Program-made: the position numbers and the translations under genes
The notes under the pieces: model-generated
Database searches by the model: none
What the model saw: the letters and a program-made list of their open reading frames with translations, nothing else
What the model was told of the DNA's origin: nothing
Part shown: one piece after another, positions 1 to 64,000 of the stretch
Layout of the letters: every line of letters begins with the position of its first letter
How positions within the stretch are numbered: the first letter of the stretch is position 1
Source of the DNA: an uncultured Planctomycetota bacterium
Lineage (GTDB): Bacteria; Planctomycetota; Brocadiia; CAIUPP01
Length of the DNA: 64,000 bases
Assembly (NCBI GenBank): GCA_903901045.1
Contig: CAIUPP010000061.1
Span: 38,374 to 102,373, forward strand
Reading direction: 5' to 3'

Positions 1-1037
1 GGTTCGGCCTGCCGCCGGGCACTCCGTGCACGGGCAAGCTGGTCACGGCGCTGCGCCGGATCGGCTTCGACCGCGTCTTCGACACCGACCTGGCCGCCGA
101 CCTGACGATCATGGAGGAGGCGCACGAGTTCCTTCGCCGGATGAAGGGGGAGGGCGGTCCGCTGCCGCTGATCACGAGCTGCTCGCCGGGCTGGGTCAAT
201 TTCATGGAGAAGTTCTACCCCGAGCTCATCCCGCACGCCAGCAGTTGCCGCAGCCCCATGAGCATGATGTCGGTGCTGCTGAAGACCTACTATGCCGAGA
301 AGATCGGGAAGGACCCGAAGAAGATCTTCGTGGTCGCCGTGATGCCCTGCACCGCCAAGAAGTACGAGTCGCGCCGGCCGGAGCACTACATGGCCGACGG
401 CATCCCGTACACCGACGCGGTGCTGACGACGCGCGAATTGATCTGGATGATCCAGAGCGACGGGGTGAATTTCAACGGCCTCGAAGAGGGGAAGTTCGAC
501 GAGCCTCTGGGGATCGCGACCGGCGCGGGGGACATCTTCGGCACCACCGGCGGGGTGATGGAGGCGACGCTGCGCACCGCCAGCGAACTGGTGACCGGCA
601 AACCCTTCCGCCGCATGGAATTCACCGAGGTGCGCGCCGTGGAGGGACTGCGCGAGGAGTCCATCGCCCTGGGCGACCTGGTGCTGCACGTCGGGGTGGC
701 CAACGGCCTGGTGAACGCCAAGACGCTGCTGGACAAGGTGGTTCGCAAGGAGAAGGAATTCCACATGATCGAGGTGATGGCCTGCCCGGGCGGCTGCATC
801 GGCGGCGGCGGGCAGCCCTATCCGCCGCGCGGCACGAAGGTGCTCGACCCCGCGCTGCTGGCCGCGCGCGCCCGCGCGCTGTACTCGATCGACGGCGCCA
901 AGAAACTCCGCAAGTCGCACGAGAACCCGGCGGTGAAGAAACTGTACGCCGAGTTCCTCGGCGAGCCCGGCGGCGCGAAGGCCCATGAGCTTCTGCATAC
1001 CCATTATTCGGCGAAACTGCCAAGAGGGATCCGATGA
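1..1037 (+). CDS. hydA: [FeFe]-hydrogenase catalytic subunit, C-terminal H-cluster domain (5' end lies outside window)
   Basis: Frame-3 ORF runs to the window edge. H-cluster motifs TSCSPGWV, MPCTAKKYE and CPGGCIGGGGQP are present. Confidence 0.85.
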   Translation, partial: FGLPPGTPCTGKLVTALRRIGFDRVFDTDLAADLTIMEEAHEFLRRMKGEGGPLPLITSCSPGWVNFMEKFYPELIPHASSCRSPMSMMSVLLKTYYAEKIGKDPKKIFVVAVMPCTAKKYESRRPEHYMADGIPYTDAVLTTRELIWMIQSDGVNFNGLEEGKFDEPLGIATGAGDIFGTTGGVMEATLRTASELVTGKPFRRMEFTEVRAVEGLREESIALGDLVLHVGVANGLVNAKTLLDKVVRKEKEFHMIEVMACPGGCIGGGGQPYPPRGTKVLDPALLAARARALYSIDGAKKLRKSHENPAVKKLYAEFLGEPGGAKAHELLHTHYSAKLPRGIR

Positions 1038-1570
1038 GCCAGTGTTGCTGCTCCCATTCCACGGACAACCGCGAAAAAGTTCTGGCCGGCGCGCGCGCCG
1101 CGCTGCCGCCGGAGATCGTCACTTTCATCGAGCAGGTGCGCCAGGGCCCCGAGCCGGCCAGCCAGCTCATCTCCGTTCTGCACAAGGTGCAGGGGCACTT
1201 CGGGCATCTCGGCGTGGCGCAGATGAACGCGGTGGCGCAGTTGATGCAGGTCCCCTCCTCGACGGTGACGGGGGTGGCGACGTTCTACCACTTCTTCCGC
1301 CTCAAGCCGGGCGGGAAGTTCCTCATCAACGTCTGCCTGGGCACCGCCTGCTACGTGAAGGGGGCCAGCGCGGTGGCGGAGCGGCTGAAGGAGGAGTTGG
1401 GCGTCGATTTCGGCGAGACGAGCAAGGACGGGATGTTCACGCTGGAGTCGGCGCGCTGCCTGGGCACCTGCGGCCTGGCCCCCGTCATCATGATCGGCGC
1501 CGACGTCCACGCCAAGGTGAAACCCGACCAGATCCCCGCGCTGCTGGCGAAGTACCGCGAGAAGACGTAA
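1034..1570 (+). CDS. NuoE/HndA-type thioredoxin-like [2Fe-2S] ferredoxin (24-kDa NADH dehydrogenase subunit family)
   Basis: 178 aa with Cys pattern CLGTAC...C..GTC and 4-nt overlap (ATGA) with hydA. Confidence 0.8.
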   Translation: MSQCCCSHSTDNREKVLAGARAALPPEIVTFIEQVRQGPEPASQLISVLHKVQGHFGHLGVAQMNAVAQLMQVPSSTVTGVATFYHFFRLKPGGKFLINVCLGTACYVKGASAVAERLKEELGVDFGETSKDGMFTLESARCLGTCGLAPVIMIGADVHAKVKPDQIPALLAKYREKT

Positions 1571-1730
1571 GAGCTGCGCGGGCGTGAAGCTGGGAAGATT
1601 GCCGCGGCCGGCGCGAACGCGCGCCCTGCCAAAGGGCCGCCCTGACGCGCCAGCCTCGCTGTGACGTTTAATGGCCGCGGGCGCGACGCTCAGGCTCCCT
1701 CCCTCATGGAGACTGAACGCCCCGCCCTGT

Positions 1731-1766
1731 TTGACCCCCCCTCCGGGCATCCCCTATAATCTTCAC
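1731..1766 (+). promoter_or_regulatory. putative sigma70 promoter (TTGACC - 17/18 nt - TATAAT) upstream of CNNM gene
   Basis: Near-consensus -35 and -10 hexamers lie ~60 nt upstream of the ATG at 1825. Confidence 0.4.
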
Positions 1767-1824
1767 TGCCGCACCGCGTTGCGATGCCCGTTCCCGTCAC
1801 ACCGGCCCGCTGCTCAGGGAGACC

Positions 1825-3087
1825 ATGGCCAGCGTATTGCTCGCGAATATTCCGATTCTCCTGGTGATGCTCCTGCTGCTGTGCTGCTCGGCCTTCTTCA
1901 GCGCGGCGGAGACCTCCCTCTTTTCGCTCACCCAGGAAGACCTCCGCGCGATGGCCGCCAAGCCCTCGCGCTCCGGGCGGCGGATCACGCTGCTCCTGAG
2001 CGACGCGCATACCCTGCTGGCCTCCGTGCTGTTCGGCAACATGCTGGTGAACCTGACCATCTTCGGCTTGGGCGTTCTGGTGGCGTGGGAAATAGCCGAG
2101 GTCAGCCACGCGCAGGCGGCGGCCTGGAGCGTCGGCACGCTGCTGATCGTGATCCTGTTCGCCGAGGTCAGCCCCAAGGGGATCGCCGTGGGCCGCCCCG
2201 TGCCGATCGCCCACCTCGTCGCCGAGCCGATGTACTGGTTCTACCGCGTCACGCGCCCCGTCAGCGACGTGCTGCACCGGATCTCCGAGTCCACCACCAA
2301 CCGCCTCTCGGTCCGTTTCAGCCCCGCGCCGTACGTCACGCGCGACGAGTTGAAGATGCTGATGGGGATGGCGGAGCAGCAGGGGGCGCTGGACGCGCGC
2401 ACGCGCAGCATGATCGAGCAGGTGGTCGAGCTCGCGGAGATGCGCGCGAAGGAAGTGATGACCCCGCGCGTCGACGTCCCGCGCTTCAACCTCGCCGACG
2501 GGCGCGCCGCGTTCTGCTACTACATCCTGCGCGGACGCCATACGCGCGTGGTCGTCTACGAGGGGACCACCGAGAACCTCTACGGCATCCTCTTCTCGCG
2601 CGACGTTTTCCTGCACCCGGACAAGACGCTCAAGGAGCTCGTGCGGCCGGTGCGCTTCGTCCCGGAGACGCAGACGCTCGAACGCCTCCTGCAAGTCCTG
2701 GGGCGCGATTCGCAGTCGGTGGCGATCGTGGTGGACGAGTACGGCGGCATGGCCGGCCTCGTGACGCTGGAGCATGTGCTGGAGCATGTGATCGGCGAGT
2801 TCGGCGCGCGCGCCGGCGGCCCGGAGCAGGTGGAGCAACTGGATGAGGACACCTACCTGGTCTCCGGCGACCTGGGCGCGCGCGAATGGCCGCAACTGCT
2901 CGGCGCGACCTTCGACCGGCCGGGGGTGGAGACCGTCGGCGGGTTCGTCATGTCGTTGCTGGGACGCGTGCCAAAGGTCGGAGAGCGCATCGATTGGCGC
3001 GGGCTGGAATTCGTGGTGGAACGGATGTCCGGCCGGCGGGTCCAGCAGGTGCGCGTCCACCGCGTGAAGAACGGGGAGGGGGCATGA
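1825..3087 (+). CDS. CNNM/CorC/TlyC-family transporter (DUF21 TM domain + CBS pair + CorC_HlyC)
   Basis: 420 aa with N-terminal multi-TM DUF21-like region, CBS-like middle and CorC C-terminal domain. Confidence 0.85.
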   Translation: MASVLLANIPILLVMLLLLCCSAFFSAAETSLFSLTQEDLRAMAAKPSRSGRRITLLLSDAHTLLASVLFGNMLVNLTIFGLGVLVAWEIAEVSHAQAAAWSVGTLLIVILFAEVSPKGIAVGRPVPIAHLVAEPMYWFYRVTRPVSDVLHRISESTTNRLSVRFSPAPYVTRDELKMLMGMAEQQGALDARTRSMIEQVVELAEMRAKEVMTPRVDVPRFNLADGRAAFCYYILRGRHTRVVVYEGTTENLYGILFSRDVFLHPDKTLKELVRPVRFVPETQTLERLLQVLGRDSQSVAIVVDEYGGMAGLVTLEHVLEHVIGEFGARAGGPEQVEQLDEDTYLVSGDLGAREWPQLLGATFDRPGVETVGGFVMSLLGRVPKVGERIDWRGLEFVVERMSGRRVQQVRVHRVKNGEGA

Positions 3088-4061
3088 CCGGCATCCTCCT
3101 GCTGATCGCGCTGAGCATCCTGCTGGCCGGCTTCTTCGCCGGGGCCGAGACGGGCGCCTACCGGCTCAACCGCATCCGCCTGCGCCAGGGGGCCGAAAGC
3201 GGCGCCTGGAGCGCCATCCTCCTCCACGGCATGGTCGGCCACATGGAGCGCTTCGTCTGCACGACCCTGACCGGCACGAACATCGCCGTATACGCCGCCA
3301 CGGCGCTGTGTACCTCCCTGCTCATCCCGCATTTCCAGAATCAATTATGGGCGGAACTGGGCAGCACGCTGATCCTCGCCCCCATCCTGCTGCTGCTGGC
3401 CGACGTGATCCCCAAGAGCCTCTTCCAGGTGCTTTCCGACCCGCTGATGCGCTGGGCCAGCCTGCCGCTCTGGATCGCGGACAAGCTGCTCTATCCCCTT
3501 TCCGCGCTGCTCCTGGTGATGCTGAGTTTCTGGCATAAGCTCCTCGGCGGGCGCGCCGACCCGCACCAGACGGTGGTCACCGCGCAGTTCCTGAGCAGCC
3601 AGCTTGCCGCCGGAACGCAGGATGGCGTGATCACCGCGCAGCAGGATATCGTCGTGCGCAACATCATGCAGTTGGGGACCCACAGCGTTCGCCGGGTGCT
3701 GGTGCCGCTGGAGAGCGTGAGCATGCTCTCGCTGGACGCCCCGCGCGACGAGGTGGTGCGCACGATGGCCGAGAACGACCACGAGCTCTACCCCGTATAC
3801 GAGGGGGGGCGCGAGAGCGTCGTGGGGATTGTCCAGGTGCTGGATTTCGTCTGCGAGGGATCGGACGCCCCGCTGGGCAATTTCGTCACCGAGCCGGTCT
3901 TCCTGCGGTCGGACCTGACGATGGATGACGCGTTCCGCCAGTTGCAGGAAGTGGACCAGACGATGGGGATCGTGGTGGACACGCGCGGCCGCGCACTGGG
4001 GATCGTCACGGTGGACGACCTGCTGCGCGAGCTCTTCAGCAGCCTGCGCCCGGCGCGGTGA
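3084..4061 (+). CDS. CNNM/CorC-family paralog (DUF21 + CBS), shorter, lacking CorC_HlyC tail
   Basis: ATG at 3084 overlaps the upstream stop (ATGA). Protein starts MTGILLLIALSILLAGFFAGAETGAY, the typical DUF21 N-terminus. Confidence 0.8.
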   Translation: MTGILLLIALSILLAGFFAGAETGAYRLNRIRLRQGAESGAWSAILLHGMVGHMERFVCTTLTGTNIAVYAATALCTSLLIPHFQNQLWAELGSTLILAPILLLLADVIPKSLFQVLSDPLMRWASLPLWIADKLLYPLSALLLVMLSFWHKLLGGRADPHQTVVTAQFLSSQLAAGTQDGVITAQQDIVVRNIMQLGTHSVRRVLVPLESVSMLSLDAPRDEVVRTMAENDHELYPVYEGGRESVVGIVQVLDFVCEGSDAPLGNFVTEPVFLRSDLTMDDAFRQLQEVDQTMGIVVDTRGRALGIVTVDDLLRELFSSLRPAR

Positions 4062-4065
4062 CGAC

Positions 4066-4196
4066 AACGGCTTTTCACCGCAGAGACGCGGAAATGCGGA
4101 GAACGGCAGTTCAGGTTAACGGCAATACCGCGCAAGCCACGGTCCGTCTCCCTGAACTGCTGTTCTCCGCATTTCCGCGCCTCCGCGTGATCTCCG
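4066..4196. terminator. long imperfect hairpin (~30-bp stem) between convergent genes, followed by 2x direct repeat CGCCGTTCTCTGCGTCCT (4211-4294)
   Basis: GCGGAAATGCGGAGAACGGCAGTTCAGG pairs with CCTGAACTGCTGTTCTCCGCATTTCCGC. Confidence 0.4.
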
Positions 4197-4324
4197 TTTC
4201 CGTTCCCCCCCGCCGTTCTCTGCGTCCTTCGTGCCCTCTGTGGTAGAAGTCGTCGTTGTTGTTTCCGCTACCCCGACTCGCCGTTCTCTGCGTCCTCCGC
4301 GTCTCCGCGGTGAGAGGCCGTTAG

Positions 4325-5065
4325 CTACACGGCCTCCCCTTCCGCTTTCAGGATTGCGGCGCGCATGGCGGCCGCGTCGGTGGCGGCGCGCAGACGGGCG
4401 ACCAGTTTCGTGCGCGTGCAGATAAGGCACAGCCGCGCCAGGATGTGCAGGTGGATGCGGTCGTCCTGGCAGCAGATCAGGAAGAACAGGTCGGTGGGCG
4501 CGGCGTCGGGCGCGCCGAAATGGACCGGGCCGCGCGTCCGCCCGAGGGCCACAAAAGACTCGCTGAACATGTACGGGTCGTGATGGCGCGCGTGCAGCAG
4601 CGCGAAGCCGCCGGGGAGCGCGGTCGAGCAGAGGTCCTCGCGCTGCCGCAGCATCTCCAGCAGCTCGCTCGGATAGTTCACCAGCCCGGTGCGTTCCCCC
4701 AGCGCGACCATTTCCTTCAGCACCGAGGGGCGCGTGCGGGCGTCGAGCGCGGGGGCGATCGCGTCGGGGCGCAGCAGTTCTTCCAGCATCTCGCCGCCGG
4801 TCGTCAGGCGTTCGAGGCGCGCCGTCGTCTTGCGGTGGTAATCCGCCAGCCGCTTCTCCGACAGCCCCAGGATGCGCCGCGAGGCCCAGGCATCCACCTC
4901 CTTGCGAGTGAAGACCAGCCGCCCCCCCAGCCGCTCGTGCGGAATCTCCCCCTCCTTGACCAGGCGCTCAAGATCCTCGCCCGTCAGGTGCAGGTACTCG
5001 GCGACTTCCGTCACACTCATCCGGCGCAGTGGCATGGGACGTCCCTTGGAAAATGATGAAGCCAT
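4325..5065 (-). CDS. ptsN: HTH (excisionase/MerR-like) + PTS EIIA(Ntr)-type domain regulatory protein (PtsN-like)
   Basis: ATG at 5065 (MASSFSKG...). N-terminal VTEVAEYLHLTGEDLERLVKEGEIP is an HTH; the C-terminal part is a PTS_EIIA_2-like fold. Confidence 0.65.
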   Translation of the reverse strand: MASSFSKGRPMPLRRMSVTEVAEYLHLTGEDLERLVKEGEIPHERLGGRLVFTRKEVDAWASRRILGLSEKRLADYHRKTTARLERLTTGGEMLEELLRPDAIAPALDARTRPSVLKEMVALGERTGLVNYPSELLEMLRQREDLCSTALPGGFALLHARHHDPYMFSESFVALGRTRGPVHFGAPDAAPTDLFFLICCQDDRIHLHILARLCLICTRTKLVARLRAATDAAAMRAAILKAEGEAV

Positions 5066-5210
5066 AATGACGAATGACGGAGGAAACAGCAAGTGCTGGA
5101 AACGTGTCGACCGATAGCTCGCCTGGTGGAGCGCGCTGTCCCAGCGCGCTGGGTTCCTGGAGCGACACGTTTTGCCTGGCACAAGCGCGCTCGGAGAGCG
5201 CGCTCCACCA

Positions 5211-6527
5211 TCACCGTTCCGCCCGGAATCGCTTCCCCCTGAGAATATGATGGTAGTGAACCGCGAACCGGTGCGCTTCATCCCGGACGTATTGGAGGAT
5301 CAGCAGCGCGGGGTTGTTGCGGCGCAGGCGCAGCTCGCGCGGCGGCTGGCCGAAGTAGAGCAGTTCCTCGCGCTTGGCCAGCGCCACGATGCACGCGGGC
5401 CGGATGCCCACCTCCGCCAGCGCGTCGGTCGCCGCCTGAAGCTGCCCCCTGCCTCCGTCGATCAGGAGGATGTCTGGCAGGGGGGCCTGCTCCTCGGCGA
5501 GGCGGCGGAAGCGCCGCGCGACCACCTCGCCGATCGAGGCGAAGTCGTTCAGCCCCTCCACCGTCTTGATCCGGAAACGGCGGTAGCCGGACTTGAAGGG
5601 GCGGCCATCCACGAACGTGACGAGGGAGGCGACCGAGTCGCTCCCGCCGAGGGTGGAGATATCCACCCCCTCGATGGCGCGCGGGAGCGCCGTCAATTCC
5701 AGCACGCGCTGCAACTCCGCGAGCCCCTTTGCGGCGTCCATCTCCGGCGGGAGGGTCGCCTCGGGAAAGAAGTCGAACGACCCGCGCTTGCCCAGCGCCT
5801 CGAAGGCTCTGATCTGGTCGCGCACCTGGCCGGCCTTTTCGAATTCCAGCCGCTTGGAGAGCTCCGCCATCCGGCTTTCCAGGTCGCGCAGCACGCGCTT
5901 GCGCTTGCCATCCAGGAAACGCTGAAGCAGTTCGATCTGCCTAAGGTACTCCTCGCGCGAAACGCGGTCGGCGCAGGGGGCCGTGCAGCGGCTGAGGTGA
6001 TAGAGCAGGCAGGGGCGCTCGAAGCGGCGCTTCACGTCGTCGGCGCGGATGGGGCGCGAGCAGGTGCAGAACTTGAAGACGCGCTGGAGCAGTTGCACCG
6101 CCTGGCGCAGGCCGCGCGCGTCGGTGAAGGGGCCGTAATACTTGCTCTTGCGGTTATCGCGCTGGCGGGTGACGAAGACGCGCGGAAAGTCGTCGCCGCG
6201 CGTGATCTCCAGGTAGGGGTAGAGCTTGCTATCGCGCAGGTCGGCGTTGTACTTGGGCTGGAGGTCCTTGATGAGGCGCGCCTCCATGAGCAGCGCGTCC
6301 ACCTCGGATTCGGCGGGGATCACCTCGAAGTCCGCCACCTGCGGCATCATGGCGGCGATCTGCGGGCGCTCGTCAGAACGCGCCTCCTGGAAGTAGCTGC
6401 CCACGCGGTCGCGCAGGGCGTTGGCCTTCCCCACGTAAAGCACCGCCCCGCGGGCGTTCTTCATGAGGTAAACGCCGGGAGTACGAGGCAAGGCGGCGGC
6501 TTTTTTTTTCAGGTCGTCAGGAGTCAT
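5211..6527 (-). CDS. uvrC: UvrC-like excinuclease (GIY-YIG + UvrC RNaseH-like domains), short form without C-terminal (HhH)2
   Basis: GIY-YIG motif GVYLMKNARGAVLYVGKANALRDRVGSYF plus UvrC central and endonuclease regions. ~438 aa versus ~600 aa for canonical UvrC. Confidence 0.75.
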   Translation of the reverse strand: MTPDDLKKKAAALPRTPGVYLMKNARGAVLYVGKANALRDRVGSYFQEARSDERPQIAAMMPQVADFEVIPAESEVDALLMEARLIKDLQPKYNADLRDSKLYPYLEITRGDDFPRVFVTRQRDNRKSKYYGPFTDARGLRQAVQLLQRVFKFCTCSRPIRADDVKRRFERPCLLYHLSRCTAPCADRVSREEYLRQIELLQRFLDGKRKRVLRDLESRMAELSKRLEFEKAGQVRDQIRAFEALGKRGSFDFFPEATLPPEMDAAKGLAELQRVLELTALPRAIEGVDISTLGGSDSVASLVTFVDGRPFKSGYRRFRIKTVEGLNDFASIGEVVARRFRRLAEEQAPLPDILLIDGGRGQLQAATDALAEVGIRPACIVALAKREELLYFGQPPRELRLRRNNPALLILQYVRDEAHRFAVHYHHILRGKRFRAER

Positions 6528-6540
6528 GGCTGTGAACGGA

Positions 6541-6680
6541 TTCAACTTTCAACATCCGACGTCCAACGTCCAACATTCAACGAACAACAAAAGAACGCCG
6601 CGCGCGGAACGTTGTTGTTTGTTGCCGTTACTTGAACGTTGAAAGTTGAACGTTGGATGTTGGACGTTGAATCCGTTGTC
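6541..6680. repeat. near-perfect ~65-bp-arm hairpin built from tandem heptamers (TTCAACG-type), 11-nt GC loop
   Basis: TTCAACTTTCAACATCCGACGTCCAACGTCCAACATTCAACGAACAACAA mirrors its reverse complement after the GCCGCGCGCGG loop. Confidence 0.75.
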
Positions 6681-6683
6681 GTT

Positions 6684-7154
6684 CTACCGAGGCATCTCGA
6701 ATTCCTGCTCGGGATGTCTCACGCTGAGCACCGGGCAGGGAGCTTTGCGGACCACTTTCTCCGCGACGGAACCGAACAGGGCGTGCTTGATGCCGCTGCG
6801 CCCGTGCGTGCCGCAGACGATCAGGTCCGCCTCGATCTCCTGCGCGCAGCGGATGATTTCGAGGAAGGGCGCCCCTTTGCGGATGAGATACTCCACCTTG
6901 AGCCGCGCGCGCACGTCGGCGGGGAGCAGTTCCTGCAGCGCCTTGTTCGCCTGCTTCTCGATGTCCGCCATGAGCTGCGCGAGGGGGGGCGTTTGAAGCA
7001 TGTCGAAGTAGAGCGCGCTGGAAATTTCCTCGATGACGTGGAGGATGACCAGTTTCGCGCTGAACTCATCCGACATGGAGATGGCGTACTTCATGGCGTG
7101 CTTGGACGGCTCCGAGAAGTCCGTCGGGTGGAGGATGGTTTTCATCTTGATCAT
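6684..7154 (-). CDS. universal stress protein (UspA family)
   Basis: 156 aa with Usp fold motifs (ILHVIE...GTHGRSG...GSVAEKV). Confidence 0.85.
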   Translation of the reverse strand: MIKMKTILHPTDFSEPSKHAMKYAISMSDEFSAKLVILHVIEEISSALYFDMLQTPPLAQLMADIEKQANKALQELLPADVRARLKVEYLIRKGAPFLEIIRCAQEIEADLIVCGTHGRSGIKHALFGSVAEKVVRKAPCPVLSVRHPEQEFEMPR

Positions 7155-7330
7155 TGCGCGCTTCCTTTCGCAAGAACCCTGCGTTGGGCGCCATGTCTGC
7201 CGTATATCATAACATCATAAGCGATGGATGCTTCCGACGCCAGCGCGGAATCGGCTCCGCGGTGCGGCGTTCCATCCCCGCGGAGCATCGCAAAGAGGCC
7301 CGCGTTTATGCGTCATTGCGAGGACTCCGC

Positions 7331-8134
7331 CTACGGCGTTGCTTTCTCCGCCGGTTTCGCCTCAGATGGCTTCTGGCGCGTCTGCTGCTCCGGCGTGGCG
7401 GGGGGCAGGCGGCTGGCCGAGAGCATGCTGATCAGCGCTTCGGTTATGTCGCGCGGCGCCAGCGACTCCGGGAACTTCAGTTTGAAGTCGTTGGGGTCTA
7501 TGGCGATCCCGGAGCGAACGTCGGAGTAGGTCACTTTCAGAAATGTCGCGCCGTTCGGGTCGTCCAACTCGACGTGCCGCACCATGCCATCGGCCGGGCA
7601 GAGCCAGAAGCGCACCTTCGCCGGCTCGGGGAGCCAGAGCGCGACATTGGCCGGGAGCGAGAGCCGCCCCCGCGGCAGGTCCGCCTGGTAGCGCGTCACG
7701 GCGATGCCATCCAGCGTCCCTTCCCCCAGGCTGACGGCGCGCCCGTCGGTGAGCAGGCTGCGGTAAGCGCGGGGGTCGTAGGTGAGGACCGGGTCGTACC
7801 CCGGCATCGCCTTGTGCACGCGCTCCAGGTCCACCGTCACCGCGCGACGCCCGTCGGGCCCTTGCTCGATCTGCCGGACCATGAGCCCGTCGCTGGCGAT
7901 GGTCAATGTGCTTTGCTGCTCCTTGGGACTGCTGAGCGTCATCGTCCCTTCCACGCGGAACTGGCGGTCGCCGAGGAATTTGGCCTGGTAGTCCGTCGCG
8001 GCGTTCAGCTTGCCCACCGTCATTTCCTGGCGGATGCGCGCGGTGAAGCCGGTCGCATCCGCCGGCGCGGCGGAGGCCACGCACGCAAGCCCCATCATCA
8101 GCCCGGCGGCATAAAGGAACCCTCGCGGCCTCAT
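7331..8134 (-). CDS. secreted hypothetical protein (signal peptide; possibly LolA-like fold), last gene of tad-associated cluster
   Basis: N-terminal MRPRGFLYAAGLMMGLACVASAAPA signal peptide. No confident family assignment. Confidence 0.45.
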   Translation of the reverse strand: MRPRGFLYAAGLMMGLACVASAAPADATGFTARIRQEMTVGKLNAATDYQAKFLGDRQFRVEGTMTLSSPKEQQSTLTIASDGLMVRQIEQGPDGRRAVTVDLERVHKAMPGYDPVLTYDPRAYRSLLTDGRAVSLGEGTLDGIAVTRYQADLPRGRLSLPANVALWLPEPAKVRFWLCPADGMVRHVELDDPNGATFLKVTYSDVRSGIAIDPNDFKLKFPESLAPRDITEALISMLSASRLPPATPEQQTRQKPSEAKPAEKATP

Positions 8135-10197
8135 GGCTGCTTATCCTCCGGCGGAGCGGTCGGCTTCTTGCCGAGCCGCAGTTGCAGGTTGAAAATGTCC
8201 ACTTGCACCTTGTGGGAATAGGGGTGGTCGTTCGGCAGCCGGTCCGCCACGGTCAGCAGGATCTGCAGGGCGGTCTGCGGGTCGTCTTTGACCATGTTGA
8301 GGGCGCGGTTGTAATCCACGATGGCGTCATCTTCCATCTTCTTGATCCGGGCGGGCGCATTGCGGTTGGTGGGGTCCAGGAAGATCGCCTGCTGGTACTT
8401 GCGCCGCGCGGTGAGGTAGTCGTTCTGGAGCAGCGCCTTGTCCCCGGCGTCGACCAACTGCGTGGCGGCGGCCCCCTTCTTCGCGCTCAGGGCGGCCAGG
8501 TTGGCCTTTGCCTCGGCGGCGTAGTGGTTGGACTCCGGCTTCTCATAGCGGAGGACTTCGTTGAATTTGTCCTGGGCGGTCCCGAACTCCAAATCCTTGA
8601 GCGCCGCGAGGGCGGCGTCATGCGCGGCGACGACCTGCTTGATCCGCTGCACTTTCTCCGGATCGGCCTTCGGCAGCGTGGCGAGAATCTCAAGCGCCTT
8701 GGGGCCGTCCCCGGCGTTGTAGGCCGCGTCGGCCTGCTTGATGAGATCCTTCGCGTGGGCGACGGCCAGCAGGCCGGCTGCCTCTTTGGCGTAAGGGCTG
8801 TCCGGGGGAATGTCCGTCAGGGCGTCCACGGCGCGCCCCGGCGCGCCCGCGTCCGTCTCGGCGCGCGCGGCTTCGACCTTCTTGCGCTGCTCCTCGTACC
8901 GCCGGTACTGCGCGATCTTCGGTTCGAGCTCCCCGGCCAATGCGGGGGAGGCGCCGGCGAGTTGCTTCATCGAGGCGATGGCGTCGGACCAGTTCTGCGC
9001 GGCGGCCTGGTCGGCGGCGACCTTCTTCAGTTGGGTGATCGACTCCTCGAGAATCGCGGGCACGTCCTTGTAGAATGCGCTGTTCTCCCTGACCTGCCGG
9101 GCATACGTCAGCGCCTTGAGGAAATCGCGGCGCTCCATCGCTTGTTTCGCTTCGGTGAGGCTCGCCATGGATTCGGTCTCGTCGCGGATCCAGAGCAGCC
9201 GCGCTTCGGCCAGGAGCTTGGCGGAGGGGACGCCGCCGCTTTCGGCGGAGCGCTGCACGTCGGCCCAGCGTTTCTTGGCCTCCTCGAACTTCTCTTCAAA
9301 GGCGCGGCGCGCTTCGGCGTCGGCCTTGAACGCGACCAGGAGCAGGCTCGGCAGTTCCGTGCGCGTCTGCATCGGCATTTTGCTCAGCCGTTCGAGTTGC
9401 TGCGCGGCGTTCTCGGTGCGCCCCTCCTGGTACTCCTTCACGGCGCCGGCCATCATCTCCCGGTAGGCCGTCAGCGAGAGCGACTGGGGCCCTTTCTTCG
9501 CCGGCAGGAACAACGCGAGCGCCCCCAGCAGAACGGCCATCAGAAGCGCGCCGATCAGCAGAATCTTCAGTTTGCGGCTGCGCGGGGAAGCGCCGAGGGG
9601 CGCCCCTTCCACCGGCGCGGCGCGGCCCGATTCCTCGCGGCGCGTGACGACGGCCGGCAGCACGACGGGCGCCGCGTCCCCGGCGGGCGCGGCGGAGGGA
9701 ACCACTTCGACCTCGGCCCCGGTGGTGGTATCGCGCACGTACCAGCGGCCGTCGCGGACGATCATCTCCGTCCCGGCTCCTTCGCCGCCGGCGGCGGACT
9801 GGGCGAGGCTCTCATCGGCCGGGGTGGGGGCGTCGTCGGCCTGGAAATCCGGGGCGTCCGGGACGCGGCGCTCCAGTTCGGCGGAGCCGACTTCCAGCGG
9901 GCGCGTGTCCGAAGGCTCATCCTGGTCGAAGCGCATCCAGACGTTGCCCGCGCGCAGGCGCATCCCCGGCTGGAGGCGCGCTTCGTGAATGCGCTGCTGC
10001 CCGATGAAGGTGCCGTTCTTGGTCTCGAGGTCGCGCACGGTAAGCTGCTGGCCGGACAACTCCAGCTCCAGGTGGCGGCGGGAGAGGCTCCCCTCCGGGT
10101 AGCAGATGTCGCAGCCGGGGTCGCGCCCGACGACGCTGATCCCCTCCGGCAGGCGGAACTCGCGCCGCTTTCCCTTGCATTCGATGATGATCCGCAC
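8131..10197 (-). CDS. FHA-domain protein with TM segment and C-terminal TPR repeats
   Basis: N-terminal FHA motifs (GRDPGCDI...LSRRHLEL...RDLETKNGTF), a mid-protein hydrophobic helix, then a TPR-like Ala/Leu-rich C-terminus. Confidence 0.7.
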   Translation of the reverse strand: MRIIIECKGKRREFRLPEGISVVGRDPGCDICYPEGSLSRRHLELELSGQQLTVRDLETKNGTFIGQQRIHEARLQPGMRLRAGNVWMRFDQDEPSDTRPLEVGSAELERRVPDAPDFQADDAPTPADESLAQSAAGGEGAGTEMIVRDGRWYVRDTTTGAEVEVVPSAAPAGDAAPVVLPAVVTRREESGRAAPVEGAPLGASPRSRKLKILLIGALLMAVLLGALALFLPAKKGPQSLSLTAYREMMAGAVKEYQEGRTENAAQQLERLSKMPMQTRTELPSLLLVAFKADAEARRAFEEKFEEAKKRWADVQRSAESGGVPSAKLLAEARLLWIRDETESMASLTEAKQAMERRDFLKALTYARQVRENSAFYKDVPAILEESITQLKKVAADQAAAQNWSDAIASMKQLAGASPALAGELEPKIAQYRRYEEQRKKVEAARAETDAGAPGRAVDALTDIPPDSPYAKEAAGLLAVAHAKDLIKQADAAYNAGDGPKALEILATLPKADPEKVQRIKQVVAAHDAALAALKDLEFGTAQDKFNEVLRYEKPESNHYAAEAKANLAALSAKKGAAATQLVDAGDKALLQNDYLTARRKYQQAIFLDPTNRNAPARIKKMEDDAIVDYNRALNMVKDDPQTALQILLTVADRLPNDHPYSHKVQVDIFNLQLRLGKKPTAPPEDKQP

Positions 10198-10207
10198 GGC
10201 GGCCTCC

Positions 10208-11443
10208 TCACTTCCTCTTCGTCATTTGCGGCAGAAAGATGCTCTGCAACAGCGCGCGCACCTTCTGGTTGCGCCAGTCATTCTCATCCGGGATCAGCTT
10301 GAGCGCTTCCTCCAGCAACTGCCCCTCGCGCGCCGCGTCGTGGTTGCTCAGCGCCACGCGAATCTCGCCGGCGATCTTCTCCCACTTCGCATCCACCGCG
10401 GTCTTCGCCGCGATCAGCCCCCGGCTGGCCGCTAGGTAATCCTCCCCCTTGGTCAGCTTGGAAAGCACCGCCAGCGCGCATTCGTACTGCTGCTGCGCCA
10501 GGTAGGGGCGTTCCGCCTGAAGCGCGCGCCCCGACTCGACATAGTAATGCGCGCGCGCGCGGCGTTCCACGTCGCTGAGCTGGGCGTAGGTGAGGTCGTC
10601 CAGCGAGTTCTCGATCCGGCCGCGCACGAGGACGCGCATGACGCCTATCGTTCCGTCCTCTTTAGTGATCTTGACGTCCGCCTCCCCGCCGCTGACGCCG
10701 GAGACGACGTATTCCCAGGGATCGTCCAGCTTGGTCACTTGGACAATCTGGTCCGGGCTGACCTCAAGCGTGGCGATCGCCGGCCGCTTATTGCCATCCT
10801 TATCCGCCTTCGAAATGGAAAGCCAGCGGTTCTCGCCCACGCGGATGAGAATGGTGGGTATCTGGATTACGCCGCTGCTGGTGTCCTTATTCCTTCCGAG
10901 GATGAGCGCGCTGACGCCGACGGCCAGCAGCAGGCCCACGACCGCGGCGATCAGCAGCTTCACGTTGAGCTTGGCGCTGCCGCCTCCCTGCGTGGCGGCG
11001 GGGGAGGGCGCGGCCTGGCCCGTCCCCGGCGTCACCGGCTGCCAGCCGGCCGGGATGGCCGGCGCGCGCGACGGGGCGACGGCGGTCGAAGGCGCTCCCT
11101 TCTGCGGCGCGCTCCCCGGCGCTGAAGCGCCGATGATCTCAAAGCGCATCTCGATATCGCCCACGGTGAACAGGTCGCCGTTCTCCAGGATCGATTCGCG
11201 CACGGGATTGCCCCCGACGGTGATCCCGTTGCGGCTGTCCAGGTCGCGCAGGACGAAATGCCCCTTCTCCTCGGTGATCCGCGCATGCTGGCGGCTGATC
11301 GAAGCCTGGTCCAGGATGATCTCGCATTCCGGGTTGCGCCCGATGGTGGCGACGGGGCCGGTGAGGATGAAGCTGCGCCCCTGCAACGGAGGGGTCAGGA
11401 TCGTCAGGCGCGGGCGTCCGGTTCCGGATGAAGTCGCGCTCAT
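10208..11443 (-). CDS. FHA-domain membrane protein
   Basis: N-terminal FHA (GRNPECEIILDQASISRQHARI...RDLDSRNGI) and one TM helix (LLIAAVVGLLLAVGVSALIL). Confidence 0.7.
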   Translation of the reverse strand: MSATSSGTGRPRLTILTPPLQGRSFILTGPVATIGRNPECEIILDQASISRQHARITEEKGHFVLRDLDSRNGITVGGNPVRESILENGDLFTVGDIEMRFEIIGASAPGSAPQKGAPSTAVAPSRAPAIPAGWQPVTPGTGQAAPSPAATQGGGSAKLNVKLLIAAVVGLLLAVGVSALILGRNKDTSSGVIQIPTILIRVGENRWLSISKADKDGNKRPAIATLEVSPDQIVQVTKLDDPWEYVVSGVSGGEADVKITKEDGTIGVMRVLVRGRIENSLDDLTYAQLSDVERRARAHYYVESGRALQAERPYLAQQQYECALAVLSKLTKGEDYLAASRGLIAAKTAVDAKWEKIAGEIRVALSNHDAAREGQLLEEALKLIPDENDWRNQKVRALLQSIFLPQMTKRK

Positions 11444-11790
11444 GCAGACTCCTCAAGTCGCAAAGCGTCGCCGGGCATCAGCCCGACGCCGTCCAGGGCC
11501 CCGGCGGGCAATTCCAGCACGCACCGGGCGCCCCAGCAGGAGGCCAGCCGCCAGGGCTTCAGGCCAGGCGTCACTTTGCGCACCACCCAATCATCGTCCA
11601 GAAAGACCGCGTCGATCGCAAACCGCATGAAGAAAGTATGGATGCTCGCGCAGCGCTCGATCAACATGCCGCCGCCGGGGGGCAGACCGTCGCGCCCCAG
11701 CAGCCCGCGCATGCGCGCCGCCGTCGTCCGCGCTATCTCCACCCGGTCCGCAAGCACGCGGCCCGTGCGACTGTGGACCAATTTTACCAT
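11440..11790 (-). CDS. DUF192 (COG1430) family protein
   Basis: MVKLVHSRTGRVLADRVEIARTTAARMRGLLGR...MLIERCASIHTFFMRFAIDAVFLD matches DUF192. ATG at 11790. Confidence 0.65.
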   Translation of the reverse strand: MVKLVHSRTGRVLADRVEIARTTAARMRGLLGRDGLPPGGGMLIERCASIHTFFMRFAIDAVFLDDDWVVRKVTPGLKPWRLASCWGARCVLELPAGALDGVGLMPGDALRLEESA

Positions 11791-11792
11791 AG

Positions 11793-12310
11793 AATTGATA
11801 AGTGATGAGTGATGAATGTTGATTGATAATTGGTCATTGTTCGGCCTATTCCTGGCAAGACGTGACTGTGCGCACGGGGGCCCGATAGTTCGCCGTCTTC
11901 GAAGAGGCAACGCAGATCGCCGTCAACTCACCGACTTCCCGCAAGAGGCCCTCCATGCGTTTGGCCGGAATCATTTCAGCCGCCGCAATCAGGCGCAGCC
12001 AGTACTGGGCCTCGCGCAATTCTTTGACGACGATCTGCAGCTTGTGCGCAAAATCTCTCTTGCTCTCCGCGCCGCACGCTTCGCTGTAATTTGCCCCCGC
12101 AGAAGTGGCCGCGCGGAAAAGCTGAAGACTTACGTGCTGCGCCAGCGATGTTTTCGGCAGGGCCGAGGCAAGTCCGTAGGTTCGCGCGCCGAATCGAAGG
12201 AACCTCTCGCACAACTCCCTGCTATTCATCATCCCCTCGCCAACATGATAATTGTCGTTCTCCTGCTCCAATTATCAATCATCACTTATCACTCATCCAT
12301 TATCAATTCT
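11793..12310. repeat. cassette A: four-helix-bundle gene bracketed by ~40-bp inverted repeats made of tandem heptamers (GTGATGA/TTGATAA units)
   Basis: Left arm AATTGATAAGTGATGAGTGATGAATGTTGATTGATAATTG (~11793-11836). The reverse complement of the right arm (~12270-12310) is GAATTGATAATGGATGAGTGATAAGTGATGATTGATAATTG. Confidence 0.8.
11846..12232 (-). CDS. four-helix-bundle protein, '23S rRNA intervening-sequence protein' family (TIGR02436/PF05635-like), copy A
   Basis: Family core ATSAGANYSEACGAESKRDFAHKLQIVVKELREAQYWLRL; paralogous to copies B-D. Confidence 0.8.
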   Translation of the reverse strand: MMNSRELCERFLRFGARTYGLASALPKTSLAQHVSLQLFRAATSAGANYSEACGAESKRDFAHKLQIVVKELREAQYWLRLIAAAEMIPAKRMEGLLREVGELTAICVASSKTANYRAPVRTVTSCQE

Positions 12311-12311
12311 C

Positions 12312-13241
12312 TTATCTCGTCATCAATTTAAGAACAATCGGCCCGAAGATCATGATGAAAATCGTGGGGAAAATGAACAGGATGAGGGGCAGAAGGATCT
12401 TGACCGGCGCTTCCATCGCGAGCTTCTCGGCAGTCTGGCTGCGGCGCGTGCGCATCTGGTCGGCCTGGATGCGCAGGATCGGGCCGAGGCTGGAGCCGAG
12501 CTCGTCGGCCTGGATCAGCGCACTGACCACGCTGTTGAGTTCGGAAGCGTCCACGCGGCGGCTCAGTTCGCGCAACGCCTGCGCGCGCGTGCGGCCCAGC
12601 TGGATGTCGCGCACCGTCTGCCCCAGTTCCACCCCGAGCGGCCCGGGGCCGAGTTTCTTCACGATGCGCGCGAGCGCCTGCGTGAAGTCCAGCCCGGCCT
12701 CGACCGAGAGGGTGAGCAGGTCCAGCGCGTAGGGGAGCCCGCGGCGGATTTCGTCGCGGCGCGCTTTCACCCGCGAACGCAGCCAGAGCAGCGGCATGTA
12801 CATGCCGCCGAGGGCGAAGATGAGAATGATCGCGTTGAAGTTCATCCGGAGGTTGAACAGCGCTCCCAGGAGCCCCCCGCAAATCCCCCCCAGCAGCACC
12901 ATCCCGAGGAACTCGTCGGCGCTGACCCCTTCCGGGTAGGAGGCGCTGCGCAGTTGTTTTTCGGCCCAGATGCGAGGGGCGAGCAGGAAGGACTTCTCCG
13001 CCGGCCGGCCCGTGGCCATTTCGACGCGCGCCGAGACCCTCGCCAGCACGAACGAGAGCGCCCGCGCGGGGGGCCGCAGCAGCTTGAACAGCGGCGAGGA
13101 GGCCGGCCGCCCCAGGCTGCGGTACTGCCGCGCCTCGGCGCGGGCCCCCATCAGGGTGCGCGCCAGCGTATACGCCAGGAGCGCCACGCTCGTCCCCGCG
13201 CACAGCGCCAGCAGCATCGTCTGCAGCGATCCGTCTTCCAT
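12312..13241 (-). CDS. tadC: Flp pilus assembly protein TadC (T2SS-F domain)
   Basis: ATG at 13241 (MEDGSLQTMLLALCAG...). GspF-like domain and TM helices. Confidence 0.85.
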   Translation of the reverse strand: MEDGSLQTMLLALCAGTSVALLAYTLARTLMGARAEARQYRSLGRPASSPLFKLLRPPARALSFVLARVSARVEMATGRPAEKSFLLAPRIWAEKQLRSASYPEGVSADEFLGMVLLGGICGGLLGALFNLRMNFNAIILIFALGGMYMPLLWLRSRVKARRDEIRRGLPYALDLLTLSVEAGLDFTQALARIVKKLGPGPLGVELGQTVRDIQLGRTRAQALRELSRRVDASELNSVVSALIQADELGSSLGPILRIQADQMRTRRSQTAEKLAMEAPVKILLPLILFIFPTIFIMIFGPIVLKLMTR

Positions 13242-13246
13242 TCCGC

Positions 13247-14119
13247 TCACACCTTGATCGAAACGATTCGCCAGATCATGAACACTCCGATCGCCTCCAT
13301 CACCACCACGCCCGCCATCATCAGCCAGCCGAGCCAGTGCGTGAACATGGGCCGCATGAGCTCCGGGCTCCAGGCGTTCAGCGCCAGGAAAATCAGCACC
13401 GGCAGCAGGCCGATGATCACCCCCTGCATTTTCCCCTGCGCGGTCAGCGAGGAGATCTTCCCCTGGATGCGGTGGCGGTCGCGGATGGTGTCGGCGATGT
13501 TGTCGAACACCTCGGCGAGGTTCCCGCCCACCTCGCGGCTGATGAGGATGGAGGTGATGAGAATGTCCAGGTCCTCGCCCGGCATGCGGTCGAGCAGGTG
13601 CTGGAGCGCGTCCTCCATCGTGACGCCCAGGCGCATCTCCTGCACCATCAGGCGCATCTCCTGCCCCATCGGGTTCTCCGTCTCGCGCGCAATCAGCTCG
13701 AACGCCGCCGGCAGGCTGTGGCCCGCGCGCAGACTGTTGCCCATCGCCACCAGCGCGTCCTCCAACTGCACGCCGAACTTCTTGTCCCGCCGCCACTTGA
13801 GGAAGCGCACGATGATGGTGGGGGTCGCGAACGCCGCGATCCCCACGAAAATCGCCAGCACGACGTTCAACGTCATGACGGCGAAAATAATGAACACGAC
13901 CAGCGTGGAAAGGAAAGAGAGGTAGAGGATCTGCTGGACTGTCATGGTCAGGTACATTGCGTCGAGGGTGCGCGTGGCGCCGGAGACGTACTTCTCCTCG
14001 TAGGTCTTGAACCCCTTGGAGAGGAACGCCATCAGCCCGTACATCAGCAGCACGACGGCGAAGAACGCCGCGCCGAGGGTCACCACCGTCCAGGCCTGAC
14101 TCAGTTGGCCGGGGTTCAT
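13247..14119 (-). CDS. tadB: Flp pilus assembly protein TadB (T2SS-F domain)
   Basis: 290 aa polytopic protein with GspF-like domain, adjacent to tadC and cpaF. Confidence 0.85.
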   Translation of the reverse strand: MNPGQLSQAWTVVTLGAAFFAVVLLMYGLMAFLSKGFKTYEEKYVSGATRTLDAMYLTMTVQQILYLSFLSTLVVFIIFAVMTLNVVLAIFVGIAAFATPTIIVRFLKWRRDKKFGVQLEDALVAMGNSLRAGHSLPAAFELIARETENPMGQEMRLMVQEMRLGVTMEDALQHLLDRMPGEDLDILITSILISREVGGNLAEVFDNIADTIRDRHRIQGKISSLTAQGKMQGVIIGLLPVLIFLALNAWSPELMRPMFTHWLGWLMMAGVVVMEAIGVFMIWRIVSIKV

Positions 14120-14120
14120 C

Positions 14121-15755
14121 TCATTCCTCCACCGGCTTGAACAGTGCCAGGTCCACCGGCACGCCGCGCTCGCGCAGCTCCTGCACGAACTTCGGGATTG
14201 CGCCGGTGGCCGTCATCACCCCCAGCACGCGGCCATGCTCGTCGTATCCCTTCTGTCGGAACTCGAAGATCGGCTGCATGATGACCGTGTCCTGCTCCAT
14301 GCCGGTGATCTCGGAGATGTTGGTGATCTTGCGCGTGCCGTCCGGCAGGCGCGCGCCGTGGACGATGAGGCTGATGGCGGCGGTGATCTGCTCGCGGATG
14401 GCGCGGCTGGGCAGATCGAGGCCGGCCATGAGCACGAGCGTTTCCAGGCGCGCCAGGACGTCGCGCGGGCTGTTCGCGTGGAGCGTGGTGAGCGAGCCAT
14501 CGTGGCCGGTGTTCATGGCCTGGAGCATGTCGAGCGCCTCGCCGCCGCGGCACTCGCCGACGACGATCCGGTCGGGCCGCATGCGCAGGGCGTTGATGAC
14601 GAGCTTTCGGATCGGCACCTCCCCCTTCCCCTCGATGCTGGGGGGCTTGCTTTCCAGGCTGATCACATGCTCCTGCGCGAGTTGCAGTTCGGCGGCATCC
14701 TCAATGGTGATGATGCGCTCGGTCGATGGAATGAAGCCGCTGAGGATGTTCAAGAGGGTGGTCTTGCCCGAGCCGGTGCCGCCGCTGATGACGGCGTTCT
14801 TGCGGTTGACCACGCCGATCTGAAGGAAATCGGCCATCGCCTGCGAGAGCGAGCCGAAGCGGATGAGGTCGGTGGTGGTGAACGGGGTGCGCGCGAATTT
14901 GCGGATGGTGAGCGTGGGGCCGGTGAGCGCCAGCGGCGGGATGATGGCGTTCACGCGCGAGCCGTCGGCCAGGCGCGCGTCCACCATGGGGCTGGACTCA
15001 TCCACGCGCCGCCCGATGGGCGCCAGGATGCGCCGGATGACCGCCAGAAGCTGCTCGTTGCTGGTGAAGCGCTTGTCGGTCAGCTCCAGCCGGCCATGCC
15101 GCTCGATGTAGATCTTGTCCCAGCCGTTGACCATCACTTCGTCCACGGAATCGTCGGCCAGGAAATCCTCCAGCGCGCCCAGCGCGATGGCCTCGTCCAC
15201 GACCTCCTTGACCAGCGCCTCCGAGGTGAGCCAGGAGGGGCGCTCCGAGGCGAACTTGGCGACGGCGGCGCGGGCGGCGACCGAGGTTTTGCCCCGCACT
15301 TCCTCCGTGGTCTTCTCCGTCAGGTCGGTGTGCTTGAGGTCGAGAGAGGCGAGGATTTCATCATGGATCTTCTTCTTCAGTTCGACCGGCGTGCGGCGGT
15401 CCGGGCCGAGGCGGGGATGTTTCGCGGAACTGGGCGGCTTGCCCACCGCTTCGGGGGCGGCCTCGCCGGCATGGAAGGTGAGCGTGAACGGCCCGATGCG
15501 AATGACGTTGCGCTCCCCCAGCGGCGCCTGCCCGATCACCTTGGCGCTGTTGAGGAAGGTGCCGTTGCGGCTGCCCAGGTCGTGCAGCACGTAGGCCTTG
15601 TCCTCGTAAGCGACGATGCAATGCTCGCGAGAGATGCTGGGGTGGTCGAGCACGAGGTGGTTGACGCCGGCCTTCTTGCCGATCTTGAAGGGCAGCGGGT
15701 CCAGCGGAACGCTGCGCGCGGAGCCGCTTTCGTCTCGCAGGATCAGTACCGCCAT
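14121..15755 (-). CDS. cpaF: CpaF/TadA secretion ATPase with N-terminal FHA domain fusion
   Basis: FHA N-terminus (IGKKAGVNHLVLDHPSISREHCIV...LHDLGSRNGTFLN), then Walker A (GGTGSGKTT) and VirB11/CpaF motifs. Confidence 0.9.
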   Translation of the reverse strand: MAVLILRDESGSARSVPLDPLPFKIGKKAGVNHLVLDHPSISREHCIVAYEDKAYVLHDLGSRNGTFLNSAKVIGQAPLGERNVIRIGPFTLTFHAGEAAPEAVGKPPSSAKHPRLGPDRRTPVELKKKIHDEILASLDLKHTDLTEKTTEEVRGKTSVAARAAVAKFASERPSWLTSEALVKEVVDEAIALGALEDFLADDSVDEVMVNGWDKIYIERHGRLELTDKRFTSNEQLLAVIRRILAPIGRRVDESSPMVDARLADGSRVNAIIPPLALTGPTLTIRKFARTPFTTTDLIRFGSLSQAMADFLQIGVVNRKNAVISGGTGSGKTTLLNILSGFIPSTERIITIEDAAELQLAQEHVISLESKPPSIEGKGEVPIRKLVINALRMRPDRIVVGECRGGEALDMLQAMNTGHDGSLTTLHANSPRDVLARLETLVLMAGLDLPSRAIREQITAAISLIVHGARLPDGTRKITNISEITGMEQDTVIMQPIFEFRQKGYDEHGRVLGVMTATGAIPKFVQELRERGVPVDLALFKPVEE

Positions 15756-15860
15756 ATCATCCTCTCCCGTTCAGGCCGGTCATGGGTCCGCCGCGCCGGG
15801 GCGCAGCGTTCTTAAGCGCGGAGGCAAGGCAGAGCCTGGCCCCGGCGACGGCATGCGCCG

Positions 15861-16727
15861 CTACGGTTGCGGAACAAACTCTTCCAGCGACCCCTGCTTC
15901 TTCAGGCGCTCGTCTCGGTCCTTGCGGGCGGTGGCGGCCAGGTCGAGCAGGTTCTTGTCGCTGACATCCTGAGCCTCCGGGACGTTGGTGTCGGCGACCG
16001 GGCTCCGCAGGGACATGGTCAGCGCGCCATCCTGCTGCGCGTAGACCAGAAGGTTCGCCTCCAGCGGGCTGACCGCCACGGTGATGGTGCTGTAGCTCTT
16101 GACGCGCGCGCCGTTGCTGATGACGTACTCCTCGTCATGCGTGCGGCTGTCCACGGCGAGGATGCGCACGTTGTCCAGCAGCAGCACGGTGTGGCTGGCG
16201 GTAGCGCCGGTCATCGGGGCGCCCGCGGCGGCCGGGGCGCGAGCCGCCGCCCCTTGCTGCGTGCTGGTCGGGAACGTGCCGATGACGTCCACCCGGCTCC
16301 CGGGAACCAGGTTGCCGGCGACGCCGGTGACGTTATCCACGCGCAGCGTGACCGCGCGCTCGCCGGCGTTGAGCTTCTGCTCGAGCTTCTCCACCGGCTG
16401 CCGGAAATAACTCCAGCGCAGCGGCTCGCCGCGCTCCACGGTCTTGTTGATGACCTGCCCGAGGAACCGCTGGTCGTCGGCCATGATGTCGTCCGCCGTG
16501 ACGGTCGACTCGGTGACGATCTTGCCGGGGAGGTTGTCCACGTCCTTGTAGAGCATCTTCGGCAGGACGGGGGTGCCCGCCGTGATACGCTCGCCGGCCG
16601 CCGCGATGCGCTGCGGCTTGAACTTGTTCTGGAAGTCGTTCTGCCGGTTCTGAAGCACCTTCTGGAACCCATAGACGGCGACGAGGCCCAGGACCACGGC
16701 CAGGATCAAGGCGAGCTTGTTCTTCAC
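15861..16727 (-). CDS. cpaB: Flp pilus assembly protein CpaB/RcpC (SAF domain)
   Basis: Likely GTG start at ~16727 preceded by GGAGG. TM anchor (MKNKLALILAVVLGLVAV) and CpaB-type domain. Confidence 0.8.
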   Translation of the reverse strand: MKNKLALILAVVLGLVAVYGFQKVLQNRQNDFQNKFKPQRIAAAGERITAGTPVLPKMLYKDVDNLPGKIVTESTVTADDIMADDQRFLGQVINKTVERGEPLRWSYFRQPVEKLEQKLNAGERAVTLRVDNVTGVAGNLVPGSRVDVIGTFPTSTQQGAAARAPAAAGAPMTGATASHTVLLLDNVRILAVDSRTHDEEYVISNGARVKSYSTITVAVSPLEANLLVYAQQDGALTMSLRSPVADTNVPEAQDVSDKNLLDLAATARKDRDERLKKQGSLEEFVPQP

Positions 16728-17233
16728 TGCATTTCCTCCTTGGGGCCCGCTGCGGCGGGACCCCGGTTGGGGACGGAGGCCTGGCGCATGAGGGTGACGG
16801 CTGAGCCGCCTCCTGCGCCCGCCTCGACGATGCTTATGATACACCAACTGCCGGTAGGGTCTGCAAATGTCAGGGGCATCCCGCCGGGCTCCTCCATCAT
16901 GCCCGGCAAGCGTTGCGTTGTCCAGCCCCGCGCGGGCATTTCATGCCTGTAGAACTCCGCGACCGCGTCGGCGGACTCGCGGCTGACGTAGCGAACCAAT
17001 ACGCGCCCCGAGCCCGGCGCGGAGTTCAGGATGCCGGCCAGTTGCGATTCCGGCGGCGCGGGGATGTTCTCCAGCGCCCGCCCCGCCCTGCCCGTTGCCC
17101 CGCGCTCCACAATTGCGGGCAATAATCCGTAATGGCCGATGGCGAAAGACAAGGCTACGATAAGCCCGGCGCCTGCAAGACGGAAAACGATTTCTGACTT
17201 CTGATTCCTGAATTCTGATTTCTGATTTGCCAT
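16724..17233 (-). CDS. hypothetical small membrane protein; N-terminus (MANQKSEFRNQKSEI) encoded by heptamer-repeat arm
   Basis: 169 aa with one TM helix. Overlaps cpaB start by 4 nt. The first 15 codons are the TTCTGAT tandem repeat. Confidence 0.4.
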   Translation of the reverse strand: MANQKSEFRNQKSEIVFRLAGAGLIVALSFAIGHYGLLPAIVERGATGRAGRALENIPAPPESQLAGILNSAPGSGRVLVRYVSRESADAVAEFYRHEMPARGWTTQRLPGMMEEPGGMPLTFADPTGSWCIISIVEAGAGGGSAVTLMRQASVPNRGPAAAGPKEEMQ

Positions 17234-17702
17234 GTTTCACATGCTACGTTGACAATTCGTCCTGTCTGAGTGAGTCCGCATTCTTCCGCGACTTGTACGT
17301 GGTGACCGCGGCGACGAAGATACGGATCAACTGGTCTGCCTCGTCGAGCATCCCGGTCAGACGCTTTGCGGGCAAGAGTCCGGCTTCGGCTATCAGCCGC
17401 AGCCAATACTCGCTCTCGCGCAATTCCTTCAAAGATATCTGCATCTTGTGAAGGAAATCCTGGCGGCTTTCCGCCCCTGACGCCTCACAGTAGTTTGCCC
17501 CGGCGGAGGTGGCGGCCCGCATGAGTTGAAGGCCGACATGCCGCCCCGTGGCCGACTTGGTCAGCGCATTTGCCACATGAATACTTCGGACTCCGAATTG
17601 CAGCAGCCTCCGGTTCAAGTCGTGCTTGTCCATGCTGTGCGCTCCCGATGAAACCTCACACTGCTCTCCGCCCGAGGCACAAATCAGAACTCAGAAATCG
17701 TT
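17186..17702. repeat. cassette B: four-helix-bundle gene bracketed by inverted heptamer-repeat arms (TTCTGAT units)
   Basis: Left arm CGATTTCTGACTTCTGATTCCTGAATTCTGATTTCTGATTTG. Right arm reverse complement is AACGATTTCTGAGTTCTGATTTGTG (shorter arm). Confidence 0.75.
17244..17633 (-). CDS. four-helix-bundle protein, 23S-IVS-protein family, copy B
   Basis: Family core ATSAGANYCEASGAESRQDFLHKMQISLKELRESEYWLRL. Confidence 0.8.
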   Translation of the reverse strand: MDKHDLNRRLLQFGVRSIHVANALTKSATGRHVGLQLMRAATSAGANYCEASGAESRQDFLHKMQISLKELRESEYWLRLIAEAGLLPAKRLTGMLDEADQLIRIFVAAVTTYKSRKNADSLRQDELST

Positions 17703-18721
17703 TACCACCGTTTCCAAAGATTCTGCGTCGCATCATTCACCGCGGGCAGCGCGACGGCGCCAAGCAGGTCGGCGGCCTCTCCCAGCACCGCGGCGGAGGT
17801 GTGCCCTTGCTCGCCGGCGGCCAGCCGCGTTCCATTCCCCGTGACGTGGCCGGTCAGGTCCATCGTGAACTCCCACTGCGGGCGGCTCGTGGGGTTGGGG
17901 TACGTGCCGGTGATGTAATTTCCCAGCGTGGTGGGCGCCTCGTCCGTTGCCCGGAAGACGGAGGGGAAGTAGGGGGGGCTGTACGTGGCGCGCAGGTCCG
18001 CGTGGCGACGTTCGAGCCAGTGCGTGCCGCCGACGCCGTCGAAGGCGGATGCGATCCAGGCGGTGGTGTTGTCGATGACCGGCGGAGTGGCCTCGTCGGC
18101 GGTTACGAACCCGCCGCCGAGCTCCACTCCACCAGCTAGAGGGTTCAAGTAATGTGCGGGGGAAAATTTGTCGCCATATTCCGTATTCGAGACTTCCGTG
18201 ATCCCCTTGACCGCGTCCCAGACGAAGCTCTGCGTGGTCACCCCCAGCGCGTAATTCCAGAGGCTGACGGCAAGCCGCTCGCGGTCGAACGTGTCCGGCT
18301 GGCCGCCCCCCATCAGGGGGCCGGTCGTCAATTGGGTGGGGATTTCCTGGCGGTAATAGTCGTCGAGCTGGCTTGAGAGCTCGGACGCCTCCAGCGTCAG
18401 GTCTCCCTGGGCGGCCGCCGTCTGGCCGCCGCTGACGGGGCGGACATTGTCCGGCGTCCCCCCGCCGGAGGGCCAGAGCTTCATCAGCAACAGGTCCGCC
18501 GGCTGAGCCGTGGGCATCCAGACGGCAAACGTCGCCGCCTTGACGGCGCGCTGCCGGGTCAGCGTCGCATAGCCGAAGTAAAGCACCCCCAGCACGATCA
18601 GCATGTACAGCGGCATGACCAGCGCGGTTTCGACCATCGCCGTTCCGCGGAGCGAACGACAACGGCGAGCGTAGAGTGTAGAGTGCAGAGTGATGAGTGT
18701 AGAGCTATTCATTTTTCTCAT
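17702..18721 (-). CDS. tadE: TadE/TadG-like pseudopilin with long repeat-encoded leader
   Basis: Contains RGTAMVETALVMPLYMLIVLGVL (class-III signal / TadE-like N-terminus). Leader residues STLITLHSTLY are encoded by the GTAGAGT repeat arm. Confidence 0.7.
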   Translation of the reverse strand: MRKMNSSTLITLHSTLYARRCRSLRGTAMVETALVMPLYMLIVLGVLYFGYATLTRQRAVKAATFAVWMPTAQPADLLLMKLWPSGGGTPDNVRPVSGGQTAAAQGDLTLEASELSSQLDDYYRQEIPTQLTTGPLMGGGQPDTFDRERLAVSLWNYALGVTTQSFVWDAVKGITEVSNTEYGDKFSPAHYLNPLAGGVELGGGFVTADEATPPVIDNTTAWIASAFDGVGGTHWLERRHADLRATYSPPYFPSVFRATDEAPTTLGNYITGTYPNPTSRPQWEFTMDLTGHVTGNGTRLAAGEQGHTSAAVLGEAADLLGAVALPAVNDATQNLWKRW

Positions 18722-19167
18722 GGGCCATGTTCCTCTTCACAGTTACGACAGATCGGACCGCCATGGCGGTTAACTCACTGCATTCCCGCAAGGCGCCGTC
18801 GAGTTGTGCCGGCGGCAACAAACGGCTCTCCCTGGCAAGAGTCAGCCAGTAGTCCGTTTCGCGCAGTTCTTTGATGACAACCTGCAGCTTATGCACGAAA
18901 TCCGCACGGCTCTCAGCGCCCTTTGCCTCCCTGTAATTTGCCCCAGCCGACGTGCCCGACCGTAGCACCTGCTTGGCAATCACTCTGCCAGCCATGGTCT
19001 TGGGCATAGCCTGCGTAAGGCGAATCACCTCGATAGCGTAGGCCAGCAGGCGCTTGTCCAGCATGCCCTCACGTTCTGCCATCGCCATAACTCCCCGCTC
19101 AGGTCCTTGTCCTCGTCCTTGTTCACTCTGCATTCATCGCTCTGCACTCTACACTCTACGCTCGCCG
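18665..19167. repeat. cassette C: four-helix-bundle gene bracketed by inverted heptamer-repeat arms (GTAGAGT units)
   Basis: Left arm GGCGAGCGTAGAGTGTAGAGTGCAGAGTGATGAGTGTAGAGC. Right arm reverse complement is GGCGAGCGTAGAGTGTAGAGTGCAGAGCGATGAATGCAGAGTGA. Confidence 0.8.
18705..19088 (-). CDS. four-helix-bundle protein, 23S-IVS-protein family, copy C
   Basis: Family core RSGTSAGANYREAKGAESRADFVHKLQVVIKELRETDYWLTL. The 3' end overlaps the tadE-like start by 17 nt. Confidence 0.8.
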   Translation of the reverse strand: MAMAEREGMLDKRLLAYAIEVIRLTQAMPKTMAGRVIAKQVLRSGTSAGANYREAKGAESRADFVHKLQVVIKELRETDYWLTLARESRLLPPAQLDGALRECSELTAMAVRSVVTVKRNMAHEKNE

Positions 19168-21738
19168 TTAATGTTCCACCACATCGCTCATCTGCCTATT
19201 CCCATAGTCGAGAACCGGCGTGATCGGCTTGCCGTACTCGTCGCGGCGCTGGCTCATCTGGCGCATCTTGAGGGCGATGCTGGGGTCTCCCTGCCCGTTG
19301 AATTGGGTGGCCCAGCCGCTTGAATCGTAGCCGGAGGCGAACTGCGCGCTGAGCACCGTATCCCACAGGTAGGAGAGGGCGTTTTCGGTTTCGAGCGTGA
19401 TCGCCTGCCCCTGAATGATCTCGTCATCCAGGTCGTAATCCTGCATCTGATCGCGCGAGGGATAGAGCTTTGCCGTCGCGCCCGCCATGTACAGATTGTT
19501 CGGGTCCTGCTCGACCCAGTTTGCTCGATCCGCCTTGCCGCCGAACTGGTACCGCGTTCCGCCGCCGTCGTCCGGAACGCCCACGCGCGAGCAGGAGATG
19601 GCGACGTACCCCCAGGGCGGCTGTAGCGCCTGCGGGAAGAGCATGGGGAGGTCGGGTTGCTTGTAGACTCCGACATTGACGCCATACTTGAAGAACTCAT
19701 CCGTCAGCACCAAGGGGTATCCGGCCGGTGCCGCGGGGGCGTTGCGGAGAATGTAGGAATCGTACCGGTGAACGCGGCTGTCCAGAAAGTCGGTGTCCGT
19801 CCATCCACGCTGACCGTCGGTGATGGACAGATCATAGGAGCGCGGGTCCGGCGGGTTGATGCGACCGGAGGGGATATCCGCGATGAAGACCCGGATATCC
19901 GTGGCCCCGTCGCGGTTGTTATCGTAACCGCCGCAGACTTTACATACTTCCTTGTGCGTCCCCTGGTTGGGATCATTGGGATCGTTGGGGACATCCACAA
20001 CGCCGCTCCCGCCGCAGCCCAAGGGAGGCTCCGGGCAGGGCTCCGTCTGGTAGTAGGCGTCCTCCGGAGGGTCCTCATTGGGCTGGAGGATCGCCAGGCT
20101 GCCGGGCGGACGCAGCGGATAGGTGTGCCGCCAGAACGGCTCGCGGGGACCCGCCGTGCCCGTATTGTCCGGGATCGGATTGAACCAGGCCGTCCACGCC
20201 GGCAGTTGGTTCCCGGAGATGCCGCGGTCGCCGAAGGCATGGGTGTAGACGTACCGATTCATATTCCTTTCGCGGGACAGCATCGCCCCGGAGGTCTCGT
20301 GATCGTATTGCCATTGCTTGAGTCCACCGTGCTCCGGGACCACTTCGGTAAGCTGCTGGCGCGACCAGACCTGCTCGGTCGGGTCGAACCACTTGCGCCA
20401 GCGGCCGTCCGCGTCACCGGCGGTGAGGCTGAACCCGCCCGCCGTGACGCTGAAGGAGTTCGGGTCGAAGCCGTGGACGCCGATCGTGACCGGGCCCAGA
20501 GTGGTCGAGATGGTCGGGGGGTCGCTCAAGGTCAAATGGGCGTGGCCGATGGTGACCTGGGTGGGGTCCCCGATGGTCGCGCTGGCGTCGCCGGGGAAGT
20601 GGATAACGTTGGTGACGTTCATCCGCACTTCCACCCCGGCGATCGTGGTCGTGTTGCTGGTCATGTCGGTGTAGGAGTGCGCGGCGTTGTCCCAGAGGTA
20701 CAGGTGGCCGTTGCCCGCGTTCTTGAAAGTCTGGGAAAGGTTGCCGCAGGTGACTTTCGTCCCCTCCTTGGTCCCGTCGCCGTCCATGTCCACTTTCTCG
20801 AAGGAGATAGTCGGCAGGGAGGGGCCGCCGTTCGCGGCCTGTCCCCAGACCACCCAGCCGAGGTCGTCGGTCTTGACCAGGTAAATCTCCTCGGTCAGCG
20901 CCCCGTTGGTGTAGAAGCTGATCTTCCAGCGGTTGGGGGATTCCTGGCTGATGATCACCTCGGTTTCGGTGACCCCTTCCAGGGAGTACAGGATGTGCCA
21001 CTGCCCGTCCACCAGCGTCACCTGGATCATCTCCTTGCTGCCGCCGGTGAGGTTGGTGACGCGCCAGCCGTTGCCCAGTTGCTCGATGCTGAAAGAGATG
21101 AGACTCTCCGGGTAAGGGAAGAGCCGCTGGCTGGGGAAGACGCTGAGGCGCTCTCCGCCGGCGCGCGTGCCGATGGCGAACATCTCCTCGGCGAGCAGGC
21201 GCGGGGTGAGGATGGCGACGGCGTTCTCCGTCTGCGAGAGCTGCACCATCAGGCTCTTGGCCTGCGGCAGGGCGGTGTTGGCGAGGTCCCATGCCTGCCG
21301 GTGCGCCATGACGGCCGGGCCGGAGGCAACGCCGCCGGTGCGGATCAGTTCCATGCGCGCGGCGACGCCGGTGACGTTCACATCCACGGCATACTTCAGC
21401 GAGTTGTAGTACGTCTGCGCCATGGCGCTGTTGATCCAGCCGATGGCGCTCAGGCTGTTCGCTTCCACCATCGCGCCGGAGTACGCCGCCGAGTCCGCCG
21501 CCACCTGCACCCGCGTGCGCCCCTCGATGATCCGCCCCAGGTTGTACACCAGCGCCACGAACCCCACCAGCACGATCAGGCTCGCCGCGGCGAAGATAAT
21601 CCCCTGGCCGCGCTCGTCGCGCAGGAAACGGCGAAAACTGAGAACTGAGAACTGGGAACTGAAAGTTGCGAAAGAACGGCCCCTCCGCGCCATAGCGCGG
21701 TGGACCGGAATCGGCTCGTTATTCTTGCATGCACTCAT
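19168..21738 (-). CDS. tadG: large TadG-like pilus-assembly/pseudopilin protein (856 aa)
   Basis: N-terminal RRFLRDERGQGIIFAAASLIVLVGFVALVYNLG (TadG N-terminal domain type). The leader contains repeat-encoded FSSQFSVLSF. Confidence 0.65.
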   Translation of the reverse strand: MSACKNNEPIPVHRAMARRGRSFATFSSQFSVLSFRRFLRDERGQGIIFAAASLIVLVGFVALVYNLGRIIEGRTRVQVAADSAAYSGAMVEANSLSAIGWINSAMAQTYYNSLKYAVDVNVTGVAARMELIRTGGVASGPAVMAHRQAWDLANTALPQAKSLMVQLSQTENAVAILTPRLLAEEMFAIGTRAGGERLSVFPSQRLFPYPESLISFSIEQLGNGWRVTNLTGGSKEMIQVTLVDGQWHILYSLEGVTETEVIISQESPNRWKISFYTNGALTEEIYLVKTDDLGWVVWGQAANGGPSLPTISFEKVDMDGDGTKEGTKVTCGNLSQTFKNAGNGHLYLWDNAAHSYTDMTSNTTTIAGVEVRMNVTNVIHFPGDASATIGDPTQVTIGHAHLTLSDPPTISTTLGPVTIGVHGFDPNSFSVTAGGFSLTAGDADGRWRKWFDPTEQVWSRQQLTEVVPEHGGLKQWQYDHETSGAMLSRERNMNRYVYTHAFGDRGISGNQLPAWTAWFNPIPDNTGTAGPREPFWRHTYPLRPPGSLAILQPNEDPPEDAYYQTEPCPEPPLGCGGSGVVDVPNDPNDPNQGTHKEVCKVCGGYDNNRDGATDIRVFIADIPSGRINPPDPRSYDLSITDGQRGWTDTDFLDSRVHRYDSYILRNAPAAPAGYPLVLTDEFFKYGVNVGVYKQPDLPMLFPQALQPPWGYVAISCSRVGVPDDGGGTRYQFGGKADRANWVEQDPNNLYMAGATAKLYPSRDQMQDYDLDDEIIQGQAITLETENALSYLWDTVLSAQFASGYDSSGWATQFNGQGDPSIALKMRQMSQRRDEYGKPITPVLDYGNRQMSDVVEH

Positions 21739-21815
21739 GGTATTGTTACCTCAATCTCAACATCGCGCCATCTTTCAGTTCTCAGTCTTCAGTCTTCAGT
21801 CTTCAATTCTCGCCG
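21630..21815. repeat. 'empty' heptamer inverted-repeat pair (GAGAACT units) whose ~105-bp loop holds only the tadE-stop/tadG-start junction
   Basis: Left arm GGCGAAAACTGAGAACTGAGAACTGGGAACTGAAAG. Right arm reverse complement is GGCGAGAATTGAAGACTGAAGACTGAAGACTGAGAACTGAAA. Confidence 0.7.
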
Positions 21816-21822
21816 TCCTTCA

Positions 21823-22407
21823 TCACTCGCCCCACGGATGCGCCAGCACGCAACTGCCGGTCATCAGCCAGTGCGCCGCGCCTCCCCACTTCGAGCGGTC
21901 CACGTCGAGGCCGGGGGTCAGGTCGCCCAGCGCGTAGAGGGCGTCGCCGGCGATTGGCACATTCAATTCGTAGTCATGCGATACGTCGGCGTGGATCACC
22001 GGCTGGCCGTTGACCGAATCGGGGTAGACGTTGACGTCGGTCTTCAGTTCCGCCGCGGCGCTGCCGGGGAGCGTCCCCCAGCCGGGCAGGGTGATGGTGT
22101 CGTTGGCGACGACGCCGGAAGTTCCCGTGATGCGGCTCAGCGGGATCAGCGCCGCGCGCTTGCAGGCGGTCGGGTCGATCGCCGGCGACTGCGCCAGCCC
22201 CGCGCGCGCCGCGCAAAAAGCGCTGTACTCGATCACCTGCTGCGCGATGAACAGATGGGCCAGTTGAATGATGACCAGCGTGATCAGCAGTTGGAGCGGG
22301 AAGATGATGGCGTATTCAACCAGCGCCTGCCCCGACTCCGCGCGGGCGGCGCGGCGAGAACTGAAAACTGAGAACTGAAAACTGAGAACTGAGAGTTGGC
22401 GGTTCAT
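21823..22407 (-). CDS. tadE: TadE-like pseudopilin
   Basis: RRAARAESGQALVEYAIIFPLQLLITLVIIQ is a TadE N-terminus. Leader MNRQLSVLSFQFSVFSS is encoded by the repeat arm. Confidence 0.75.
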   Translation of the reverse strand: MNRQLSVLSFQFSVFSSRRAARAESGQALVEYAIIFPLQLLITLVIIQLAHLFIAQQVIEYSAFCAARAGLAQSPAIDPTACKRAALIPLSRITGTSGVVANDTITLPGWGTLPGSAAAELKTDVNVYPDSVNGQPVIHADVSHDYELNVPIAGDALYALGDLTPGLDVDRSKWGGAAHWLMTGSCVLAHPWGE

Positions 22408-22824
22408 CGCGCAGCTCCTTTGTTCGACTTCGCCGTCACCACGGACTTCACGCCTATGGAGATCAGTTCATTCACCTCACTGGCAATGCCGTCCAGGCGA
22501 GCCGGCTTCAACAAATGGGCGTTGCGGCAAAGCTCAATCCAATAGAGCGTCTCGCGCAGTTCTTTCACTACAATCTGCATCTTGTGCGCAAAGTCGGCGC
22601 GACTCTCGGCGCATCTCGCCTCGCAGTAGTTGGCGCCAGGCGACGTGCCGGATCGCAGCAATTGCAGTCCCACATGCCGCCCCGCCGCCGTCTTGGGCAG
22701 CGCGTTCGTCATCGCGATGACCCTCACGGCCAGTTCTTGCAGGCGCTCACCATAATTGCCGCTCTGCGCCACGTTTTATCCTCTCAGTTCTCAGTCTTCA
22801 GTTCTCAGTTTTCAGTTCTCGCCG
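22353..22824. repeat. cassette D: four-helix-bundle gene bracketed by inverted heptamer-repeat arms (GAGAACT units)
   Basis: Left arm GGCGAGAACTGAAAACTGAGAACTGAAAACTGAGAACTGAGAG. Right arm reverse complement is GGCGAGAACTGAAAACTGAGAACTGAAGACTGAGAACTGA. Confidence 0.8.
22404..22772 (-). CDS. four-helix-bundle protein, 23S-IVS-protein family, copy D
   Basis: Family core RSGTSPGANYCEARCAESRADFAHKMQIVVKELRETLYWIEL. GTG start. Confidence 0.8.
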   Translation of the reverse strand: MAQSGNYGERLQELAVRVIAMTNALPKTAAGRHVGLQLLRSGTSPGANYCEARCAESRADFAHKMQIVVKELRETLYWIELCRNAHLLKPARLDGIASEVNELISIGVKSVVTAKSNKGAAR

Positions 22825-22825
22825 T

Positions 22826-23374
22826 TTACTTCAGCAGCAACTCCATCCACGCCCACACAACCCCGATCCCGATGGCCACGCCGTACGGGATCGTCGTCGC
22901 CGGCGCGCCGTCGGCCGGCTTGGCGCGAAGAGTGAAGAGGGCGCGCAGGCTGGATTTGAGGCCGGACAGGAGCCGTCGCTGCCAGATCAGCACGCAGACG
23001 GCAATGGCCGCGCCCACGAGGGCGGCATACATCAGCGCGATGATCACGAAGCCGATGGCGCTGACGCCCGCCGCGCCCGCGAAGGGGGCCAGCGCGCCGA
23101 CGGCCCCCATCATCTTGACGTCTCCCGCGCCCAGGCTGCCCATGAAATAGACCACCAGCAAAATGCCCGCCCCCACCCCCGCCGCCAGCGCCGCGTTGCC
23201 GAGGTGCCAGAAGCCCGGCTGGTTCGTGTCCATCAGGTACGCGCTGGCCAGCCCGATCGCTAGCGCCCCCAGCGTCACCCAGTTATAAAGCTTCCCGCGC
23301 GCCATGTCGGTGTAGACGCACACGACCGCCAGCGCGAGAAGACAACCCTGCCGAACCAGTTCTATGGTTGCCAC
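22826..23374 (-). CDS. tadV: prepilin peptidase (A24 family; CpaA/TadV)
   Basis: 182 aa polytopic protein with the conserved GAGDVKMMGAVG motif. Confidence 0.85.
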   Translation of the reverse strand: MATIELVRQGCLLALAVVCVYTDMARGKLYNWVTLGALAIGLASAYLMDTNQPGFWHLGNAALAAGVGAGILLVVYFMGSLGAGDVKMMGAVGALAPFAGAAGVSAIGFVIIALMYAALVGAAIAVCVLIWQRRLLSGLKSSLRALFTLRAKPADGAPATTIPYGVAIGIGVVWAWMELLLK

Positions 23375-23406
23375 AGATCAACCCACCTCAATGTTCCTGC
23401 GATAAT

Positions 23407-23456
23407 GTGGCGCGGGTTATCCAACCCGCGGTCATCGTGCGTTCATTCCGCTTTCG
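23407..23456. repeat. family-4 element copy a (GCGGGTTATCCAACCCGC hairpin + CATCGTGCGTTCATTCCG tail)
   Basis: GTGGCGCGGGTTATCCAACCCGCGGTCATCGTGCGTTCATTCCGCTTTCG. Confidence 0.7.
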
Positions 23457-23603
23457 TCTCTCGCGGGCCTGCGGCCCGCGCCATATCGGCTTCAAGACCG
23501 GAAGCCCCGCGCGCTCCACTTCAAACGAATAACTCCGACCGCTGCGGGCGCAGAGGCCGGAGTTATCCATGCGACAACGCCCGATCGGGCAGCGGACGCG
23601 CCG

Positions 23604-23852
23604 TCAGAACGTATTGACGTTCTTTCCAGAAGTGGCGGTGTCCGCCTCGCTGCTCTTGTCCTGAACGGTCTGTTCCGTGCCGGTGCCGATCCGCTTGACT
23701 TCGCTGCCGAACAGCGCTCGGATCTGGTCCCCGAAGATCAGGATCACGGCGATGGAGCTGACCGCCACGAGCGCGACGATGATCGCGTACTCGGCCGTCG
23801 TCTGTCCCTTCCGGCTCTTCAACCCGCTCACCTTCATAATCCACTGACGCAT
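23604..23852 (-). CDS. flp: Flp/Fap pilin
   Basis: Flp motif G|QTTAEYAIIVALVAV after a short basic leader. Confidence 0.8.
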   Translation of the reverse strand: MRQWIMKVSGLKSRKGQTTAEYAIIVALVAVSSIAVILIFGDQIRALFGSEVKRIGTGTEQTVQDKSSEADTATSGKNVNTF

Positions 23853-23885
23853 TTCAGTACCCTCCAAAAGTTAACTCTTAAGACC

Positions 23886-24107
23886 CTATGGAATCGGAAG
23901 ACAAATCAGCGACGCCACATCCTGAAAGAAGTTCAGCAGCGCCGCCTGCATCGCCTCGATGGAAACCATCACCACGATCACCGTCCAGAACGCCACCAGC
24001 GCGTACTCCGTGGCGGCCTGCCCGGTTTCGTTCCGGAGCAGCGCCGACGGGTCGGAGCGCAGGTGAAGCATGGTCAGCAACTCGTGCATGGTCTTCTCTA
24101 ACTCCAT
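23886..24107 (-). CDS. flp: Flp/Fap pilin (second copy)
   Basis: Flp motif G|QAATEYALVAFWTVIVV. Confidence 0.8.
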   Translation of the reverse strand: MELEKTMHELLTMLHLRSDPSALLRNETGQAATEYALVAFWTVIVVMVSIEAMQAALLNFFQDVASLICLPIP

Positions 24108-24305
24108 TATAAGCCTGTCGCCGCAACGTCACTAGGACTATCTTCGCAATGCCCGTGCCATTGGCGCAGCGAAATCGCAAGCGGCTGCTATATTTCATGT
24201 TACAGTATTTGGCCGGTTCGCGCCCTTGGTGAAATGTCGCCGCACACCACAGCCCGCATGTAGGGAAATCCGCCACCGTAAACCACTTGCGCCCTTGCGT
24301 TTGTA

Positions 24306-24327
24306 GGGGCAAGGCATGCCTTGCCCC
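24306..24327. repeat. family-1 REP-like 22-bp perfect palindrome GGGGCAAGGCATGCCTTGCCCC
   Basis: Exact palindrome. At least 7 copies in the window: 28088, 34868, 38206, 40405, 55339 and 56642 (the last two degenerate), plus the GGGGCGCAGCATGCTGCGCCCC variant at 28005. Confidence 0.85.
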
Positions 24328-24437
24328 TGCGCCAGCACCCCCACGATGGCGCGCGCTTTCCCGCAAAAGCGCGGCGCCCTTCGCTGCCCCGATACAGCGA
24401 GCGGCCAGTCCGCGTCCCGCGCCGCAGGCGCGGGGAA

Positions 24438-24545
24438 AAGAAAGCGGAAAGAACGCACGCTGATTGCGGGTTTGATAACCCGCGCTACATCGGCCTCACG
24501 AACCGGAAGAACTGCACGGTAATCGCGGGTTGGATAACCCTCGCC
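24438..24545. repeat. family-4 element copies c and d (reverse orientation), tandem, upstream of flp genes
   Basis: Reverse complement of 24438-24490 is GTAGCGCGGGTTATCAAACCCGCAATCAGCGTGCGTTCTTTCCGCTTTC. 24500-24545 is a more diverged copy. Confidence 0.7.
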
Positions 24546-24558
24546 ACACCGCCTGCTT

Positions 24559-25113
24559 TCAGCGGCCACACTCCACCTGGCTCCGGTAGAGGGAGCTGCC
24601 GGCAGCATCAATCGCGACGATGGCGGGGAACTCCTGAACCGTCATCTCCCTAAGCGCCTCGGGGCCCAGGTCTTCGTACGCGATCACCCGGGACGCCGTG
24701 ATGCACTTCGCCAGAAGCGCGCCCGCCCCTCCAGTGGCGGCGAAGTACACCGCGCCGTGGCGCTTCATCCCCTCGATGACGGCCGGGGAGCGATCCCCCT
24801 TGCCGATCATCCCGCGCAGCCCCAGGGCGATCAGCCGCGGGGCGTAGGCGTCCATGCGATAACTCGTGGTCGGACCCGCCGCGCCGACCACCTGCCCCGG
24901 CGCGCCGGGCGTGGGGCCGACGTAATAGATGATCGCGCCGCGCAAGTCGACCGGCAGCGGCTCGCCGCGGTCGAGCGCGGCGACCAGCCGCTTGTGCGCG
25001 GCATCGCGCGCAGCGTAGAGGATTCCGCTGATCCGCACCGGCGTCCCCGCCGTCAATCGGCGCGCCGCCTCCTCGCTGAGCGGGGGGGTGATCCTGACGG
25101 GAGCGCTATCCAT
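24559..25113 (-). CDS. class-I fumarate hydratase / L(+)-tartrate dehydratase beta subunit
   Basis: 184 aa matching the FumA C-terminal / TtdB catalytic domain (GPTTSYRMD..., KGDRS...). Confidence 0.8.
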   Translation of the reverse strand: MDSAPVRITPPLSEEAARRLTAGTPVRISGILYAARDAAHKRLVAALDRGEPLPVDLRGAIIYYVGPTPGAPGQVVGAAGPTTSYRMDAYAPRLIALGLRGMIGKGDRSPAVIEGMKRHGAVYFAATGGAGALLAKCITASRVIAYEDLGPEALREMTVQEFPAIVAIDAAGSSLYRSQVECGR

Positions 25114-25274
25114 ACTTCTCCTCTTCCCTGCTGCGCCGATCTATTCACCGCGGAGGCGCGGAGAACGAACGACGCCGTCTTTCATCTCTCAGTTCTCAGT
25201 CTTCAGTTCTCAGTTCTCGCCGTCCTGCGCATCTCCGGGGTGAAAAGGGCAAACGCCCGTCTCGGAGAGAACGT

Positions 25275-25324
25275 GTAGCGCGGGTTATCAAACCCGCGAT
25301 CATTGTGCGTTCTTTCCGATTTCC
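25275..25324. repeat. family-4 element copy b, in the 268-bp spacer between fumarate hydratase alpha and beta genes
   Basis: GTAGCGCGGGTTATCAAACCCGCGATCATTGTGCGTTCTTTCCGATTTCC, preceded at 25185-25225 by a solo CTCAGTT heptamer-repeat arm. Confidence 0.7.
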
Positions 25325-25381
25325 TTTCCCCGCGCCTGTGGCGCGGGACGCGGACTTGATAGTCCGCGCTACATACGCGGC

Positions 25382-26293
25382 TCACAAGACGACTTCCGCA
25401 TGCCGATGGCTGTGGCAGTCCAGGTTGACGGCGACCGGCAGCGCCGCGAGGTGGCATGGGGCCGATGCAACGTGCACCGCCAGCGCTGTGACTTCCCCGC
25501 CCAGCCCCATCGGGCCGACCCCGGTGGCATTGATTTGAGTGAGCAGTTCGCGCTCCAGTTCGGCATCCAGCGCGTTGGCCGCCGGCTGGCCCAGCGGCCG
25601 CAGGAGCGACTCCTTGGCCAGCAGCGCGCATTTCTCGAAGTTTCCGCCGAGGCCCACCCCGACGATGACCGGCGGGCAGGGATTGCCCCCGGATTCGCGC
25701 ACGGCGCGCACGACGAACTCCACCACCCCCTCGCGCCCGGCCGAGGGGGGGAGCATCGCCAGGCGCGACATGTTCTCGCAGCCCCCGCCCTTGGCGGCGA
25801 AGAGAATGCGCAGGCGGTCGCCCGGGACGATGCGCGTGTGCAGGATGGCCGGCGCGTTCGTGCCGGTATTCCTGCGGGTGAGCGGGTGGTCGAGGATGCT
25901 CTTGCGCAGGTGGAAGCGGTTGGCGCCTTCGGCCACCGCCTGCTGAACCGCTTCGGCCAGGTCGCCGCCGGTGAGATGAAGCTCCTGCCCGATCTCCAGG
26001 AAGATCACGGAGACGCCGGTATCCTGGCAGAGCGGCCGGCGCTCGGCCCGGGCGATTTCGGCGTTGTGCTGAAGGTCGGCCAGGATAGCGCGTCCGATGG
26101 CGCTGCTCTCGCGCGCCGCGGCGGCGGCCAGCGCCGCGCACTCCGCGCCGCCCAGGTCAAAAGTGGCCTGTTCGATCAGTCGCAGCAGCGCCGCCTGAAG
26201 CTCTTTCACCGGCAACTCGCGCACGGCGGACCCTCTCCGCAAAACGGGAAACCTGCCTGCACGATATGATAGCAGCTTGCCGCAGCGGTGCAA
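25382..26293 (-). CDS. class-I fumarate hydratase / tartrate dehydratase alpha subunit
   Basis: Fe-S-dependent hydrolyase alpha domain (CQDTGVSVIFLEIG..., HLRKSILDHPLTRRNTGTN..., FAAKGGGCENMS). Confidence 0.8.
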   Translation of the reverse strand: MHRCGKLLSYRAGRFPVLRRGSAVRELPVKELQAALLRLIEQATFDLGGAECAALAAAAARESSAIGRAILADLQHNAEIARAERRPLCQDTGVSVIFLEIGQELHLTGGDLAEAVQQAVAEGANRFHLRKSILDHPLTRRNTGTNAPAILHTRIVPGDRLRILFAAKGGGCENMSRLAMLPPSAGREGVVEFVVRAVRESGGNPCPPVIVGVGLGGNFEKCALLAKESLLRPLGQPAANALDAELERELLTQINATGVGPMGLGGEVTALAVHVASAPCHLAALPVAVNLDCHSHRHAEVVL

Positions 26294-26295
26294 CA

Positions 26296-26380
26296 GAAAC
26301 GAAAGGACCTAAAGGACTGCAAGGACAAAAAGGACCATGGATGTGTCCTTGCAGTCCTTGCAGTCCTTTAGGCCCTTCTT
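26296..26380. repeat. heptamer-periodic hairpin (AAGGAC units) between convergent genes
   Basis: GGACCTAAAGGACTGCAAGGACAAAAAGGACC / loop ATGGAT / GTGTCCTTGCAGTCCTTGCAGTCCTTTAGGCC. Confidence 0.65.
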
Positions 26381-26393
26381 CGCCAGAGCGCCC

Positions 26394-27824
26394 TCACACA
26401 TGATACACCCGCCCCGGCGCGGACTCCTCCTTCGTGTACCGCGCCAGCAGCGCCATCGCCTGCTCCAGGCCGCCGGCCAGCTCCACGTCGAACCCATTCA
26501 CATGGTCCCCGTGGCGCTCCAGCCAGCTCCAGGCGATGTGCAATTCCTCGGCGTCGCTCGGCGGCGGGGGGGTGGAGAAGAAGAACTCGTTCAGCGCGGC
26601 GCGCGCCTGTTCCGGCTCCGCGCGCGGGATCACCAGCCGCCGCAGCGCGCGCTCGCCGTAGAGCAGGAAGAGCTCCGCCTGTCCCTCCTCGGGCGCGGGC
26701 AGAATCAGCGTCAGGCGCTGCGTCGGCGCTTTCGCCAGCGCTGCGCGCTCGTGGATGTCGAACTGGATATTGATCTTCGGCTGGAGTTTGCGGATCGCGG
26801 CGGATTCTTCCAGCAGCGCCGCCAGTTCGGAGCCGGTGCGGCGGGTCTCCAGCCGCGAGACGGACTCCAGGATGCGCTCCCCCTTCTCGTCGCGGCGCAC
26901 GCGGGCGCGGAAGTAGCTCTTCACCCGCTGGCGCAGGTTCAGCGCTTTCCCCACGTACACGGGAGTGCCGCCGGCCTCCTTGAAAATGTAAATCCCCGGC
27001 TCCTCGGGCAGCTGATCGAGGGTCGCCTTGTCGAATTCATACCCGCTGAAATCCACCTCGCGCCGGACGGGATGCTGCAGCGTGGTCCATTCCTGAGGCG
27101 GGGCCAGGCCCACCTCCTCCGAGCGCGCGAGCATCGCGGCGAAGATCTCGGCGATGAAGCGCGCCTTCTCCTCCGCGCTGGCCGGCTCGCGCGCGGGCAG
27201 CCCGAGCTTGGTCGCGAGGCCGCCCGGCGTGGTTGCGCCCGCACCCAGCGTGCGCTTGGCCAGGCGTTCAAGCGAGAGCGTCTCCGCCTCCTCGCCGGCG
27301 AAGGAGAGGGCATGCGCGACGGCGTTCTGGAACGCGCCGATGCGGAAAGCGACCAACGTGGCGCCCCGCGCGAATTCGGCGGCTTTCGCGACGCACTCCG
27401 ACGCCGGCGGCGCCTGGCGGATCGCCTGTTTCAAATTCGGCGGAAGAATGAGGCCGGAGGGGAAGGGGTCCGGACGGATGGGGGAGCCCGCCGTCCCCTG
27501 CGAACGGCCGGCGGAATCGAGCCGCAGCGCGAACCACTCGACGTCCAGGAAGCGCGCGCCGTCGCGCACCAGCGTCGTCTGGAGGATGGCGTATTCCCCG
27601 GCACCGGCTCCTCCCGCGGGCGCCTTCGCGGCCACCCAGGCGCCCGACGCGTTCTGGCTCAGGCGCGGGTCGCCCGCCAGCACGGTCTTCACCAGCTTGT
27701 CCGTGAGTGGGGAAGGCTTGCCGGTGGGGAAGAGGAACTGCGCGGCGATCTCCTGCGACGCCGCCCCCTGTTCGCCGCGCTCGGCGACGAAGGCGAAGAT
27801 TCTGTCCTGAATGGAATTGCTCAT
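26394..27824 (-). CDS. GIY-YIG domain protein with N-terminal uncharacterised domain (Cho/UvrC-N-like nuclease)
   Basis: ATG at 27824 (MSNSIQDRIF...). The GIY-YIG motif PGIYIFKEAGGTPVYVGKALNLRQRVKSYF lies mid-protein. Confidence 0.55.
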   Translation of the reverse strand: MSNSIQDRIFAFVAERGEQGAASQEIAAQFLFPTGKPSPLTDKLVKTVLAGDPRLSQNASGAWVAAKAPAGGAGAGEYAILQTTLVRDGARFLDVEWFALRLDSAGRSQGTAGSPIRPDPFPSGLILPPNLKQAIRQAPPASECVAKAAEFARGATLVAFRIGAFQNAVAHALSFAGEEAETLSLERLAKRTLGAGATTPGGLATKLGLPAREPASAEEKARFIAEIFAAMLARSEEVGLAPPQEWTTLQHPVRREVDFSGYEFDKATLDQLPEEPGIYIFKEAGGTPVYVGKALNLRQRVKSYFRARVRRDEKGERILESVSRLETRRTGSELAALLEESAAIRKLQPKINIQFDIHERAALAKAPTQRLTLILPAPEEGQAELFLLYGERALRRLVIPRAEPEQARAALNEFFFSTPPPPSDAEELHIAWSWLERHGDHVNGFDVELAGGLEQAMALLARYTKEESAPGRVYHV

Positions 27825-29101
27825 CCCTTGCGCAGCGCCTCCAGCGTCCGGCGCATATCCTCCGGCAGCGGCGCCTCGACCGTCAGCGGCTGCTTCGTCG
27901 CAGGATGCTTGAACGTGATCCGCGCCGCGTGGAGCGCCTGGCGGTCGAGAAGCAGAATGTCGCCCGGGTCGCGCGGCGTTTGCGCGGACTCTGTTTCGTT
28001 GGTGGGGGCGCAGCATGCTGCGCCCCTACGCTCCGTGTGGACGCTCTTCCCCTCGTCCTTTGCTCGCGCGGAACCCTCCGCCGTTGTAGGGGCAAGGCAT
28101 GCCTTGCCCTTGCGCTCCGCATGGGCGCTCTTCCCCTCGTCCCTGTCCGGGCCGGATGCCCGCAGGTCCGACAAGTACAACTTGCTCCGCACACCGTACG
28201 ACCTGTCGCACAGGATCGGATGCCCGAGGGCCTGCAGGTGGACGCGGATCTGGTGCATCCGCCCGGTATAGAGCCGGCAGCGCACCAGCGTGAAGGCCGC
28301 GAAGCGTTCGACCACCTTGAACCCCGTGCGCGCCTCCTGGCCGTCCTCGCGCACCATCATCTGCGCGAGGTTCGCATTCTCGTGCTCCTCCCGGCCCAGC
28401 CGAAGGTCGATGAGCCCTTCCTCCTGCTCGATCACCCCCTCCGCGATGGCCAGGTACTCCTTGGTGATGTCGCTCTGCTCGAAGATGAGCGGCACGGAGC
28501 GATCGTTGCGCCCCGTCTTGCAGACCACGAGCACGCCGCTGGTGTCCTTGTCGATGCGGTGCGCCAGCTTGGGGACGACGTCCTTGCGGTGGTCCTCCAG
28601 GTTGCGGTAGCGCAGGTGCAGGGCGTTGATGAGCGTGTCGTAATGGTGTTTCCCCGCCGGGTGGACCACGATGTTCGGCTGCTTGTTGAGAACGAGAAGC
28701 TGGTCATCCTCGTAGAGGATCTCCAGCGGGATTTCCGCCATCCGTTCGCAGGCGTCCGCCGGGGCGGGGGGGAGCGGCACGCGCACCATCTCGCCGGACT
28801 TGACGCGGTACGAGCAATCCAGCCGCGTCCCCGACGAGGTGACCTCGCGCAGCTCGATCAGTTCCTGCACCTTGGTGCGCGAGCGCCAGCGCAGTTTGAC
28901 CTTGAGAAATTGATCGAGCCGAAGGCCGGCCTGGTCGGGATAGACGAAATGCTCCTCCGCCGCCTGGGGAGTGATGAGGCGGTCGGGCGCCTTCCCCGGC
29001 GGCATTAGCTGCCGGCACTGGCCGGGGCGGCGGGGTTTCGCTGGCTGGGAGGCGGATTGGCTCATATCGCAAAGATACCGGGCGGAGGGGGACAGGGTCA
29101 A
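27821..29101 (-). CDS. RluA-family pseudouridine synthase (RluD-like, S4 + catalytic domain) carrying an in-frame ~50-aa palindromic-repeat insertion
   Basis: RluA motifs (HRIDKDTSGVLVVCKT, LVRCRLYTGRMHQIRVHL). Codons encoding ...DRDEGKSAHAERKGKACLAPTTAEGSARAKDEGKSVHTERRGAACCAPT... map onto two tandem family-1 palindrome units (27985-28135). Confidence 0.8.
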   Translation of the reverse strand: MTLSPSARYLCDMSQSASQPAKPRRPGQCRQLMPPGKAPDRLITPQAAEEHFVYPDQAGLRLDQFLKVKLRWRSRTKVQELIELREVTSSGTRLDCSYRVKSGEMVRVPLPPAPADACERMAEIPLEILYEDDQLLVLNKQPNIVVHPAGKHHYDTLINALHLRYRNLEDHRKDVVPKLAHRIDKDTSGVLVVCKTGRNDRSVPLIFEQSDITKEYLAIAEGVIEQEEGLIDLRLGREEHENANLAQMMVREDGQEARTGFKVVERFAAFTLVRCRLYTGRMHQIRVHLQALGHPILCDRSYGVRSKLYLSDLRASGPDRDEGKSAHAERKGKACLAPTTAEGSARAKDEGKSVHTERRGAACCAPTNETESAQTPRDPGDILLLDRQALHAARITFKHPATKQPLTVEAPLPEDMRRTLEALRKG

Positions 29102-29173
29102 GCGAGACGGTCCATGCGCCCGCCTTCATCGGCGCTCCAGGTCGCCGGCGTTTTCGAAGTCCGCGAGGGAATG

Positions 29174-29677
29174 CTATGGCTGCGGCGGACCGATGTGGCC
29201 GGTCATGGGGGCGAAGTCGCTGTGAACGCCGCGCGAGTTGATGGTAATGGTTCCCGTCGGGGCGGAGGAGGTGAGCCAGCCGCGGCTGATCAGACCGCCG
29301 GCCGCGGCGCCAGGGGAACTCCACGTGCTGGAGGCCACGCCCAGGCCGACGAGTCCGCCGATAGTGGAGATCGGGGAACTCCACGAGGAGGTGGCCGACA
29401 GGGATGTGGCGGCCGGCGCAGCCACGGCGGCAGCCGGCGCCGGCGCCGTCGCGGCGGCTGGCGCGGCGGAGGCCCGCGCGGCGGAGGAGGCGGTGGCCGC
29501 GACCGAAGCGGTCGCGGCGGCGGACGCTGCGTCTGCGGCCGCGGCCCTCCCGGCGGCCGGCGCTTCCGGCGCGCCGTTGGAACTGGAGGAGGAGCCGAAA
29601 AAGGGCATGGAGCCGCAGCCGGCCAGACCCAGGGCCAGAACCGCCACGACGGCCGCCGTCAACACCGTTGAGCGCAT
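29174..29677 (-). CDS. Ala/Ser-rich lipoprotein (hypothetical)
   Basis: Signal peptide plus lipobox LAGC (MRSTVLTAAVVAVLALGLAGCGS). Low-complexity Ala/Ser body with repeated SxWSSP. Confidence 0.45.
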   Translation of the reverse strand: MRSTVLTAAVVAVLALGLAGCGSMPFFGSSSSSNGAPEAPAAGRAAAADAASAAATASVAATASSAARASAAPAAATAPAPAAAVAAPAATSLSATSSWSSPISTIGGLVGLGVASSTWSSPGAAAGGLISRGWLTSSAPTGTITINSRGVHSDFAPMTGHIGPPQP

Positions 29678-29909
29678 GATTTCTCCTGATGAGAAATTAT
29701 AGCAACTCCCGCGCCGAATGTCTCGGCAAGCGTTCAGTCGGAGAGTTCTGCGGGCGATCCGCCGCCGCGCTCCGTCCGCTTTCCCGTCGTCCATTCGTCG
29801 TCGGGCATCCCCGTTTCTCTATTGTTCCAACTCCCTCCTTGACAACCATCCGAAGCGGGCCATAGACTAGCGTGGGCGCGGTGTCGGCTCATCAGCCGGG
29901 GAGTGGGTT

Positions 29910-32900
29910 ATGTCCATACGGTTCAAGTGCGCGTGCGGCAAGAGTTTCAAGGTTGACGACAAGTTTGCCGGCAAGCGAACCAAGTGCACCGCTTGTGGCG
30001 CGAGCATTCAAATCCCGACGGCCGCGGCGCCCGCGCCCACTCCGCCCGCGCCACCCCAGGCCGAGCCGCCCCCAGTCGAGCCGCCGCCACCCGAGCCCGC
30101 CTCGCGCAAGGGAATGGAGCTGTCGCTGGAAATCGAGCCGCCCGCTCCCAAGGCGGCGCGCCCGGCGCTGGCCGATGAATTCCCTCTGGCGGCCGGACAG
30201 CCCCCGCCCCCCGCCGAGCCCGCGCCTGCCCCCTCCCTTCTGTCCGAAACGCACGCCGTCCAGGAACCCTCCGCGGGAGGAGAGGATATCCCGCTGGCCG
30301 CGCCGGAGCAAGCGCCCGAGCAGCATAAGAAATGCCCGAAGTGCGGCGCAGCGGCGGAACCCTCCGCGGCGATCTGCATCGAATGCGGCGCCAGTTTCCT
30401 GCCCGCCGCCCCCGCGGCTGCTGCGAAGCAGAGGGGCGTCGCCGGCTTCTTCAGGAAGAATATGCTGGTCATCGGCATCGCAGGCTGCGGCTTGTTGCTG
30501 GTGGGAGGGCTCGTCTTCGGGGTGGCCTATCTGTTGAAATCGCGCCGCCCCAAGCCGCCGCCCGCCGCCGCGGCGAGACCGCCCGCCCCCGTCACCACCA
30601 CCACGCTGGCGCCCGCGCCTTCCCCGGAAACCAAGGCCGCCGCGCCTGCGCCGCCGAAAGTCGAGTGGAACGGCTTCAAGGATCCCCGCCTGATCGCGCG
30701 CGACCGCCTCGCCGCCGCCGGCGGCCTGCTCCTGGCCGCGTTGCAGAAATCCGGAAAGCCCCCCGCTGCGCTGGGCGATATCGGCCTGCCCGCCGAACTT
30801 CACACCGGCCTCTCCTATGTCGGGCCGGAGGTGGCCGCGCTGGCCTGGTTCCGCCCGCTGCTGTTCGAGTCGGTCGAGAACTCCGGCAAACGCTACGTCT
30901 TCTTCAGCGACGGCCTCACGCGGCTCCTCTCCGCCGCCGAATGGCGCGCCGCTCTCCCGGCCCAGAGCGCGCAGGGATACCTCACCCCGGCGGACCAGGA
31001 CCTCCTGGCCGCCACCGCGCCGCGCGTGCGCGTCTCCAACGCCCGCTATGCCCGGCTGGAAGTGTCACTCGACGGCGCGAAAGTCGCTTCGCTGGCCCGG
31101 GGGGAATCGCGTTCGCTCAATCTCGCCGAAGGGGAGCACCAGTTGAAGCTCTCCATCCCCGACGGTCCCAGCGAGACGCTGCCGCTCTCCGCCGCGCGCG
31201 GGTTGAACATCTCCTATTCCCTTCCGCTGCACGCGGATACGTTCTACATCGCCGCGCGCGCCTATCGCGCCATCCTGACCCAGCAGGGGAACGCTTCCGG
31301 CTACACCGCGGAGAAGGAGGGGAACACGATCGTGGCCCTCAAGGGGCCCTCGGAGCGCGTCATCTTCACGACCCCCGGCGCGCGCTCGGCGCTCTCGCCG
31401 GACCTGCGCTCGCTGGAGGCGCGCATCGAGCGCGACTTCGGGACCCTTGAAGGGCTCGATGGGAAAGCGCTGCGCATGGATGAACTGAGCCGGCTCGAAG
31501 AGGGCGTGGTGAAGTTCAAGGGGGGCTCGGTGGCGACCTATCGGCGCAGCGCGCTGGGCACGCTGGCCGTGCAAGTGGCGCCGAACCTCACCGCCGCCCG
31601 GCTGGCGCAGGGCGCGCCGCGATCCGGCACAGAGAAGACCGCGCCGGGGATGCGCCCCGCCATGCCGCCGCGCGCCGCGCCGCCAAGCGCCATGCCACCG
31701 GGCATGGGACGGCAAGCCGCCGCACAGGCCGATATCGAGTTGAAATATCCCGCCGCCGCGTTCGCGACGACCCCCGATCTGTCGGCGATCAGCGCTATCT
31801 TCCACAGCGCCGGCGCCGCCCAGGCGATCCTGGACCGCGAGCGCGATTCGCAGAAACGCGCAGCCGGGCCTGAAGGCGCGCGCGGCGCTCCGCCGAATGC
31901 CGGGATACCTCCCCCAATGAGAGCGCCTGCCGCCGCGCCTGCGGCGGGGATGCCGGGCGCCGGAGCGATCCAGTCCCCCGATCTGTTTGCGCTGAGCGAT
32001 GCGCAGGAAGAGCTCGCGCGCGCCCCCTCCGATGAAGCGCTCTTCGCCGGTCTCGTCATCTACGGCGGGCCGGAGTCGGTCGCCACCATGCTGCCGCTGG
32101 CTGAGAAGCTCCAGGCCTCGGCGGCGGGGTACAACGAAATGCTGCTGGCCCTCGCGCGATGCGGCAAGGGCGCCACGCTGGCGCAGCTCGCCGCCGCAGG
32201 GCAGAATTCCCCCGTCGGCGCCGTCATCGCTCTCTCCCTGATCGACGACGATGCGGCCCGCAATGCCTGCGGAAAGATCATGGCCGACTGGAGCGCCTCG
32301 CGCGTGCAGGAGGCGGTAAGCGCCTGGCCGCTCATCGCCGCCCCCTCTGCGCGGCGCAATTTCATTCTCGCGCTCGACGCCGCCAAGCCGGCGCTCCTGG
32401 AGGATCCCTCCGTCCTCAACGCCCTGATGAAACTCGACCCCTATGTGCTCGATCTGGTGCTGGCGCGCAAGCTTCCCGAGGCGCAGAAACCCGCGGAGCC
32501 GGCCAAGACCCCCGAAGGAACCGCCGGCGCGGCAGCCCAGCCCGCGCCCGCGCGCGCCGCGGCGGCGCCGCAGGATTCCTCGCAAGGAAGCGCCAGCCGC
32601 ACGGACTCCGCCACGCCCCTTTCCTGGCGTCTGCTGGCGCACCGGCAGAACGCGCAGGCGGTCGCGCGATTCGTCGCCCTGCTCACCGGGGCCGACGCCA
32701 CGGCAAAGCAGCAGGCCATCGCGGCGCTGGCCGAGGTCGGCGACGACAGCGTCGTTCCTTCCCTCGGCGCGATGTTGCAGGACCCGGCCCCGTCCATCCG
32801 CATCGAGGCCGCCGGCGCGCTGGCGCGACTCGGCTCCGCCGACGCCGTGGCGCTGCTCACCGACAGGATGACCGCCGAGCTCCTGTCCGAGGAGATCGTC

Positions 32901-34823
32901 AAAGCCGCGCCGGGCATGGCCGCTCGGGCCGGACGCGCGGCGACCGGCCGCCTCCTCGCCGGGATGCTCAAGCTGGCGCTGCCCAAGCCAACCGCGGAAA
33001 CGGGCGCGCCCGCCGCACCGGGCGCTCCGCCCAGGCCCCCCAACGCGGGCCGTCCCCCGGAGCGGCCGATGCCGCCGAGTATGCCGGGGATGCCGGGACA
33101 GACCGCGACCCAGTCCAAGCCGCTGATTGCGCAGTTGTTGGATGCGCTCGCCAGGGTGGGCGCGCCCGCGGAGGCCCGGGGGTTGATCGAGGAAGCGAGC
33201 AAGGAGGCCGACCCCTCCGTGCGCATGGCCGCCTATCGCGCCCTGGCGGTCCCGGCGGGCGGCGGGAACCTCCTGCGCGGCGTCGGCAAGTTGGTCCATA
33301 TCTCCGGCCCCTCCGCCGCTCCGGCCGGCGCCGGAGTGGCGGTGATGCTGAAGGATGCCGATGCCTCCGTGCGCGTCTCCGCCGTCCGCATGCTGGGCAG
33401 TATCGCCACCCCCTCCGCGCTCGAAGCGCTGCAGGCGGCCGCCAAAGACCCCGACGCCGAGGTGCGCCTGGCCGCGGTGCAGGCGGCGGGCCGTCTCTCC
33501 GGCGCCTCCCCCTCGCTGAAAGAAGTCCTGTCGGCGGGACTGGCCGACGCCGACCCGCGCGTCGTCGCCGCCACCGCGGAAGCCGCCATCAAGAGAAATG
33601 AGACGTCGCTCGGGCAGGCCGTGGTCGCCGCATTGAACCGGCCGCCGCCCCAGGAGGTGAAGACGGAAGGCCAGCAGGAGGCGAAAGAGGACGTTGGCGG
33701 GCAGGCGCAGGCGCTGATCGTCCTGACGCGCGCCGCGGCGCAGTTCAAGGCCCCCGGGGCGACCGGCGCGCTCGTGTTGCTGCTGGCGCACAAGCAGCCG
33801 GAAGTGAAAGTCGCCGCCGCGACGGCGCTGGGCGAACTGCGCGATGCCGCCACGGTCCCCTCGCTCGTGAGCGCCTCCCGCAGCACCGAGGCCTCCGTCG
33901 CGTCCGCCGCGGTGATCGCGCTGACCCGCTTCGATTCCCCCGACGCCGTCCAGGCGATCCTGGCTTCCCTGAAGCAGGAGACGCTGCCGGAAGAGGCGCG
34001 CCGCGCCGTGTTGATGCGCGTCGTTGCCGCCGCCGGCAAGCCCGGCCCCTTCGCCGACTGGGTCGCCTCCGGCCAGGCCGGACCGGCCGATCTGACCGCC
34101 TTCGCCCTGATCGCCCCCGGCGCGCCCGAGGCCTTGCAGCCGGGGCTCATCGCCATCGGCAAGCGGTACCTGCAGGACACGCGCCCCGACGTGCGCCGCG
34201 CCGCCGCCGGCATCCTCGGCCGCTTCAGCGCCGACCCCGCCGTGCGCGCCGCCATCCTGGCCGCGCTCGATCAGGACGCCTCCGGCGTGGCGGGCCCCGC
34301 GGCGGATCTGCTCCGCCAGAACAAGGACCCCGCGCTGCTGATGAACCAGACGCTGCGCCTCTACAAGCAACTGGTCGAAGCCGTCACCCCTGCCACCGGG
34401 ACCGCGCCCGCCGCGCGCGTCTCGGGTCTGGCCAAGGCCTCGCCGGAGGAGAACATGGCGCTTCGGCAGGCGATTATCGATTCGGTCTTCAACTGCCAGA
34501 GCGGCGAGGAGGCGGCGCGCACGCTGCGCAATATCCTGGCGATGGATTCCAGCGAGGTGATGCGCCGCCGGATCATCGACGCCCTGGCGCGCACCGAAAG
34601 CCCCGTGGCGGTGGGCTACGTGGCGGAATTGGCGACGCGCAGCGGCTCCGCCGTGGCGCCGTACGCGGTCGAGGCCCTTGCGCGCATCGGGCCGCTGAAC
34701 CGCGGCGTGGCCGAGGAGGCGCTCCTGCTTCTTTCCAAGGGCGTGGCCGCCGACCCGGAACTTGCCGCCTCCGCCCAGGATGTGCTGGATGCCCTCACGG
34801 AGAAGCCGCAGCCGGCGGGTTAA
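29910..34823 (+). CDS. giant (1637 aa) membrane-anchored HEAT/PBS-lyase-repeat protein with two N-terminal zinc ribbons
   Basis: The ATG is preceded by GGGAGTGGG. Two zinc ribbons (CACGKSF...CTACGA and CPKCGAA...CIECGAS), one TM helix (MLVIGIAGCGLLLVGGLVFGVAYLL), then ~1000 aa of HEAT-like repeats (ALAEVGDDSVVPSLGAMLQDPAPSIRIEAAGALARLG...). Confidence 0.8.
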   Translation: MSIRFKCACGKSFKVDDKFAGKRTKCTACGASIQIPTAAAPAPTPPAPPQAEPPPVEPPPPEPASRKGMELSLEIEPPAPKAARPALADEFPLAAGQPPPPAEPAPAPSLLSETHAVQEPSAGGEDIPLAAPEQAPEQHKKCPKCGAAAEPSAAICIECGASFLPAAPAAAAKQRGVAGFFRKNMLVIGIAGCGLLLVGGLVFGVAYLLKSRRPKPPPAAAARPPAPVTTTTLAPAPSPETKAAAPAPPKVEWNGFKDPRLIARDRLAAAGGLLLAALQKSGKPPAALGDIGLPAELHTGLSYVGPEVAALAWFRPLLFESVENSGKRYVFFSDGLTRLLSAAEWRAALPAQSAQGYLTPADQDLLAATAPRVRVSNARYARLEVSLDGAKVASLARGESRSLNLAEGEHQLKLSIPDGPSETLPLSAARGLNISYSLPLHADTFYIAARAYRAILTQQGNASGYTAEKEGNTIVALKGPSERVIFTTPGARSALSPDLRSLEARIERDFGTLEGLDGKALRMDELSRLEEGVVKFKGGSVATYRRSALGTLAVQVAPNLTAARLAQGAPRSGTEKTAPGMRPAMPPRAAPPSAMPPGMGRQAAAQADIELKYPAAAFATTPDLSAISAIFHSAGAAQAILDRERDSQKRAAGPEGARGAPPNAGIPPPMRAPAAAPAAGMPGAGAIQSPDLFALSDAQEELARAPSDEALFAGLVIYGGPESVATMLPLAEKLQASAAGYNEMLLALARCGKGATLAQLAAAGQNSPVGAVIALSLIDDDAARNACGKIMADWSASRVQEAVSAWPLIAAPSARRNFILALDAAKPALLEDPSVLNALMKLDPYVLDLVLARKLPEAQKPAEPAKTPEGTAGAAAQPAPARAAAAPQDSSQGSASRTDSATPLSWRLLAHRQNAQAVARFVALLTGADATAKQQAIAALAEVGDDSVVPSLGAMLQDPAPSIRIEAAGALARLGSADAVALLTDRMTAELLSEEIVKAAPGMAARAGRAATGRLLAGMLKLALPKPTAETGAPAAPGAPPRPPNAGRPPERPMPPSMPGMPGQTATQSKPLIAQLLDALARVGAPAEARGLIEEASKEADPSVRMAAYRALAVPAGGGNLLRGVGKLVHISGPSAAPAGAGVAVMLKDADASVRVSAVRMLGSIATPSALEALQAAAKDPDAEVRLAAVQAAGRLSGASPSLKEVLSAGLADADPRVVAATAEAAIKRNETSLGQAVVAALNRPPPQEVKTEGQQEAKEDVGGQAQALIVLTRAAAQFKAPGATGALVLLLAHKQPEVKVAAATALGELRDAATVPSLVSASRSTEASVASAAVIALTRFDSPDAVQAILASLKQETLPEEARRAVLMRVVAAAGKPGPFADWVASGQAGPADLTAFALIAPGAPEALQPGLIAIGKRYLQDTRPDVRRAAAGILGRFSADPAVRAAILAALDQDASGVAGPAADLLRQNKDPALLMNQTLRLYKQLVEAVTPATGTAPAARVSGLAKASPEENMALRQAIIDSVFNCQSGEEAARTLRNILAMDSSEVMRRRIIDALARTESPVAVGYVAELATRSGSAVAPYAVEALARIGPLNRGVAEEALLLLSKGVAADPELAASAQDVLDALTEKPQPAG

Positions 34824-34867
34824 GTGCGCGCCGCGCCGGGCATTAGTCGATCGGGCCTCCACCTTCA

Positions 34868-34888
34868 GGGGCAAGGCATGCCTTGCCC
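34868..34888. repeat. family-1 REP-like palindrome copy
   Basis: GGGGCAAGGCATGCCTTGCCC. Confidence 0.8.
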
Positions 34889-34929
34889 TCTGACGACGCC
34901 GGGGTGTTTCTCTGCGAGAGGGAGAGCGG

Positions 34930-35535
34930 ATGCGCCCGGAGGATCATCTGTTCATGGCGCGCACTCATCTGCGGGAGATTTCCCCCGCCGCGCCGCCGCC
35001 GGATTGCCTCCTGCGGACTTATCGCCCCGGCGACGAAATCCCATGGCTCGCCCTCGTCCGCGCCGTCTACGGCGGGAAGTGGGGGGAGGATACCTTCGAG
35101 CGCTGCGTGCGCGCCGATGAGGCCTTCCGCCCCGAACGGCTTTTCCTGGCCGAGTCGGCCGGCCGTCTCGTGGGGACTGCCGGCGCTTTCCAGAAGCTGG
35201 CCTACGGCGATCAGACCGGCTACGTGCACATGCTCGCGGTGGAGGCGGAGAGCCAGGGGAAGGGGATCGGCTCGGCGCTGCTCGCGCGATGTCTGGAGTA
35301 CTTCCGAGACATGGGCTGGCGCAACGCCGTGCTGGATACCGACCGCCATCGCCTCCCCGCCATCCGCCTCTACCTGCGCAGCGGCTTCCTCCCCCTCCCC
35401 GAAACGCTCGACGAGCTGGAGGAATGGCGTCGCATTCTCCCGGCGCTGGGATACGCCGGAATGGCCGAACGGCTCAGGCAGGGGGTGGTGGCAGAAGGAT
35501 CGCGCGGGGCGAACGACGGCAAGTCCGCGGTATGA
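34930..35535 (+). CDS. GNAT family N-acetyltransferase
   Basis: Acetyl-CoA binding motif MLAVEAESQGKGIGSALL. 201 aa. Confidence 0.8.
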   Translation: MRPEDHLFMARTHLREISPAAPPPDCLLRTYRPGDEIPWLALVRAVYGGKWGEDTFERCVRADEAFRPERLFLAESAGRLVGTAGAFQKLAYGDQTGYVHMLAVEAESQGKGIGSALLARCLEYFRDMGWRNAVLDTDRHRLPAIRLYLRSGFLPLPETLDELEEWRRILPALGYAGMAERLRQGVVAEGSRGANDGKSAV

Positions 35536-35595
35536 GACGGACCACGGCGATTGCTGAACACGGATTATGCTCTGTAGAAAGAAACCCTTCTGTGA

Positions 35596-35775
35596 ACCCC
35601 CGCAGGGGGTGACGGACTTTAGCCCACGGCGAGCGAAGCGAGTCGTGGGGAACCGATCTGTTCTTGGTGTCAAGAGCCCCCGAAGGGGGCGACGGACTTG
35701 TGGCGGAACGTTCCGTCGCCCCCTCCGGGGGCTCACGGGTCGTGCATGACTCCTCCCCACGACTCGCTTCGCTCG
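35596..35775. repeat. ~180-bp structured element with nested inverted repeats (MITE- or ncRNA-like)
   Basis: Outer arms AGCCCACGGCGAGCGAAGCGAGTCGTGGGG (35621) and CCCCACGACTCGCTTCGCTCGCCGTGGGCT (35746). Inner arms CCCCCGAAGGGGGCGACGG and CCGTCGCCCCCTCCGGGGG. Confidence 0.6.
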
Positions 35776-35935
35776 CCGTGGGCTAGAGTCCGACGGCCGC
35801 TTCGCGGCCTAACAAGCAGAATGGGATGGTTTCTCCGGAGCATGCGGATTACGCGGTGCGCCCTGCGCACCTGTGAATTACGATTAGCAGGTTGGCCGAC
35901 CCCTCCAATGCAGCTCGTACCGCGGCGTCGTTCAC

Positions 35936-36846
35936 TTCGCAAATCGCCATTCGCAATTCGCTATTCGCCAATCATCCGTTCCGCAATTCATCCGCTAACC
36001 GCGGCAAGAAATATCCCCGCGCTGACGGCGACGTTCAGCGACTCCCCGGCCCCGCGGCTGGGGATCGTGTACCGCGCATCGGCCAGCGCCTGCAACTCCG
36101 GGGCGATCCCGTGCGCCTCGCTGCCCAGCAGCAGCGCCGCGCGGCTCGAACGCGCCCAGGCGCTCCACTCCGTCGCGCCGTCCATCGTCCCCGCGCCCAG
36201 CGCAAACCCCTGCCCCTTCAGCCGCGCCAGCGCCTCGGCCAGCGGCACGTCGCGGCAGACCGGCAGATGGAACATCCCGCCCATCGTCGCGCGCACCGTC
36301 TTGGGGTTGAGCAGGTCGGCGCTGCCGCGCCCCAGCAGCACGGCATCCACCCCGAACCACGCCGCCGTGCGGATCACCGTGCCCACATTCCCCGGGTCGC
36401 TCACGCTGTCCAGCGCCAGCGCCACCGCGCGCGGCCCGAACTTCAGGTCCGCCCAGCGCCGCTCCTGCCAGCGCGCCGCCGCCAGCAATCCCTGGCTGTG
36501 CACGGTGTCGCTGATTTTGTCGAACTCGAATTCGGCCGTCTCCAGGATGGGAATTTTCCGCTCCTCGAACTCCGCCGCCACGCGCCGCGCCGCGGAGTCC
36601 GCGAATTCGGAGAGCAGCAAAAACTCCACCGGCGCGCCGGAGTCCAGAAGCTCCTCGCACAGCCGCGCCCCCTCCACGGCGAAGAGTCCGCTCTCCTCGC
36701 GTCCCTTGCGGCTCCCCAGCCCGCGCGCCACCGCCAGTTGTCTCTTGGATGCTTTCATGCCCCTGAATATGACAGACGCGGCGCGGGACGTCAAGAACGA
36801 ATGATTTGCGAATTGCGATTACCGATTAGCGATTGGCGATTGGGAC
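35936..36846. repeat. heptamer inverted-repeat pair (AATCGCN/ATTCGCN units) bracketing the TrmH/SpoU methyltransferase gene
   Basis: Left arm AAATCGCCATTCGCAATTCGCTATTCGCCAATCATCCG. Right arm ATGATTTGCGAATTGCGATTACCGATTAGCGATTGGCGATTGGGACGG. Confidence 0.6.
35988..36758 (-). CDS. TrmH/SpoU-family RNA 2'-O-methyltransferase (RlmB-like)
   Basis: SpoU motifs (LDSVSDPGNVGTVIRTAAWFG, TIPSRGAGESLNVAVSAGIFL). ATG at ~36758. Confidence 0.85.
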   Translation of the reverse strand: MKASKRQLAVARGLGSRKGREESGLFAVEGARLCEELLDSGAPVEFLLLSEFADSAARRVAAEFEERKIPILETAEFEFDKISDTVHSQGLLAAARWQERRWADLKFGPRAVALALDSVSDPGNVGTVIRTAAWFGVDAVLLGRGSADLLNPKTVRATMGGMFHLPVCRDVPLAEALARLKGQGFALGAGTMDGATEWSAWARSSRAALLLGSEAHGIAPELQALADARYTIPSRGAGESLNVAVSAGIFLAAVSG

Positions 36847-37036
36847 GGCGCTGGCCCGTCGGGGAGGCACCACGAGGGCGCTTGGCTGCGACAACGGTTC
36901 CGTCCCCTGTTTCCTTCATCCTTCGTCATGGGGGCTTCGTGATTTTCCGCCCCTCCCTCCCTTGACAGGCGATATTTATATGATATCATTCTGAAAGCGC
37001 AGGGCGGGTGATCTCTCAGGGGAAAGGAATCGTCAA

Positions 37037-37936
37037 ATGGAAGAGCGCGAAACGACGGCGACGAGTGGTTGGCTGATGCTGCCGGTGATGAGCTGCCTGA
37101 TTCTGGGGGTGCCGCTGCTGATCGGCGCGGCGGTGGAATTCAAGTCGGCGTGGCTCTTGTTGGCCATCGTGGCGCTGGGGCTCTTCGATCTGCTCATGCT
37201 CGCCGGGTTCTTCATCCTGCAGCCGGGGGAGGCGCGCGTCCTGGTCCTGTTCGGGAAATATGTCGGCTCCGTCAAGACCAGCGGCTTCTTCTGGGCGAAC
37301 CCATTCAGCGTGCAGCACGGCGTCATGAGCTCCATGGACCTGAGCATTTCCGTCCGCGCGCGGAACTTCGAGACTTCGGCGCTCAAGGTGAACGACCAGC
37401 GGGGCAACCCGATCGAGATCGGCGCGGTGGTGGTCTGGCGCGTCCAAGATACCGCGAAGGCGCTTTTCGACATCGAGTCGTACCAGCAGTACGTCAAAAT
37501 CCAGAGCGAGACGGCCGTCCGCCACCTCGCGCAGAGCTACCCGTACGATCACATGGATAACGCGGCGCAGACGCAGGTCACCCTGCGCGGGAACAGCGAC
37601 GAGATCAGCCACGCCCTGGAGGGGGAACTGCGCGAGCGGCTTTCCCGCGCGGGGGTGCTGGTCGAGGAGGCGCGGCTGACGCACCTGGCGTACAGCCCGG
37701 AGATCGCCGGGGTGATGCTGCGCCGCCAGCAGGCGGAGGCCATCGTCGCCGCGCGGCAGAAGATCGTCCAGGGCGCGGTGAGCATGGTCGAGATGGCGCT
37801 GACGGAGCTCTCCACGCGCAAGGTGATCGAGCTGGACGAGGAGCGCAAAGCGGCGATGGTCGGCAACCTGCTGGTCGTCCTGTGCGGCATGACCGAGGCG
37901 GAGCCGGTGATCAACGCGGGGACGCTATACCATTAA
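37037..37936 (+). CDS. SPFH/band-7 domain membrane protein
   Basis: N-terminal TM region plus band-7 domain (stomatin/prohibitin-like). Confidence 0.8.
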
Positions 37937-38011
37937 TCGACGCCCCGGGCTCACCGCGGAGACACGGAGAAAGGCAGTTCAGGGTGACGGCAGCGGAACA
38001 ACGGCAAACAA

Positions 38012-38206
38012 ATGGGTGAGAAGAAAAGTTTCCTTCTGCGCATAGACGCCGGGCTCTGGGATGAACTCCAATCCTGGGCCGACGACGAACTGCGCAGCGT
38101 CAACGGGCAAATCGAATACCTCCTGCGCGAGACGGTGCGGGCGCGGCGCAGCCAGCGCGCAGATAAGCGTAACCCGCAGGGGGCAGCGCGCCGTCCTGTT
38201 CTGTAG
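38012..38206 (+). CDS. Arc-type ribbon-helix-helix DNA-binding protein (putative)
   Basis: FLLRIDAGLWDELQSWADDELRSVNGQIEYLLRE resembles the Arc/RHH beta-alpha-alpha unit with the RSxNxEI motif. Confidence 0.45.
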   Translation: MGEKKSFLLRIDAGLWDELQSWADDELRSVNGQIEYLLRETVRARRSQRADKRNPQGAARRPVL

Positions 38207-38226
38207 GGGCAAGGCATGCCTTGCCC
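38206..38226. repeat. family-1 REP-like palindrome copy
   Basis: GGGGCAAGGCATGCCTTGCCC immediately after the RHH gene stop. Confidence 0.8.
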
Positions 38227-38336
38227 TCCAGCCCGCATAGCGCTCGGCGCCCTCGCCCAGCATTGCACCCCTCCTCCGCCAATTGCTAAGATACGGCATT
38301 GCGCGATATTCCGTTGTTTCTTCCCGGAGCCCAGGA

Positions 38337-39629
38337 ATGGCAGCCAAAGGCATTGGTTACAAAGAACACGCGTTGACACAGGAGGAGGTGCGCCAGCTTT
38401 TCGCCCAAGCGGTCAAGGCCGCCGGCCTGCGCGGCAAGAAGCTCCTCTGCATCATCCCGGACAGCACCCGCACCTGCCCGCTCCCGTTCCTCTTCCGCAC
38501 GATGTGCGAGACGGCCGGCGCGGAGGCGTCGAAGCTGGATTTCCTCATCGCGCTGGGCACCCACCCGCCCATGAACGACGAGGCGATCAACGCGCTGCTC
38601 GGCCTCACCCCCGAGGAACGCCGCGGAAAATACGCCAAGGTGGGCATCTTCAACCACCGCTGGGACAAGCCCGACGAGTTGAAGCACGTCGGCACGCTGG
38701 AGGCGGATGAGGTGGAGGAGATCTCGCGCGGCCTGCTGCGCGAGGCGGTGCGCGTCGAGGTGAACCGCCGTTTGGACGACTACGACCATGTCTGCATCAT
38801 CGGCCCGACTTTCCCGCATGAGGTGGTCGGCTTCAGCGGCGGGAACAAGTACTTCTTCCCCGGCGTCAGCGGCCCGGAGGTGCTCAATTTTTTCCACTGG
38901 CTCGGAGCGATGCTGACGATCCCCGTGATCATCGGCACGAAGATGACCCCCGTGCGCCAGGTGGTGGACCGCGCGGCGGCGTTCATCAAGAAGCCGAAGC
39001 TCTGCTTCAGCCTGGTGATCCACCACGGCGAGGTGTACGGGCTGTACACCGGAACGCCCGAGGAGGCGTACGAAAAGGCGGCGGAGCTCTCCCGCGAGCT
39101 GCACATCTGCTACGTCCCGAAACCGTTCAAGCGCGTCCTCTCCTGCGCCCCCAAAATGTATGACGACGTCTGGACCGCCGGCAAGTGCATGTACAAGCTG
39201 GAGCCGGCGCTGGCCGACGGCGCCGACCTCATCATCTACGCGCCGCACATCACGGAAATTTCCTACACGCACGGCAAGGCGCTCGACGCCGTGGGGTACC
39301 ACGTGCGCGATTACTTCCGCACGCGCATGGAGCAGTTCGCGCACATCCCGCGCGGCGTGCTGGCGCACTCGACGCACGTGAAGGGGATCGGCACGTTCAT
39401 CAACGGCGTGGAGAAGCCGCGCGTGAACGTGATCCTGGCGACGCGGATTCCCAAGGAACGCTGCCGCAAGGTGAACCTGGGCTACATGGACCCCGACCAG
39501 ATTCGCGTGGAGGAATTCGCCGGGCGCGAGGAGGAGGGGATTGCGCATATCCCCAAGGCCGGCGAGATGTTATATCGCCTGACCGACGGCTCGGTGCCGC
39601 GCATTCCCGGGGACAAGGACCTGGTGTGA
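38337..39629 (+). CDS. LarA-like (DUF2088, nickel-dependent lactate racemase family) protein
   Basis: ~430 aa. Assignment to the DUF2088/LarA fold is by overall similarity to family members as remembered. No family-defining motif could be verified here. Confidence 0.5.
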   Translation: MAAKGIGYKEHALTQEEVRQLFAQAVKAAGLRGKKLLCIIPDSTRTCPLPFLFRTMCETAGAEASKLDFLIALGTHPPMNDEAINALLGLTPEERRGKYAKVGIFNHRWDKPDELKHVGTLEADEVEEISRGLLREAVRVEVNRRLDDYDHVCIIGPTFPHEVVGFSGGNKYFFPGVSGPEVLNFFHWLGAMLTIPVIIGTKMTPVRQVVDRAAAFIKKPKLCFSLVIHHGEVYGLYTGTPEEAYEKAAELSRELHICYVPKPFKRVLSCAPKMYDDVWTAGKCMYKLEPALADGADLIIYAPHITEISYTHGKALDAVGYHVRDYFRTRMEQFAHIPRGVLAHSTHVKGIGTFINGVEKPRVNVILATRIPKERCRKVNLGYMDPDQIRVEEFAGREEEGIAHIPKAGEMLYRLTDGSVPRIPGDKDLV

Positions 39630-39852
39630 GCGCTCCGGTGTGGCACAGCCGCTCTCGGCTGTGCTGATACGAGCGAGACCCCCGCACCGCCGAGGGCGGC
39701 TGTGCCACAGGTCAATGTGGCCGGCGGAGGACCGCGGTTCGGAAGATTTACTGGACGCGCCTGCGCAAACATCTTAGAATCGAACATACGGATGTTTCTC
39801 CGGTAACGACGCAAGGGGTGGTGCCTGCCGGCTTCTCTGACCAGGAGGCCCG

Positions 39853-40275
39853 ATGCATTCGCTTGCCTTTATGCCCCGTCGCGCGAGCGCGTTCACGCTG
39901 ATTGAGCTGATGATCGTCGTGATCATCGTGGCGATTCTGGCGACCATTCAGCTCCCCATGTACCACGCCAACGTCGTGGCCGCGCGCATGAGCGAGGGGA
40001 TTTCCGGCGTCGGCACCATCCGCACCGCGATGCGCGTCTACACCGCATCGCACGGCGGGAACTACCCCACCTTCAACCACGTGGACGCCTCGTCCCTGAG
40101 CGCCATCGGCATCATGCCCACCGACCTGAACGGCAAGTTCTTCCAGTCCGGCAACTACATCGTCGACTCCACCGCCACGACGTACACCATCCAGGCCACC
40201 CTGCTCCCCTCCGGCGAAACCTACATCATCAACCAGGATGGCGTCGAAAGCGGGACGTACCAGACGGGGCAGTGA
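39853..40275 (+). CDS. type IV pilin / pseudopilin with prepilin N-terminal methylation motif
   Basis: RRASAFTLIELMIVVIIVAILATI is the class-III signal G/F-T-L-I-E. Confidence 0.75.
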   Translation: MHSLAFMPRRASAFTLIELMIVVIIVAILATIQLPMYHANVVAARMSEGISGVGTIRTAMRVYTASHGGNYPTFNHVDASSLSAIGIMPTDLNGKFFQSGNYIVDSTATTYTIQATLLPSGETYIINQDGVESGTYQTGQ

Positions 40276-40404
40276 AATAGGCCACTCGGAGTGCGAGCCG
40301 TGTGTGGCGCGGACTATCCAGTCCGCGTCGCGGGCGGAACGCCCGCGGTGCCGTTACTGGGGAGCAGTATGCTGCGCCCTGGTCGGGAAGGGCGATCGCC
40401 CAGG

Positions 40405-40426
40405 GGGCAAGGCATGCCTTGCCCCT
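40405..40426. repeat. family-1 REP-like palindrome copy (perfect)
   Basis: GGGGCAAGGCATGCCTTGCCCC between the pilin gene and the gyrB stop. Confidence 0.85.
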
Positions 40427-40451
40427 ACACTTCCGCAATGCCCCCCTCGGG

Positions 40452-43334
<2,883 letters not shown>

Positions 43335-43338
<4 letters not shown>

Positions 43339-44435
43339 TCCTGCACGATCGGCATGAGGAGATAGAGATAATCGGCCCCGGCGCGCATCACGGCCGCGCG
43401 CGCGGCGTCTTTCATCTCGAAGCGGATGGTGTCGCGGCCCATGGCCTTCACCCCGTCCAGAAGGAAATCGGGGTTGAAGCGTATTTCGATGGGAGCGCCT
43501 TCATACTTCGCTTCGATCTCCACGCGCGCCTCGCCGCGCTCGGGGTCGCTGGATTCCACCACCAACTTGCTGCCGCTGAGCTTCAGCCAGACCGCGGCGC
43601 TCTCGCCGGCCGTCAGCGCCGCCGCCTGCCGCACCGCGTTCCCCAACTCCTCGGCGGAGATTTCCAGCCGCTTGTCGCAATCTTCCGGGATGACCTCCTT
43701 GTACGCCGGGAAGCGTCCTTCCACGAGTTGCGCGACCAGCACGCCGTTCTCCGTGCGCATCATCACCTGCCGCTCATGGATGGCTATCTTCACGACTTCT
43801 TCATCGCCGATCATCTTCTGCAACTGTTGCAGCGCTTTGACCGCGATGATGGCGGAGTTGCTGCTGGGGGCGGGCGCATTGGCCTTGCGGCGGATGACGG
43901 CCAGCCGGTGTCCATCTGTCCCGATCATTTCGATCTTCGCCGTCTTCTCCTTGGTCACCAGAAGCACGCCGTTCAGCGCATACCTCTGCTTCTCGGAGGA
44001 AACTGCAAAGACCGTCTTTTCGATCATTTCGCGGAGAACGGCCCCCTCGATTTCAAGGCAGGCTTCATCCGGGAAGTCCGGTATCTCCGGGAACTCCTCT
44101 TCAGAGACCCCCACGACATGAAACTTGCTTCCTTTTCCTTCCACATGAAGCGCGCTGTTTGCGACGCTCAGGGAAAGTCTTTCATCGCGGCTCTCGTTGA
44201 CGATCCCGCCAAGAGGATCCGCCGGGATGACGATGCCACCTGGTTTGGAGACTTGAACATCGCGAACGAAGAACTTGAGCCCCACCTCAAGGTCTGTCGC
44301 TGAGATTTCCAATTTATCTCTAAGCGCCTTGATGTGGATGTCTTTGAGAATCGGCTTGATGTTGCGAGGATCCACAACTCCCGAGACAACTCGCAAAGCT
44401 TCGCGAAGCTGTGTGCGTGAGCAAGAGACGTTCAT
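43335..44435 (-). CDS. dnaN: DNA polymerase III beta sliding clamp
   Basis: 366 aa three-domain clamp, adjacent to dnaA and oriC. Confidence 0.9.
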
Positions 44436-44734
44436 CGCGGACCCTCCGAAACTAGATGGTTAATGGAGTGTAATTCTAACATAATCATCTTCATCCATCA
44501 AGGTCGACAATATGTGGAGCACAACAAACTCCGTGTTTCTATCATTCTAACACATAACGAGTTACGTAATAAAGTACGATGTGGATAACCGTTGAATTAG
44601 TGTGGATAACTTTATTGAAGATATGTGCGCAACCCCACAATCCAACCGCATCAGAATTGATGCTGTTAAGTGATGGCAGGATGCACTCATATTATCCACA
44701 GAAACTTTCCCCTTCTGCACAGATTCTTAACGCC
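44436..44734. other. chromosomal replication origin (oriC) between dnaA and dnaN: AT-rich DUE plus DnaA boxes
   Basis: Perfect DnaA boxes TGTGGATAA at ~44584 and ~44613, and TTATCCACA at ~44691. The segment is strongly AT-rich in a 68% GC genome. Confidence 0.75.
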
Positions 44735-46090
44735 TCATCGGCCCGACGACGTCGTGAGGCTCTGCTTGAGTTGATCCATGGTTTTGGAAAGAGAGGGATT
44801 ATTGCGGACATCTTCCGCAATCTTGGACTCGGCATGGAGCACCGTGCTGTGGTCGCGGCCGCCGAAATACCCCCCGATTTCCTCCAGTGAGAGAGTCGTC
44901 AGCGCGCGCGCCAGATACATGCAGACCTGGCGGGGCATGACGATCGAGCGCGTCCTCTTTTTCGATTGAAGGTCGGCGACGCGCACGTTGAAATGCGCCG
45001 TGACGACGCGCATGATCTCTTCTATCGTGACCGCCGCCATCGGCGAAGCCGGCTCATGCAGCGCCGTCCGCGCGACTTCCAGCGTGATAGGCTTGTTCAA
45101 CAGCGAGGCATACCCCAGCACTTTGGTGATCGCGCCATCCAATTCGCGGATGTTGCTGGTGATCAGGTTGGCGATGAACTCGATCACGTCGTCCGGGATC
45201 TCCACCTGGCGCAACTCCGCCTTCCGATGGAGGATCGCCACGCGCATTTCGTAGCCGGGGGGGTCGATGCGCGCGACCAGCCCGCTCTTGAACCGCGAGG
45301 TGAGCCGCTCCTGCAGGCCGGAAAGGTCCTGCGGCGGCTGGTCGCTGGAGATGACGATCTGCTTCTGCGCGTTGTAGAGATCGTTGAACGTGTGGAAGAA
45401 CTCCTCCTGGCTGCGCTCGGCGCGAGAGAGGAACTGGATGTCATCGATGAAGAGGAAGTCGAGCTGCCGGTAGCGGGCGCGGAAGGAGGGGAGGTCGTTG
45501 CGCTGAATCGCGGCGATGAATTCGTTGACGAACGTTTCGCAGGAGAGGTACGCGATGCGCCGCGCGCCGAATTTCGCGCGGCCGACGTGGCAGATCGCCT
45601 GCAGCAGATGACTCTTGCCCAGGCCGACGGCGCCGTACAGGAAGAGCGGATTGTACGTGCGCCCGGGGCTTTCGCTCACCGCGATGGCGGCGGCATGCGC
45701 GAGCTGGTTCGACGGGCCCACCACGAAGGAGTCGAACGTGTAATGCTCGTTCAGCCGCAGGCCGGGGCCGATCACGACCGGTTCCATGGGGAGCTGTTCC
45801 AGCGGCTCCGGCTCGCGCGGCGCGGGGGCCGGGGCGGAAGCGTCCAGGCTGAAGCGGATGGCCGGCTGGCCGCCCATCACCTGCACAGCGCACTCCTGAA
45901 GGAGTTTCAGGTAGTTCTGCGCCAGCCACTCCTTAAAGAAGTTGTTCGGCACGCGGATGACCAATTCTTCCGCGCTGCAGGAGACCGGCTTGAGGTTCTG
46001 GAACCAGGTGGCGTACTGCTGCTGGCTGACTCGCTTGCGGATGGCATCAAGAAATTCCGGCCAGACGGTCGTTTCCGTCAGCAAGGTCAT
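44735..46090 (-). CDS. dnaA: chromosomal replication initiator DnaA
   Basis: ATG at 46090 (MTLLTETTVWPEF...). AAA+ Walker A GAVGLGKSHLL and the C-terminal DnaA-box-binding HTH. Confidence 0.95.
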   Translation of the reverse strand: MTLLTETTVWPEFLDAIRKRVSQQQYATWFQNLKPVSCSAEELVIRVPNNFFKEWLAQNYLKLLQECAVQVMGGQPAIRFSLDASAPAPAPREPEPLEQLPMEPVVIGPGLRLNEHYTFDSFVVGPSNQLAHAAAIAVSESPGRTYNPLFLYGAVGLGKSHLLQAICHVGRAKFGARRIAYLSCETFVNEFIAAIQRNDLPSFRARYRQLDFLFIDDIQFLSRAERSQEEFFHTFNDLYNAQKQIVISSDQPPQDLSGLQERLTSRFKSGLVARIDPPGYEMRVAILHRKAELRQVEIPDDVIEFIANLITSNIRELDGAITKVLGYASLLNKPITLEVARTALHEPASPMAAVTIEEIMRVVTAHFNVRVADLQSKKRTRSIVMPRQVCMYLARALTTLSLEEIGGYFGGRDHSTVLHAESKIAEDVRNNPSLSKTMDQLKQSLTTSSGR

Positions 46091-46550
46091 AGGCGTCTCC
46101 AGTGTGATGCTCCGGCCGAGGCCGGCGGCTTGCGATGATCGGACGGCGCTGCCAGGCGGCAATATGTCCCGGATCGAAACAGACGGCCGAGGATTCGACC
46201 TGAACGCTCTGGGCTGCGCCGGACGGCAACCAAGTATGTTACGCACCGCCCGGCAGGATGTCAACAAGCGGAAACAAGAGGGGGGATGCCGGTTGCGCAG
46301 GACTTGGAGTGCGCCGCCAAAGGCGGCGCTTTGGCTGCGTACGAACGGGCCATTCCCGGCCGACCCCGCGCATGAGCGAATCCGGCCCAAGACAAAGCGG
46401 CGTCTTTGCCGCCGCAGTCCACACTGTCGCGCCTTGTCATCGCACAAGCTTGCCAAAGTATTGGTTGAACGTTGATCCCGGTCCCCCCTCTCCGCCGCTT
46501 GCATTCCCCGCAGTCCCTCCCGTATGCTCAGGCTCCTTCAGGAGGGAAAA

Positions 46551-46596
46551 GGGGTCTGGCTGCTTTTCACCGTTGTGAAAAGATGCCTGACCCCGG
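46551..46596. repeat. family-2 palindromic element GGGGTCNGGCTGCTTTTCRCCGTKGYGAAAAGATGCCTGACCCC
   Basis: Nearly identical copy at 55263-55308, which lies inside the pabB ORF. Confidence 0.75.
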
Positions 46597-46614
46597 TTCG
46601 CCCGGGAGAGCAGG

Positions 46615-47646
46615 ATGGTCTGGCAGGAACATATCGGCGCGCTTCACGTGCATTCCCGGTACAGCGACGGCTCCGGGACGGTGGAGGAGATTCTCCGCGC
46701 CGCGCGGCAGGCGGGGCTCGACCACGTCGTGCTGACCGACCACGACAGCCTCGCGGCGGCGCGCGAGGGATGGGGCGGCGAGCGCAGCGGGGTGCGGCTG
46801 ATGGTGGGCGTCGAGATCACCCCCAGGGGTCAGGCGCACGTCCTGGCGCTGCGGGTAGACCATTGCGAGGGGTACGCGGCGCGGCACAACGCGCGGGCGC
46901 TGGATGAGGTGGTGGCGCAGGGGGGGTATGCGCTGGTCGCGCACCCGCTGGGGAAGAACAAGCCGCTGCTGGGGATCCGCCAGCCCCCCTGGTACAACTG
47001 GAGCCACCCCGCCATTCGCGGCCTTGAACTCTGGTCGTACACGCATGACTGGGTGGATGGGGTGGCCTGGTGGCGGCTGCCGGAGGCGTACAGCTTCTGG
47101 CGGCATCCGGAGAGCAAGGTGCGCGGGCCGTATCCCGGCGTGCTGTCGATGTGGGATGAAATGGGCCGAAGCCGCCGGCTGGCCGGATGGGGGGGCGTCG
47201 ATTGCCACGCCAAGCCGGTTCCGCTGACCGGCTGGAAGGTGTTCGGCTACGAGCGGATGTTCCGCTTCCTGCGCAATCACCTCTTCATCGAGGAGACGGA
47301 ATACCGGCGCGATCCGGACGCGGCGATCTGGTCGGCGCTGGCGGAGGGGCGCGGCTTCCTGGCGCACGACGCGCTGGCGGATTCGACCGGCGCGCGCTGC
47401 GGCTGCCTCTTCGATGATGGGCGGCTCCTGCAGATGGGGGAGGAAGCGCCGTTCGCCCACGGCGCGGTGATGACGCTGTCGCTGCCGGAGGAGGGGGAGA
47501 TTCGCTGGCTGCAGGATGGCCGTTGCCGCCTCTGCGCCCGCGGACGCGCGCTGCACGGGGAACCGGCGGGGCCGGGGGTGTATCGCTTCGAGGTGCTGCG
47601 CCGCGGGAGGCCCTGGCTGTTCACGAATCCGTTCTATCTGCGCTGA
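46615..47646 (+). CDS. PHP-domain (polymerase/histidinol-phosphatase-like) metal-dependent phosphoesterase
   Basis: LHVHSRYSDGSGT...VLTDHD is a PHP motif I/II. Confidence 0.7.
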   Translation: MVWQEHIGALHVHSRYSDGSGTVEEILRAARQAGLDHVVLTDHDSLAAAREGWGGERSGVRLMVGVEITPRGQAHVLALRVDHCEGYAARHNARALDEVVAQGGYALVAHPLGKNKPLLGIRQPPWYNWSHPAIRGLELWSYTHDWVDGVAWWRLPEAYSFWRHPESKVRGPYPGVLSMWDEMGRSRRLAGWGGVDCHAKPVPLTGWKVFGYERMFRFLRNHLFIEETEYRRDPDAAIWSALAEGRGFLAHDALADSTGARCGCLFDDGRLLQMGEEAPFAHGAVMTLSLPEEGEIRWLQDGRCRLCARGRALHGEPAGPGVYRFEVLRRGRPWLFTNPFYLR

Positions 47647-47743
47647 GGCGGAAGTTGGCGCGGTTCACCACAACCAGGGCGCAGCCCATCGAGAGCCTCA
47701 GGGTCGAACGACATGCTGCGCCCCTACAGCAAACCCACGGCCG

Positions 47744-48811
47744 TCACTTCGGCCTGTCTTTCCAGCCCGCGATGTAATTGACAAACCCCTTGCTCTGCGT
47801 CACCACCGGCTCGTTGTTCTTGTCGAACGTGACGAACATCGCTTCGAGCCCCTTGTGCGCCTCGACGTACTTGAGCCCTTCCTCCACCCCCATGACGCTC
47901 AGGGCCGTGTCCAGGATGTCCGTGGTGGTCGTGTCCGGGCCGACGACGGTGACGCTCGGGACGTTGTCCGCGGTCCAGCCGGTGCGCGGGTCCACGATGT
48001 GCGAGTAATGCTTCCCCTGGATCGTCACATAGCGCTGGTAATTGCCGGAGGTGGAGACGGCCTGGTCCGTAAGCTCGAGCACCGCCAGCAGGGCGGCGGG
48101 GTTGTTCGGCTGGCGCGGGTCCTGCACGCCAATGCGCCAGGGGCGGCCCTCGGGGTTGTGTCCCATCGCGTAGATATCGCCGGAGCCGGCCAGGAGGGCG
48201 TTATGCACGCCGCGCTTCTTCAGCACTTCCAGCACGCGGTCCATGCAATATCCCTTGCCCAGCCCCCCCAGGTCGAGTTGAACGCCGGGCTTCGGCAGTT
48301 TCACCGTGTGCGCCACGGAGTCCAGAAGAACCTGATCGGCCCCGCCCAGCGCGCGCGCCGCGTCGAGCTCCGCCTGAGTGGGCAGCCGGTCCGCCTTGCC
48401 CGCCTCGCGCCAGACCTGGAGCAGCGGGCCGCAGGTGATATCGAAGGTCTTGTTCGTCAGGTCGTACCATTTCACGCCGTCGGCGATGCAGTCGAACAGA
48501 TCCGGCTCCACGCGAACCGGGCGCTGGGCCCCTTCGGCGTTGACCAGGGCCAGTTCAGATTTGGGATCATGCGCGCTGAGCTCGCGCTGGAGCGTGTCGA
48601 GCCGGTCGAACGCGGCGCGGAGATGCCCCTTCGCGGTCGCCTCATCCCGAGCGGCGATGGTGAGGGTGATGGTGGTGCTCATCAGGTTACGCGATTCGCT
48701 GACGGCCTTTTCCGGCGTCTGCGCGCAGCCGAGCGGCGCGATGGCCGCCCATCCCAGCAGGAAGAGCGAGCCGAGGAACATGCGGCGCGGTGCGTGAAGA
48801 ATCATGGGCAT
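47744..48811 (-). CDS. apbE: ApbE-family FAD:protein FMN transferase (lipoprotein)
   Basis: Lipobox LGCAQ. ApbE motifs (DLGGLGKGYCMD, GDIYAMG). Confidence 0.85.
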   Translation of the reverse strand: MPMILHAPRRMFLGSLFLLGWAAIAPLGCAQTPEKAVSESRNLMSTTITLTIAARDEATAKGHLRAAFDRLDTLQRELSAHDPKSELALVNAEGAQRPVRVEPDLFDCIADGVKWYDLTNKTFDITCGPLLQVWREAGKADRLPTQAELDAARALGGADQVLLDSVAHTVKLPKPGVQLDLGGLGKGYCMDRVLEVLKKRGVHNALLAGSGDIYAMGHNPEGRPWRIGVQDPRQPNNPAALLAVLELTDQAVSTSGNYQRYVTIQGKHYSHIVDPRTGWTADNVPSVTVVGPDTTTTDILDTALSVMGVEEGLKYVEAHKGLEAMFVTFDKNNEPVVTQSKGFVNYIAGWKDRPK

Positions 48812-48900
48812 AATGGCCTCCTTCTGCCGCCTATTATAGGCCATCCGCCCCGGGGTAAGCCAGACCTCGATCCATGTCCGCGCCAGGAGCAAAAGGAAAA

Positions 48901-48990
48901 GCCTTGCGAAGGTTCGTTCAGGCCTTCGCAAGGCTCTCCGCACACCAACCGACCCAGCGAAGGGCTAAGCAAGCCTTCGCAGGGTATCGC
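48901..48990. repeat. family-3 palindromic element (CCTTGCGAAGGTTCG ... CCTTCGCAAGG)
   Basis: Second copy at 62440-62482. Confidence 0.7.
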
Positions 48991-49005
48991 GCTGGCTCCA
49001 GCCGA

Positions 49006-51111
49006 TCACTTCCCGGCGGCCGCCTCCAGCGCCTGCAGCCGGCGCTCCAGCGCCTGCGCCGCCGCGCGCTGATCCGCGCACTCCTTCTTCAGCGCGGCGA
49101 TCTCTGCCTCTTTCTGCTGAACGACCTTGTAGAGCCCCTGGATGGAGGCCAGGGCGATGCCGTTGGCATCCAGCGCGCAGATCGTCTTGTCGTCGCCGCC
49201 GAGCCGGAAGGCGGCGTAGAGGTCCTGCGCCATCGGGCCGAGGTGCTGGACCGACGGGCCGTTGACCTTGTAGTTCCATGCCTGCACCGGCACGGCGGCC
49301 AGTGTGCGCAAAATCGCCAGCGTGTCCACGGCGGTGAGGTTCTCTTTGCGCGCCCGGTCGGAGGTGTCGTGCCAGTTGCCGTCAACCCCCAGGTAAGCGC
49401 CGGTCGAGGTGTCGATGACTTTGGTCGCGTCGTTCGGCTGAATGGTGATGACCGCTCCGCCGCTATACGTGAACGTGTTCTGCAAACCGGTGAACAGGTT
49501 GTTGTTGGCCAGATGCGCCATTTGAGAAGCGTGGTCGCCGTCGAGCATGTCCGCGTTGAGGTTGGCGACCAGCGAGGTCGAGCTGACGGCGAACGGGGCG
49601 GTGCCGGTGGCGACCATGGACACGATCTGCCCGCCGGCAAAGATGCGGTTGGGGGTGGCCAGCCCGTACCCGGAGGGGCTGGAGGACTGTCCATACACGC
49701 CATAGGTGGCGCCGGAGCCCGCGCCTGCGATGCCCAGGACACCCATGTACGGCGCCCAGGCGGATACGCCGGTTCCCGTGTCGCCGTTGGCGGTGAAGTG
49801 GCCGCCGATGTTCGACACCGCGCCGGGTGCGGAGGCGTTCCCTTCCACCCCGAGATGCGGCGCCGTGGCCTCAACGCCGACGCCGCTGTTGCCCGAAGCA
49901 ATGAAATAGCCGCCGTAGTTGGTGACATCGCCGGTCGCCGTCGCCGAGGCATAGACGCCGCGCGCCGCGTTGCCGCCGGCGGTGAAGTAGCCGCCATAGT
50001 TGCCCAGATCCCCTGTTCCGGTGGCTATTCCCTGAACGGCCAGGAATGACGCCGTGCCAAAGACCCCGGTGCCGAAATTGCCCCCTGCGGAGAAACTGCC
50101 GCCGACGTTGCTGATGTCGCCGCCGGCCACGGCAGAGCCGCTGACGCCCACGCCGCTCTCACCTGCGGCCGTGAAGTAGCCGCCGTAGTTTGTCCTTGCG
50201 CCGGTGGCTGTGGCGCTGCCGCGCACCGCCTGCGCGCCGGAGTTGGAATCGAAGGTCGACACTTGGAACTTCGCCACGGTCCCGGTCGTGCCGACGCCGA
50301 CCGTGCCGTCCGCGAGAATGCGCATCGCTTCCAAGCCGTTGGTCTTGAGCACGAGCGCCTGCGAATCCGTGGTGCCCAGGAAGTTCGTGCCGGGCGTCGT
50401 GTCCGCATTGCCGATGCGCGACCAGGCGTCCAGGCTGCCGGGCGTGCCCGCGGGCCCGCTCAAACCAGTTGCGCCCGTGGGGCCCATTGCGCCGGTTGCT
50501 CCGGTAGCGCCGGCCGCACCCGCTGCGCCGGTCAGGCCTGTTGCGCCGGTCGAGCCCGTCGCACCCGTCGCACCCGTTGCGCCGGTCGCGCCGGTCGGAC
50601 CTGTTGCGCCAGCAGCGCCGGTCGGGCCCGTGGGTCCTGCCGGCCCCGCCGCGCCCGCCGCGATTTCCGCAGCGTGCAATCCGTCCAGGGTGTCTGCGTC
50701 GCCGGCCGTCGCGGCGTAAAGGCTCTGCATCAAATTACCGAGGGGCCGCCGCGTGGCCAGCGGGATATAGGTGCCGGTCCCCGCCACGGCGCGATACGCC
50801 ACCTGCACCCAGCGCGCCTCGCCGTTGAATGCGCCCGCGCCGAAATCGAGCGAGACGGTATACGCGCCCTTGGTGATCACCGTGCCCGAATGGTCCACGG
50901 CGCCGCCGATCTGCAAGCCGCCGGTGGCGGCATTCCAGAGAGTGAAGCGCATGTCGCACGGGCTCTTCACCTTGGCCTCGGTCTTACCGATGGTGTCGCT
51001 GAATAGGAAGGCGGTTCCCATGGGCGCCGCGAACGCCGCGGCGCAGACGAAAGACAAAACGGCCAGAACGGCTGCGACATTCCGCGCGCACCGCCGCATT
51101 CCCGTCGACAT
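49006..51111 (-). CDS. secreted collagen-like (Gly-X-Y) repeat protein with C-terminal phage-tail-fibre-type intramolecular chaperone (Peptidase_S74-like) domain
   Basis: Signal peptide. [22 protein letters not shown]... tract. Repeated YGGYFTAxG units. C-terminal [12 protein letters not shown]...VQAWNYK matches the S74 chaperone 'SDxRxKxNI' signature. Confidence 0.75.
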
Positions 51112-51305
51112 GGTCCTCTCCTTATTGCCGTGGCTTTGCCAGGGGCCGACCGCCTCGGTCGCCGCTGACGCGTCCGGCGGTATTCTACGCTTCCGGCGCG
51201 AAATCGCAAGAAGAACTCCCCCTCCACTTGCGGCGGGCGCGGCGGTGGACTAAGCTATCCGGTCGACGGCGGATTTTTCCAGGATGGCCCAAACGGGAGA
51301 ATGAC

Positions 51306-52502
51306 ATGAAACGATTCTGGCGCGGCGCGTTGATCCTGACGGCGGTGATTGCGGTGGGGATGGGCGGGTGCGCGAAACAGAAGGTGACGCCCCCCCCGCC
51401 GGTGGCGAAGAACTTCTACCGCGAGCTGCCCGCCGGCGCGGCGGCGCTGCGCAAGATCACCGACCCCGCGCGCGTTCCGGACTTCCGCCCCGCCTGGGCC
51501 GACCGCGCGGGCCTGCAGGAGGCGCTCGACGAAAGCATCCGCTACATGGCCGCCCCCTCCAGCAACAAGTACTACCCGGTGCAGGGGGAGATCACCCACG
51601 CGCGCGTCAGCGCCGGCCTCGGGCTCTTCGCCGAACTGCTCCGCGCCTCCGCCACGCCGGATGAATTGCAGCAGCGCCTGCTCGAATCCTTCGACGTGTA
51701 CGAATCAGTGGGCTGCGACGACCAGGGCTCGGTGCTCTTCACCGGGTACTACACCCCCATCTTCAATGCCAGCCTCACTCCCACCGCGGAGTACAAGTAC
51801 CCGCTCTATAAGCGCCCGACCGACCTGGTGAGCGACGGCGAGGGGAACACGCAGGGGCGGCGCGAGGCGGATGGAAAAGTCGTCCCCTATTACACCCGCG
51901 CGGAGATCGACGCCGGCGCGCTCAAGGGGAGCGAGTTGGTGTATCTGAAGGACCGGTTCGAGGCGTATGTCTGCACGATCCAGGGCTCCGCGCGCCTGCG
52001 GCTGCCCGGCGGGGAATGGTTCAAGGTCGGCTACGCCGGCAACAACGGCAAGGAGCATACCGCCATCGGCAAGCTGATGATCCAGGATGGCCTGATCCAG
52101 CCGGCGCAGTTGTCCCTCTCCGGCCTGATGAGCTACTTCGCCTCGCACCCGGAGCAGCTCGACGTCTACCTGCCGCGCAATGAGCGCTATGTCTTCTTCC
52201 AGAAGAGCGACACCGACCCGCTCGGCAGCCTGGGCCGGCCCGTGACGGCGTATCGCAGCTTGGCCACCGACAAGAGCCTGTTCCCGCGCGGCGCGCTGGT
52301 GTTCGTGAACACGCGCATTCCGACGGCGGACGGCGCGACGCAGCGCCCCTTCCAGCAGTTCATGTTCGACCAGGACGCGGGCGGGGCGATTCGCGCCGCC
52401 GGCCGCGCGGATATCTACCTGGGGATCGGCGACGAGGCCGGACGCCTCGCCGGCTGGACGCTCAACGAAGGGAAGCTGTACTACCTGATCGCGAAGGAAT
52501 AG
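51306..52502 (+). CDS. mltA: membrane-bound lytic murein transglycosylase A (MltA; lipoprotein, 3D domain)
   Basis: Lipobox GMGGCAK. MltA and 3D domain motifs. Confidence 0.8.
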   Translation: MKRFWRGALILTAVIAVGMGGCAKQKVTPPPPVAKNFYRELPAGAAALRKITDPARVPDFRPAWADRAGLQEALDESIRYMAAPSSNKYYPVQGEITHARVSAGLGLFAELLRASATPDELQQRLLESFDVYESVGCDDQGSVLFTGYYTPIFNASLTPTAEYKYPLYKRPTDLVSDGEGNTQGRREADGKVVPYYTRAEIDAGALKGSELVYLKDRFEAYVCTIQGSARLRLPGGEWFKVGYAGNNGKEHTAIGKLMIQDGLIQPAQLSLSGLMSYFASHPEQLDVYLPRNERYVFFQKSDTDPLGSLGRPVTAYRSLATDKSLFPRGALVFVNTRIPTADGATQRPFQQFMFDQDAGGAIRAAGRADIYLGIGDEAGRLAGWTLNEGKLYYLIAKE

Positions 52503-54145
52503 AGGGCCGCGGGCGAAGGATTGGACTCGTCCGGCGCGGCGGCTTGCTGAAGCGCGGTGTCATGCAAGCCTGTCCCCGACCGCCGTTCCGCAATGATCGC
52601 GTCCGGCTTGCCCGGGAGGAAACCGATCCGCAAGCCGTTCGTGAACTGCACTCCGTCCACCCCGGCATCGGAATACGCCGTCGGCGGGGCCGAAGGGGTC
52701 TCCTGCGCGTACAGGATGAACTGGTTGGCTCCGTCATGAAGGTCCGGCAGCGCTTCGGGGGCGCACTGCAGCGTGGTCACCACGTCGAGCGACTGAATCC
52801 GCAGCCCCGCCTCCGGCACCGAGATTCCCAGCGCGTAGCCGAAGAGCGGCTGCCCGCTGAAGAACTCATCCAGGACCACCGAGCAATCCCCCGTCAATGC
52901 GCCCGCCGGCCGCCACGCTTCCAGGGAGGGGAGTTGCCCCCGCGCGAACGGCAGGATGGAAAGCTGCGCAGGCTCCGGCGACTCGACGGAGGCGACGACC
53001 CGCGCGCCGGTCATCAGGAAGGGGCTGGTCATCGGAACCACCAGGCTGGCCGGGCGCAGCGGCTCGATCCGGCGCAGCACCAGCGAACCATCCTTCAGCG
53101 AGAGGGAGACGTTCTCCAGCAGCAGCCCGTGCGGCGCTCCGCCGGCGAAGTTTTCCGGCAGGTAGCGCCACATCAGCCGGCCGGTGGCTTCGATCGGGAG
53201 CGGCATTTCGTAGGAAGCCCCGTTGCGCATGGGGAAAATTTCGGTGCGCTCGCCGGGGAGCAGGTCGAAGCGCATATAGTGGTGGAACATGTGGAAGAGC
53301 CCCGGGATGCGCTCGCGGTCGGCCAGCGACGGCTCTCCCTCGGCGCGTTCGAGGTACTCGACCTGCCCTTTGCGGAAAGCGTCGGCCAGCGTCTTGGGGG
53401 GGTAGTAGGCGTGGGGCGTGTTCTCCACCGGAGTCGCATCCGCCTTGAGATCCTCGGCCGAGGCCCATTCGCCGTCGGCGCGGCGGTAGACGGCATGCCC
53501 GTCTGGGTCCATGTAAATCCAGCGGCCGTCCGCGTACGCCTCCATCACGCAGTGCGCGATGGGAGGTTCCCCCTCTTCATACGTGATCCCCAGCAGGCGG
53601 GTCTTGCAGCCGGCCAGTTCGCACAGGGTGGAAAGCGTCTGGGCGGCATAATTGCACTGGGCGGTGCCCATGACGCTGAAAAGGGTGGGGGGATCCAGCA
53701 GCATTCCCCCGGTGCTGATGGGGTCGTAGTTGTAATAGTAGCGAGGGAAGAGGGCCCAGAGGGCGAGGACTTTGTCCGTCTCGGTGCGCGCGCCCGCCGT
53801 CACCGAGTCCACGATGGTCTGGGCGCTGTAGAAGTTGGGCATGTCGGCGCGGTAGAACCAGAAGTTCCGCACCTGGCGCGAGGAGGCATTCTCGATGACG
53901 ATCATTTCGGTGAAGGCGTCCGCCGCGTCCGCCGGGATGGCGAAAGAGCACCGCGACATCTGCGGCGCGCCCCGCAGGTCCACCTGACGCCAGCCGTCGG
54001 TGAAATCGCGTTCCGCCAGGGTCACCCCCGCCCCCCGCGGCTCCAGCCAGCCATTTCGGCAAGCTGCGATTCCGCCGAGGACCAGCAGCGCCACCAGTCC
54101 GGCCGGCACCGTCACCACCAGCAGCCAATGCTTGAACACCGCCAT
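52481..54145 (-). CDS. transglutaminase-like cysteine-protease-fold protein (membrane anchored)
   Basis: Core Cys...His...Asp arrangement (TAQCNYAAQTL...AHCVMEAYADGRWIYMDPD). The 3' end overlaps the convergent mltA by 22 nt. Confidence 0.65.
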   Translation of the reverse strand: MAVFKHWLLVVTVPAGLVALLVLGGIAACRNGWLEPRGAGVTLAERDFTDGWRQVDLRGAPQMSRCSFAIPADAADAFTEMIVIENASSRQVRNFWFYRADMPNFYSAQTIVDSVTAGARTETDKVLALWALFPRYYYNYDPISTGGMLLDPPTLFSVMGTAQCNYAAQTLSTLCELAGCKTRLLGITYEEGEPPIAHCVMEAYADGRWIYMDPDGHAVYRRADGEWASAEDLKADATPVENTPHAYYPPKTLADAFRKGQVEYLERAEGEPSLADRERIPGLFHMFHHYMRFDLLPGERTEIFPMRNGASYEMPLPIEATGRLMWRYLPENFAGGAPHGLLLENVSLSLKDGSLVLRRIEPLRPASLVVPMTSPFLMTGARVVASVESPEPAQLSILPFARGQLPSLEAWRPAGALTGDCSVVLDEFFSGQPLFGYALGISVPEAGLRIQSLDVVTTLQCAPEALPDLHDGANQFILYAQETPSAPPTAYSDAGVDGVQFTNGLRIGFLPGKPDAIIAERRSGTGLHDTALQQAAAPDESNPSPAALYSFAIR

Positions 54146-54381
54146 AGCCCACCCCCTCGAATGCGAACCATCTACGTGCAACTCTATTTCATGTGCAATC
54201 GGCATGCCGCAACTCGCGCAATCCGCGGGCGCACCGCTTTTGTGCTTGCGGGACTAGTGGATTCGCGCAATTTGCGGCGATCGCATGGCTGGCACATTCC
54301 CCCACCTGTTGTGTGTGGAAATCCTACACCCAGGAATTTCAGACACAGGCGGGTCGAAGATAGCACCGGGCCGGGAGAAAT

Positions 54382-55941
54382 TCAAGTGAAATTTAACATG
54401 TTTTTTGCGCCCACTGCCGCCAGCAGCGCGAGCGCTTTTTGCGCCGTTTCGTCGAACTCCGCCTCCGGCCGGCTGTCGGCGACGATGCCGCCCCCGGCCT
54501 GCAGCCAGACCTTGCCTTCGACGGTCAGGATCGTGCGGATGGCGACGCTCATCTCCAGCGCGCCGTCGAACCCCAGGAAGCCGACCGCGCCGGTGTACAC
54601 GGAGCGGGCGGTCGGCTCCAGCTCGTCGATGATCTGCATCGCCCGGACTTTGGGCGCGCCGGTGATGGAGCCGCAGGGGAAGGTCGCGCGCAGCAGATCC
54701 ACCCGGTCGCGGTCGCCGTGGAGTTCCCCCGAGACGGTGGCGACCAGATGATGAACCGTGGGATAGCTCTCCAGGCGCCGCGCCTCCTCCACCCGCACCG
54801 AGCCGTAGGAGCAGACGCGCCCGAGGTCGTTGCGTTCCAGGTCCACGATCATCGCCAGTTCGGCGTTGTCCTTTTCGCTGAGCAGAAGCTCCTGCGCGAG
54901 CGCGCGGTCCTCCTGCGCCGAGACGCCGCGCGGGCGCGTTCCCTTGATCGGCCGCGTCTCCACGCGCCCCCCGCGCAACGAGAGAAACCGCTCCGGCGAG
55001 GCGCTGACCACGGCACGCCCTCCCCCCAAGTCCAGATACGCCGCCATCGGCGCAGGGTTGATCCGGCGCAGCCGCAGATAGAGTTCCCACGGGGGCAGCG
55101 CGCAGGCCGCCTCGAATCGGCGCGAGAGGTTCACTTGGAAAATATCGCCCGCCGCGACGTACTCGATGCACCGCGCCACCGCCCGGAGATATTCCGCGCG
55201 CGAGAAGTTGCAGCGCAACTCCCCCGCAATGCCGGACGAGGCGAATAGCGAATTGCGAATAATGGGGTCGGGCTGCTTTTCGCCGTGGCGAAAAGATGCC
55301 TGACCCCATTTCGTCTTCGCCCAGGCGGATTCCGCCGTGGGGGCAAGGCATGCCCCGCCCCTGCCCGCGACGCCAGGAGCCGTCGCCGGCAGAACGCCGG
55401 TCAGCCGCTCCGCCAGTTCCCCCGCCGCCCGCGCCGCGTTGCGCCCGCCCGCCGCGCACCCCACCGCCCACGCCCGCTGCTCCTGCAGGTCGTACACAAT
55501 GGCGGCATCGTGGAACGCCAGGTGCGATTCCGGCAGGGGGATATCCGCGAGGGCGCGCCTCGGCAATTGCTCGATGAAATGGCAGAGGTCGTACCCCAGG
55601 TATCCCACCGCGCCGCCGAGAAACGGCGTCTCCGGGTGCGGAGGAAAAGTGCGCTCGTTCAGCAGCCGGCGCATTTCGCGGAAGGGATCCTCTTCCACGC
55701 GGCGCTCACCCGCCGCAGCGCGCAGAAGAAGGCTCCGGCCGGCGGACTGCATCACGCGATACGGGCGGCAGCCCAGGAGGCTGTATCGCGCCAGTCCGGG
55801 CATCGGCAGCGCGCTGTCCAGAAAGAACGCCCCCTCCTCGCGCGCCAGAAGGCGGAACGCCTCCTCGGGAGCGGGAGGATGGGGCAGCGGAACGACGCAA
55901 ACCGGCGCAGGCATGACGCACCCCTCAAGAAGAACCGGCAA
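54382..55941 (-). CDS. aminodeoxychorismate/anthranilate synthase component I (PabB/TrpE family) with in-frame repeat insertion
   Basis: Chorismate-binding domain motifs (SPERFL, IKGTRPRG, TFPCGSITGAPK). A ~45-aa insert (...GRGGACLAPTAESAWAKTKWGQASFRHGEKQPDPII...) is encoded by family-1 and family-2 palindromes. Confidence 0.85.
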   Translation of the reverse strand: MPVLLEGCVMPAPVCVVPLPHPPAPEEAFRLLAREEGAFFLDSALPMPGLARYSLLGCRPYRVMQSAGRSLLLRAAAGERRVEEDPFREMRRLLNERTFPPHPETPFLGGAVGYLGYDLCHFIEQLPRRALADIPLPESHLAFHDAAIVYDLQEQRAWAVGCAAGGRNAARAAGELAERLTGVLPATAPGVAGRGGACLAPTAESAWAKTKWGQASFRHGEKQPDPIIRNSLFASSGIAGELRCNFSRAEYLRAVARCIEYVAAGDIFQVNLSRRFEAACALPPWELYLRLRRINPAPMAAYLDLGGGRAVVSASPERFLSLRGGRVETRPIKGTRPRGVSAQEDRALAQELLLSEKDNAELAMIVDLERNDLGRVCSYGSVRVEEARRLESYPTVHHLVATVSGELHGDRDRVDLLRATFPCGSITGAPKVRAMQIIDELEPTARSVYTGAVGFLGFDGALEMSVAIRTILTVEGKVWLQAGGGIVADSRPEAEFDETAQKALALLAAVGAKNMLNFT

Positions 55942-56217
55942 ATGGTAGCGGATGTGCGCCTCCGCCGCAAGGAAGGCGGAGCGGGTTCTTTGCCCGGCCC
56001 GCTCGTTGTTTCCGGATCAAGCGCGCTGGGACAGCGCGCTCCACCATGCCACCGTCGCGTCCGATCTGCGGACTCGCACGTAGGCACGGGCTTTAGCCCG
56101 TGCGCCTGTGGGCGGGCGAGGGCCCGCCCCTACGCGCCAATGCGCCCCCCCCCCGCATGCTTGCATCCTCCGCCGCGCGGCGGTATCGTGTCGGCGGTTC
56201 AACAGAGCGAGGGCTCC

Positions 56218-56625
56218 ATGCACATCCACGAGACGACGATCCGCGTCCTGTACGCCCACACCGACAAAGCGGGGGTGGTCTATTACGCGAACTACCTTCA
56301 GTTCTTCGAGACCGGGCGGACGGAGTACCTGCGCGCGCTGGGGAAGAGCTATGCCGACTTCGAGCGCGACGGAATCATTCTCACCGTCACCGAGGCCGCG
56401 CTCAAGTACCATCGCCCCGCGGTCTATGACGACCTGCTCGCCATCCGCACCCGCGTCACGCGCATCCGGCGCACGCGAATGGATTTTCTCTATGAAGTGC
56501 GCAACGCCGCCGGGGAGCTGCTGTGCGAGGGGAGCACCGTGCTGGGTTGCCTGGATACGACCACCAAGCGTCCGCGCGAACTGCCCGCCGATCTGGTGGC
56601 GCTGGTGGGGGCGGTCGACGCGTAG
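56218..56625 (+). CDS. YbgC/4HBT-family acyl-CoA thioesterase
   Basis: 135 aa hot-dog fold with the VYYANYLQFFE motif. Confidence 0.8.
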   Translation: MHIHETTIRVLYAHTDKAGVVYYANYLQFFETGRTEYLRALGKSYADFERDGIILTVTEAALKYHRPAVYDDLLAIRTRVTRIRRTRMDFLYEVRNAAGELLCEGSTVLGCLDTTTKRPRELPADLVALVGAVDA

Positions 56626-56778
56626 GCACGGGAGGCCCGCAGGGGCAAGGCATCGGCCTGCCTTCCGACGAACGCGGGGGAGCTGGCCCGCGGAATGGTG
56701 GAGCGGGCTGTCCCAGCCCGCTCGTTGTTTCTGTCTGCAGCGCTGGGGACAGCGCGCACCACCACAGCGCACACGGCA

Positions 56779-57453
56779 TCATTTCGCCGGCGGATACTCC
56801 GTGCACAGCAGATGCACCGGCGGCTCATCCTCGACGATCTCCGGGAAGCGGCCGCGCGCATCGAAGAACCGGTTGTCCGCCTTGTCGTCGTTCACCGTGG
56901 AGACTTCCCCCAGCAGCACCGTGCTGCCGCGTCCGGTGAAGCGGTGATAGATGTGGTCGGTCAGGCAGATGCTCTCCCCCGGCTTCAGCACCACCGCCTC
57001 GCCCGCTTTCAGCACGCGCCGGACGCCGTCCACCGAGACGGCGACGTCGGTCTTGGCCAGCGCCTCGCCCTTGGTGGCGTTGTGCAACTCGATGGCGATA
57101 TCCCCCCCCGCGCGGTTGATGATGTCCTCCGCCTTGTGCCAATGGAAATGCATGGGGGTCTGCTGGCCGACCTGCTGGATGAGGATTTTCTCGCAATAGG
57201 TCTTGGGGTAGCGCCGGTCGGTCGAGTGGCCGTTGCGGATGGTGAACAGCACCAGCCCCACCTTGCTGAAATCGCCCGAGCCCATGTCGGAGACGTCCCA
57301 GCCGAGCAGGCAGTCGCGAATCTCGTCCGCCTCATGCCCCTTCTTGCGCCATTCCTGCGGCGTCCAGAGGGCGAACGGGGGAAGGCGAAAGTTCTGCTGC
57401 GCGAGGAATTTCTTGGCCGACACGATGTTGGCGTTGATCTCGGAGCGTTTCAT
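56779..57453 (-). CDS. cupin-fold sugar ketol-isomerase (D-lyxose/D-mannose isomerase-like)
   Basis: Cupin metal-site residues HFHWHKAED...H. Family call is from memory of PF07385-type proteins. Confidence 0.45.
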   Translation of the reverse strand: MKRSEINANIVSAKKFLAQQNFRLPPFALWTPQEWRKKGHEADEIRDCLLGWDVSDMGSGDFSKVGLVLFTIRNGHSTDRRYPKTYCEKILIQQVGQQTPMHFHWHKAEDIINRAGGDIAIELHNATKGEALAKTDVAVSVDGVRRVLKAGEAVVLKPGESICLTDHIYHRFTGRGSTVLLGEVSTVNDDKADNRFFDARGRFPEIVEDEPPVHLLCTEYPPAK

Positions 57454-57646
57454 AATAGTCTCCCAGAAAAAGAACAAGTGGATACATATGCTACCGGAAA
57501 TGGGCGGCATAGTGTACTGACGAAAAGAATATCAAGGTGTGTCCCCAACAAACTCTCCCGCAGGCGGATTCGAAAGATGTCTGCACTGCCACAACCTCAT
57601 AGCGTAGCTTGGGTTATGCGCGGCGGCCTGGTTTGTGTTGACAAGA

Positions 57647-59323
57647 TTATGTGCCAGGAGCCGATGATTCGGCGCCACTTGGCACAAAAAGGTATTTGCG
57701 GCCACGACGCTGACCCGCAAAACAGATGGCCCCTTCCGCGGCCAGTTCCGCCAGCATTCGCTGCACTCGTCGTCGAGGGATTTCCAGGCCGATCCGCTCA
57801 TGGATGTCGCTGATAGCCGCTTCGCGGTATATTTCCAAGTCACGAAGCAACAGTTCACGAAGCCGGTGCTTCTCAATCCCACGAAGGGTGGTAGGTCCCC
57901 TGAACTCCAACCGTCGCAGGACATCGGGTTTCACATAATATGCCGTCGCCTTAGTGCGGCCCCGGGTAGACACCAAGCTCCAGTCTCGCAGCCGGCCGAT
58001 CCAGTCGCGCAGTTCTTCGGCGTTGCGGAGGGCAAGCATCTTGCCCAGTTCCACGGCGGTCAGCGACTCGTGTTGGGCAATCAGACCCAGCGCAATCAGT
58101 TCCTTCTGTGTTGGCTGGAAACTCTGGTCCGCCTTCGTCATGAAATCGATGACTCCGGCTTTGATAATCTGTTTCCGCACAACGACGGTCACCCTATCGT
58201 CGCCTTCCTTGACTTCCGGCGCAGGCCTGCCGCCGGCGAGAAGCAATTCATACATTCGGTCAAACCCGCTTCCTTCACGCTCCATTAGCTTCAGATCATA
58301 AAAGACTTTCGCCAAGTGGGGGTTGCGCTGGCTGGTTACGTGCAGAATGTTGTGAGGCGTAACACCGACGGGGAGCAGCCCGGGGCTATGCACCTCCAGC
58401 CGGTCCGGGTGTAGATTCAGGAAGATGTCCCCGCGTTGTGTGTACGGACGGTGTACCAATGCATTCGCCAGCAGTTCGCGAACGACCTCCTCCTCATAGT
58501 GAGGCACGGTCTTTCGGAACAAGCCCGCCGGCAATTCGTAGCTCTCCTTCCAATCGGGCACATCTCGCCAGACCAGTTCTATCATCTCCTTTGGGTTGAG
58601 GTCGTAACAGTCCCAGCCGTCCGAATACTTGCGCACCTTCTTGCCCTGTGCGTCGTATTTTATGCACTGAATAGCCGGAGCATGTAGCAGAGCCGCGCGG
58701 TCAGCGCGTCGTCCAATCCACAACACGCCCAGTTGCGTCAGACAACCTTCACGAGCAAAGAAGTAGTGCTCCAGCAGCTCTCGTTCGGCCTTGTTTTTTA
58801 CGAAATCGGTCACGCGGTCTGAGGCGCGGACTGATTCGACGAACGCCAGGAACTTTTCCGCATCGTACTGATTTGGGCGAAGCCGCCGGACCGGCTGGAG
58901 TTCCCACACAAATGAGTTACGGTCCGCCATGAGACGCGTAAGGTCATCGCCGCGAAGGGGGTGCGTCTCGTCAGAGACCCGAATATAGAAGCGGCCGTCT
59001 GACGTGGAGGCGACGCTTTGCTGGTTGCGGTGGATGGTGATTTCCACGTATTCGCCGCCATGGCTGGCCGTCTTCTTTACCGCCACGACGCCAACGTTTG
59101 TGGTTGTCTGCATAATGCGCTTGCGGATCCTCTCCAGCAGGTCGTCCGCTACGTGTTGTTCCGCGGGCGGCCCCTCCCTGCCGTCTTCAATGCCGAGAAG
59201 AATGCAGCCGCCAGCCGCATTGGCAAACCCCACACAATCAGCCGCGAGCTTGGCCGCATCCTCATGCTTGCCCAAGGCATAGTGGATGGACTTGCACTCG
59301 AAAACCTGCCCTTCGCCGCTCAT
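57647..59323 (-). CDS. AlbA_2 DNA-binding + HATPase-like domain regulator (COG2865 'RecG-C-terminal-like' transcriptional regulator)
   Basis: N-terminal FECKSIHYALGKHEDAAKLAADCVGFANAAGGCILLGIEDG is an AlbA_2 (Schlafen-like) divergent AAA motif. There is a C-terminal wHTH. Confidence 0.6.
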   Translation of the reverse strand: MSGEGQVFECKSIHYALGKHEDAAKLAADCVGFANAAGGCILLGIEDGREGPPAEQHVADDLLERIRKRIMQTTTNVGVVAVKKTASHGGEYVEITIHRNQQSVASTSDGRFYIRVSDETHPLRGDDLTRLMADRNSFVWELQPVRRLRPNQYDAEKFLAFVESVRASDRVTDFVKNKAERELLEHYFFAREGCLTQLGVLWIGRRADRAALLHAPAIQCIKYDAQGKKVRKYSDGWDCYDLNPKEMIELVWRDVPDWKESYELPAGLFRKTVPHYEEEVVRELLANALVHRPYTQRGDIFLNLHPDRLEVHSPGLLPVGVTPHNILHVTSQRNPHLAKVFYDLKLMEREGSGFDRMYELLLAGGRPAPEVKEGDDRVTVVVRKQIIKAGVIDFMTKADQSFQPTQKELIALGLIAQHESLTAVELGKMLALRNAEELRDWIGRLRDWSLVSTRGRTKATAYYVKPDVLRRLEFRGPTTLRGIEKHRLRELLLRDLEIYREAAISDIHERIGLEIPRRRVQRMLAELAAEGAICFAGQRRGRKYLFVPSGAESSAPGT

Positions 59324-59538
59324 ATTTTCATCTCCCCACGCGCGAGACATAACCGCGACAAATGGCGTGCTTTAGACCCTTCACGAACAAAGCGTACATA
59401 TCCCATATGGCGGCGTCAAATTATTGCGGTACATAGGCAGGCCGCGCCGAAGCCCCGCCCCCTTGCAAAACCGCGCATCGGCTGGTACAGTTCGACGGTG
59501 TGCCGCAAGACCGCGTTTCCCCATGAGGATGGAGCAAA

Positions 59539-60456
59539 ATGAAGGGCCGCCCCCAGGATTTCATGCGCGTCGGGATGATCCATTTCATGGCCTATCCGCA
59601 GGCCATGAAGCCGGGCGGGCCGGTCGTCGAGACGCTGCAAGCGCTCTGCGCGGATGACTATTTCAGCCTGGTCGAGGTGACGCGCATCCCCGATGCGGCG
59701 ACGCGCGCGCGCGCCATCGCGGCGGTGAGCAAGGCGGGCCGGGAGGCGCTCTTCGGCGCGCAGCCGGCGCTGCTGGCGGGGAAGCACGATCTGAACAGCC
59801 CCGACGTGCGCGCGCGCCAGGCGGCGGTGGACGCCGCGCGCGCCTGCCTCGCCGAGGCGGTCGAGTGGAAGGCGCAGGGGCTGGCCCTCCTGAGCGGCCC
59901 GGTGCCTGCGCCGGAGCAGCGCGCCGCCGCGCGCTCCTGGCTGGTCGCTTCGCTCAAGGAGTTGTGCGAGTTCAGCCGGCGGCAGGGGAATATCCCCATC
60001 CTGCTGGAGGTCTTCGACCAGCTTCCCTTCGGCAAGAATTGCCTGATCGGCCCCACCTCGGAAGCCGTCGCGGTCGCCCGGCATGTCACGGGGTTCTACC
60101 CCGCGTTCGGCCTGCTGCTGGACTTGAGCCACCTCCCGCTGCAGGGGGAGAGCGCGGCGCAGGCGCTCGGCGCCGCCGCCCCGTTCCTGAAGCACGTCCA
60201 TATCGGCAACTGCGTCATGCGCGACAGCGCGCACCCGGCGTACGGCGACAACCATCCCCTCTTCGGCTGCCCCGGCGGGGAGAACGGCGTTGAGGAGCTG
60301 GCGCTGTTCCTGCGCGAGCTTTTCAAGATCGGCTACCTGCGCGAGGGGGCGCGCGCCGCCGTGTCCTTCGAGATCAAACCGTACGGCGACCAGACCAGCG
60401 AGCAGGTGCTGGCCAACGCCAAAGAGACGCTCGACGCGGCCTGGAAGCGGGTGTAG
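59539..60456 (+). CDS. xylose-isomerase-like TIM-barrel sugar phosphate isomerase/epimerase
   Basis: 305 aa with AP_endonuc_2-type barrel. Confidence 0.7.
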   Translation: MKGRPQDFMRVGMIHFMAYPQAMKPGGPVVETLQALCADDYFSLVEVTRIPDAATRARAIAAVSKAGREALFGAQPALLAGKHDLNSPDVRARQAAVDAARACLAEAVEWKAQGLALLSGPVPAPEQRAAARSWLVASLKELCEFSRRQGNIPILLEVFDQLPFGKNCLIGPTSEAVAVARHVTGFYPAFGLLLDLSHLPLQGESAAQALGAAAPFLKHVHIGNCVMRDSAHPAYGDNHPLFGCPGGENGVEELALFLRELFKIGYLREGARAAVSFEIKPYGDQTSEQVLANAKETLDAAWKRV

Positions 60457-60516
60457 CTCGGAAACCATGGAACCATCCTCCCTTGGCGGCATCCAACCTA
60501 TTGCAGGGGTTCGGCG

Positions 60517-61152
60517 TTGAGCAGTGACACGGAGAACCGGACAGGTCGCGGCGACGCGGAGCTTCTGGAGGCTTCGCGCGGCGGGGACTCGGAGGCGTTC
60601 GGCGCGCTGGTGCTGCGCCACCAGGACCGGCTGTATCAACTGGCCTACCGCCTCAGCGGCAACGAAGCGGAGGCCTGGGAGATCGCGCAGGAGAGTTTTC
60701 TGAAAGCGTACCGCGCGCTGGCTTCGTTCCGAGGCGAGAGCGCCTTCTTCACCTGGATTTACCGGATCGCCCTCAACGAACATCGCAGCCGGCAGCGGTT
60801 CCGGGCGGTTCGCCCGAGGGAGAGGAGCCTGGAAGCGGCGGGGCGCGGGAATGCCGAGGAGGAACGCGCCGGACTGAAGGACCAATTGGCCTCGGACGGG
60901 CCGGACCCCTCCGAGGAGGCGGGTCGCGCCGAGCGCAAGGCGCTGGTCGAGCAGGCGCTGGCGCGCATGGAAGAGGAACAGCGCGCGATTATCGTGCTGC
61001 GCGACATCGATGGGCGCGACTACGAGGAAATCGCGGAGATTCTGGGCTGCCCGCGCGGCACGGTGAAATCGCGGCTGCACCGGGCGCGGCTGTCGCTCAA
61101 GGAATTGCTGTCGGGGGCGTTGAAGTCGGAGACACGGGAAGGATTCGCATGA
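60517..61152 (+). CDS. ECF-subfamily RNA polymerase sigma-70 factor
   Basis: TTG start. Region 2 (FGALVLRHQDRLYQLAYRLSG...FLKAY) and region 4 (ILGCPRGTVKSRLHRAR). Confidence 0.85.
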   Translation: MSSDTENRTGRGDAELLEASRGGDSEAFGALVLRHQDRLYQLAYRLSGNEAEAWEIAQESFLKAYRALASFRGESAFFTWIYRIALNEHRSRQRFRAVRPRERSLEAAGRGNAEEERAGLKDQLASDGPDPSEEAGRAERKALVEQALARMEEEQRAIIVLRDIDGRDYEEIAEILGCPRGTVKSRLHRARLSLKELLSGALKSETREGFA

Positions 61153-62411
61153 TGCGTTGCGCGCGAGCACAGGAAGAGCTATCCGCCTATCTGGACGAGG
61201 AGTTGACCGCCCAGGAGAAGGCGGAACTGCGCGCACATCTGGACGGCTGCGCCGCGTGCCGCGCGGAGCTGGAAGCGCTGCGCGCGACGGTGGACTCGGT
61301 GCGCGCGCTGCCGCGCACCCCCGCGCCGGCGGGATTCCGCGACGGCGTCATGGCGAAGCTGAAAGAGGCCCCCGCCCCCGCCGCCGGCGGGACAGGCCAG
61401 CCCGCGCCCTCCTTCCGCGCCCCCCTCTGGCGCAGGCTCTGGCCGGTCGCCGCGGCGATCGTGGTGGCGCTGATGATCAGTTTGTTCTATCCGACGCCGC
61501 GCCCCGCCCACCTGAGCGCGCGCAGCCTCGCGAAGCGCGGCGAGCCGGTGGCGCGGGACACCCAGTTCGACAAGATGGAGGCCGCGAAGGATGAGGGGGC
61601 GATGGGCAAGGGTATCGCTGCCGCGCCCGCCGCCGCCCCGGCCGCGACGGCGGCTCCGGCAGGAGAGAAAGAGGTGGCGCTGGCGGAGCGCGCCGGCAGC
61701 GACGCTGAGAACGCCGCCATCGGCAAGGCGGGGCCGCCCGTCGCGCTGAAGAAGGACAGCGACCACTTCCTGGCGAAAGGCGCCGCCGCCTCCACGGGCG
61801 TCGTGTCGAACGCCATCGAAGATTACTCGATGGCGAAGACGCCCGCGGTTGCGGACCAGCGGCTGGCCGGAGCCGGCGCGCCGGTGGAAATCGTGATCGC
61901 CTCCGCCGACCCGGATTACGCGCGGCAGGTGGCGCGCGATCTGCTTGAGAAACGCGGCTGGCTCGCGCGGGCGGATGTGGCGGCGGCCAAGGGCGGAGCC
62001 ATGGCGAAAGCCGCCCCGCCGCGGGCGAATCAGACGATTCAATTGAACCTGCTGCCCGATCAGGTGGCGCTGCTGCGCGAGGATTTGAAGCGCGCGGGTT
62101 TAGTCATGGCGGACCAGGCGGGGGCCGCTCCGCGCGATCAGGCGGTGCAGAACCTCGCCGCCGCGGTCAAACTGGAAGAGGAGAAGCAGGTCGCCACCCG
62201 GCAGGCCGCACCCGCCGCCCCGGCCACCCAGCAGATGACGCAACAACGTTCCCCCGACCTCGCGGTGCAGTCGGAAAGCGCTCAGTCCCAGCGCGCCGCG
62301 ACGGTGCCGGTGCCGGTGCTCCTGAAATTTGTCGCAGTGCAAGCCCTTCCCGCGCAAGACGCGGATATGAATCAGGCCACCCCCAACCCGCCTCCCGCGC
62401 AGGCGAAGTAG
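61149..62411 (+). CDS. zf-HC2 anti-sigma factor with TM helix and Ala-rich periplasmic region
   Basis: ATGA overlap with the sigma gene. Motif CARAQEELSAYLDEEL...HLDGCAACRAEL. TM helix LWPVAAAIVVALMISLF. Confidence 0.65.
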   Translation: MMRCARAQEELSAYLDEELTAQEKAELRAHLDGCAACRAELEALRATVDSVRALPRTPAPAGFRDGVMAKLKEAPAPAAGGTGQPAPSFRAPLWRRLWPVAAAIVVALMISLFYPTPRPAHLSARSLAKRGEPVARDTQFDKMEAAKDEGAMGKGIAAAPAAAPAATAAPAGEKEVALAERAGSDAENAAIGKAGPPVALKKDSDHFLAKGAAASTGVVSNAIEDYSMAKTPAVADQRLAGAGAPVEIVIASADPDYARQVARDLLEKRGWLARADVAAAKGGAMAKAAPPRANQTIQLNLLPDQVALLREDLKRAGLVMADQAGAAPRDQAVQNLAAAVKLEEEKQVATRQAAPAAPATQQMTQQRSPDLAVQSESAQSQRAATVPVPVLLKFVAVQALPAQDADMNQATPNPPPAQAK

Positions 62412-62501
62412 GACCGCGCGATAGTCCCATCCCGAACCTTGCGAAGGTTCGTCTAATCCTTCGCAAGGCAGTCCCACGGCGCAGCCACCCCGCCCTTGGC
62501 A

Positions 62502-62642
62502 GTGTATCACTTACGCGCGAAGTCATTCTGAGCGCAGCGAAGAATCTCTCTTTAGATGAACGGTTAGCGCTCCGAAAGACCCTTCGCTGCGCTCAGGGTG
62601 ACAAAGGGGCAAGCCGTCCCGCGCGTATGTGATACACCGCCC
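62502..62642. repeat. nested inverted-repeat structure upstream of tRNA-Phe
   Basis: Outer arms GTGTATCACTTACGCGCG (62502) and CGCGCGTATGTGATACAC (62622). Inner arms GTCATTCTGAGCGCAGCGAAG (62524) and CTTCGCTGCGCTCAGGGTGAC (62581). Confidence 0.6.
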
Positions 62643-62704
62643 CGCCCCTCTCTGGCTTGAACTTTCGCGGGCGGCATGATAAATTCAAGAGCCTGAGGCT
62701 TGAT

Positions 62705-62780
62705 GGACGGGTAGCTCAGCTGGTAGAGCACAGGACTGAAAATCCTGGTGTCGGCGGTTCGATCCCGCCCCCGTCCACCA
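62705..62780 (+). tRNA. tRNA-Phe (anticodon GAA)
   Basis: 76 nt. Acceptor stem GGACGGG/CCCGTCC. Anticodon loop CTGAAAA. T-loop GGTTCGATCC. Encoded CCA. Confidence 0.85.
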
Positions 62781-62885
62781 TCTCCAGCGCCAGCCGCCTC
62801 CCACCGAGTTGCGCCTGCTAAGTTGTTTTGCTCTTCCGACGGCGCACGCGCCGCCGGATGGATGTTCTTTACAAAGGAGCCGGCA

Positions 62886-64000
62886 ATGCCCCGCCGAAGC
62901 ATGCTTCTCTTCCTCGTCGTCCTGCTGGTCAGCGCCATGGGCGTCAGCCACGCTTTCACCAAAGACCAGTATCAGGACGAAATGCGCACGTTCTCCCAGA
63001 TCCTCTACCAGGTGATGGACAGCTACGTCACCGACGTCGATTCGAAGAAGCTCTTCAGCGGCGCCTATCGCGGCATGCTCTCCACGCTGGACCCCTACAG
63101 CCAGTACTTCGACGCGCAGGAGGCCAAGAGCTTCCAGGCGGGCACCGAGGGGCAGTTCGGCGGCGTCGGAATTGAAATCAGCATGCAGGACGGGGTGCTC
63201 ACCGTCGTCAGCCCCATCAAGGGCACCCCGGCTTACGACGCGGGGATTCTGCCGGGCGACCTGATCCTCAAGATCAACGGCAAGTCGACCGAGCGCATCT
63301 CGCTGGATGAGGCGGTCAACACGCTGCGCGGCGATATCGGCACCAAGGTCTCTCTCGTCGTGCGCCATATCGGCGCCGCCACCGATACCCCCGTGGAGCT
63401 GACGCGCGCCAAGATCTCCCCCTCCTCCATCGAGGCGCTGATGATCGACAAGGCCAACGGCATCGGCTACGTGCGAGTCAGCCAGTTCACCGCCACCGTG
63501 ATGAAGGACTTCAACGCCGCCGTCGAGGAGTTGCAGAAGAAGGGAATGCGCGGGCTCATTCTGGACATGCGCGGGAACCCCGGCGGATTGCTGGACATGG
63601 CGGTTGAGATGTCCGACCGCTTCATCGCCAGCGGGAAGATCGTGAGCATGAAGGGGCGGCGGCCCGAGTCCGAGCGCATCTTCTCCGCTCACGCGGGGGA
63701 CAAGCTGGAGGAGTTGCCGCTGATCGTGCTGGTGGACGAAGGCTCCGCCAGCGCCGCCGAGATCGTCGCCGGCGCCATCAAGGACCACCACCGCGCGCTG
63801 CTGGTGGGGGCGCGCACGTACGGCAAGGGCTCCGTCCAGAACGTCTTCGAACTGGGGAACGGGCAGGCTCTCAAGCTCACCACCGCCAAGTACTACACCC
63901 CCTCGGGCAAGCCGATCGAGGACCATCAGGGCCTCGTGCCGGATATCTACATCCCCATGCCCCGCGACCTGCTGATCGCGCTTCGCAACCAGGAGCGCGA
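62886..64000 (+). CDS. ctpA: S41-family C-terminal processing (tail-specific) protease, 3' end beyond window
   Basis: AAAGGAG RBS 6 nt before the ATG. Signal peptide, PDZ domain (GIEISMQDGVLTVVSPIKGTPAYDAGILPGDLILKING) and LILDMRGNPGG catalytic region. The ORF is still open at 64000 and is not reported in the ORF track. Confidence 0.85.
   Translation, partial: MPRRSMLLFLVVLLVSAMGVSHAFTKDQYQDEMRTFSQILYQVMDSYVTDVDSKKLFSGAYRGMLSTLDPYSQYFDAQEAKSFQAGTEGQFGGVGIEISMQDGVLTVVSPIKGTPAYDAGILPGDLILKINGKSTERISLDEAVNTLRGDIGTKVSLVVRHIGAATDTPVELTRAKISPSSIEALMIDKANGIGYVRVSQFTATVMKDFNAAVEELQKKGMRGLILDMRGNPGGLLDMAVEMSDRFIASGKIVSMKGRRPESERIFSAHAGDKLEELPLIVLVDEGSASAAEIVAGAIKDHHRALLVGARTYGKGSVQNVFELGNGQALKLTTAKYYTPSGKPIEDHQGLVPDIYIPMPRDLLIALRNQER

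Follow-up and report, generated by a model that had tools for sequence, protein, structure and literature searches.

A stretch of 64,000 nucleotides of planctomycete DNA (66% G+C), here called the window, contains a short palindrome which recurs at scattered sites, and the question is what kind of element this is and what has dispersed it. The earlier note described a 22-bp palindrome, GGGGCAAGGCATGCCTTGCCCC, in at least 7 copies and called it REP-like. The repeat was found to be real, and its GT[AG]G foot, its stem rich in G and C and its many scattered copies make it REP-like, but the true unit is longer. Judged from the sequence, the 22 bp are the core of a 28-bp perfect palindrome, a "double-foot" REP element with the consensus GT[AG]G-GGGC-NNN-GCATGC-N'N'N'-GCCC-C[TC]AC, in which GT[AG]G and C[TC]AC form the feet of the two sides. 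The window holds 10 copies or remnants of this consensus and the shuffles none (Table 1). Exact or one-mismatch copies of GGGGCAAGGCATGCCTTGCCCC start at 24306, 28089, 34868, 38206 and 40404, a two-mismatch copy at 55340, the sibling palindrome GGGGCGCAGCATGCTGCGCCCC at 28005, as reported before, and a three-mismatch relative of it at 40359; three of these starts had been given one base off (28088, 40405 and 55339 for 28089, 40404 and 55340). The two patterns gave 6 + 2 matches in the window against 0 in 100 dinucleotide-preserving shuffles, and the family makes up 6 of the 17 strongest palindromes of the window. Family C, a second family in the window, looks REPIN-like.

Table 1. Repeat copies of the window and the two genes that contain copies in frame.
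Feature	Position	Strand	Context or basis
REP copy, AAG/CTT stem variant, GTAGGGGCAAGGCATGCCTTGCCCCTGC	24303..24330	.	intergenic, 232 nt past the fumarase beta-subunit stop (24559, - strand)
RluD-like 23S rRNA pseudouridine synthase gene	27821..29062	-	PDB RluD alignment
REP copy, GCA/TGC variant (GTGG...CTAC)	28002..28029	.	in frame within RluD-like gene; peptide RRGAACCAPT
REP copy, AAG/CTT variant (GTAG...TTGC)	28086..28113	.	in frame within RluD-like gene; peptide KGKACLAPT
REP copy, AAG/CTT variant, both feet degenerate (TCAG...TCTG)	34865..34892	.	pattern match and fold
REP copy, AAG/CTT variant (GTAG...TCCA)	38203..38230	.	pattern match
Degenerate GCA-type copy, GGGGAGCAGTATGCTGCGCCCT	40356..40383	.	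84 nt past stop of pilin-like gene
REP copy, AAG/CTT variant, perfect 22-mer and CTAC foot	40401..40428	.	convergent-gene spacer, 27 nt from gyrB stop (40452)
Split GCA-type copy, GTAGGGGCGCAGCATG + 27-nt insert + CTGCGCCC	47674..47727	.	insert at hairpin tip
PabB-like aminodeoxychorismate synthase gene	54382..55914	-	two Pfam domains
Decayed AAG-type copy, GTGGGGGCAAGGCATGCCCCGCCCCTGC	55337..55364	.	in frame within PabB-like gene; peptide GRGGACLAPT
Further double-foot hairpin, different stem (GTGG-GCGGGC-GAGG-GCCCGC-CCCTAC)	56108..56133	.	between divergent pabB-like and thioesterase genes
Degenerate remnant, GGGGCAAGGCATCGGCCTGCCTTCC	56639..56672	.	17 nt past stop of 4HBT thioesterase gene (56218-56625, +)

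A GTAG or GTGG foot was seen at 24303, 28002, 28086, 38203, 47724-47727 (- strand) and 55337. Both feet were present on one unit at 24303-24330 (GTAG/CTGC), 28002-28029 (GTGG/CTAC) and 55337-55364 (GTGG/CTGC), and the double-foot arrangement, 5' GT[AG]G with 3' C[TC]AC on a single unit, is found in the window. The tag is self-complementary and stands at both ends, which leaves the element without an orientation. As a single strand of DNA or RNA, the 28-mer forms a hairpin of 10-14 bp. Its GGGC...GCCC part is invariant across all stem variants and gives three consecutive G-C pairs at the stem base, and the GCATGC centre is also invariant. The triplets in between differ among copies but pair with each other: an unbiased metagenome scan of GTAGGGGCNNNGCATGCNNNGCCCCTAC gave complementary triplets, in 13 complementary variants, in 116 of 127 cases (1 in 64 by chance), and the window and genome loci gave 79 of 82. 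The stem triplet shows compensatory variation and the hairpin is constrained. Intact copies fold as DNA at -10 to -14 kcal/mol with z about -3 against shuffles (-14.1 kcal/mol and z -3.0 for the copy at 24303..24330). The copies at 55340 and 56642 were rightly called degenerate; the former has two mismatches, the latter is a remnant, and neither folds better than shuffles. Together with 40359, they make three decayed copies among the ten. One reading frame through the 28-mer is stopped by the TAG of the foot while two are open and read VGARHALPL and RGKACLAPT.

Of the ten copies, seven lie outside genes, with four of these between convergent genes, and the remaining three are intragenic and in frame. 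The earlier statement that copies mostly follow directly on a stop codon holds for five, at 34868, 38206, 40404, 47674 and 56642 (0-45 nt; three of them in convergent-gene spacers), but the other five depart from it, two being more distant (40359 at 84 nt, 24306 at 232 nt) and three inside genes (28005, 28089 and 55340). The copy at 34865..34892 is placed 45 nt past the stop of a 1637-aa HEAT-repeat gene and 41 nt before the start of a GNAT gene. At 38203..38230, the TAG of the foot (38204-38206) is itself the stop codon of a 64-aa ribbon-helix-helix ORF (38012-38206, +; RHH_5 match with E 4.7e-5, below Pfam's cut-off). The split copy is situated between convergent PHP (stop 47646) and ApbE (stop 47744) genes, and the 4HBT thioesterase gene is convergent with a lyxose isomerase gene. 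A terminator role, which had also been suggested, found no support. No copy has a T-tract, hence none is an intrinsic terminator; the tails of the copies are not T-rich, and no copy was among the 10 terminator-like sites called in 24-41 kb, a number equal to the shuffle expectation. The intrinsic (Rho-independent) terminator was rejected on the lack of both a T-run and a scan call on any copy.

All three intragenic copies are inserted in frame, in surface loops of the RluD-like and PabB-like proteins, and the stretches bearing them are missing from close orthologues. Alignment with RluD of the PDB paired query residues 54-306 with RluD 12-257 and residues 384-424 with RluD 273-313; an insertion of ~59 aa with two REPs occupies a loop that separates the catalytic domain from the conserved motif at the C-terminus. 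In the multiple alignment the orthologue P0002 (81% identity) lacks this insert while P0001 (85% identity) possesses it. The PabB-like protein carries an insertion of ~42 aa in the linker joining its two Pfam domains, which contains one REP of the present family (A) and one copy of a second palindrome family (B). Among its orthologues, P0242 has A only, P0243 B only and P0244 neither. The peptide GKACLAP, earlier noted in many spurious ORFs, is therefore also found within a real RluD-like protein, and the related GRGGACLAPT within a PabB-like one.

The same kind of difference was observed between the window and related contigs. At rluD, the window and contig L107 have an insertion which L106 lacks; in the fumA-fumB spacer, L107 has a copy and the window none. 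Across four relatives the pabB loop varies from A with B through A or B alone to empty. At the orthologous site downstream of fumB, the window has the AAG/CTT variant and L107 the GTA/TAC variant, and the site of contig L108 orthologous to 47674-47727 is occupied by a compact copy of the 28-mer type. Contig L107 has 6 copies over 13.5 kb and L108 has 5 over 21 kb. Since site occupancy differs between close orthologues, these alignments argue for mobility of the element.

Outside these contigs, the identical 28-mer was found in MAGs labelled as roughly 18-20 phylum-level groups, a count that may be inflated by binning errors as several MAG hits are on short contigs; the GC content of the loci is 33-71%. 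At 106 occurrences in other genomes, at least one foot was present in 96 and both exact feet in 49. Similarity between loci stops at the 28-mer. A MITE or an IS200/IS605 end was rejected on this limit, on the unrelated flanks and on the absence of a transposase in the window.

The earlier suggestion of a RAYT/IS200-like partner was borne out elsewhere but not in the window. Seven of the 103 loci retrieved with the 21-mer encode a Y1 transposase with the HUH motif VIMPNHIHGII and the tyrosine motif WQRNYYEHVIR. These proteins match Pfam Y1_Tnp (PF01797), and their best family match is NCBIfam REP_Tyr_transpos (NF047646, E 3e-20, below the model's cut-off). In five loci (L039, L046, L077, L088 and L092) the 28-mer is situated within the RAYT ORF, between the HUH and Tyr motifs, where it translates as VGARHALPL. 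L046 has a second, intact 28-mer 28 nt past the ORF, L047 has one ~550 nt past a RAYT ORF which appears frameshifted, and L038 has a copy without the GTAG foot at the 3' end of the ORF. The translated palindrome was intact at the inter-motif position in 92 of the 120 best homologues and decayed in most others. The in-gene copy occupies one position in nearly every homologue, with the two open frames used in 84 and 12 cases (4 homologues counted in both), and is 100% identical between RAYTs sharing only 30-52% protein identity. Upstream copies of the matching variant were found for P0127, P0209 and P0227, and RAYT and dispersed copies occur together in three assemblies (JACKCF01, CAWJBF01 and CAZTNJ01).

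On these grounds, the repeats are best read as double-foot GTAG-tagged REPs, the cognate cis-sites of one RAYT (HUH/Y1) subfamily matching the features of subclass 2.4, to which we give a probability of roughly 0.78. Genes of this subfamily carry the matching hairpin both inside their own reading frame and beside the gene. The mechanism is most likely that of E. coli TnpA-REP and of IS200/IS605 transposases, on the analogy of which the RAYT would recognise the folded hairpin with its GTAG foot on single-stranded DNA, cut it and rejoin it next to the foot, and copies would thereby spread in trans to new sites. To our knowledge, cleavage and joining are known only for E. coli TnpA-REP, which belongs to a different subclass; the cutting chemistry, present activity in this genome and any host benefit are what we infer here. 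Copies would persist where they do no harm, as at gene 3' ends and in convergent-gene spacers, and as two frames of the 28-mer are open, a copy may also persist in a protein's surface loop. A more far-reaching version takes the hairpin inside the RAYT gene as a heritable master copy and not a tolerated insertion, gene and cis-site travelling as a single-gene replicator. This is a speculative and rather unlikely extension. If it were true, the site would be either under constant renewal, through re-insertion or conversion from dispersed copies, or directly selected, and either route would explain one identical 28-mer across many phyla.

A cognate RAYT in this genome is hypothetical. Pfam scans of all major ORFs and tblastn with 120 RAYTs detected no such gene in the 64-kb window or in the related contigs (L104-L110, ~45 kb). 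This result is one of the points in favour of the copies being fossils, spread in the lineage by a RAYT since lost, now drifting, kept where harmless and none of them mobile. The family may indeed be no longer active here because three copies (40359, 55340 and 56642) have decayed, and several feet are degenerate. Five copies, however, retain a perfect or near-perfect 22-mer, and contigs with ~80-86% protein identity differ in filled sites and in the stem variant per site, which points to turnover newer than those splits. The search also covered only ~110 kb of a genome of several Mb. The fossil reading is possible but, on this balance, doubtful.

A main role for the host at the RNA or DNA level, such as mRNA 3'-end protection, pausing or termination, or gyrase or IHF binding, with spread as a secondary matter, would suit the six of ten copies lying 0-84 nt past a stop, four of them between convergent genes, and the compensatory changes that keep the stem; roles of this kind are reported for E. 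coli REPs (PMC3733652 and PMC3479197). We consider it improbable nevertheless. T-tracts and terminator calls are missing, three copies are within coding regions, and two have been retained without a hairpin. Moreover, local host selection gives no explanation for an identical 28-mer in many phyla, at 33-71% GC and inside RAYT genes. Very improbable is a double-stranded site bound by a regulatory dimer, or a target of restriction-modification or methylation with GCATGC at its centre. The perfect 28-bp dyad with its invariant centre would fit such a site, but the three middle stem pairs vary freely if paired, which is the signature of a folded single strand and not of a duplex operator, the copies are at gene 3' ends and inside ORFs instead of promoters, and Y1 transposase genes are linked to the element. 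An origin by chance in G+C-rich DNA or through faulty assembly, for which the high G+C content alone speaks, is refuted by the empty shuffles; the recurrence of the contig sequence in independent assemblies and the conservation of copies at orthologous sites of related contigs also speak against it.

For annotation, the peptides RGKACLAPT, RRGAACCAPT and VGARHALPL serve as markers of the double-foot REP element and can flag spurious ORFs; their occurrence in real RluD-like and PabB-like proteins calls for care with gene calls and domain boundaries near the repeats. In relation to REP biology, the window together with its relatives provides a clean natural series in which one protein loop is empty or holds one element, the other or both. 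An invariant 28-mer within transposases only 30-52% identical is an unusually sharp contrast, which makes the family a good system for studying how RAYT and hairpin stay matched.

Double-foot REPs are a kind already known, of which the present sequence is a new member, and the known picture of REP/RAYT systems is unchanged. Rickettsia palindromic elements, about 100-150 bp long and with no known RAYT partner, share with these repeats the tolerance of palindromes in frame in loops of housekeeping proteins but are unrelated to them in sequence. The E. coli REP/BIME with TnpA-REP was reportedly treated by Ton-Hoang and colleagues in 2012. The structure of E. coli TnpA-REP with bound REP is given by Messing et al. 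2012 (PMC3479197). In that system an HUH/Y1 enzyme recognises a single-stranded REP hairpin with GTAG, and it is the model for the mechanism which we propose; the E. coli REPs differ in belonging to another RAYT subclass and in being imperfect, bulged, single-footed and arranged in BIMEs. REPINs (Bertels & Rainey 2011, as cited in PMC3733652) are, in that account, likewise non-autonomous hairpin elements whose copying is ascribed to a single-copy RAYT, but consist of two inverted REPs and a spacer, whereas family A is one compact symmetric unit. A REPIN was rejected for these single, spacer-free units, and only 47674-47727 with its 27-nt centre resembles one.

Three features of the GTAG-tagged REP superfamily of 24 families (Di Nocera, De Gregorio & Rocco 2013, BMC Genomics 14:522, PMC3733652) were found here, namely a palindromic stem-loop of 20-40 bp, a terminal GT[AG]G and a mostly extragenic location. 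As to the high genome-wide copy number of that superfamily, the present counts cover 64 kb (10 copies against 0 expected) and the contigs L107 and L108. Both are short GTAG-footed stem-loops with stem sub-families showing complementary differences, situated mainly downstream of ORFs, between convergent or same-direction genes, and now and then in frame within genes, pseudouridine synthase genes included. Both occur in Planctomycetes and Chloroflexi. Its 24 families have an unpaired tag at a single end, in contrast to the self-complementary tag at both ends here, and neither GCATGC nor GTAGGGGC is in the supplementary files of that paper. The closest counterparts are the "double foot" REPs of TnpA-REP (RAYT) subclass 2.4 described by Quentin, Siguier, Chandler & Fichant 2018 (BMC Genomics 19:475, PMC6006769). 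The consensus GGGC-NNN-GCATGC-N'N'N'-GCCC turned up in none of the searchable papers. Their paper stresses Cyanobacteria and Bacteroidetes, while the host here is a planctomycete, with no RAYT in the window. Our RAYTs and hairpins appear to match this subclass, an assignment made by features (a variable insert after the HUH strand and a REP inside the gene) and not by the authors' profiles. A REP inside or beside the RAYT gene is the arrangement published for subclass 2.4, and the 5' GT[AG]G foot with its 3' complement C[TC]AC, the stem base of consecutive G-C pairs and the patchy spread across many phyla are common to both.

Pattern search of the window detected the 22-mer GGGGCAAGGCATGCCTTGCCCC with 0-1 mismatch at five positions and with two mismatches at a sixth, along with the sibling GGGGCGCAGCATGCTGCGCCCC and a 3-mismatch relative. 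No match to the GGGGCAAGGCATGCCTTGCCCC or GGGGCGCAGCATGCTGCGCCCC pattern was found in 100 dinucleotide-preserving shuffles of the window, where G+C content ranges from 62 to 71%. Comparison of the flanks of the copies revealed that the intact unit, named family A, is a 28-bp perfect palindrome (GTAG-GGGC-AAG-GCATGC-CTT-GCCC-CTAC), which is longer than the 22-bp palindrome of the earlier note. The consensus of the family can be written GT[AG]GGGGCNNNGCATGCNNNGCCCC[TC]AC. Six of the 17 strongest hairpins of the window belong to family A. When folded as single-stranded DNA, intact copies showed -10 to -14 kcal/mol (z about -3), and the copies at 55340 and 56642 folded no better than shuffles. An additional sibling-type copy with a split hairpin tip was found through a related contig.

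Pfam scans of about 55 ORFs were used for the gene map. The window is a chromosomal origin region in which 40.4-46.5 kb is occupied by dnaA, dnaN, a DciA-like gene and gyrB. It also carries the operon for a Tad pilus, together with genes for fumarase and for housekeeping functions. The gene contexts of the copies make the earlier description of copies lying immediately after stop codons only partly true; it holds for several of them and fails for the three which are in frame inside genes and for the one downstream of the fumarase beta gene. The terminator role proposed with it was not upheld. No T-run was seen 3' of any copy, and a consensus scan for intrinsic terminators called none of the copies, its total number of sites being equal to the shuffle expectation.

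Positions of palindromes and other features in the window (strand in brackets where recorded)
Feature	Position	Form	Context
Family A	24306	0-1 mismatch	232 nt 3' of fumarase beta gene
Family A	28005	sibling	in frame, RluD-like gene
Family A	28089	0-1 mismatch	in frame, RluD-like gene
Family A	34868	0-1 mismatch	45 nt past stop of 1637-aa HEAT-repeat gene
Family A	38206	0-1 mismatch	foot provides TAG stop of 64-aa ribbon-helix-helix ORF
Family A	40359	degenerate, 3-mismatch relative	spacer of convergent pilin-like gene and gyrB, 84 nt from pilin-like stop
Family A	40404	0-1 mismatch	same spacer, 27 nt from gyrB stop
Family A	47674-47727	sibling type, 27-nt insert splits hairpin tip	spacer of convergent PHP and ApbE genes
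Family A	55340	2 mismatches	in frame, PabB-like gene
Family A	56642		17 nt past stop of 4HBT thioesterase gene
Double-foot hairpin	56108-56133	stem differs from family A	
GTGG...CCAC-footed hairpin	13818-13846	other stem, 5-nt loop, GTGGGGGTCGCG-AACGC-CGCGATCCCCAC	among Tad secretion genes
RluD insert	27990-28130 (- strand reading)	~33 nt upstream of each palindrome repeated	
Family B	46546-46599		just 5' of dnaA, likely origin region
Family B	55261-55310	translated KWGQASFRHGEKQPDP	in frame, PabB-like gene
Family C	23407-23430 (+)		
Family C	24465-24488 (-)		
Family C	24524-24547 (-)		
Family C	25275-25298 (+)	inverted pair with next, REPIN-like	
Family C	25349-25372 (-)		
Family C	40304-40327 (+)		
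dnaA - dnaN - DciA-like - gyrB	40452-46615	dnaA ORF listed at 589 aa; shorter product (451 aa) called on other contigs	cluster typical of bacterial replication origin regions
Two "23S rRNA-intervening sequence protein" genes (PF05635)	17244-17633, 18705-19133		interspersed among TadE/TadG-like genes of Tad pilus operon; arrangement shared with L107
701-aa ORF	49006-51111 (-)	collagen triple-helix repeats with Peptidase_S74 (endosialidase chaperone) domain, pairing typical of phage tail fibres	here among housekeeping genes; missing from syntenic stretch of L108

Residues 54-306 and 384-424 of the RluD-like protein align to E. coli RluD, and both palindromes fall within the roughly 62 additional residues separating these stretches, where they are translated as ...KGKACLAPT...RRGAACCAPT... 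The PabB-like protein possesses about 42 additional residues between two domains, translated ...GRGGACLAPT... Because the palindromes are in frame inside real genes, the peptide GKACLAP, earlier attributed to spurious ORFs, is not confined to these and occurs also within the real RluD-like protein. Homologues of the two proteins are labelled as Planctomycetia, Planctomycetota, Brocadiia, Isosphaeraceae and Thermoguttaceae, and from these labels the host is a planctomycete. An identical PabB is encoded on contigs of up to 121,773 bp, and contigs with dnaN in ENA assemblies ERZ27313059 and ERZ27313068 measure 6-10 kb. The repeated flank in the RluD insert of the window reads GGACGAGGGGAAGAGCGyCCAnnCGGAGCG (DEGKSxHxER). 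The insert in the related planctomycete contig L107 has a single copy of this flank, and therefore the insert of the window seems to have undergone local duplication or conversion after the first insertion.

Site polymorphism among relatives provides evidence that family-A copies are mobile. The RluD orthologue P0001 (85% identical) has both palindromes, while P0002 (81%) and all the more distant orthologues are without the entire insert. The PabB loop was found in four states: family A together with the unrelated family-B palindrome in the window, family A only in P0242 (86% identical), family B only in P0243, and neither in P0244 and others. The syntenic contig L107 contains six family-A copies in 13.5 kb; its fumA-fumB spacer carries one copy and the same spacer is empty in the window, and at the aligned site 3' of fumB the stem is AAG/CTT in the window and GTA/TAC in L107. 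In another syntenic contig, L108, five copies were found in 21 kb, three of them at 23-47 nt past stops. The empty and filled rluD and pabB nucleotide sequences are too diverged in the loop for insertion ends or target duplications to be defined from their alignments.

Two other palindrome families were observed in the window. Family C is a classical single-foot REP family, GT[AG]G-CGCGGGTT-ATC[AC]-AACCCGCG, with compensatory stem variants GGGTT/AACCC and GGACT/AGTCC. In L108, family-C copies lie between the lyxose isomerase and thioesterase genes, and the orthologous spacer of the window contains a degenerate family-A copy. Family B has arms of about 24 nt, GGGGTCnGGCnnCTTTTC...GAAAAGnnGCCnGACCCC, and is also present in L108 and in the related contig L109.

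A 21-mer scan of one genome per species gave at least 103 stretches. Among the matches listed, the MAGs are labelled as roughly 18-20 phylum-level groups, including Chloroflexota, Bacteroidota, Planctomycetota, Cyanobacteriota, Desulfobacterota, Gemmatimonadota, Nitrospirota, Omnitrophota, Spirochaetota, Campylobacterota, Deinococcota, Acidobacteriota and Patescibacteria, with locus G+C of 33-71%. Sequence similarity between loci ends at the feet; GTAG and CTAC were both present in 49 of the 106 occurrences listed, one foot in 47 and none in 10. When any base was allowed at the three middle stem positions, scanning of metagenome contigs yielded at least 127 matches. Among the 127 listed, the triplets were complementary in 116 (chance 1 in 64), representing at least 13 variants, of which GCA/TGC, the sibling of the window, was the commonest and AAG/CTT rarer. 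The hairpin therefore has a fixed base and a fixed centre, and its middle can vary provided pairing holds, a pattern that marks a folded single strand. The pattern was also found in 18 IMG/VR contigs classed as viral, with no RAYT beside it in any of the 18; these contigs may be phages, prophage flanks or misclassified host DNA.

The idea that elements insert as a rule into loops of hairpins already present was rejected, as 32 of the 49 two-footed copies showed no further complementarity and eight showed 1 bp, close to chance. Complementarity of at least 8 bp beyond the feet was seen in only three of the 49 (L030 469, L031 4069 and L079 5266), where the palindrome extends 8-15 bp outside the feet, which suggests that an element is now and then inserted at the centre of a hairpin already in place. 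In five loci from Desulfobacterota MAGs (L022, L095, L042, L060, L034), two hairpins with different stem variants stand head to tail and share one GTAG and one CTAC, GTAG-[20 nt]-N-[20 nt]-CTAC. This arrangement resembles the outcome of a 21-nt hairpin without feet inserting next to one already present, and it may bear on the cut position of the enzyme.

All-against-all comparison of the ORFs from the 103 loci listed gave one informative cluster, the largest cluster, ABC-transporter ATPases, being uninformative because it is ubiquitous. The cluster covers seven loci from seven differently labelled MAGs of six phylum-level groups (Ratteibacteria, Dysgonamonadaceae, Ignavibacteria, Chloroflexia, Brevinematales, Helicobacteraceae, Anaerolineaceae). 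The protein is about 190 aa long with an HUH motif, VIMPNHIHGII, and a tyrosine motif, WQRNYYEHVIR, and among protein families it is best matched by NCBIfam "REP-associated tyrosine transposase" (RAYT; NF047646; E 3e-20, below the model's cut-off) and Pfam Y1_Tnp (PF01797). In five of the seven loci the 28-mer is situated within the ORF between the two motifs, translated VGARHALPL. L038 has a copy without the GTAG foot at the 3' end of the RAYT ORF, L046 an intact copy 28 nt past its RAYT ORF, and L047 a copy about 550 nt past an apparently frameshifted RAYT ORF. Homologue search identified at least 7,936 relatives, and the name "REP element-mobilizing transposase RayT" is attached to several of them. 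Among the best 120 of these, 92 have an intact translated palindrome at the inter-motif position (e.g. VGARHAVPL, VGATHASPL, VGAQHAAPL, RGTACRAPT), and most of the remaining 28 have a decayed one, often with additional half-copies. A palindrome in the VGA..PL frame is carried by 84 of the 120 and one in the RG..APT frame by 12, four homologues being counted in both; the third frame includes the TAG of the foot. Protein identity among RAYTs that have the identical 28-mer is only 30-52%, and three assemblies contain such a RAYT together with dispersed copies. The REP-like reading of the earlier note holds, and the RAYT/IS200-like partner it suggested is borne out by the 28-mer inside or near RAYT genes in other genomes. 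Pfam scans of the about 55 window ORFs found no RAYT, tblastn of the 120 homologues against the window and the related contigs L104-L110 returned translated palindromes only, and no RAYT for the host genome was found in the about 110 kb examined.

The repeat finding is genuine, and the analysis shows the anatomy of the element, its excess over chance, structure-preserving stem variation, linkage to RAYT genes and site polymorphism among relatives. If it acts in the manner of E. coli TnpA-REP and of IS200/IS605 (PMC3479197, PMC6006769), the RAYT would bind the folded hairpin and GTAG foot on single-stranded DNA and would cut and rejoin beside the foot. Copies could thereby spread in trans, and those at harmless places would survive.

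Di Nocera et al. 2013 (PMC3733652) describe a wider GTAG-tagged superfamily that has members in planctomycetes and Chloroflexi and whose stem variants are complementary. Its copies favour the 3' ends of genes and the spacers of convergent genes, and some are in frame within genes, including pseudouridine synthase genes. The exact family-A 20-mer was not found in searchable paper text, and GCATGC and GTAGGGGC are both missing from the supplementary files of that paper. Its G. uraniireducens GTAG-11 peptide VGAGCPRPGRGDRAP differs in sequence. Since the exact sequence was found in neither papers nor supplements, family A is regarded, at the level of sequence, as a new member of an element kind already published. 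The most useful additions are the in-frame insertions with four-state loop polymorphism, the stem-triplet rule and the invariant 28-mer set against strongly diverged transposases. The arrangement of a hairpin inside or beside its RAYT gene was described by Quentin et al. 2018 (PMC6006769) for TnpA-REP subclass 2.4, of which the distribution is patchy over many phyla; family A is alike in arrangement, and its RAYTs match that subclass in the features described there.

Follow-up and report, generated by a model that had tools for sequence, protein, structure and literature searches.

How do two DNA palindromes come to lie in frame inside the gene of a housekeeping rRNA-modification enzyme? The gene concerned is found in the 64-kb stretch of DNA analyzed here (hereafter, the window), whose host has Candidatus Brocadiia/Planctomycetia MAGs as its closest named relatives. 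Pfam analysis of the 426-aa protein identified S4 (residues 60-106, E 1.1e-5) and PseudoU_synth_2 (residues 134-291, E 7.2e-27), and its best matches in the PDB were E. coli structures of RluD (E 2.5e-38); the gene was therefore assigned to the RluA family as one of RluD type. The alignment of RluD orthologs shows AHRIDKDTSG and HQIRVH to be conserved, so that the protein combines the S4 and PseudoU_synth_2 domains with the HRLD/HQIRVH motifs that define this type. The true start of the ORF may be a downstream ATG at MSQSAS instead of the TTG. The downstream gene 26394-27824 overlaps the RluD-type gene and is translationally coupled to it. As an earlier note on this DNA had claimed, the palindromic repeats are indeed in frame, because the ORF remains open throughout the stretch with the two palindromes and the C-terminal domain follows in frame (Table 1).

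When 20 RluD orthologs were aligned, the segment with the palindromes was found only in the window protein and in one relative (P0001, encoded in L001); the remaining ~18 orthologs pass directly from ..LSDxRPL to xxGEEDxxLLDRQ. Of the 120 homologs listed, with identity down to 35%, about 115-118 lack the segment, and the G.AC.APT motif was absent from the other 118 of them. The segment between the anchors LSDLRA and LLLDRQ is 201 nt in the window, 171 nt in L001, and 21 nt in L002, the locus of the closest insert-free ortholog, which corresponds to a net insertion of 180 nt (60 aa) relative to L002 with the frame kept. The earlier note had thus recognized a real insertion but had underestimated its extent (~150 bp or ~50 aa, at 27985-28135), and the insert peptide that it quoted matches the ORF translation exactly. 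The insertion site follows the catalytic-core motif HQIRVH..GHP..D..YG and precedes the C-terminal beta-strands, and the PDB alignment with RluD is split in two (residues 54-306 and 384-424). The AlphaFold (AF2) model gave pLDDT <50 for residues 318-373 and ~90 on both sides, and the insert is predicted to be a disordered loop joining well-folded parts; the equivalent loop in E. coli RluD has 16 residues (257-273). The ortholog alignment and the structure model had both been proposed as checks, and their outcomes support a frame-preserving insertion in a tolerated loop.

The two palindromes in the gene are 28 nt each, perfect or near-perfect, with 10-14-nt arms that are 93-100% complementary, and are located 84 nt (28 codons) apart. 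Copy A has the inner triplets AAG/CTT, encodes (R)KGKACLAPT, and carries an intact GTAG on the + strand. Copy B has the inner triplets GCA/TGC and encodes RGAACCAPT; its mRNA strand carries GTAG and its + strand GTGG. Each palindrome heads one copy of a 57-nt direct repeat (28002-28058 and 28086-28142, 79% identical), and both copies terminate in ...CGCTCTTCCCCTCGTCC. The alignment of the two intragenic flanks was far above that of shuffled sequences (z = 10.7). Together, the two 28-nt palindromes and a 30-nt duplication account for 86 of the 180 inserted nt; the remaining ~90 nt showed no resemblance to the flanks of any other palindrome copy in the flank alignment. The description of this stretch as two ~75-bp tandem units holds in that there are two repeated units with a common ending, but their spacing is 84 nt, and Tandem Repeats Finder reported nothing in 27800-28300 (min_score 30), so the pair is not a classic tandem array. 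We therefore rejected the tandem-array reading: the "tandem units" are a palindrome pair plus the duplication of a 30-nt flank.

The palindrome has the form GTAGGGGC-NNN-GCATGC-NNN-GCCCCTAC and is 28 nt long and GTAG-tagged. Its ends carry GTAG/CTAC, and GTAG begins most of the other copies in the window and L001. The pattern GGGGCNNNGCATGCNNNGCCCC (≤2 mismatches) gave 7 matches in the 64-kb window against 0.21 expected, a number reached in 0 of 100 shuffles, and 6 copies of the palindrome were present in the 13.5 kb of L001. Six of the nine copies or half-copies in the window are intergenic, typically just 3' of genes or between convergent genes, with several lying <50 nt from a stop codon or between convergent genes. 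Three stem variants, all compensatory, occur in this lineage (AAG/CTT, GCA/TGC, and GTA/TAC). A set of 120 loci, in MAGs whose assignments span many phyla, contained 127 copies; 116 of these have fully complementary free triplets, and at least 14 fully complementary triplet types were observed. A G+C-rich hairpin of 20-40 nt, a terminal GTAG, many and mainly extragenic copies (in the 64-kb window and L001), and compensatory subfamilies are the properties of a REP (repetitive extragenic palindrome). These results show, at the level of sequence, that the palindrome is a GTAG-tagged, multicopy, mostly extragenic REP with a co-varying stem, an identity that the earlier note had not recognized.

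Table 1. Positions in the window of the RluD-type gene, its inserted segment, and the REP copies.
Feature	Position	Strand	Remark
RluD-type 23S rRNA pseudouridine synthase gene (RluA family)	27821..29101	minus	426-aa ORF, TTG start
Variable segment between anchors LSDLRA and LLLDRQ	27956-28156	minus	from ortholog comparison
REP copy A, first in gene order	28086-28113	minus	core GGGCAAGGCATGCCTTGCCC, 100% complementary
REP copy B, second in gene order	28002-28029	minus	GTGGGGGCGCAGCATGCTGCGCCCCTAC, 14-nt arms, 93% complementary
Flank 5' of REP A (gene sense)	28114-28142	minus	source or partner of the 30-nt duplication; encodes DEGKSAHAER
Flank 5' of REP B (gene sense)	28030-28058	minus	~87% identical local duplicate of 28114-28142; absent from L001
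Intergenic REP copy (AAG/CTT)	24303-24330		downstream of fumarase-C gene; GTA/TAC at the orthologous L123 site
Intergenic REP copy	34865-34892		42 nt past the stop of a 1637-aa HEAT-repeat gene
Intergenic REP copy	38203-38230		between two + strand genes
Intergenic REP pair, convergent genes	40356-40428		degenerate GCA-type 40356-40383, perfect AAG-type 40401-40428
Second in-frame REP of the window	55337-55364	minus	inside PabB/TrpE-like gene 54382-55941

In pairwise local alignments of the 50-nt flanks of 14 palindrome copies, compared with shuffles, only the intragenic duplicate was significant, and a larger mobile unit was rejected. The apparent similarity of the downstream flanks of the RluD and PabB copies was not significant. 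Intergenic copies differ by gain, loss, or replacement when the window is compared with L123, a 21-kb syntenic locus. A literature search for the palindrome string and the encoded peptides returned nothing relevant. The palindrome also supplies ATG codons on both strands and thereby seeds spurious ORFs (e.g., 26394..28016).

The RluD-type gene is not the only gene with an in-frame copy. The REP in the PabB/TrpE-like gene falls in the linker that joins Anth_synt_I_N to Chorismate_bind, where it encodes GRGGACLAPT, and its pairing is retained, via G.U, on the mRNA strand only. In other phyla, in-frame copies were found in linkers of an E2 acyltransferase, GltB, a NACHT protein, and a hydantoinase. 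All-against-all blastp of the ORFs from the 120 palindrome loci revealed no dominant neighbor family except a small cluster of RAYTs (REP-associated tyrosine transposases). When published RAYT sequences were used in tblastn, 6 of the 120 palindrome-selected loci matched, always at the palindrome, and the RAYT ORFs at these loci match NCBIfam REP_Tyr_transpos (E 1e-15 to 1e-18). The RAYT gene of L045 has one palindrome copy on each side, that of L203 is preceded by a copy at a distance of 70 nt and contains another, and the palindrome lies inside the RAYT gene in L026, L075, L078, L098, L203, L204, and L205. Sequence comparison thus shows a linkage of the palindrome family to RAYT genes in other genomes; in the 64-kb window and the 21-kb syntenic L123, no RAYT gene was found by tblastn.

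The REP occurs in frame within the transposase gene itself in most RAYTs of the associated clade. When one such RAYT was compared with its 120 closest homologs, 80 of them had an exact VGAxHAxPL straight after the HUH motif, and most of the others had a degenerate or duplicated form of it; in the DNA of all five RAYT genes checked, the motif is a perfect 28/28 palindrome. An in-frame REP inside the transposase gene is not mentioned in the RAYT papers searched. We tentatively suggest that the 28-nt palindrome may represent a pan-bacterial REP family that moves together with its own transposase, since the RAYT gene itself contains the REP in frame; we regard this as possible rather than probable.

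The descent of the insert was examined by comparison of the close orthologs. Outside the insert, the window protein is 90.1% identical to P0001 and 82.6% to P0002, P0001 and P0002 are 84.3% identical, and each of the three is ~66% identical to the next relatives. The topology is ((window, P0001), P0002), and one gain of the insert therefore accounts for its distribution. The comparison establishes the insertion, its phylogenetic distribution, and the preservation of the frame. In a metagenome scan for close RluD relatives, a single close locus was found (L123, identical to L001), with no third carrier or intermediate.

Taken together, these results make it likely that the stretch is a GTAG-tagged REP pair with ~120 nt of accompanying DNA, inserted in a permissive, C-terminal-proximal surface loop of the RluD-type gene. 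A single insertion would have occurred in the ancestor common to the window organism and the L001/L123 organism, after the L002 lineage had split off. The insertion probably survived because its length is a multiple of three, the frame R-G-x-A-C-x-A-P-T is stop-free, and the 50-60 extra residues form a predicted disordered loop that spares the fold. Later, in the window lineage, the 30-nt piece of flank would have been duplicated in frame, hence the "two tandem units" of the earlier note. Mobilization may have involved a RAYT-type HUH/Y1 transposase acting on single-stranded DNA hairpins; the loop is presumably neutral for enzyme function, and the perfect stems would be kept by hairpin-templated correction, gene conversion, or selection at the level of the REP, not by a need of the protein. 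Several points weigh against this account in part: neither the 64-kb window nor L123 gave a RAYT match, so that a cognate transposase in the host genome is hypothetical; the palindromes and the 30-nt duplication account for only 86 of the 180 inserted nt; the orientation of the REPs in rluD is read from a short AACG tail only; and head-to-tail dimers have been reported to be rare among REPs (PMC3733652).

A further counterpoint is that the stems are more conserved than the gene around them, so that a hairpin function could be meant instead. Between the window and L001, they are identical at 24/24 and 21/21 positions (45/45), although identity is 88% in the gene body, 75-79% at third codon positions (synonymous sites), and ~50% in the insert outside the stems. 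The hairpins would then be a selected cis-acting RNA or DNA element in the rluD message, which might block exonucleases, mark a processing site, or pause translation so as to tune expression of rluD and the coupled downstream gene, with the peptide as a by-product. A cryptic RNA-level element had also been the alternative offered in the earlier note. The mRNA-strand hairpins are predicted to be stable (-14.9 kcal/mol for copy A and -19.8 kcal/mol for copy B), a 221-nt region folds more stably than shuffles (z = -2.9), the G.U pairing of the PabB copy also concerns the mRNA strand only, and RNA-level roles of REPs have been proposed (PMC3733652). However, an Rfam search of 27700-28400 at E ≤5 gave chance-level matches only, and the palindrome occurs in unrelated intergenic and genic settings across phyla with RAYT as its sole conserved neighbor. 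In addition, L002 has the same operon layout around its empty site with no hairpins, orthologous intergenic copies were lost or replaced between the two genomes, and hairpin-templated repair or conversion can keep palindromes perfect without selection. We therefore consider such an element unlikely.

It is likewise distinctly unlikely, on a slightly lower estimate, that the window and L001 lineages each acquired a REP pair at the same hot-spot loop. The flanks within the insert are only ~50% identical and of unequal length, owing to a 30-nt indel, and the orthologous intergenic site with an AAG variant in one genome and a GTA variant in the other indicates that sites can be re-used or converted. 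By contrast, both carriers have the identical two variants in the same order, in the same orientation, and at the same codon boundary. The 8 nt following REP A (ACAACG..) are identical in the two, ..TCCGCG.. is present in both spacers, and one gain on ((window, L001), L002) is more parsimonious.

The loop could instead have been exapted as protein, its 60 Cys-containing, charged residues providing a new interaction or metal-binding surface on RluD. The frame has been retained across ~10% amino-acid divergence, and the three Cys of the insert lie within two G-x-A-C-x-A-P-T motifs. Outside the palindrome-encoded nonapeptides, however, the peptide diverges about as unconstrained DNA does and differs by a 10-residue indel between the carriers, and the loop is predicted to be disordered. 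The x-x residues vary across the family exactly as the symmetry of the DNA dictates, which points to a constraint on nucleic acid and not on protein; exaptation is accordingly very improbable. Finally, the ancestral-sequence and assembly-artifact readings, which could draw on the fact that only two lineages are comparable at close range, are effectively refuted by the ~118 homologs (among the matches listed, identity down to 35%) that lack the segment, by its presence in an independent JGI assembly (L001/L123), by the continuous ORF with its in-frame C-terminal domain, and by the palindromes in the DNA of the sole carrier relative, P0001, so that the same peptide without palindromes, the evidence for ancestry named in the earlier note, was not encountered.

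A REP pair inserted in frame agrees closely with known GTAG REP/RAYT systems (Nunvar 2010, PMC2817692; PMC3733652; Ton-Hoang 2012, PMC3333891). Shared features are a G+C-rich palindrome of 20-40 nt with terminal GTAG (or GTGG), many dispersed copies mainly 3' of genes or between convergent genes, subfamilies with compensatory stems, frequent dimers 20-100 bp apart, occasional in-frame intragenic copies in linkers or loops, and RAYT genes flanked by the repeat (here in L045 and L203). Intragenic GTAG/CGTC REPs, mostly dimers, have been published, pseudouridine synthase genes included (Di Nocera 2013, PMC3733652); together with the Rickettsia RPEs, they make the earlier note's view that in-frame repeat insertion is unusual an overstatement. 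Differences from described REPs are the full symmetry of the palindrome, which has GTAG and CTAC as its two ends, and the position of the 4-nt loop inside GCATGC. The 28-mer frame recurs in MAGs assigned to many phyla, in contrast to most families described, which are confined to a species or genus. The palindrome lies in frame inside most RAYTs of the clade, and no RAYT was seen in the window. The string GTAGGGG was not found in the main text of PMC3733652, the consensus sequences of Figure 1 aside.

Rickettsia RPE-1 and its relatives, as far as they are summarized in PMC3733652 (Ogata et al. 2000), are also palindromic repeats in frame in housekeeping genes, one of which is truB, a gene for a pseudouridine synthase; the host proteins tolerate them as surface loops, and orthologs have the empty site. 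RPE-1 is longer (about 100-150 bp), AT-rich, and restricted to Rickettsia. The 28-nt GC-rich REP pair of a probable planctomycete is apparently unrelated to it in sequence, and RPEs are regarded here as a functional analogue only. Bacterial MITEs (Correia/NEMIS, cyanobacterial Nezha; PMC10969869) are small non-autonomous repeats that are readable in at least one frame and add peptide, but they have terminal inverted repeats around 70-300 bp of internal sequence and target-site duplications. In the family described here, the conserved unit is the 28-nt hairpin alone, and its flanks have no significant extended similarity.

The cyanobacterial SDRs that Elhai et al. are said to have described in 2008 are reportedly very short (21-28 nt), mobile-looking, dispersed palindromic units, some of them inside genes and some nested or partly duplicated, in likeness to the palindrome here. 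To our knowledge, no transposase has been assigned to SDRs, which is a difference from this family.

The rluD insertion is thus a clean further example of in-frame REP insertion, which is already documented in other bacteria. It can be viewed as a natural experiment in which a housekeeping rRNA-modification enzyme tolerates a loop of 50-60 residues, disordered in the model, at a defined site. Through such insertions, real proteins gain 9-residue modules (RGxACxAPT or VGAxHAxPL), and recognition of the palindrome averts false "novel domain" calls and mis-called starts. The stems remained perfect while the adjoining inserted DNA diverged freely, which bears on whether REPs are maintained by selection, conversion, or hairpin-templated repair. 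The REP embedded in RAYT genes is the less expected finding, and this wider observation needs confirmation. One REP that is present across many phyla and in frame in most RAYTs of one clade could shed light on the founding of REP families that follows horizontal transfer. Should this be true and not yet described, a RAYT acquired by horizontal transfer would in each case seed its cognate REP in the recipient genome. The perfect hairpins maintained within coding sequence (RAYT, RluD, PabB, GltB, and E2) would imply a nucleic-acid-level constraint or correction mechanism acting within ORFs, and the RluD insert would represent a visible by-product of a self-seeding system.

A PDB search matched the protein encoded by the RluD-type gene to E. 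coli RluD structures (E 2.5e-38). Two 28-nt palindromes lie within this ORF, each followed on the plus strand by a common flank (..GCTCCG..TGG.CGCTCTTCCCCTCGTCC). Together with their flanks, they form a 57-nt direct repeat with 79% identity and a spacing of 84 nt, i.e., 28 codons. Tandem Repeats Finder called no array at these palindromes, and the window held seven occurrences of the palindrome pattern (0.21 expected). The ORF was open throughout, and its translation included exactly the peptide quoted in the earlier note. The palindromes, the direct repeat, the multicopy pattern, and the open ORF therefore confirm the claim made there of two palindromic units in-frame within an RluA-family gene. 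The two-unit repeat stood, but the unit length of ~75 bp did not (the period is 84 nt), and the segment is longer than the proposed 27985-28135.

Homologs of the window RluD numbered 4191. Among the best 120 of these, almost all were 340-370 aa long, and a motif scan found G.AC.APT only in P0001, an ortholog of 424 aa. When 20 homologs, including RluD orthologs without the insert, were aligned as the earlier note had suggested, non-carriers went straight from ..LSDxRPL to xxGEEDxxLLDRQ, and P0001 was the only homolog with a segment at the same place. The alignment with the PDB match was likewise split (54-306 and 384-424), with an intervening loop of 78 residues compared with 16 in E. coli. 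The closest insert-free ortholog among the matches listed was P0002, and the closest named RluD relatives were Brocadiia/Planctomycetia MAGs. The LSDLRA-LLLDRQ interval measured 201 nt in the window (27956-28156), 171 nt in L001 (the P0001 locus), and 21 nt in L002 (the P0002 locus), giving net gains over L002 of 180 and 150 nt, each divisible by three. Outside the insert, identity was 90.1% between the window protein and P0001, 82.6% between the window protein and P0002, and 84.3% between P0001 and P0002, each being ~66% identical to the next relatives. Since the carriers are nearest each other in these identities, the parsimonious history is that their common ancestor gained the segment once. 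A metagenome scan for further relatives returned only L123, a 21-kb syntenic locus with the same sequence as L001.

Both palindromes of the window recur in L001, with their order (inner triplets AAG/CTT first, GCA/TGC second) and orientation unchanged. Their stems were identical (24/24 and 21/21), compared with 88% identity in the rluD gene body and 75-79% at third codon positions. By contrast, the remaining insert showed ~50% identity and a 30-nt indel. The hairpins have thus been preserved, whereas there is essentially no constraint on the insert peptide apart from the nonapeptides that the palindromes encode. The indel is a window-specific in-frame duplicate of 28114-28142 (5' of the first palindrome) placed at 28030-58, before the second palindrome (z = 10.7 versus shuffles), and it gives the region its look of two tandem units. 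No source was identifiable for ~90 nt of the insert. We also modeled the structure, as the earlier note had proposed, with AlphaFold2 and the ortholog alignment. The pLDDT was below 50 at residues 318-373 and ~90 in the preceding catalytic core and in the C-terminal strands and helix (383-425). The insert is thus predicted to be a disordered loop between confidently folded parts, leaving the fold intact.

The GCATGC center of the palindrome provides an ATG on both strands, and mechanical ORFs at the site span 26394-28016 (minus) and 27707-29008 (plus). The former begins at the ATG within REP copy B, in another frame than rluD; starts of the gene downstream are likely to be mis-called because of this ATG. 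That gene (26394-27824, minus) overlaps the rluD stop codon (ATGA) and encodes a 476-aa product that matches GIY-YIG and DUF7508 only weakly. L001 and L002 have the same partner after rluD, which makes this a conserved pairing.

Palindrome (REP) copies and REP-associated tyrosine transposase (RAYT) genes; positions without a locus prefix are in the window
Feature	Position	Strand	Remarks
RluD-type pseudouridine synthase (RluA family)	27821..29101	minus	426-aa ORF; Pfam S4 + PseudoU_synth_2
Palindrome GTGGGGGCGCAGCATGCTGCGCCCCTAC (copy B)	28002-28029		inside ORF 27821..29101
Palindrome GTAGGGGCAAGGCATGCCTTGCCCTTGC (copy A)	28086-28113		inside ORF 27821..29101
Intergenic REP	24303-30		downstream of fumarase-C gene
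Intergenic REP	34865-92		42 nt past stop of 1637-aa HEAT-repeat gene
Intergenic REP	38203-30		between two plus-strand genes
Intergenic REP pair	40356-40428		between convergent genes
REP half copy	near 47710		between genes
Second in-frame REP of window	55337-55364	minus	in PabB/TrpE-like aminodeoxychorismate/anthranilate synthase gene 54382-55941
E2 acyltransferase	L007:468-1808	minus	in-frame palindrome, lipoyl/E3-binding linker
GltB	L008:3848-7999	minus	in-frame palindrome between GATase_2 (amidotransferase) and central domains
NACHT/FGE-sulfatase protein	L028:1-2652	minus	in-frame palindrome
Hydantoinase	L119:5737-7737	plus	in-frame palindrome, C-terminal domain
DUF2142 membrane protein	L011:1426-2943	minus	in-frame palindrome
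RAYT	L078:5767-6330		perfect 28-nt REP, in frame, right after HUH motif
RAYT	L098:3004-3651		same
RAYT	L026:1898-2590		same
RAYT	L075:60-713		same
RAYT	L203:10001-10612		same
RAYT	L204:10001-10564		same
RAYT	L205:10001-10534		same

In the window lineage, the unit is ..CGTAGGGGC-NNN-GCATGC-NNN-GCCCCTAC(AACG), with three inner variants, all compensatory. Scanning GTAGGGGCNNNGCATGCNNNGCCCCTAC over 185,579 species genomes gave at least 120 loci. Among the matches listed, the MAGs were assigned to many phyla, namely Chloroflexota, Gemmatimonadota, Cyanobacteria, Planctomycetota, Binatia, and Acidobacteriota, with further assignments to Nitrospirota, Armatimonadota, Bacteroidota, CPR groups, Proteobacteria, Firmicutes, and others; the free triplets were fully complementary in 116/127 copies, and these included at least 14 different types. 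No flank conservation was found around the copies at these loci. The palindrome fits GTAG-type REPs as defined in the literature (PMC3733652): it is a short GC-rich hairpin with GTAG at its end, its copies are numerous, dispersed, and mainly extragenic, and its sub-families differ by compensatory changes.

The REP downstream of fumarase-C has an orthologous intergenic counterpart in L123 (~14370-14397); in both genomes a shared conserved block lies 143 nt away. The inner triplets read AAG/CTT in the window but GTA/TAC in L123, and these three compensatory pair differences suggest that the REP at this fixed site was replaced or converted rather than altered by point mutation. The clamps GTAGGGGC...GCCCCTAC also enclose other inner palindromes (..ACGATATATCGT.., ..GTTATATATAAC.., ..ATGGCGCGCCAT..) at L204 15600 and 19236, L016 ~1790, and L086 5150, so the family extends beyond the GCATGC-centered pattern that was scanned. 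A different intergenic hairpin family, (A)GCGCGGGTTATCAAACCCGCG(AT), occurs at 25277-25300, ~24460-24550 (two copies), and 40306-40329, two copies lying inside a ~200-nt insertion that is specific to the window and immediately follows the fumarase-C gene. A third family, AGCGCGCT-N5-AGCGCGCT (e.g., AGCGCGCTGTCCCAGCGCGCT), occurs at least three times in the window (5130-5150, 5184-5204, and 56020-56040; related, 56701-56723).

All fetched DNA was searched by tblastn with RAYT sequences from the supplement of PMC3733652. Matches were obtained in 6/120 palindrome-selected loci among those listed, always at the palindrome, and none in the 64-kb window or L123. The ORFs contained HUH and Y..NP motifs and matched Pfam Y1_Tnp and NCBIfam REP_Tyr_transpos (E 1e-15 to 1e-18, below the equivalog cut-off). 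The L045 RAYT gene had a palindrome copy on each side, and the palindrome lay in frame inside the gene in L026, L075, L078, and L098, with a variant there in L086. These genes indicate that the family is RAYT-associated in general, i.e., in other genomes. A protein search with the L078 RAYT yielded 6437 homologs (E <= 1e-10). In the best 120 of these, an exact VGAxHAxPL directly followed the HUH motif in 80, and in most others it was degenerate or reiterated (e.g., VGATHASPDPVGATHASPL); the RAYT genes with an internal REP form part of one large clade. The underlying DNA was a perfect 28/28 palindrome in 5/5 genes examined, three of them chosen by protein similarity alone, and the variable residue pairs (T/S, R/S, Q/A, R/V) were those permitted by DNA symmetry. 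A limited search of the RAYT literature found no mention of REPs inside RAYT genes, and novelty is not established.

The PabB/TrpE-like frame reads ..GRGGACLAPTAESAW.. (GRGGACLAPT) across the second in-frame REP, in the linker between its two Pfam domains. This linker exceeds those of B. subtilis PabB and of the nine closest cluster representatives by ~40 residues. The imperfect arm of this REP keeps pairing via G.U on the mRNA strand only. Among the 127 copies listed from other genomes, some are likewise read through in genes with Pfam support, which come from other phyla (see table). On either strand, two of three palindrome frames can be read through (as VGAxHAxPL and RGxACxAPT), and the third has the TAG of GTAG. 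In this family, it is not rare for a copy to lie in frame.

The rluD segment is probably a REP pair, selfish or neutral, that became trapped in a permissive loop. The data show that there was an insertion, that the frame was kept, that disorder is predicted, and that the palindromes are REPs. A RAYT would have mobilized the pair into the loop, where it would have persisted neutrally; we infer both steps, as well as how the stems are maintained. According to the main rival, selection acts on the hairpins as an RNA or DNA element. In its favor are the conserved stems of the window and L001, the strand-specific G.U pairing seen in the PabB copy, and a z-score of -2.9 for folding. However, the L002 operon is insert-free, no Rfam family was matched, and the palindrome occurs in promiscuous contexts; we regard such selection as unlikely. 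Independent hot-spot insertions in rluD, as opposed to a single gain, are rather improbable, and protein-level exaptation of the insert is very improbable. An ancestral sequence or artefact can practically be dismissed.

The intragenic REP pair has precedents. Intragenic GTAG and CGTC REPs occur in several species (Di Nocera et al. 2013, PMC3733652); more than half are dimers or groups encoding 20-30 aa, with clusters up to 82 aa, and the authors argued that they occupy flexible linkers or loops. The pseudouridine synthase genes truA and truB are explicitly among the REP-carrying genes, and Rickettsia truB carries RPE-1, as noted in the same study. The rluD insert is alike in being a REP dimer in a predicted loop encoded by a pseudouridine synthase gene and differs in its particular palindrome family and probable planctomycete host. 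It is therefore a further case of an already published phenomenon, one in which the comparative evidence for stem preservation inside an ORF is unusually clear.

Follow-up and report, generated by a model that had tools for sequence, protein, structure and literature searches.

A TrmH-family methyltransferase gene between complementary heptamer arrays is probably a bystander of two decayed repeat elements

In the 64,000-nt stretch of DNA analyzed here (the window; ~67% GC), a gene for a SpoU/TrmH-family RNA 2′-O-methyltransferase (TrmH; 35988-36758, minus strand) is flanked by two mutually complementary arrays of ATTCGCN-type heptamers. The reading favored here, to which we give a probability of roughly 0.6, is that the gene is not the cargo of an element but a bystander between two decayed half-elements of a single heptamer family. 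TrmH would be an ordinary, self-promoted, and probably leaderless gene. Downstream of it, 8 nt past the stop codon, where canonical elements normally begin, would lie the left-type half of an element whose right half survives as 2-3 degenerate units; upstream of the TrmH promoter would lie a right-type half, with its left half gone. Since both halves would come from the same family, they would be mutually complementary and look like a bracket. The arms would then be relics that today do little or nothing for TrmH, save perhaps for a contribution of the 3′ array to a 3′-end hairpin.

The gene itself (ATG at 36758, TGA at 35988-35990) encodes 256 aa (MKASKRQL...). A profile search finds SpoU_methylase and SpoU/MRM3 substrate-binding domains (PF00588, 1.2e-34; PF22435, 3e-15; PF08032, 1.1e-09), that is, a catalytic domain and an N-terminal L30e-like substrate-binding domain, as in RlmB, the 2′-O-methyltransferase of Gm2251 in 23S rRNA. 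Against the RlmB equivalog model TIGR00186 the protein scores 107.1 bits, under the NCBI curated cut-off of 160.15, so that its RNA target is not established and assignment as RlmB is not supported; its best solved-structure relatives are generic TrmH-family or rRNA methylases. A search of the protein against genome contigs returned distant homologs only (at most 42% identity) and no close genome. TrmH is oriented opposite to both of its neighbors: a GNAT acetyltransferase gene (34930-35535, plus strand) converges on its 3′ end, and a Band_7/SPFH gene (37037-37936, plus strand) diverges from its 5′ end. The nearest minus-strand gene upstream is 3.6 kb off, beyond three plus-strand genes. Neither flank holds a four-helix-bundle (4HB) remnant, according to a maximum-sensitivity HMM search (best E-value 1.4), and a BLAST search of the TrmH-GNAT spacer against plasmids gave zero matches. 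At the Rfam gathering threshold the window yields one tRNA only, elsewhere in the window; in E-value mode, the region 35450-37100 has sub-threshold matches to long-hairpin miRNA models, on a palindrome at 35613-35792.

The arm on the 3′ side of TrmH (35925-35981) consists of about five ATTCGCN heptamers plus matching non-repetitive ends. On the minus strand, the sense of TrmH, it has the form of a canonical left-type arm, with GAACGGATGATTGGCGAA ahead of the heptamers, and it is this base motif that begins 8 nt past the TGA. The arm on the 5′ side (36795-36851), with about five ATTCGCN/AATCGCN heptamers, occupies the spacer between the predicted divergent promoters of TrmH and Band_7; read in the same sense, it corresponds to a right-type arm of the canonical build, ...AATCGCAATTCGCAAATCATTCGTTC, and stops 0-2 nt ahead of the -35 hexamer described below. 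Both arrays are AT-richer than their surroundings; the 5′ array is ~47-49% GC and not A-tract-like. A preliminary description of this DNA had placed the gene between two such arms, and did so correctly, although the arms extend slightly farther than was given there; it had also called them less perfectly matched than the arms of the 4HB cassettes, and they are (75% complementary, against 88-98% for cassettes B, D, and F).

The complementarity is far above chance. A repeat finder pairs the arms without gaps over 57 nt each, with 813 nt between them and 43 of 57 positions complementary: 10/11 at the inner (gene-proximal) end, 26/35 in the five-unit core, and 7/11 at the outer (distal) end. The RNA duplex predicted for the two arms has an energy of -65.7 kcal/mol on the plus strand and -64.1 on the minus strand, while dinucleotide shuffles give -41 ± 4.6 (z about -5). 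When flank complementarity was scored for 45 genes of the window, TrmH reached 45, while the 39 genes without a heptamer array on both flanks reached at most 27; the four 4HB cassettes scored 40-83, and a TadE gene between two elements 65. Identity between the TrmH arms is 0.75 in register, vs. 0.44-0.58 after a shift of 7, 14, or 21 nt. Two unrelated arrays sharing one consensus would be expected to show complementarity independent of register, and that candidate was dropped; the register dependence, together with the matching unique ends, identifies the arms as homologous inverted copies along their whole length. Chance juxtaposition of unrelated simple repeats might be suggested by the frequency of heptamer arrays in this genome (13-14 in 64 kb). 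However, both arrays belong to the same rare unit family, which the window contains at a single further site (55241-55261), and they are inverted with respect to each other and share unique ends; duplex z, register test, and flank scores effectively refute this explanation, which we regard as barely credible. The best partner of each arm within 3 kb is the opposite TrmH arm. As mutual best partners with matching unique ends, the two could once have been true partners, an observation that fits less easily with independent half-elements.

On the favored reading, the far halves of the two elements are missing or decayed. A degenerate segment of 2-3 units (GTGAATTACGATTAGCAGG, 35868-35890) is complementary to the 3′-side arm, and is possibly the remnant of its local partner; a fold of the arm with this segment shows a modest gain over shuffles (z -2.9). 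No partner remnant of the 5′-side arm is found beyond 36851, and an upstream half-element without trace of its missing partner is a point against reading the arms as relics.

Heptamer-armed elements are abundant in this genome. A short-period scan of the window found 13-14 arrays with a lag of 7, as against zero for lags of 3-6, 8, 10, 11, or 13; period 7 is the only short period enriched. Altogether there are seven inverted pairs of arrays and one orphan arm. Four pairs (B, C, D, and F, at 11.8, 17.2, 18.7, and 22.3 kb) have a PF05635/TIGR02436 4HB gene inside, and in cassettes B, D, and F the arms lie 0-10 nt from its start and stop codons; two (A, 6538-6677; E, 21624-21816) are short empty hairpins; and the seventh (35925-36851) has the SpoU/TrmH gene inside. 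The orphan is a left-type arm (25176-25222) ahead of a fumarase beta gene. The heptamer unit varies from pair to pair (CAACGTC, TGATGAG, GATTTCT, GAGTGTA, AACTGAG, ATTCGCN).

The same architecture extends beyond the window. Eighty metagenome loci (35-66% GC) were recovered with a 4HB alignment, 65 of them with enough flank for the test; in 49 of these 65 the sequences on either side of the 4HB gene form an inverted-repeat alignment (score at least 30) with a best period of 7. Metagenome loci and window together (499 kb) contain 205 period-7 arrays, as against 0-17 for each of periods 5, 6, and 8-11. Loop lengths fall into three classes: 3-150 nt (empty), ~340-620 nt (nearly always with a 4HB ORF inside), and more than 800 nt, the last being mostly pairings of arms from adjacent elements. 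Compared for compensatory changes, cassette F and a relative (L019) differ in the number of units (4 vs. 5), and A/G variants are not mirrored. Outside rRNA genes, in the intervals between protein-coding genes, intervening sequence (IVS)-like PF05635 cassettes whose arms are polar and made of heptamers are widespread; a literature search for PF05635, heptamer, and inverted repeat returned only papers on the Coxiella IVS (PMC4990558) and on TAACTGA repeats (PMC4679880), and within it such a cassette was described for the Coxiella IVS alone. This wider association is a more valuable by-product of the analysis than the TrmH bracket.

There is precedent in the window for a gene that merely stands between elements: the TadE gene (21823-22347) has the intact hairpin E on one side and cassette F on the other, and over 50 nt its two flanks reach 86% complementarity. 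Pairs in everted order, as well as orphan arms, are also seen, both in the window (25176-25222) and in four metagenome loci (L046, L073, L044, and L090), with orphan arms specifically in L046 and L073.

The TrmH pair resembles the cassettes in having two inverted complementary arms of period-7 units, but its loop is a SpoU methylase gene instead of a PF05635/TIGR02436 ORF, and its polarity is not the canonical one. In the canonical build, an AACG[GA] stem base is followed by purine-rich heptamers, the loop (short and empty, or a PF05635 gene), the complementary heptamers, and CGTT. All six of the other window elements, and four more in L090, have AACG[GA]... at the outer left end and ...CGTT at the outer right end, with the heptamers inward. 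As a rule, the stop codon of the gene before it marks the start of the left arm, whose inner end often includes the ribosome-binding site of the cargo. In 34 of 39 4HB cassettes the upstream arm is purine-rich in the gene sense (mean 0.64); at TrmH the purine fraction is 0.43 in the upstream and 0.65 in the downstream arm. The gene-proximal ends are ...AATCATCCGTTC to the left of the gene (plus strand) and GAACGAATGATTTGCGA... to its right, and the pair is reversed relative to the canonical build at all four ends, with the heptamers running outward from the gene. The 15-mer ACGGATGATTTGCGA (up to 2 mismatches) is confined, in 610 kb, to the inner ends of both TrmH arms and the outer stem bases of two cassette arms in L090. 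In the TrmH sense, the order is right-type arm, promoter, TrmH, left-type arm; this is the order expected of a gene between two elements rather than within one. Ten elements, in two related loci, and the purine-skew statistic are the basis of the polarity rule. As a universal rule the AACG/CGTT end motif was rejected: it holds in the window and L090 but not in distant loci, and is applied here only locally.

The position of the predicted promoter points the same way. A consensus scan of 35500-37100 (1.6 kb) finds two promoter-like sites, vs. 0.2 expected from shuffles, each just 5′ of one of the divergent genes: a sigma70-like predicted promoter of TrmH (36794-36766, minus strand; TTGACG, a 17-nt spacer, and a TG-extended CATATT), and a predicted Band_7 promoter (36962-36989, plus strand; TTGACA-16-TATCAT). 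The TrmH -10 hexamer ends 7 nt ahead of the ATG, from which a leaderless TrmH mRNA is predicted. The 5′-side arm ends 39 nt 5′ of the ATG, with the predicted -35 and -10 in between, and spans about -37 to -90 of this promoter. It is thus probably outside the TrmH transcript, as far as a promoter model can tell, and the arms would not meet in one RNA; on this prediction the 5′ arm, unlike the arms of a cassette, would neither abut the ORF nor be transcribed with it. An ortholog with 86% protein identity (L007) keeps the two hexamers and their spacing of 17 nt, with a spacer of different sequence. The promoter that self-expression of TrmH calls for is a consensus match, and as such a prediction.

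These observations bear on the most direct interpretation of the arms, a long-range RNA bracket: both arrays would be transcribed with TrmH and form a stem of ~50 bp around the whole mRNA, which RNase III would cut or which would protect the ends, much as when an IVS is excised or an rRNA precursor is processed. The arm complementarity (z about -5) is what such a stem requires, and in a fold of 35900-36870 both the minimum-energy and the centroid structures pair the two arms, given that both are in one RNA; this fold would also count against regarding the arms as unconnected relics. RNase III is known to cut a heptamer-containing stem in the Coxiella IVS (PMC4990558). However, a conserved predicted promoter separates the 5′ arm from the gene, no same-strand gene lies within 3.6 kb upstream, and the polarity is the reverse of that in all canonical elements. 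The mismatches are also mainly of the wrong kind: 10 of the 14 in the TrmH pair are non-wobble and 4 are transitions that would give G·U on one strand or on the opposite one, while in the other six pairs of the window 11 of 32 are non-wobble and 21 are wobble-type transitions. Small as these numbers are, the pattern fits a TrmH pair that is no longer held complementary. Over all seven pairs, G·U and A·C counts are 12 and 13, with no strand bias, and this test thus shows no RNA-level selection even for the canonical cassettes.

Comparison with other genomes further weakens the case for a bracket. Five contigs of the same species (L010-L014) are identical at both arrays, with no empty site. One close ortholog was available for comparison (L007/L008, the 86% identity noted above), in the same GyrB-LarN-x-TrmH-GNAT-HEAT synteny but with a different divergent neighbor gene. 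There the 3′ array is kept, with five units in a different order of variants and without the AACGGATGATT segment, and the 5′ arm is down to ~20 nt (GCAATTCAGTCACTCGTTC) adjoining the conserved promoter. Relative to L007, the window has 16 extra nt (GCGGAACGGATGATTG) in the 3′-side arm, exactly those that raise complementarity with the inner end of the 5′-side arm. This window-specific segment would favor the RNA bracket over decayed half-elements, since pairing could have been selected for or promoted by gene conversion. No period-7 array was found in L009 (77% identity, different synteny) or in eight further homologs (29-61% identity), where flank complementarity is 13-19, vs. 45 at TrmH. The array pair is thus present in 0 of 10 homologous loci examined in other taxa, namely the 86% ortholog and nine other homologs. 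To judge from the sequences compared, only one species has the bracket; it does not come with the TrmH gene as such. With this evidence on both sides, we consider a long-range RNA bracket decidedly unlikely.

A related idea would rescue pairing without the predicted start: a longer precursor, or an unrecognized upstream start, would bring both arrays of the everted pair into one RNA, where they would pair and RNase III would set the level of an rRNA/tRNA 2′-O-methyltransferase. If this were true, heptamer arms would be a portable module able to enclose any gene, in either polarity. We regard it as very doubtful. L090 contains the syntenic tad pilus operon, with GATTTCT arrays, and in it a TadE-like gene is in a canonical-polarity bracket (4967-5030/6417-6469), which hints at such portability.

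As a further possibility, the two arrays could be separately useful DNA or RNA elements, alike by common descent and not by mutual pairing. The 5′ array could act at the DNA level, as an UP-like element or as the site of a repeat-binding regulator common to the Band_7 promoter, and the 3′ array could be part of a terminator or stabilizer hairpin in the 3′ UTR. The location of the 5′ array, at roughly -37 to -90 relative to the promoter prediction, would suit the first role. The second agrees with the 3′ array directly after the stop codon, conserved in L007 and there followed by a GC-rich hairpin; two other orthologs (L015 and L016) likewise have a hairpin right after the stop codon, with arms built from different tandem units of 9-10 nt, which suggests that 3′-end hairpins of this general style may be common in the group. 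In Beggiatoaceae, a role as regulator sites has been suggested for direct heptamer repeats close to gene starts (PMC4679880). On the other hand, L007 has lost the 5′ array yet retains the promoter, the base composition is not that of an A-tract, the local 3′ hairpin is weak (z -2.9), and no binding protein was identified. This alternative seems rather unlikely.

Finally, the inside-out order could be that of a circularly permuted or mobile cassette, with right-type arm, promoter, TrmH, and left-type arm as its linear integrated form and the arms as recombination ends. Joining the outer ends of the arms would in fact give a canonical AACGG...CCGTT hairpin resembling element A. However, the conserved synteny with L007 means that TrmH is not a recent insertion; no recombinase gene adjoins it, according to the ORF list and a domain search; no target-site duplication or other direct repeat around the pair is visible on inspection of the flanks; and the five identical same-species contigs include no empty site. 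We therefore hold this explanation to be highly improbable. A MITE or other TIR transposon was rejected as well: arm sequences differ between elements, there is no flanking direct repeat, the five identical contigs show no insertion polymorphism, and the locus is syntenic in L007.

The two decayed half-elements thus remain the best reading of the bracket, which as a by-product of two decayed repeats would have little importance for TrmH itself. The preliminary description had concluded from it that the bracket architecture is not specific to 4HB passengers. This stands insofar as complementary arrays do flank a non-4HB gene, but polarity, promoter, and orthologs leave unsupported the further idea that this is the same architecture with another passenger. 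It had also remarked that both kinds of cargo are rRNA-related, which turns out to be nominal. PF05635 owes its name to its discovery within an intervening sequence of 23S rRNA, and to our knowledge it has no known rRNA function; TrmH scores below the RlmB cut-off; and the other ordinary genes flanked by heptamer arms in these data are TadE-like pilus genes. The rRNA link between the 4HB and TrmH genes is a coincidence of names, and the TrmH bracket should not be counted as evidence for the capture of housekeeping or rRNA-related genes. A more general caution applies: in genomes dense with hairpins of the same family, any gene between two of them looks bracketed, and it is polarity and promoter position that separate cargo from bystander.

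Among known systems, the IVSs of 23S rRNA (Coxiella burnetii, Leptospira; PMC4990558) are close in build to the 4HB cassettes. The Coxiella IVS has an S23p (PF05635) ORF and terminal inverted repeats that form a stem cut by RNase III, the only one of these stems for which cleavage has been shown experimentally, and tandem GACAGAT heptamers, strain-variable in copy number, just 5′ of the ATG; no evidence was found that the IVS protein is made (PMC4990558). The window elements share the long terminal-inverted-repeat stem, the 5′-arm heptamers before the ORF, and the 4HB ORF in the loop, and the Coxiella GACAGAT unit is purine-rich, the same polarity as in 34 of 39 cassettes (PMC4990558). Unlike the IVSs, the window elements lie between protein-coding genes and not in rRNA. 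The TrmH pair departs further: it has no PF05635 ORF, is inside-out, and has a 5′ arm that is probably outside the transcript, so that RNase III excision would have no substrate there.

The RNase III stems that bracket 16S and 23S rRNA also enclose a gene-sized RNA between distant complementary segments, and are the analogy behind the earlier bracket idea; they differ in being co-transcribed and conserved, which on present evidence the TrmH arms are not.

TAACTGA-type heptamer direct repeats, reported from Beggiatoaceae, Cyanobacteria, and Bacteroidetes as arrays that are direct in all but one inverted case and have no PF05635 link (PMC4679880), are likewise short tandem heptamer arrays found only between genes, often stopping just a few nt short of a start codon, and the GAACTGA/AAACTGA arrays of the window are nearly identical to them in unit. 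The TrmH arrays, in contrast, have another unit, form an inverted pair, and do not abut a start codon: the 5′ array is upstream of the -35 hexamer, and the 3′ array follows the stop codon, with no same-strand gene downstream.

REP and BIME sequences offer another parallel. They too are multi-copy intergenic hairpin-formers, frequent in long operons (here the tad pilus operon, in the window and in L090), and their copies can by chance flank a gene on both sides. While REP copies have one conserved sequence, the heptamer elements conserve only the 7-nt period and the complementarity of the arms, and vary in unit. The TrmH bracket is best seen as one more configuration of a known kind of dispersed hairpin repeat.

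Inverted period-7 arrays are found on both sides of four-helix-bundle (4HB; PF05635/TIGR02436) genes at 49 of the 65 testable loci among 80 metagenome loci (L019-L098), and likewise in the window's own cassettes (heptamer-armed hairpins carrying a 4HB gene) at 11.8, 17.2, 18.7, and 22.3 kb. The host genomes are very diverse, with GC contents of 35-66%. In 499 kb, period 7 accounts for 205 arrays and each of the other tested periods for 0-17. Of 39 4HB cassettes, 34 have a purine-rich upstream arm; period, complementarity, and polarity are the sole constants of the arms, while the sequence of the heptamer unit is free to vary. The same build has been reported for the 23S rRNA intervening sequence (IVS) of Coxiella (PMC4990558); beyond this case, no general account of 4HB genes with inverted period-7 arms was found in the literature.

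Tandem-repeat-armed hairpins in this group are not strictly heptameric, since arms of tandem 9-10 nt units also occur: AAAGGACNN in the window (26303-26335 / 26345-26377), and CACGGATNN(N) just 3′ of the TrmH genes at two homologous loci, L015 and L016.

Heptamer hairpins or 4HB cassettes occupy nearly all intergenic gaps of a tad/Flp pilus operon (genes TadE, TadG-like, RcpC, and CpaF), both in the window (17187-22830) and at the related locus L090 (2046-8430). At the latter, a TadE-like gene (5122-6345) is bracketed in canonical polarity, with the stem-base motif outermost (arms 4967-5030 / 6417-6469); the left arm of a 4HB cassette (7924-7973) is a near-duplicate of the left arm of this bracket, and the near-duplication takes in the ribosome-binding site GAAGGAGG.

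Heptamers of the TrmH pair also appear within a coding sequence. The 21-mer ATTCGCAATTCGCTATTCGCC at 55241-55261, an exact copy of a segment of the TrmH 3′-side arm (35949-35969), lies in frame, as three heptamers making seven codons, in a minus-strand anthranilate/aminodeoxychorismate synthase gene (54382-56016), at the linker joining the Anth_synt_I_N and Chorismate_bind domains. Beside it (55342-55359) is a variant, with 2 mismatches, of the 18-nt perfect palindrome GGCAAGGCATGCCTTGCC, which has five exact copies in the window (24308, 28091, 34870, 38208, and 40406; 0.03 expected), the majority just past gene ends. This palindrome probably represents a REP-like element or a bidirectional terminator.

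The spacer separating the GNAT and TrmH stop codons is largely occupied by a near-palindrome of ~184 nt (35591-35814, core 35613-35792), with 61-nt arms, 84% complementary, and a 102-nt loop. It is single-copy in all sequence compared, and is missing at L007, where the TrmH ortholog is 86% identical and the corresponding spacer measures just 72 nt.

The fumarase beta-subunit gene (24559-25113) is bracketed by an 83-nt non-heptamer inverted repeat (24407-24489 / 25274-25356; 93% complementary, arms 784 nt apart), with a third copy at 23405-23460 and a related one at L019 (717-798). This is a second dispersed-repeat family, and a housekeeping gene can seem to be bracketed by it too.

Within the fumarase bracket is a left-type heptamer arm (oriented like the left arm of a canonical element) at 25176-25222, an orphan with no local partner. 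Other orphan arms are at L046 (3284-3318 and 5164-5201) and L073 (3676-3714). Some of these arms are left-type and immediately 5′ of ordinary genes, a placement like that of the TAACTGA 5′-UTR repeats of Beggiatoaceae (PMC4679880).

Follow-up and report, generated by a model that had tools for sequence, protein, structure and literature searches.

How do short repeats that occur between genes come to lie, in frame, within the coding sequence of a conserved enzyme? This question is raised by a pabB gene (aminodeoxychorismate synthase component I) in a 64-kb stretch of DNA from an uncultured planctomycete, the whole of which is referred to here as the window. The original prediction proposed that one non-coding repeat exists both intergenically and as an in-frame coding insert in this gene, and that a second such case is present in an rluA gene. 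In this study, both parts of this proposal were supported, and the repeats were followed into orthologous loci on other contigs.

Two palindromic repeats within pabB

The pabB ORF encodes 519 aa on the minus strand (54382-55941), and the peptide that had been quoted for its insert is a real translation of this frame. The assignment to the PabB/TrpE family also holds. Pfam detected the domains Anth_synt_I_N (residues 25-157) and Chorismate_bind (residues 248-502), and the solved structures nearest to the ORF by sequence are those of PabB (PDB, E 1.8e-89). When the model of the window protein was compared with PabB of B. subtilis and E. coli, target-normalised TM values of 0.81-0.83 were obtained. 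Other gene callers place the start at M10 (55914), which gives a protein of 510 aa, and the protein P0001 is identical to this shorter form.

The gene harbors two different palindromic repeats, F2 and F1. The F2 core is the 44-mer GGGGTCGGGCTGCTTTTCGCCGTGGCGAAAAGATGCCTGACCCC (55264-55307, plus strand), found by pattern match, whereas the original prediction had extended it by one base at each end (55263-55308). According to our covariance model R1 (71.5 bits, E 1e-12), the unit is longer than these 44 nt and forms a 56-nt hairpin at 55258-55313, as it also does at 46545-46600. On the minus strand, F2 encodes ..KWGQASFRHGEKQPDPI.. and the hairpin is retained in the coding copy, for which a fold of -35.1 kcal/mol (z -7.8) is predicted at the mRNA level. 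The stability of this hairpin (-35 kcal/mol) would fit a recent arrival or selection on structure. Were the insertion old, its intact state would be hard to reconcile with pure neutrality.

The second repeat is a degenerate 22-nt copy of F1 at 55340-55361, identified by a pattern search and by its orthologous site in another pabB gene (L001, see below). The original prediction had recognized it as degenerate and placed its start one base away, at 55339. On the plus strand it reads GGGGCAAGGCATGCCCCGCCCC, with two mismatches to the F1 consensus GGGGCAAGGCATGCCTTGCCCC, and the residues encoded by it are R194-P201 (..GRGGACLAPT..). The GTAG/CTAC tags on its two sides have both mutated (to GCAG and CCAC). 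Neither the F1 nor the F2 pattern was matched in any of 100 dinucleotide-preserving shuffles.

The F2 and F1 families

F2 is a family of structured hairpins. Two copies are present in the window, and none would be expected by chance. The second copy (46545-46600, core 46551-46594, plus strand; R1 72.8 bits) lies in the spacer between the divergent genes dnaA (44735-46504, minus) and a PHP-domain gene (46615-47646, plus), as assigned with Pfam. It had been described as identical to the copy in pabB. It is indeed a member of the same family, yet the two cores agree at only 40 of 44 positions, and two of the four differences represent a compensatory G-C to A-T exchange in the inner stem. On metagenome contigs, about 45 distinct F2 copies were found, most of them intergenic, with the consensus GGAAAAGGGGTCAGGCTGCTTTTCGCCGTTGCGAAAAGATGCCTGACCCCTTTTCC. 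The consensus stem (-42.7 kcal/mol) is flanked by A4 and by a short T4 (TTTTCC), and a non-pairing 2x2 internal loop is conserved. In the alignment, 90% of the cells pair and 33 cells have double changes, compared to 12.5 in shuffles; none of 500 shuffles reached the observed number. Among the genome contigs searched (species representatives, to which the genome of the window evidently does not belong), two copies of the core were detected, both in one Nitrospiria MAG, where the outer stem GGGGTC/GACCCC is changed to GGGGAC/GTCCCC. F2 was absent from the viral contigs searched.

Judged by crude GC3-based gene calls, a predicted stop codon precedes about 24 of the 41 distinct intergenic F2 copies by no more than 100 nt, in many cases by 5-40 nt, and several copies separate convergent ORFs. 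In such positions F2 looks terminator-like and would be either a terminator that works in both directions or a hairpin at mRNA 3' ends. This label is based on the family consensus and on the placement of the copies, as the copy in pabB, whose stem is followed by an eroded T-tract, was not flagged by a terminator scan of 54000-56500 and fell short of its threshold of at least five T in eight. F2 also occurs within larger units bounded by 17-nt terminal inverted repeats (TIRs; GTAATGCCTCAGTTACG) on the contigs L042, L047, L050 and L030; such units are absent from the window. A classification of F2 as a MITE was considered and rejected: the hairpin spans the whole length of the element, no parent IS is known, and the ortholog alignment reveals neither a target-site duplication nor another flanking direct duplication around the copy in pabB. 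Other apparently intragenic F2 copies, in L024, L029, L035 and L048/L051, were not counted as coding inserts, as Pfam domains were found only downstream of them or not at all; more likely, these copies are in 5'-UTR positions or behind mis-called starts. When the whole window was scanned at Rfam gathering thresholds, the only match was a tRNA at 62705. Matches over 55150-55450 were sub-threshold (13-21 bits vs gathering scores of 50-120). The F2 family is not in Rfam, and no description of it was found in the literature searched.

The F1 consensus GGGGCAAGGCATGCCTTGCCCC is a perfect 22-nt palindrome, and a 30-mer that includes the flanks has a predicted folding energy of -24.4 kcal/mol (z -5.4). 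Seven copies are present in the window, four intergenic and three within ORFs. Five of them, at 24306, 28089, 34868, 38206 and 40404, are of consensus type, and the one at 28005 is a compensated variant. The intergenic copies at 24306-24327 and 38206-38227 both have GTAG on their left, the one at 34868-34889 lies between two plus-strand genes, and the one at 40404-40425, with CTAC on its right, lies 27 nt beyond the gyrB 3' end, where two genes converge. Of 20 distinct copies, 17 have GTAG or CTAC immediately beside the palindrome. TnpA_REP uses GTAG as its tag (PMC8266576), and by its sequence F1 is a GTAG-tagged, REP-type palindrome. An inverted, REPIN-like doublet is present at L046:1829-1907, whereas the two window copies at 28005 and 28089 are directly repeated. 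The F1 24-mer was also found in six short IMG/VR viral contigs. F1 and F2 occur side by side in intergenic DNA as well, namely in L013 (9303-9358 and 9366-9387) and L020 (992-1046 and 1074-1095).

The pair at 28005 and 28089 belongs to the second coding case. In an rluD/rluA-like pseudouridine synthase ORF (27821-29101; Pfam PseudoU_synth_2 and S4), protein alignment A3 revealed a 59-aa in-frame insert (27977-28153, minus strand), which holds the two F1-type palindromes (28005-28026 and 28089-28110). The insert is shared with P0241 (84% identity), whereas P0242 and seven homologs at a greater distance lack it. Both F1 copies are read in the same frame (GKACLAPT).

Insertions in the PabB linker

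Presence and absence in ortholog DNA identify F1 and F2 as insertions in pabB. Syntenic orthologs with about 80-89% identity, in which the gene order Lyx_isomer / 4HBT / pabB is kept, differ by the presence or absence of the two repeats, as seen in a codon-level DNA alignment of the window with L001, L002, L021 and L003. The closest relative, L001, has an intact F1 (a perfect TGTAGGGGCAAGGCATGCCTTGCCCCTACA with both tags) and no F2. Where F2 lies in the window, its gene lacks exactly 30 codons, so that the segment AERL..CNFSR measures 42 aa in L001 and 72 aa in the window. The missing 90-nt block (55240-55329, minus strand) corresponds to PabB residues S205-A234 and consists of the F2 hairpin and A/T-rich CGAA/TTCG flanks, which lengthen the inverted repeat. 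L002 and L021 have F2 and lack F1, and F2 in L021 is in the opposite orientation; both coding hairpins are intact, with predicted folding energies of -37.8 kcal/mol (L002) and -31.6 kcal/mol (L021). L003 has neither repeat and carries a 7-nt tandem repeat at the F2 position, and in a distant lineage (L054/L055) a third palindrome family, F3, is found in the same linker. The presence of F2 in this linker in three orthologs and in two orientations can also be read as site specificity. Selection or gene conversion was considered on the basis of the perfect F1 in L001; the difference (0 vs 5 changes, p ~0.06) was not significant and the idea was dropped.

All these repeats lie between the two Pfam domains of PabB, in a linker that is variable by itself. 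Among 120 PabB homologs, its length is usually 22-29 aa, and it is expanded to at least 35 aa in 19 of them; in the window it measures 67 aa. The insert is not conserved as protein sequence in the ortholog alignment. In the AlphaFold model, residues 184-239 have a pLDDT of 22-28 and no secondary structure, and this segment is flanked by helices 169-181 and 248-263. By prediction only, the insert would thus sit in a surface loop that is tolerated by the fold. Judging from sequence and model, PabB with the insert is probably still active.

We consider it quite probable that two unrelated, non-autonomous palindromic repeats, selfish or neutral, landed in frame in a permissive linker of pabB. The region 55240-55365 would then be a cluster of the two. 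F1 would be common to the window and its sister ortholog L001 and now be decaying in the window lineage, and F2, a nested hairpin, would usually be at home just downstream of genes. Both may persist because their length is a multiple of three, their frame is free of stops, and the inter-domain linker is disordered and variable in length. The roughly 40 extra residues would form a surface loop and leave the enzyme intact. We regard the inserts as passengers, selfish or neutral, and not as functional protein sequence, although their neutrality in pabB, like the spread of F1 by a RAYT-type Y1 transposase, is what we infer. Mobility of both repeats is suggested by their dispersal and by their presence or absence among orthologs, as no transposase was found. 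No Y1 transposase was detected among about 30 window ORFs scanned against Pfam. When 0.5 Mb of DNA were searched by tblastn with E. coli RayT as query, no match below E = 1 was obtained; this negative result is weak, since RAYT genes are typically single-copy, and 64 kb of this genome are covered.

Alternatively, the linker DNA or a resident palindrome might be a preferred target of several hairpin-recognising elements. At least four repeat types (F1, F2, the 7-nt tandem repeat and F3) share the same stretch of about 30 codons, F2 is found there in both orientations, and F1 and F2 are neighbours in intergenic DNA too. Nesting has been reported for BOX/RUP/SPRITE elements (PMC10969869), and REPs within other palindromes are also described (PMC3733652). 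However, the junction flanks of the inserts are not conserved between lineages, the variable linker length in most PabB homologs alone predicts that insertions accumulate, and the rluD-like gene demonstrates that other permissive loops are struck as well. Targeted integration thus seems unlikely.

It is less plausible still that F2 in pabB has been co-opted as an RNA element, such as an attenuator, an RNase or processing site or an inter-domain translational pause, and is kept by structural selection. L001 does without F2 and L003 without both repeats, and there is no sign of gene decay. The different orientation in L002 and L021 would give mRNAs with different internal and apical loops, the T-tract of the window copy is eroded and escapes the terminator scan, and unrelated repeats occupy the same spot in other lineages. 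What speaks for co-option is that the coding hairpins in the window, L002 and L021 are all intact, that F2 recurs in the same linker of three orthologs, and that the family covaries as a whole. Rather improbable as well is a more far-reaching scenario, in which the pabB linker of Brocadiia-related planctomycetes, or a palindrome resident in it, would be targeted again and again by hairpin-recognising machinery, as an integration hotspot for at least four unrelated families that are flipped or replaced in situ, and F2 would be a horizontally spreading 'portable terminator', with a core common to Nitrospirota, that stays intact within the gene because it modulates pabB expression.

Repeats are classic misassembly sites, and the C-terminus of pabB in L002 is frameshifted. 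That the insert in the window results from misassembly at a repeat, or that pabB is decaying, is nevertheless very improbable, since the identical, insert-bearing 510-aa protein recurs on 11 contigs, which stem from ENA, JGI, NCBI and Logan assemblies of several independent samples, the reading frame is unbroken, all invariant columns of 15 aligned PabB sequences are intact, and the GC3 of the ORF is 0.84. Chance resemblance, or a reversed polarity with the coding linker as source of the intergenic repeats, has nothing in its favour beyond general linker variability and can practically be dismissed in view of zero shuffle matches, a covariance model E-value of ~1e-12, dozens of intergenic copies in unrelated contexts, and orthologs without the element.

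Related repeats and implications

Several known systems resemble F1 and F2. Like the REP/REPIN-RAYT system (PMC3116915, PMC3337134, PMC8266576), F1 is a short, GC-rich, multi-copy palindrome that abuts GTAG, and like GTAG REPs it may be mostly intergenic (four of the seven copies in the window) and close to 3' ends, and is sometimes present in inverted doublets. REP families are known from Planctomycetes and Verrucomicrobia, and REPs wholly inside ORFs, including pseudouridine synthase genes, have been described (Di Nocera et al. 2013, PMC3733652). F1 differs from these GTAG REPs in that no RAYT was found in the 0.5 Mb searched, that the copy in pabB has lost both tags, and that three of the seven copies in 64 kb are coding, a share above the usual descriptions; the host here is an uncultivated planctomycete, placed near the Brocadiia by GyrB matches of 75-76% identity to 'Candidatus Brocadiia bacterium' MAGs.

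For the coding copies, a parallel may be drawn to the Rickettsia RPEs (PMC10969869), which are found between genes as well as in frame in unrelated housekeeping genes, where they add a fold-compatible peptide loop. The same pattern is seen here, with F2 in pabB and the dnaA spacer, and F1 in pabB, twice in the rluD-like gene and at four intergenic sites. However, RPEs measure ~100-150 bp and are described as encoding a conserved peptide, whereas F1, at 22-30 nt, and F2, at 56 nt, fall far below this size. Phylum and lifestyle differ, and the systems were compared by description, not by sequence. By size and host, membership of F1 or F2 in the families RPE-1 to RPE-10 is implausible.

F2 can be compared with SPRITE-like terminator repeats: its copies are scattered stem-loops of nearly the same sequence, with a T-run on one side and an A-run on the other. 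They typically follow stop codons at a distance of some tens of nt, and they are found clustered or nested with repeats of other families. In contrast to the SPRITE-like repeats, F2 has a T-run of only 4 nt, it has a 2x2 internal loop, and it also occurs in TIR-bounded units. The very small dispersed repeats of cyanobacteria are short palindromic units as well, which integrate into each other and, at times, into genes. MITEs of Anabaena that carry ORFs are listed in a MITE review (PMC10969869). The likeness to these cyanobacterial elements is one of description only; no sequence similarity is apparent, and the hosts differ.

Intragenic repeats of the F1/F2 kind have therefore been described before (Rickettsia RPEs; GTAG REPs, PMC3733652), and what is new here is that several repeat families occupy one PabB linker again and again. 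As far as sequence and model allow, pabB would be a clean natural example of non-coding repeats that are written into an enzyme of an essential pathway (folate) without breaking it, with both the 'before' and the 'after' allele still to be found in sister lineages. In practical terms, repeat-derived peptides (GKACLAPT, GEKQPDP, FRAFAV) are a source of inflation and confusion when metagenome proteins are annotated and clustered, and repeats of the F1/F2 type are likely assembly break points. The F2 family, which is shared with a Nitrospiria MAG, could merit cataloguing as a candidate terminator-like element. In summary, this study extends 'selfish DNA in coding genes' of the REP/RPE type to an uncultivated lineage of Planctomycetota.

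The pabB gene and its two palindromic repeats

The minus-strand ORF 54382-55941 encodes a 519-aa protein with an Anth_synt_I_N (residues 25-157) and a Chorismate_bind domain (248-502). Among proteins of solved structure, B. subtilis and E. coli PabB match it best (E about 1e-89 to 1e-87), and its homologs are annotated as para-aminobenzoate synthetase component I. GyrB is 75-76% identical to that of named MAGs, which places the organism among Brocadiia-related Planctomycetota; the window has a G+C content of 66%. Inside pabB, the 44-nt core of family 2 (F2), GGGGTCGGGCTGCTTTTCGCCGTGGCGAAAAGATGCCTGACCCC, matches the search pattern exactly at 55264-55307 on the plus strand, and a degenerate family-1 (F1) copy, two mismatches from the consensus, is located at 55340-55361. 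A second F2 core was found by pattern match at 46551-46594. It had been described as identical to the pabB copy, which is incorrect: 40 of 44 positions agree, and two of the four differences together make one compensatory G-C to A-T change in the inner stem. A covariance model, built later, detected exactly two F2 hairpins in the window, at 46545-46600 (72.8 bits) and in pabB at 55258-55313 (71.5 bits). Pattern searches located the 22-nt F1 palindrome GGGGCAAGGCATGCCTTGCCCC at 24306, 28089, 34868, 38206 and 40404 and a fully compensated variant, GGGGCGCAGCATGCTGCGCCCC, at 28005. Four F1 copies of the window are intergenic, including one 27 nt beyond the gyrB 3' end between convergent genes, and three are coding.

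The repeat-derived residues 193-234 of PabB are positioned between its two domains, where 71 residues separate the aligned blocks vs 31 in B. subtilis PabB. In an AlphaFold model (mean pLDDT 64) for which the underlying alignment was shallow, with 15 sequences, residues 184-239 show no secondary structure (pLDDT 22-28) and are flanked by helices 169-181 and 248-263. The remainder of the model matches PabB structures with a target-normalised TM of 0.81-0.83, and the enzyme is presumably active.

Presence and absence of the repeats in pabB orthologs

The original prediction had read the palindromes in pabB as an insertion. The alignment of PabB orthologs that it proposed was run on DNA and supports this reading, as orthologs differ by the presence of F1 and F2. 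Four loci with a conserved D-lyxose isomerase/thioesterase/pabB neighbourhood or otherwise clear orthology (L001, L002, L003, L021) share 77-89% amino-acid identity with the window PabB outside the linker. In L001, the F1 at the site of the window's decayed copy is perfect and has both tags (TGTAGGGGCAAGGCATGCCTTGCCCCTACA); this ortholog is devoid of F2 and exactly 30 codons shorter there, corresponding to window 55240-55329. L002 lacks F1 but harbors F2 (GAAAAGGGGTCAGGCATCTTTTCACAACGGCGAAAAGCAGCCTGACCCCTTTTC, accompanied by partial repeats of the right arm), which matches the window copy in orientation and frame. In L021, F2 is reversed in orientation, with its asymmetric 2x2 internal loop flipped and a different apical loop. 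L003 contains neither family and carries six 7-nt units (GAATGCG-like) in their place. The F1 and F2 patterns cannot both be single events on any tree of these sequences: at least once, an insertion must have been repeated, or an element precisely lost or inverted in situ. The C-terminal end of the L002 ortholog is frameshifted (L002:3300-3546, Logan assembly), possibly by assembly error or gene decay.

The 7-nt tandem repeat of L003 resembles (GAGAACT)n runs of the window. There, (GAGAACT)n and its complement (AGTTCTC)n form inverted pairs at 21637-21665 and 21776-21806, with further runs at 22326-22394, 22775-22828 and 25173-25226. One pair straddles the start codon of a Tad-like ORF (19168-21738, minus), with one arm in the N-terminal coding part, and could fold into a regulatory hairpin that spans the site of translation initiation. 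Five 71-nt units with spacing alternating between 108 and 81 nt (49766-50214) are found within a large ORF and probably encode a repetitive beta-strand protein.

Properties of the F1 and F2 families

In 17 of 20 distinct F1 copies, the palindrome directly adjoins a GTAG at one end or a CTAC at the opposite end, and at L046:1829-1907 two inverted copies about 25 nt apart form one REPIN-like doublet. TnpA_REP/RAYT enzymes recognise and cut REPs via the tetranucleotide GTAG (PMC8266576). By its palindrome, tag and inverted doublet, F1 is of the REP type, and it may be moved by such an enzyme. The exact F1 24-mer GTAGGGGCAAGGCATGCCTTGCCC is shared by six short IMG/VR contigs classed as viral (L056-L061), which contain no F2.

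The other in-frame case claimed for the window, in a rluD/rluA-like pseudouridine synthase gene (ORF 27821-29101, minus), held up against homologs. Two F1-type palindromes lie in its in-frame insert of 59 aa (residues 317-375, about 27977-28153). This insert is common to the closest homolog (P0241, 84% identity in the protein alignment) and missing in P0242 and seven others, and it is truly internal to the protein and does not form a tail at the C-terminus. The insert peptides, ..RKGKACLAPTT.. and ..RRGAACCAPT.., use the same F1 frame (GKACLAPT, GAACCAPT) as pabB. F1 plus its GTAG tag contains a TAG stop in one of three reading frames, so that two are usable.

A metagenome scan with the F2 core yielded 41 loci. 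The consensus, a 56-nt hairpin (GGAAAAGGGGTCAGGC-TG-CTTTTCGC-CGTT-GCGAAAAG-AT-GCCTGACCCCTTTTCC), folds at -42.7 kcal/mol (z -9.9). Across 31 distinct copies, 90% of cells pair, falling to 44-58% when partner columns are slid one to three positions, and 33 cells are changed on both sides vs 12.5 in shuffles (0 of 500 reach this value). The A/T flank covaries (A-T to T-A in L046 and the window pabB copy, C-G in L048), as does the outer stem (GGGGAC/GTCCCC in a Nitrospiria MAG and several metagenome contigs, GGGGCC/GGCCCC in L029). A non-pairing 2x2 internal loop occupies the same place also in copies outside the search-pattern selection (TA/TT, TG/TT, TC/GT). Of 41 distinct intergenic copies, about 24 are located at most 100 nt 3' of a stop codon, as judged from crude gene calls based on GC3. 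The distance is often 5-40 nt, and several copies separate convergent genes; there is no orientation bias. Such sites are where terminators and REPs sit. The F2 T-run, however, comprises only four bases, eroded to ATTATTCGC in pabB, and a simple terminator scan did not flag this copy; therefore, we term F2 terminator-like, not a terminator. F2 is open in four of six reading frames, and all three pabB copies read the arms of the hairpin in one shared frame (K-R/W-G-Q-A-x-F...E-K-x-P-D-P). The remaining apparent intragenic copies from metagenome loci were rejected, with Pfam domains only downstream of the element.

The Nitrospiria MAG JBGPTH01 (L004:3292-3335, L005:573-616) combines the F2 core and the covaried outer stem with a different apical stem, thus the hairpin family crosses phylum boundaries. 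F2-type hairpins occur singly or in twos within MITE-like composites (L042:1634-1790, L047:1-200, L050:699-900, L030:417-600) that end in 17-nt terminal inverted repeats (GTAATGCCTCAGTTACG ... CGTAACTGAGGCATTAC); larger repeats therefore also carry F2. L014:2816-3277 is a tandem array of three copies spaced about 203 nt, ahead of which the left arm occurs three times in partial form (GGATAACTGAGGGAAACGGGGTC). Two F2-bearing contigs carry an Acido-Lenti-1 RNA (RF01687) above gathering score (L036:9139-9333, L050:1614-1660). Neither family matches Rfam.

Origin of the insert and reuse of the linker

Most probably, two non-autonomous palindromic repeats entered a structurally permissive, disordered PabB linker and survived there. 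Survival would have depended on an added length that is a multiple of three, an open frame and an unaffected fold, and both elements may be neutral. On this account, F1 is older than the split of the window lineage from L001 and is decaying in the window; F2 either came later or was lost from L001. Integration targeted to this spot, beyond mere tolerance, is rather improbable, although compatible with this account. Linkers mostly span 22-29 aa among 120 homologs and 35-76 aa in 19, many of which hold repeat-like peptides. Two further pabB linkers (L054 and L055, PabB 57-58% identical) contain a third palindrome family (TTGACCGCGAAAGCGCGAAA...TTTCGCGCTTTCGCGGTCAA in DNA), of which L055 has another copy (9317-9400) between genes, some 600 nt upstream of its pabB. 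F2 and F1 are 27 nt apart inside pabB, and the same side-by-side layout is found in intergenic DNA (L013:9303-9387, gap 8 nt; L020:992-1095, gap 28 nt), thus the pabB composite is a case of a general clustering tendency.

It is unlikely, somewhat more so than targeting, that the hairpin, retained in pabB, was co-opted as an intragenic RNA signal. That the insert is an artefact or pabB a pseudogene is very improbable: 11 contigs, which stem from several independent samples and assemblers, encode the insert-bearing protein unchanged. Least credible of all is that the resemblance arose by chance or that the polarity is reversed, with zero matches to any F1 or F2 pattern in shuffles of the window.

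In-frame coding insertion is classically known from Rickettsia palindromic elements (RPEs), and SPRITE is a dispersed terminator-like repeat that nests with other repeats (both in PMC10969869); intragenic GTAG REPs have been catalogued, covering pseudouridine synthase genes and PVC bacteria (PMC3733652). The pabB repeats work like all three, but their size and host make them implausible as RPE family members. F2 does not qualify as a MITE, as it has neither a TIR-plus-TSD structure nor a known parent IS. In-gene repeats of this sort are thus already known. What the pabB case adds is F2 as a family, a series of alleles across orthologs, and a single linker that several repeat families have used.
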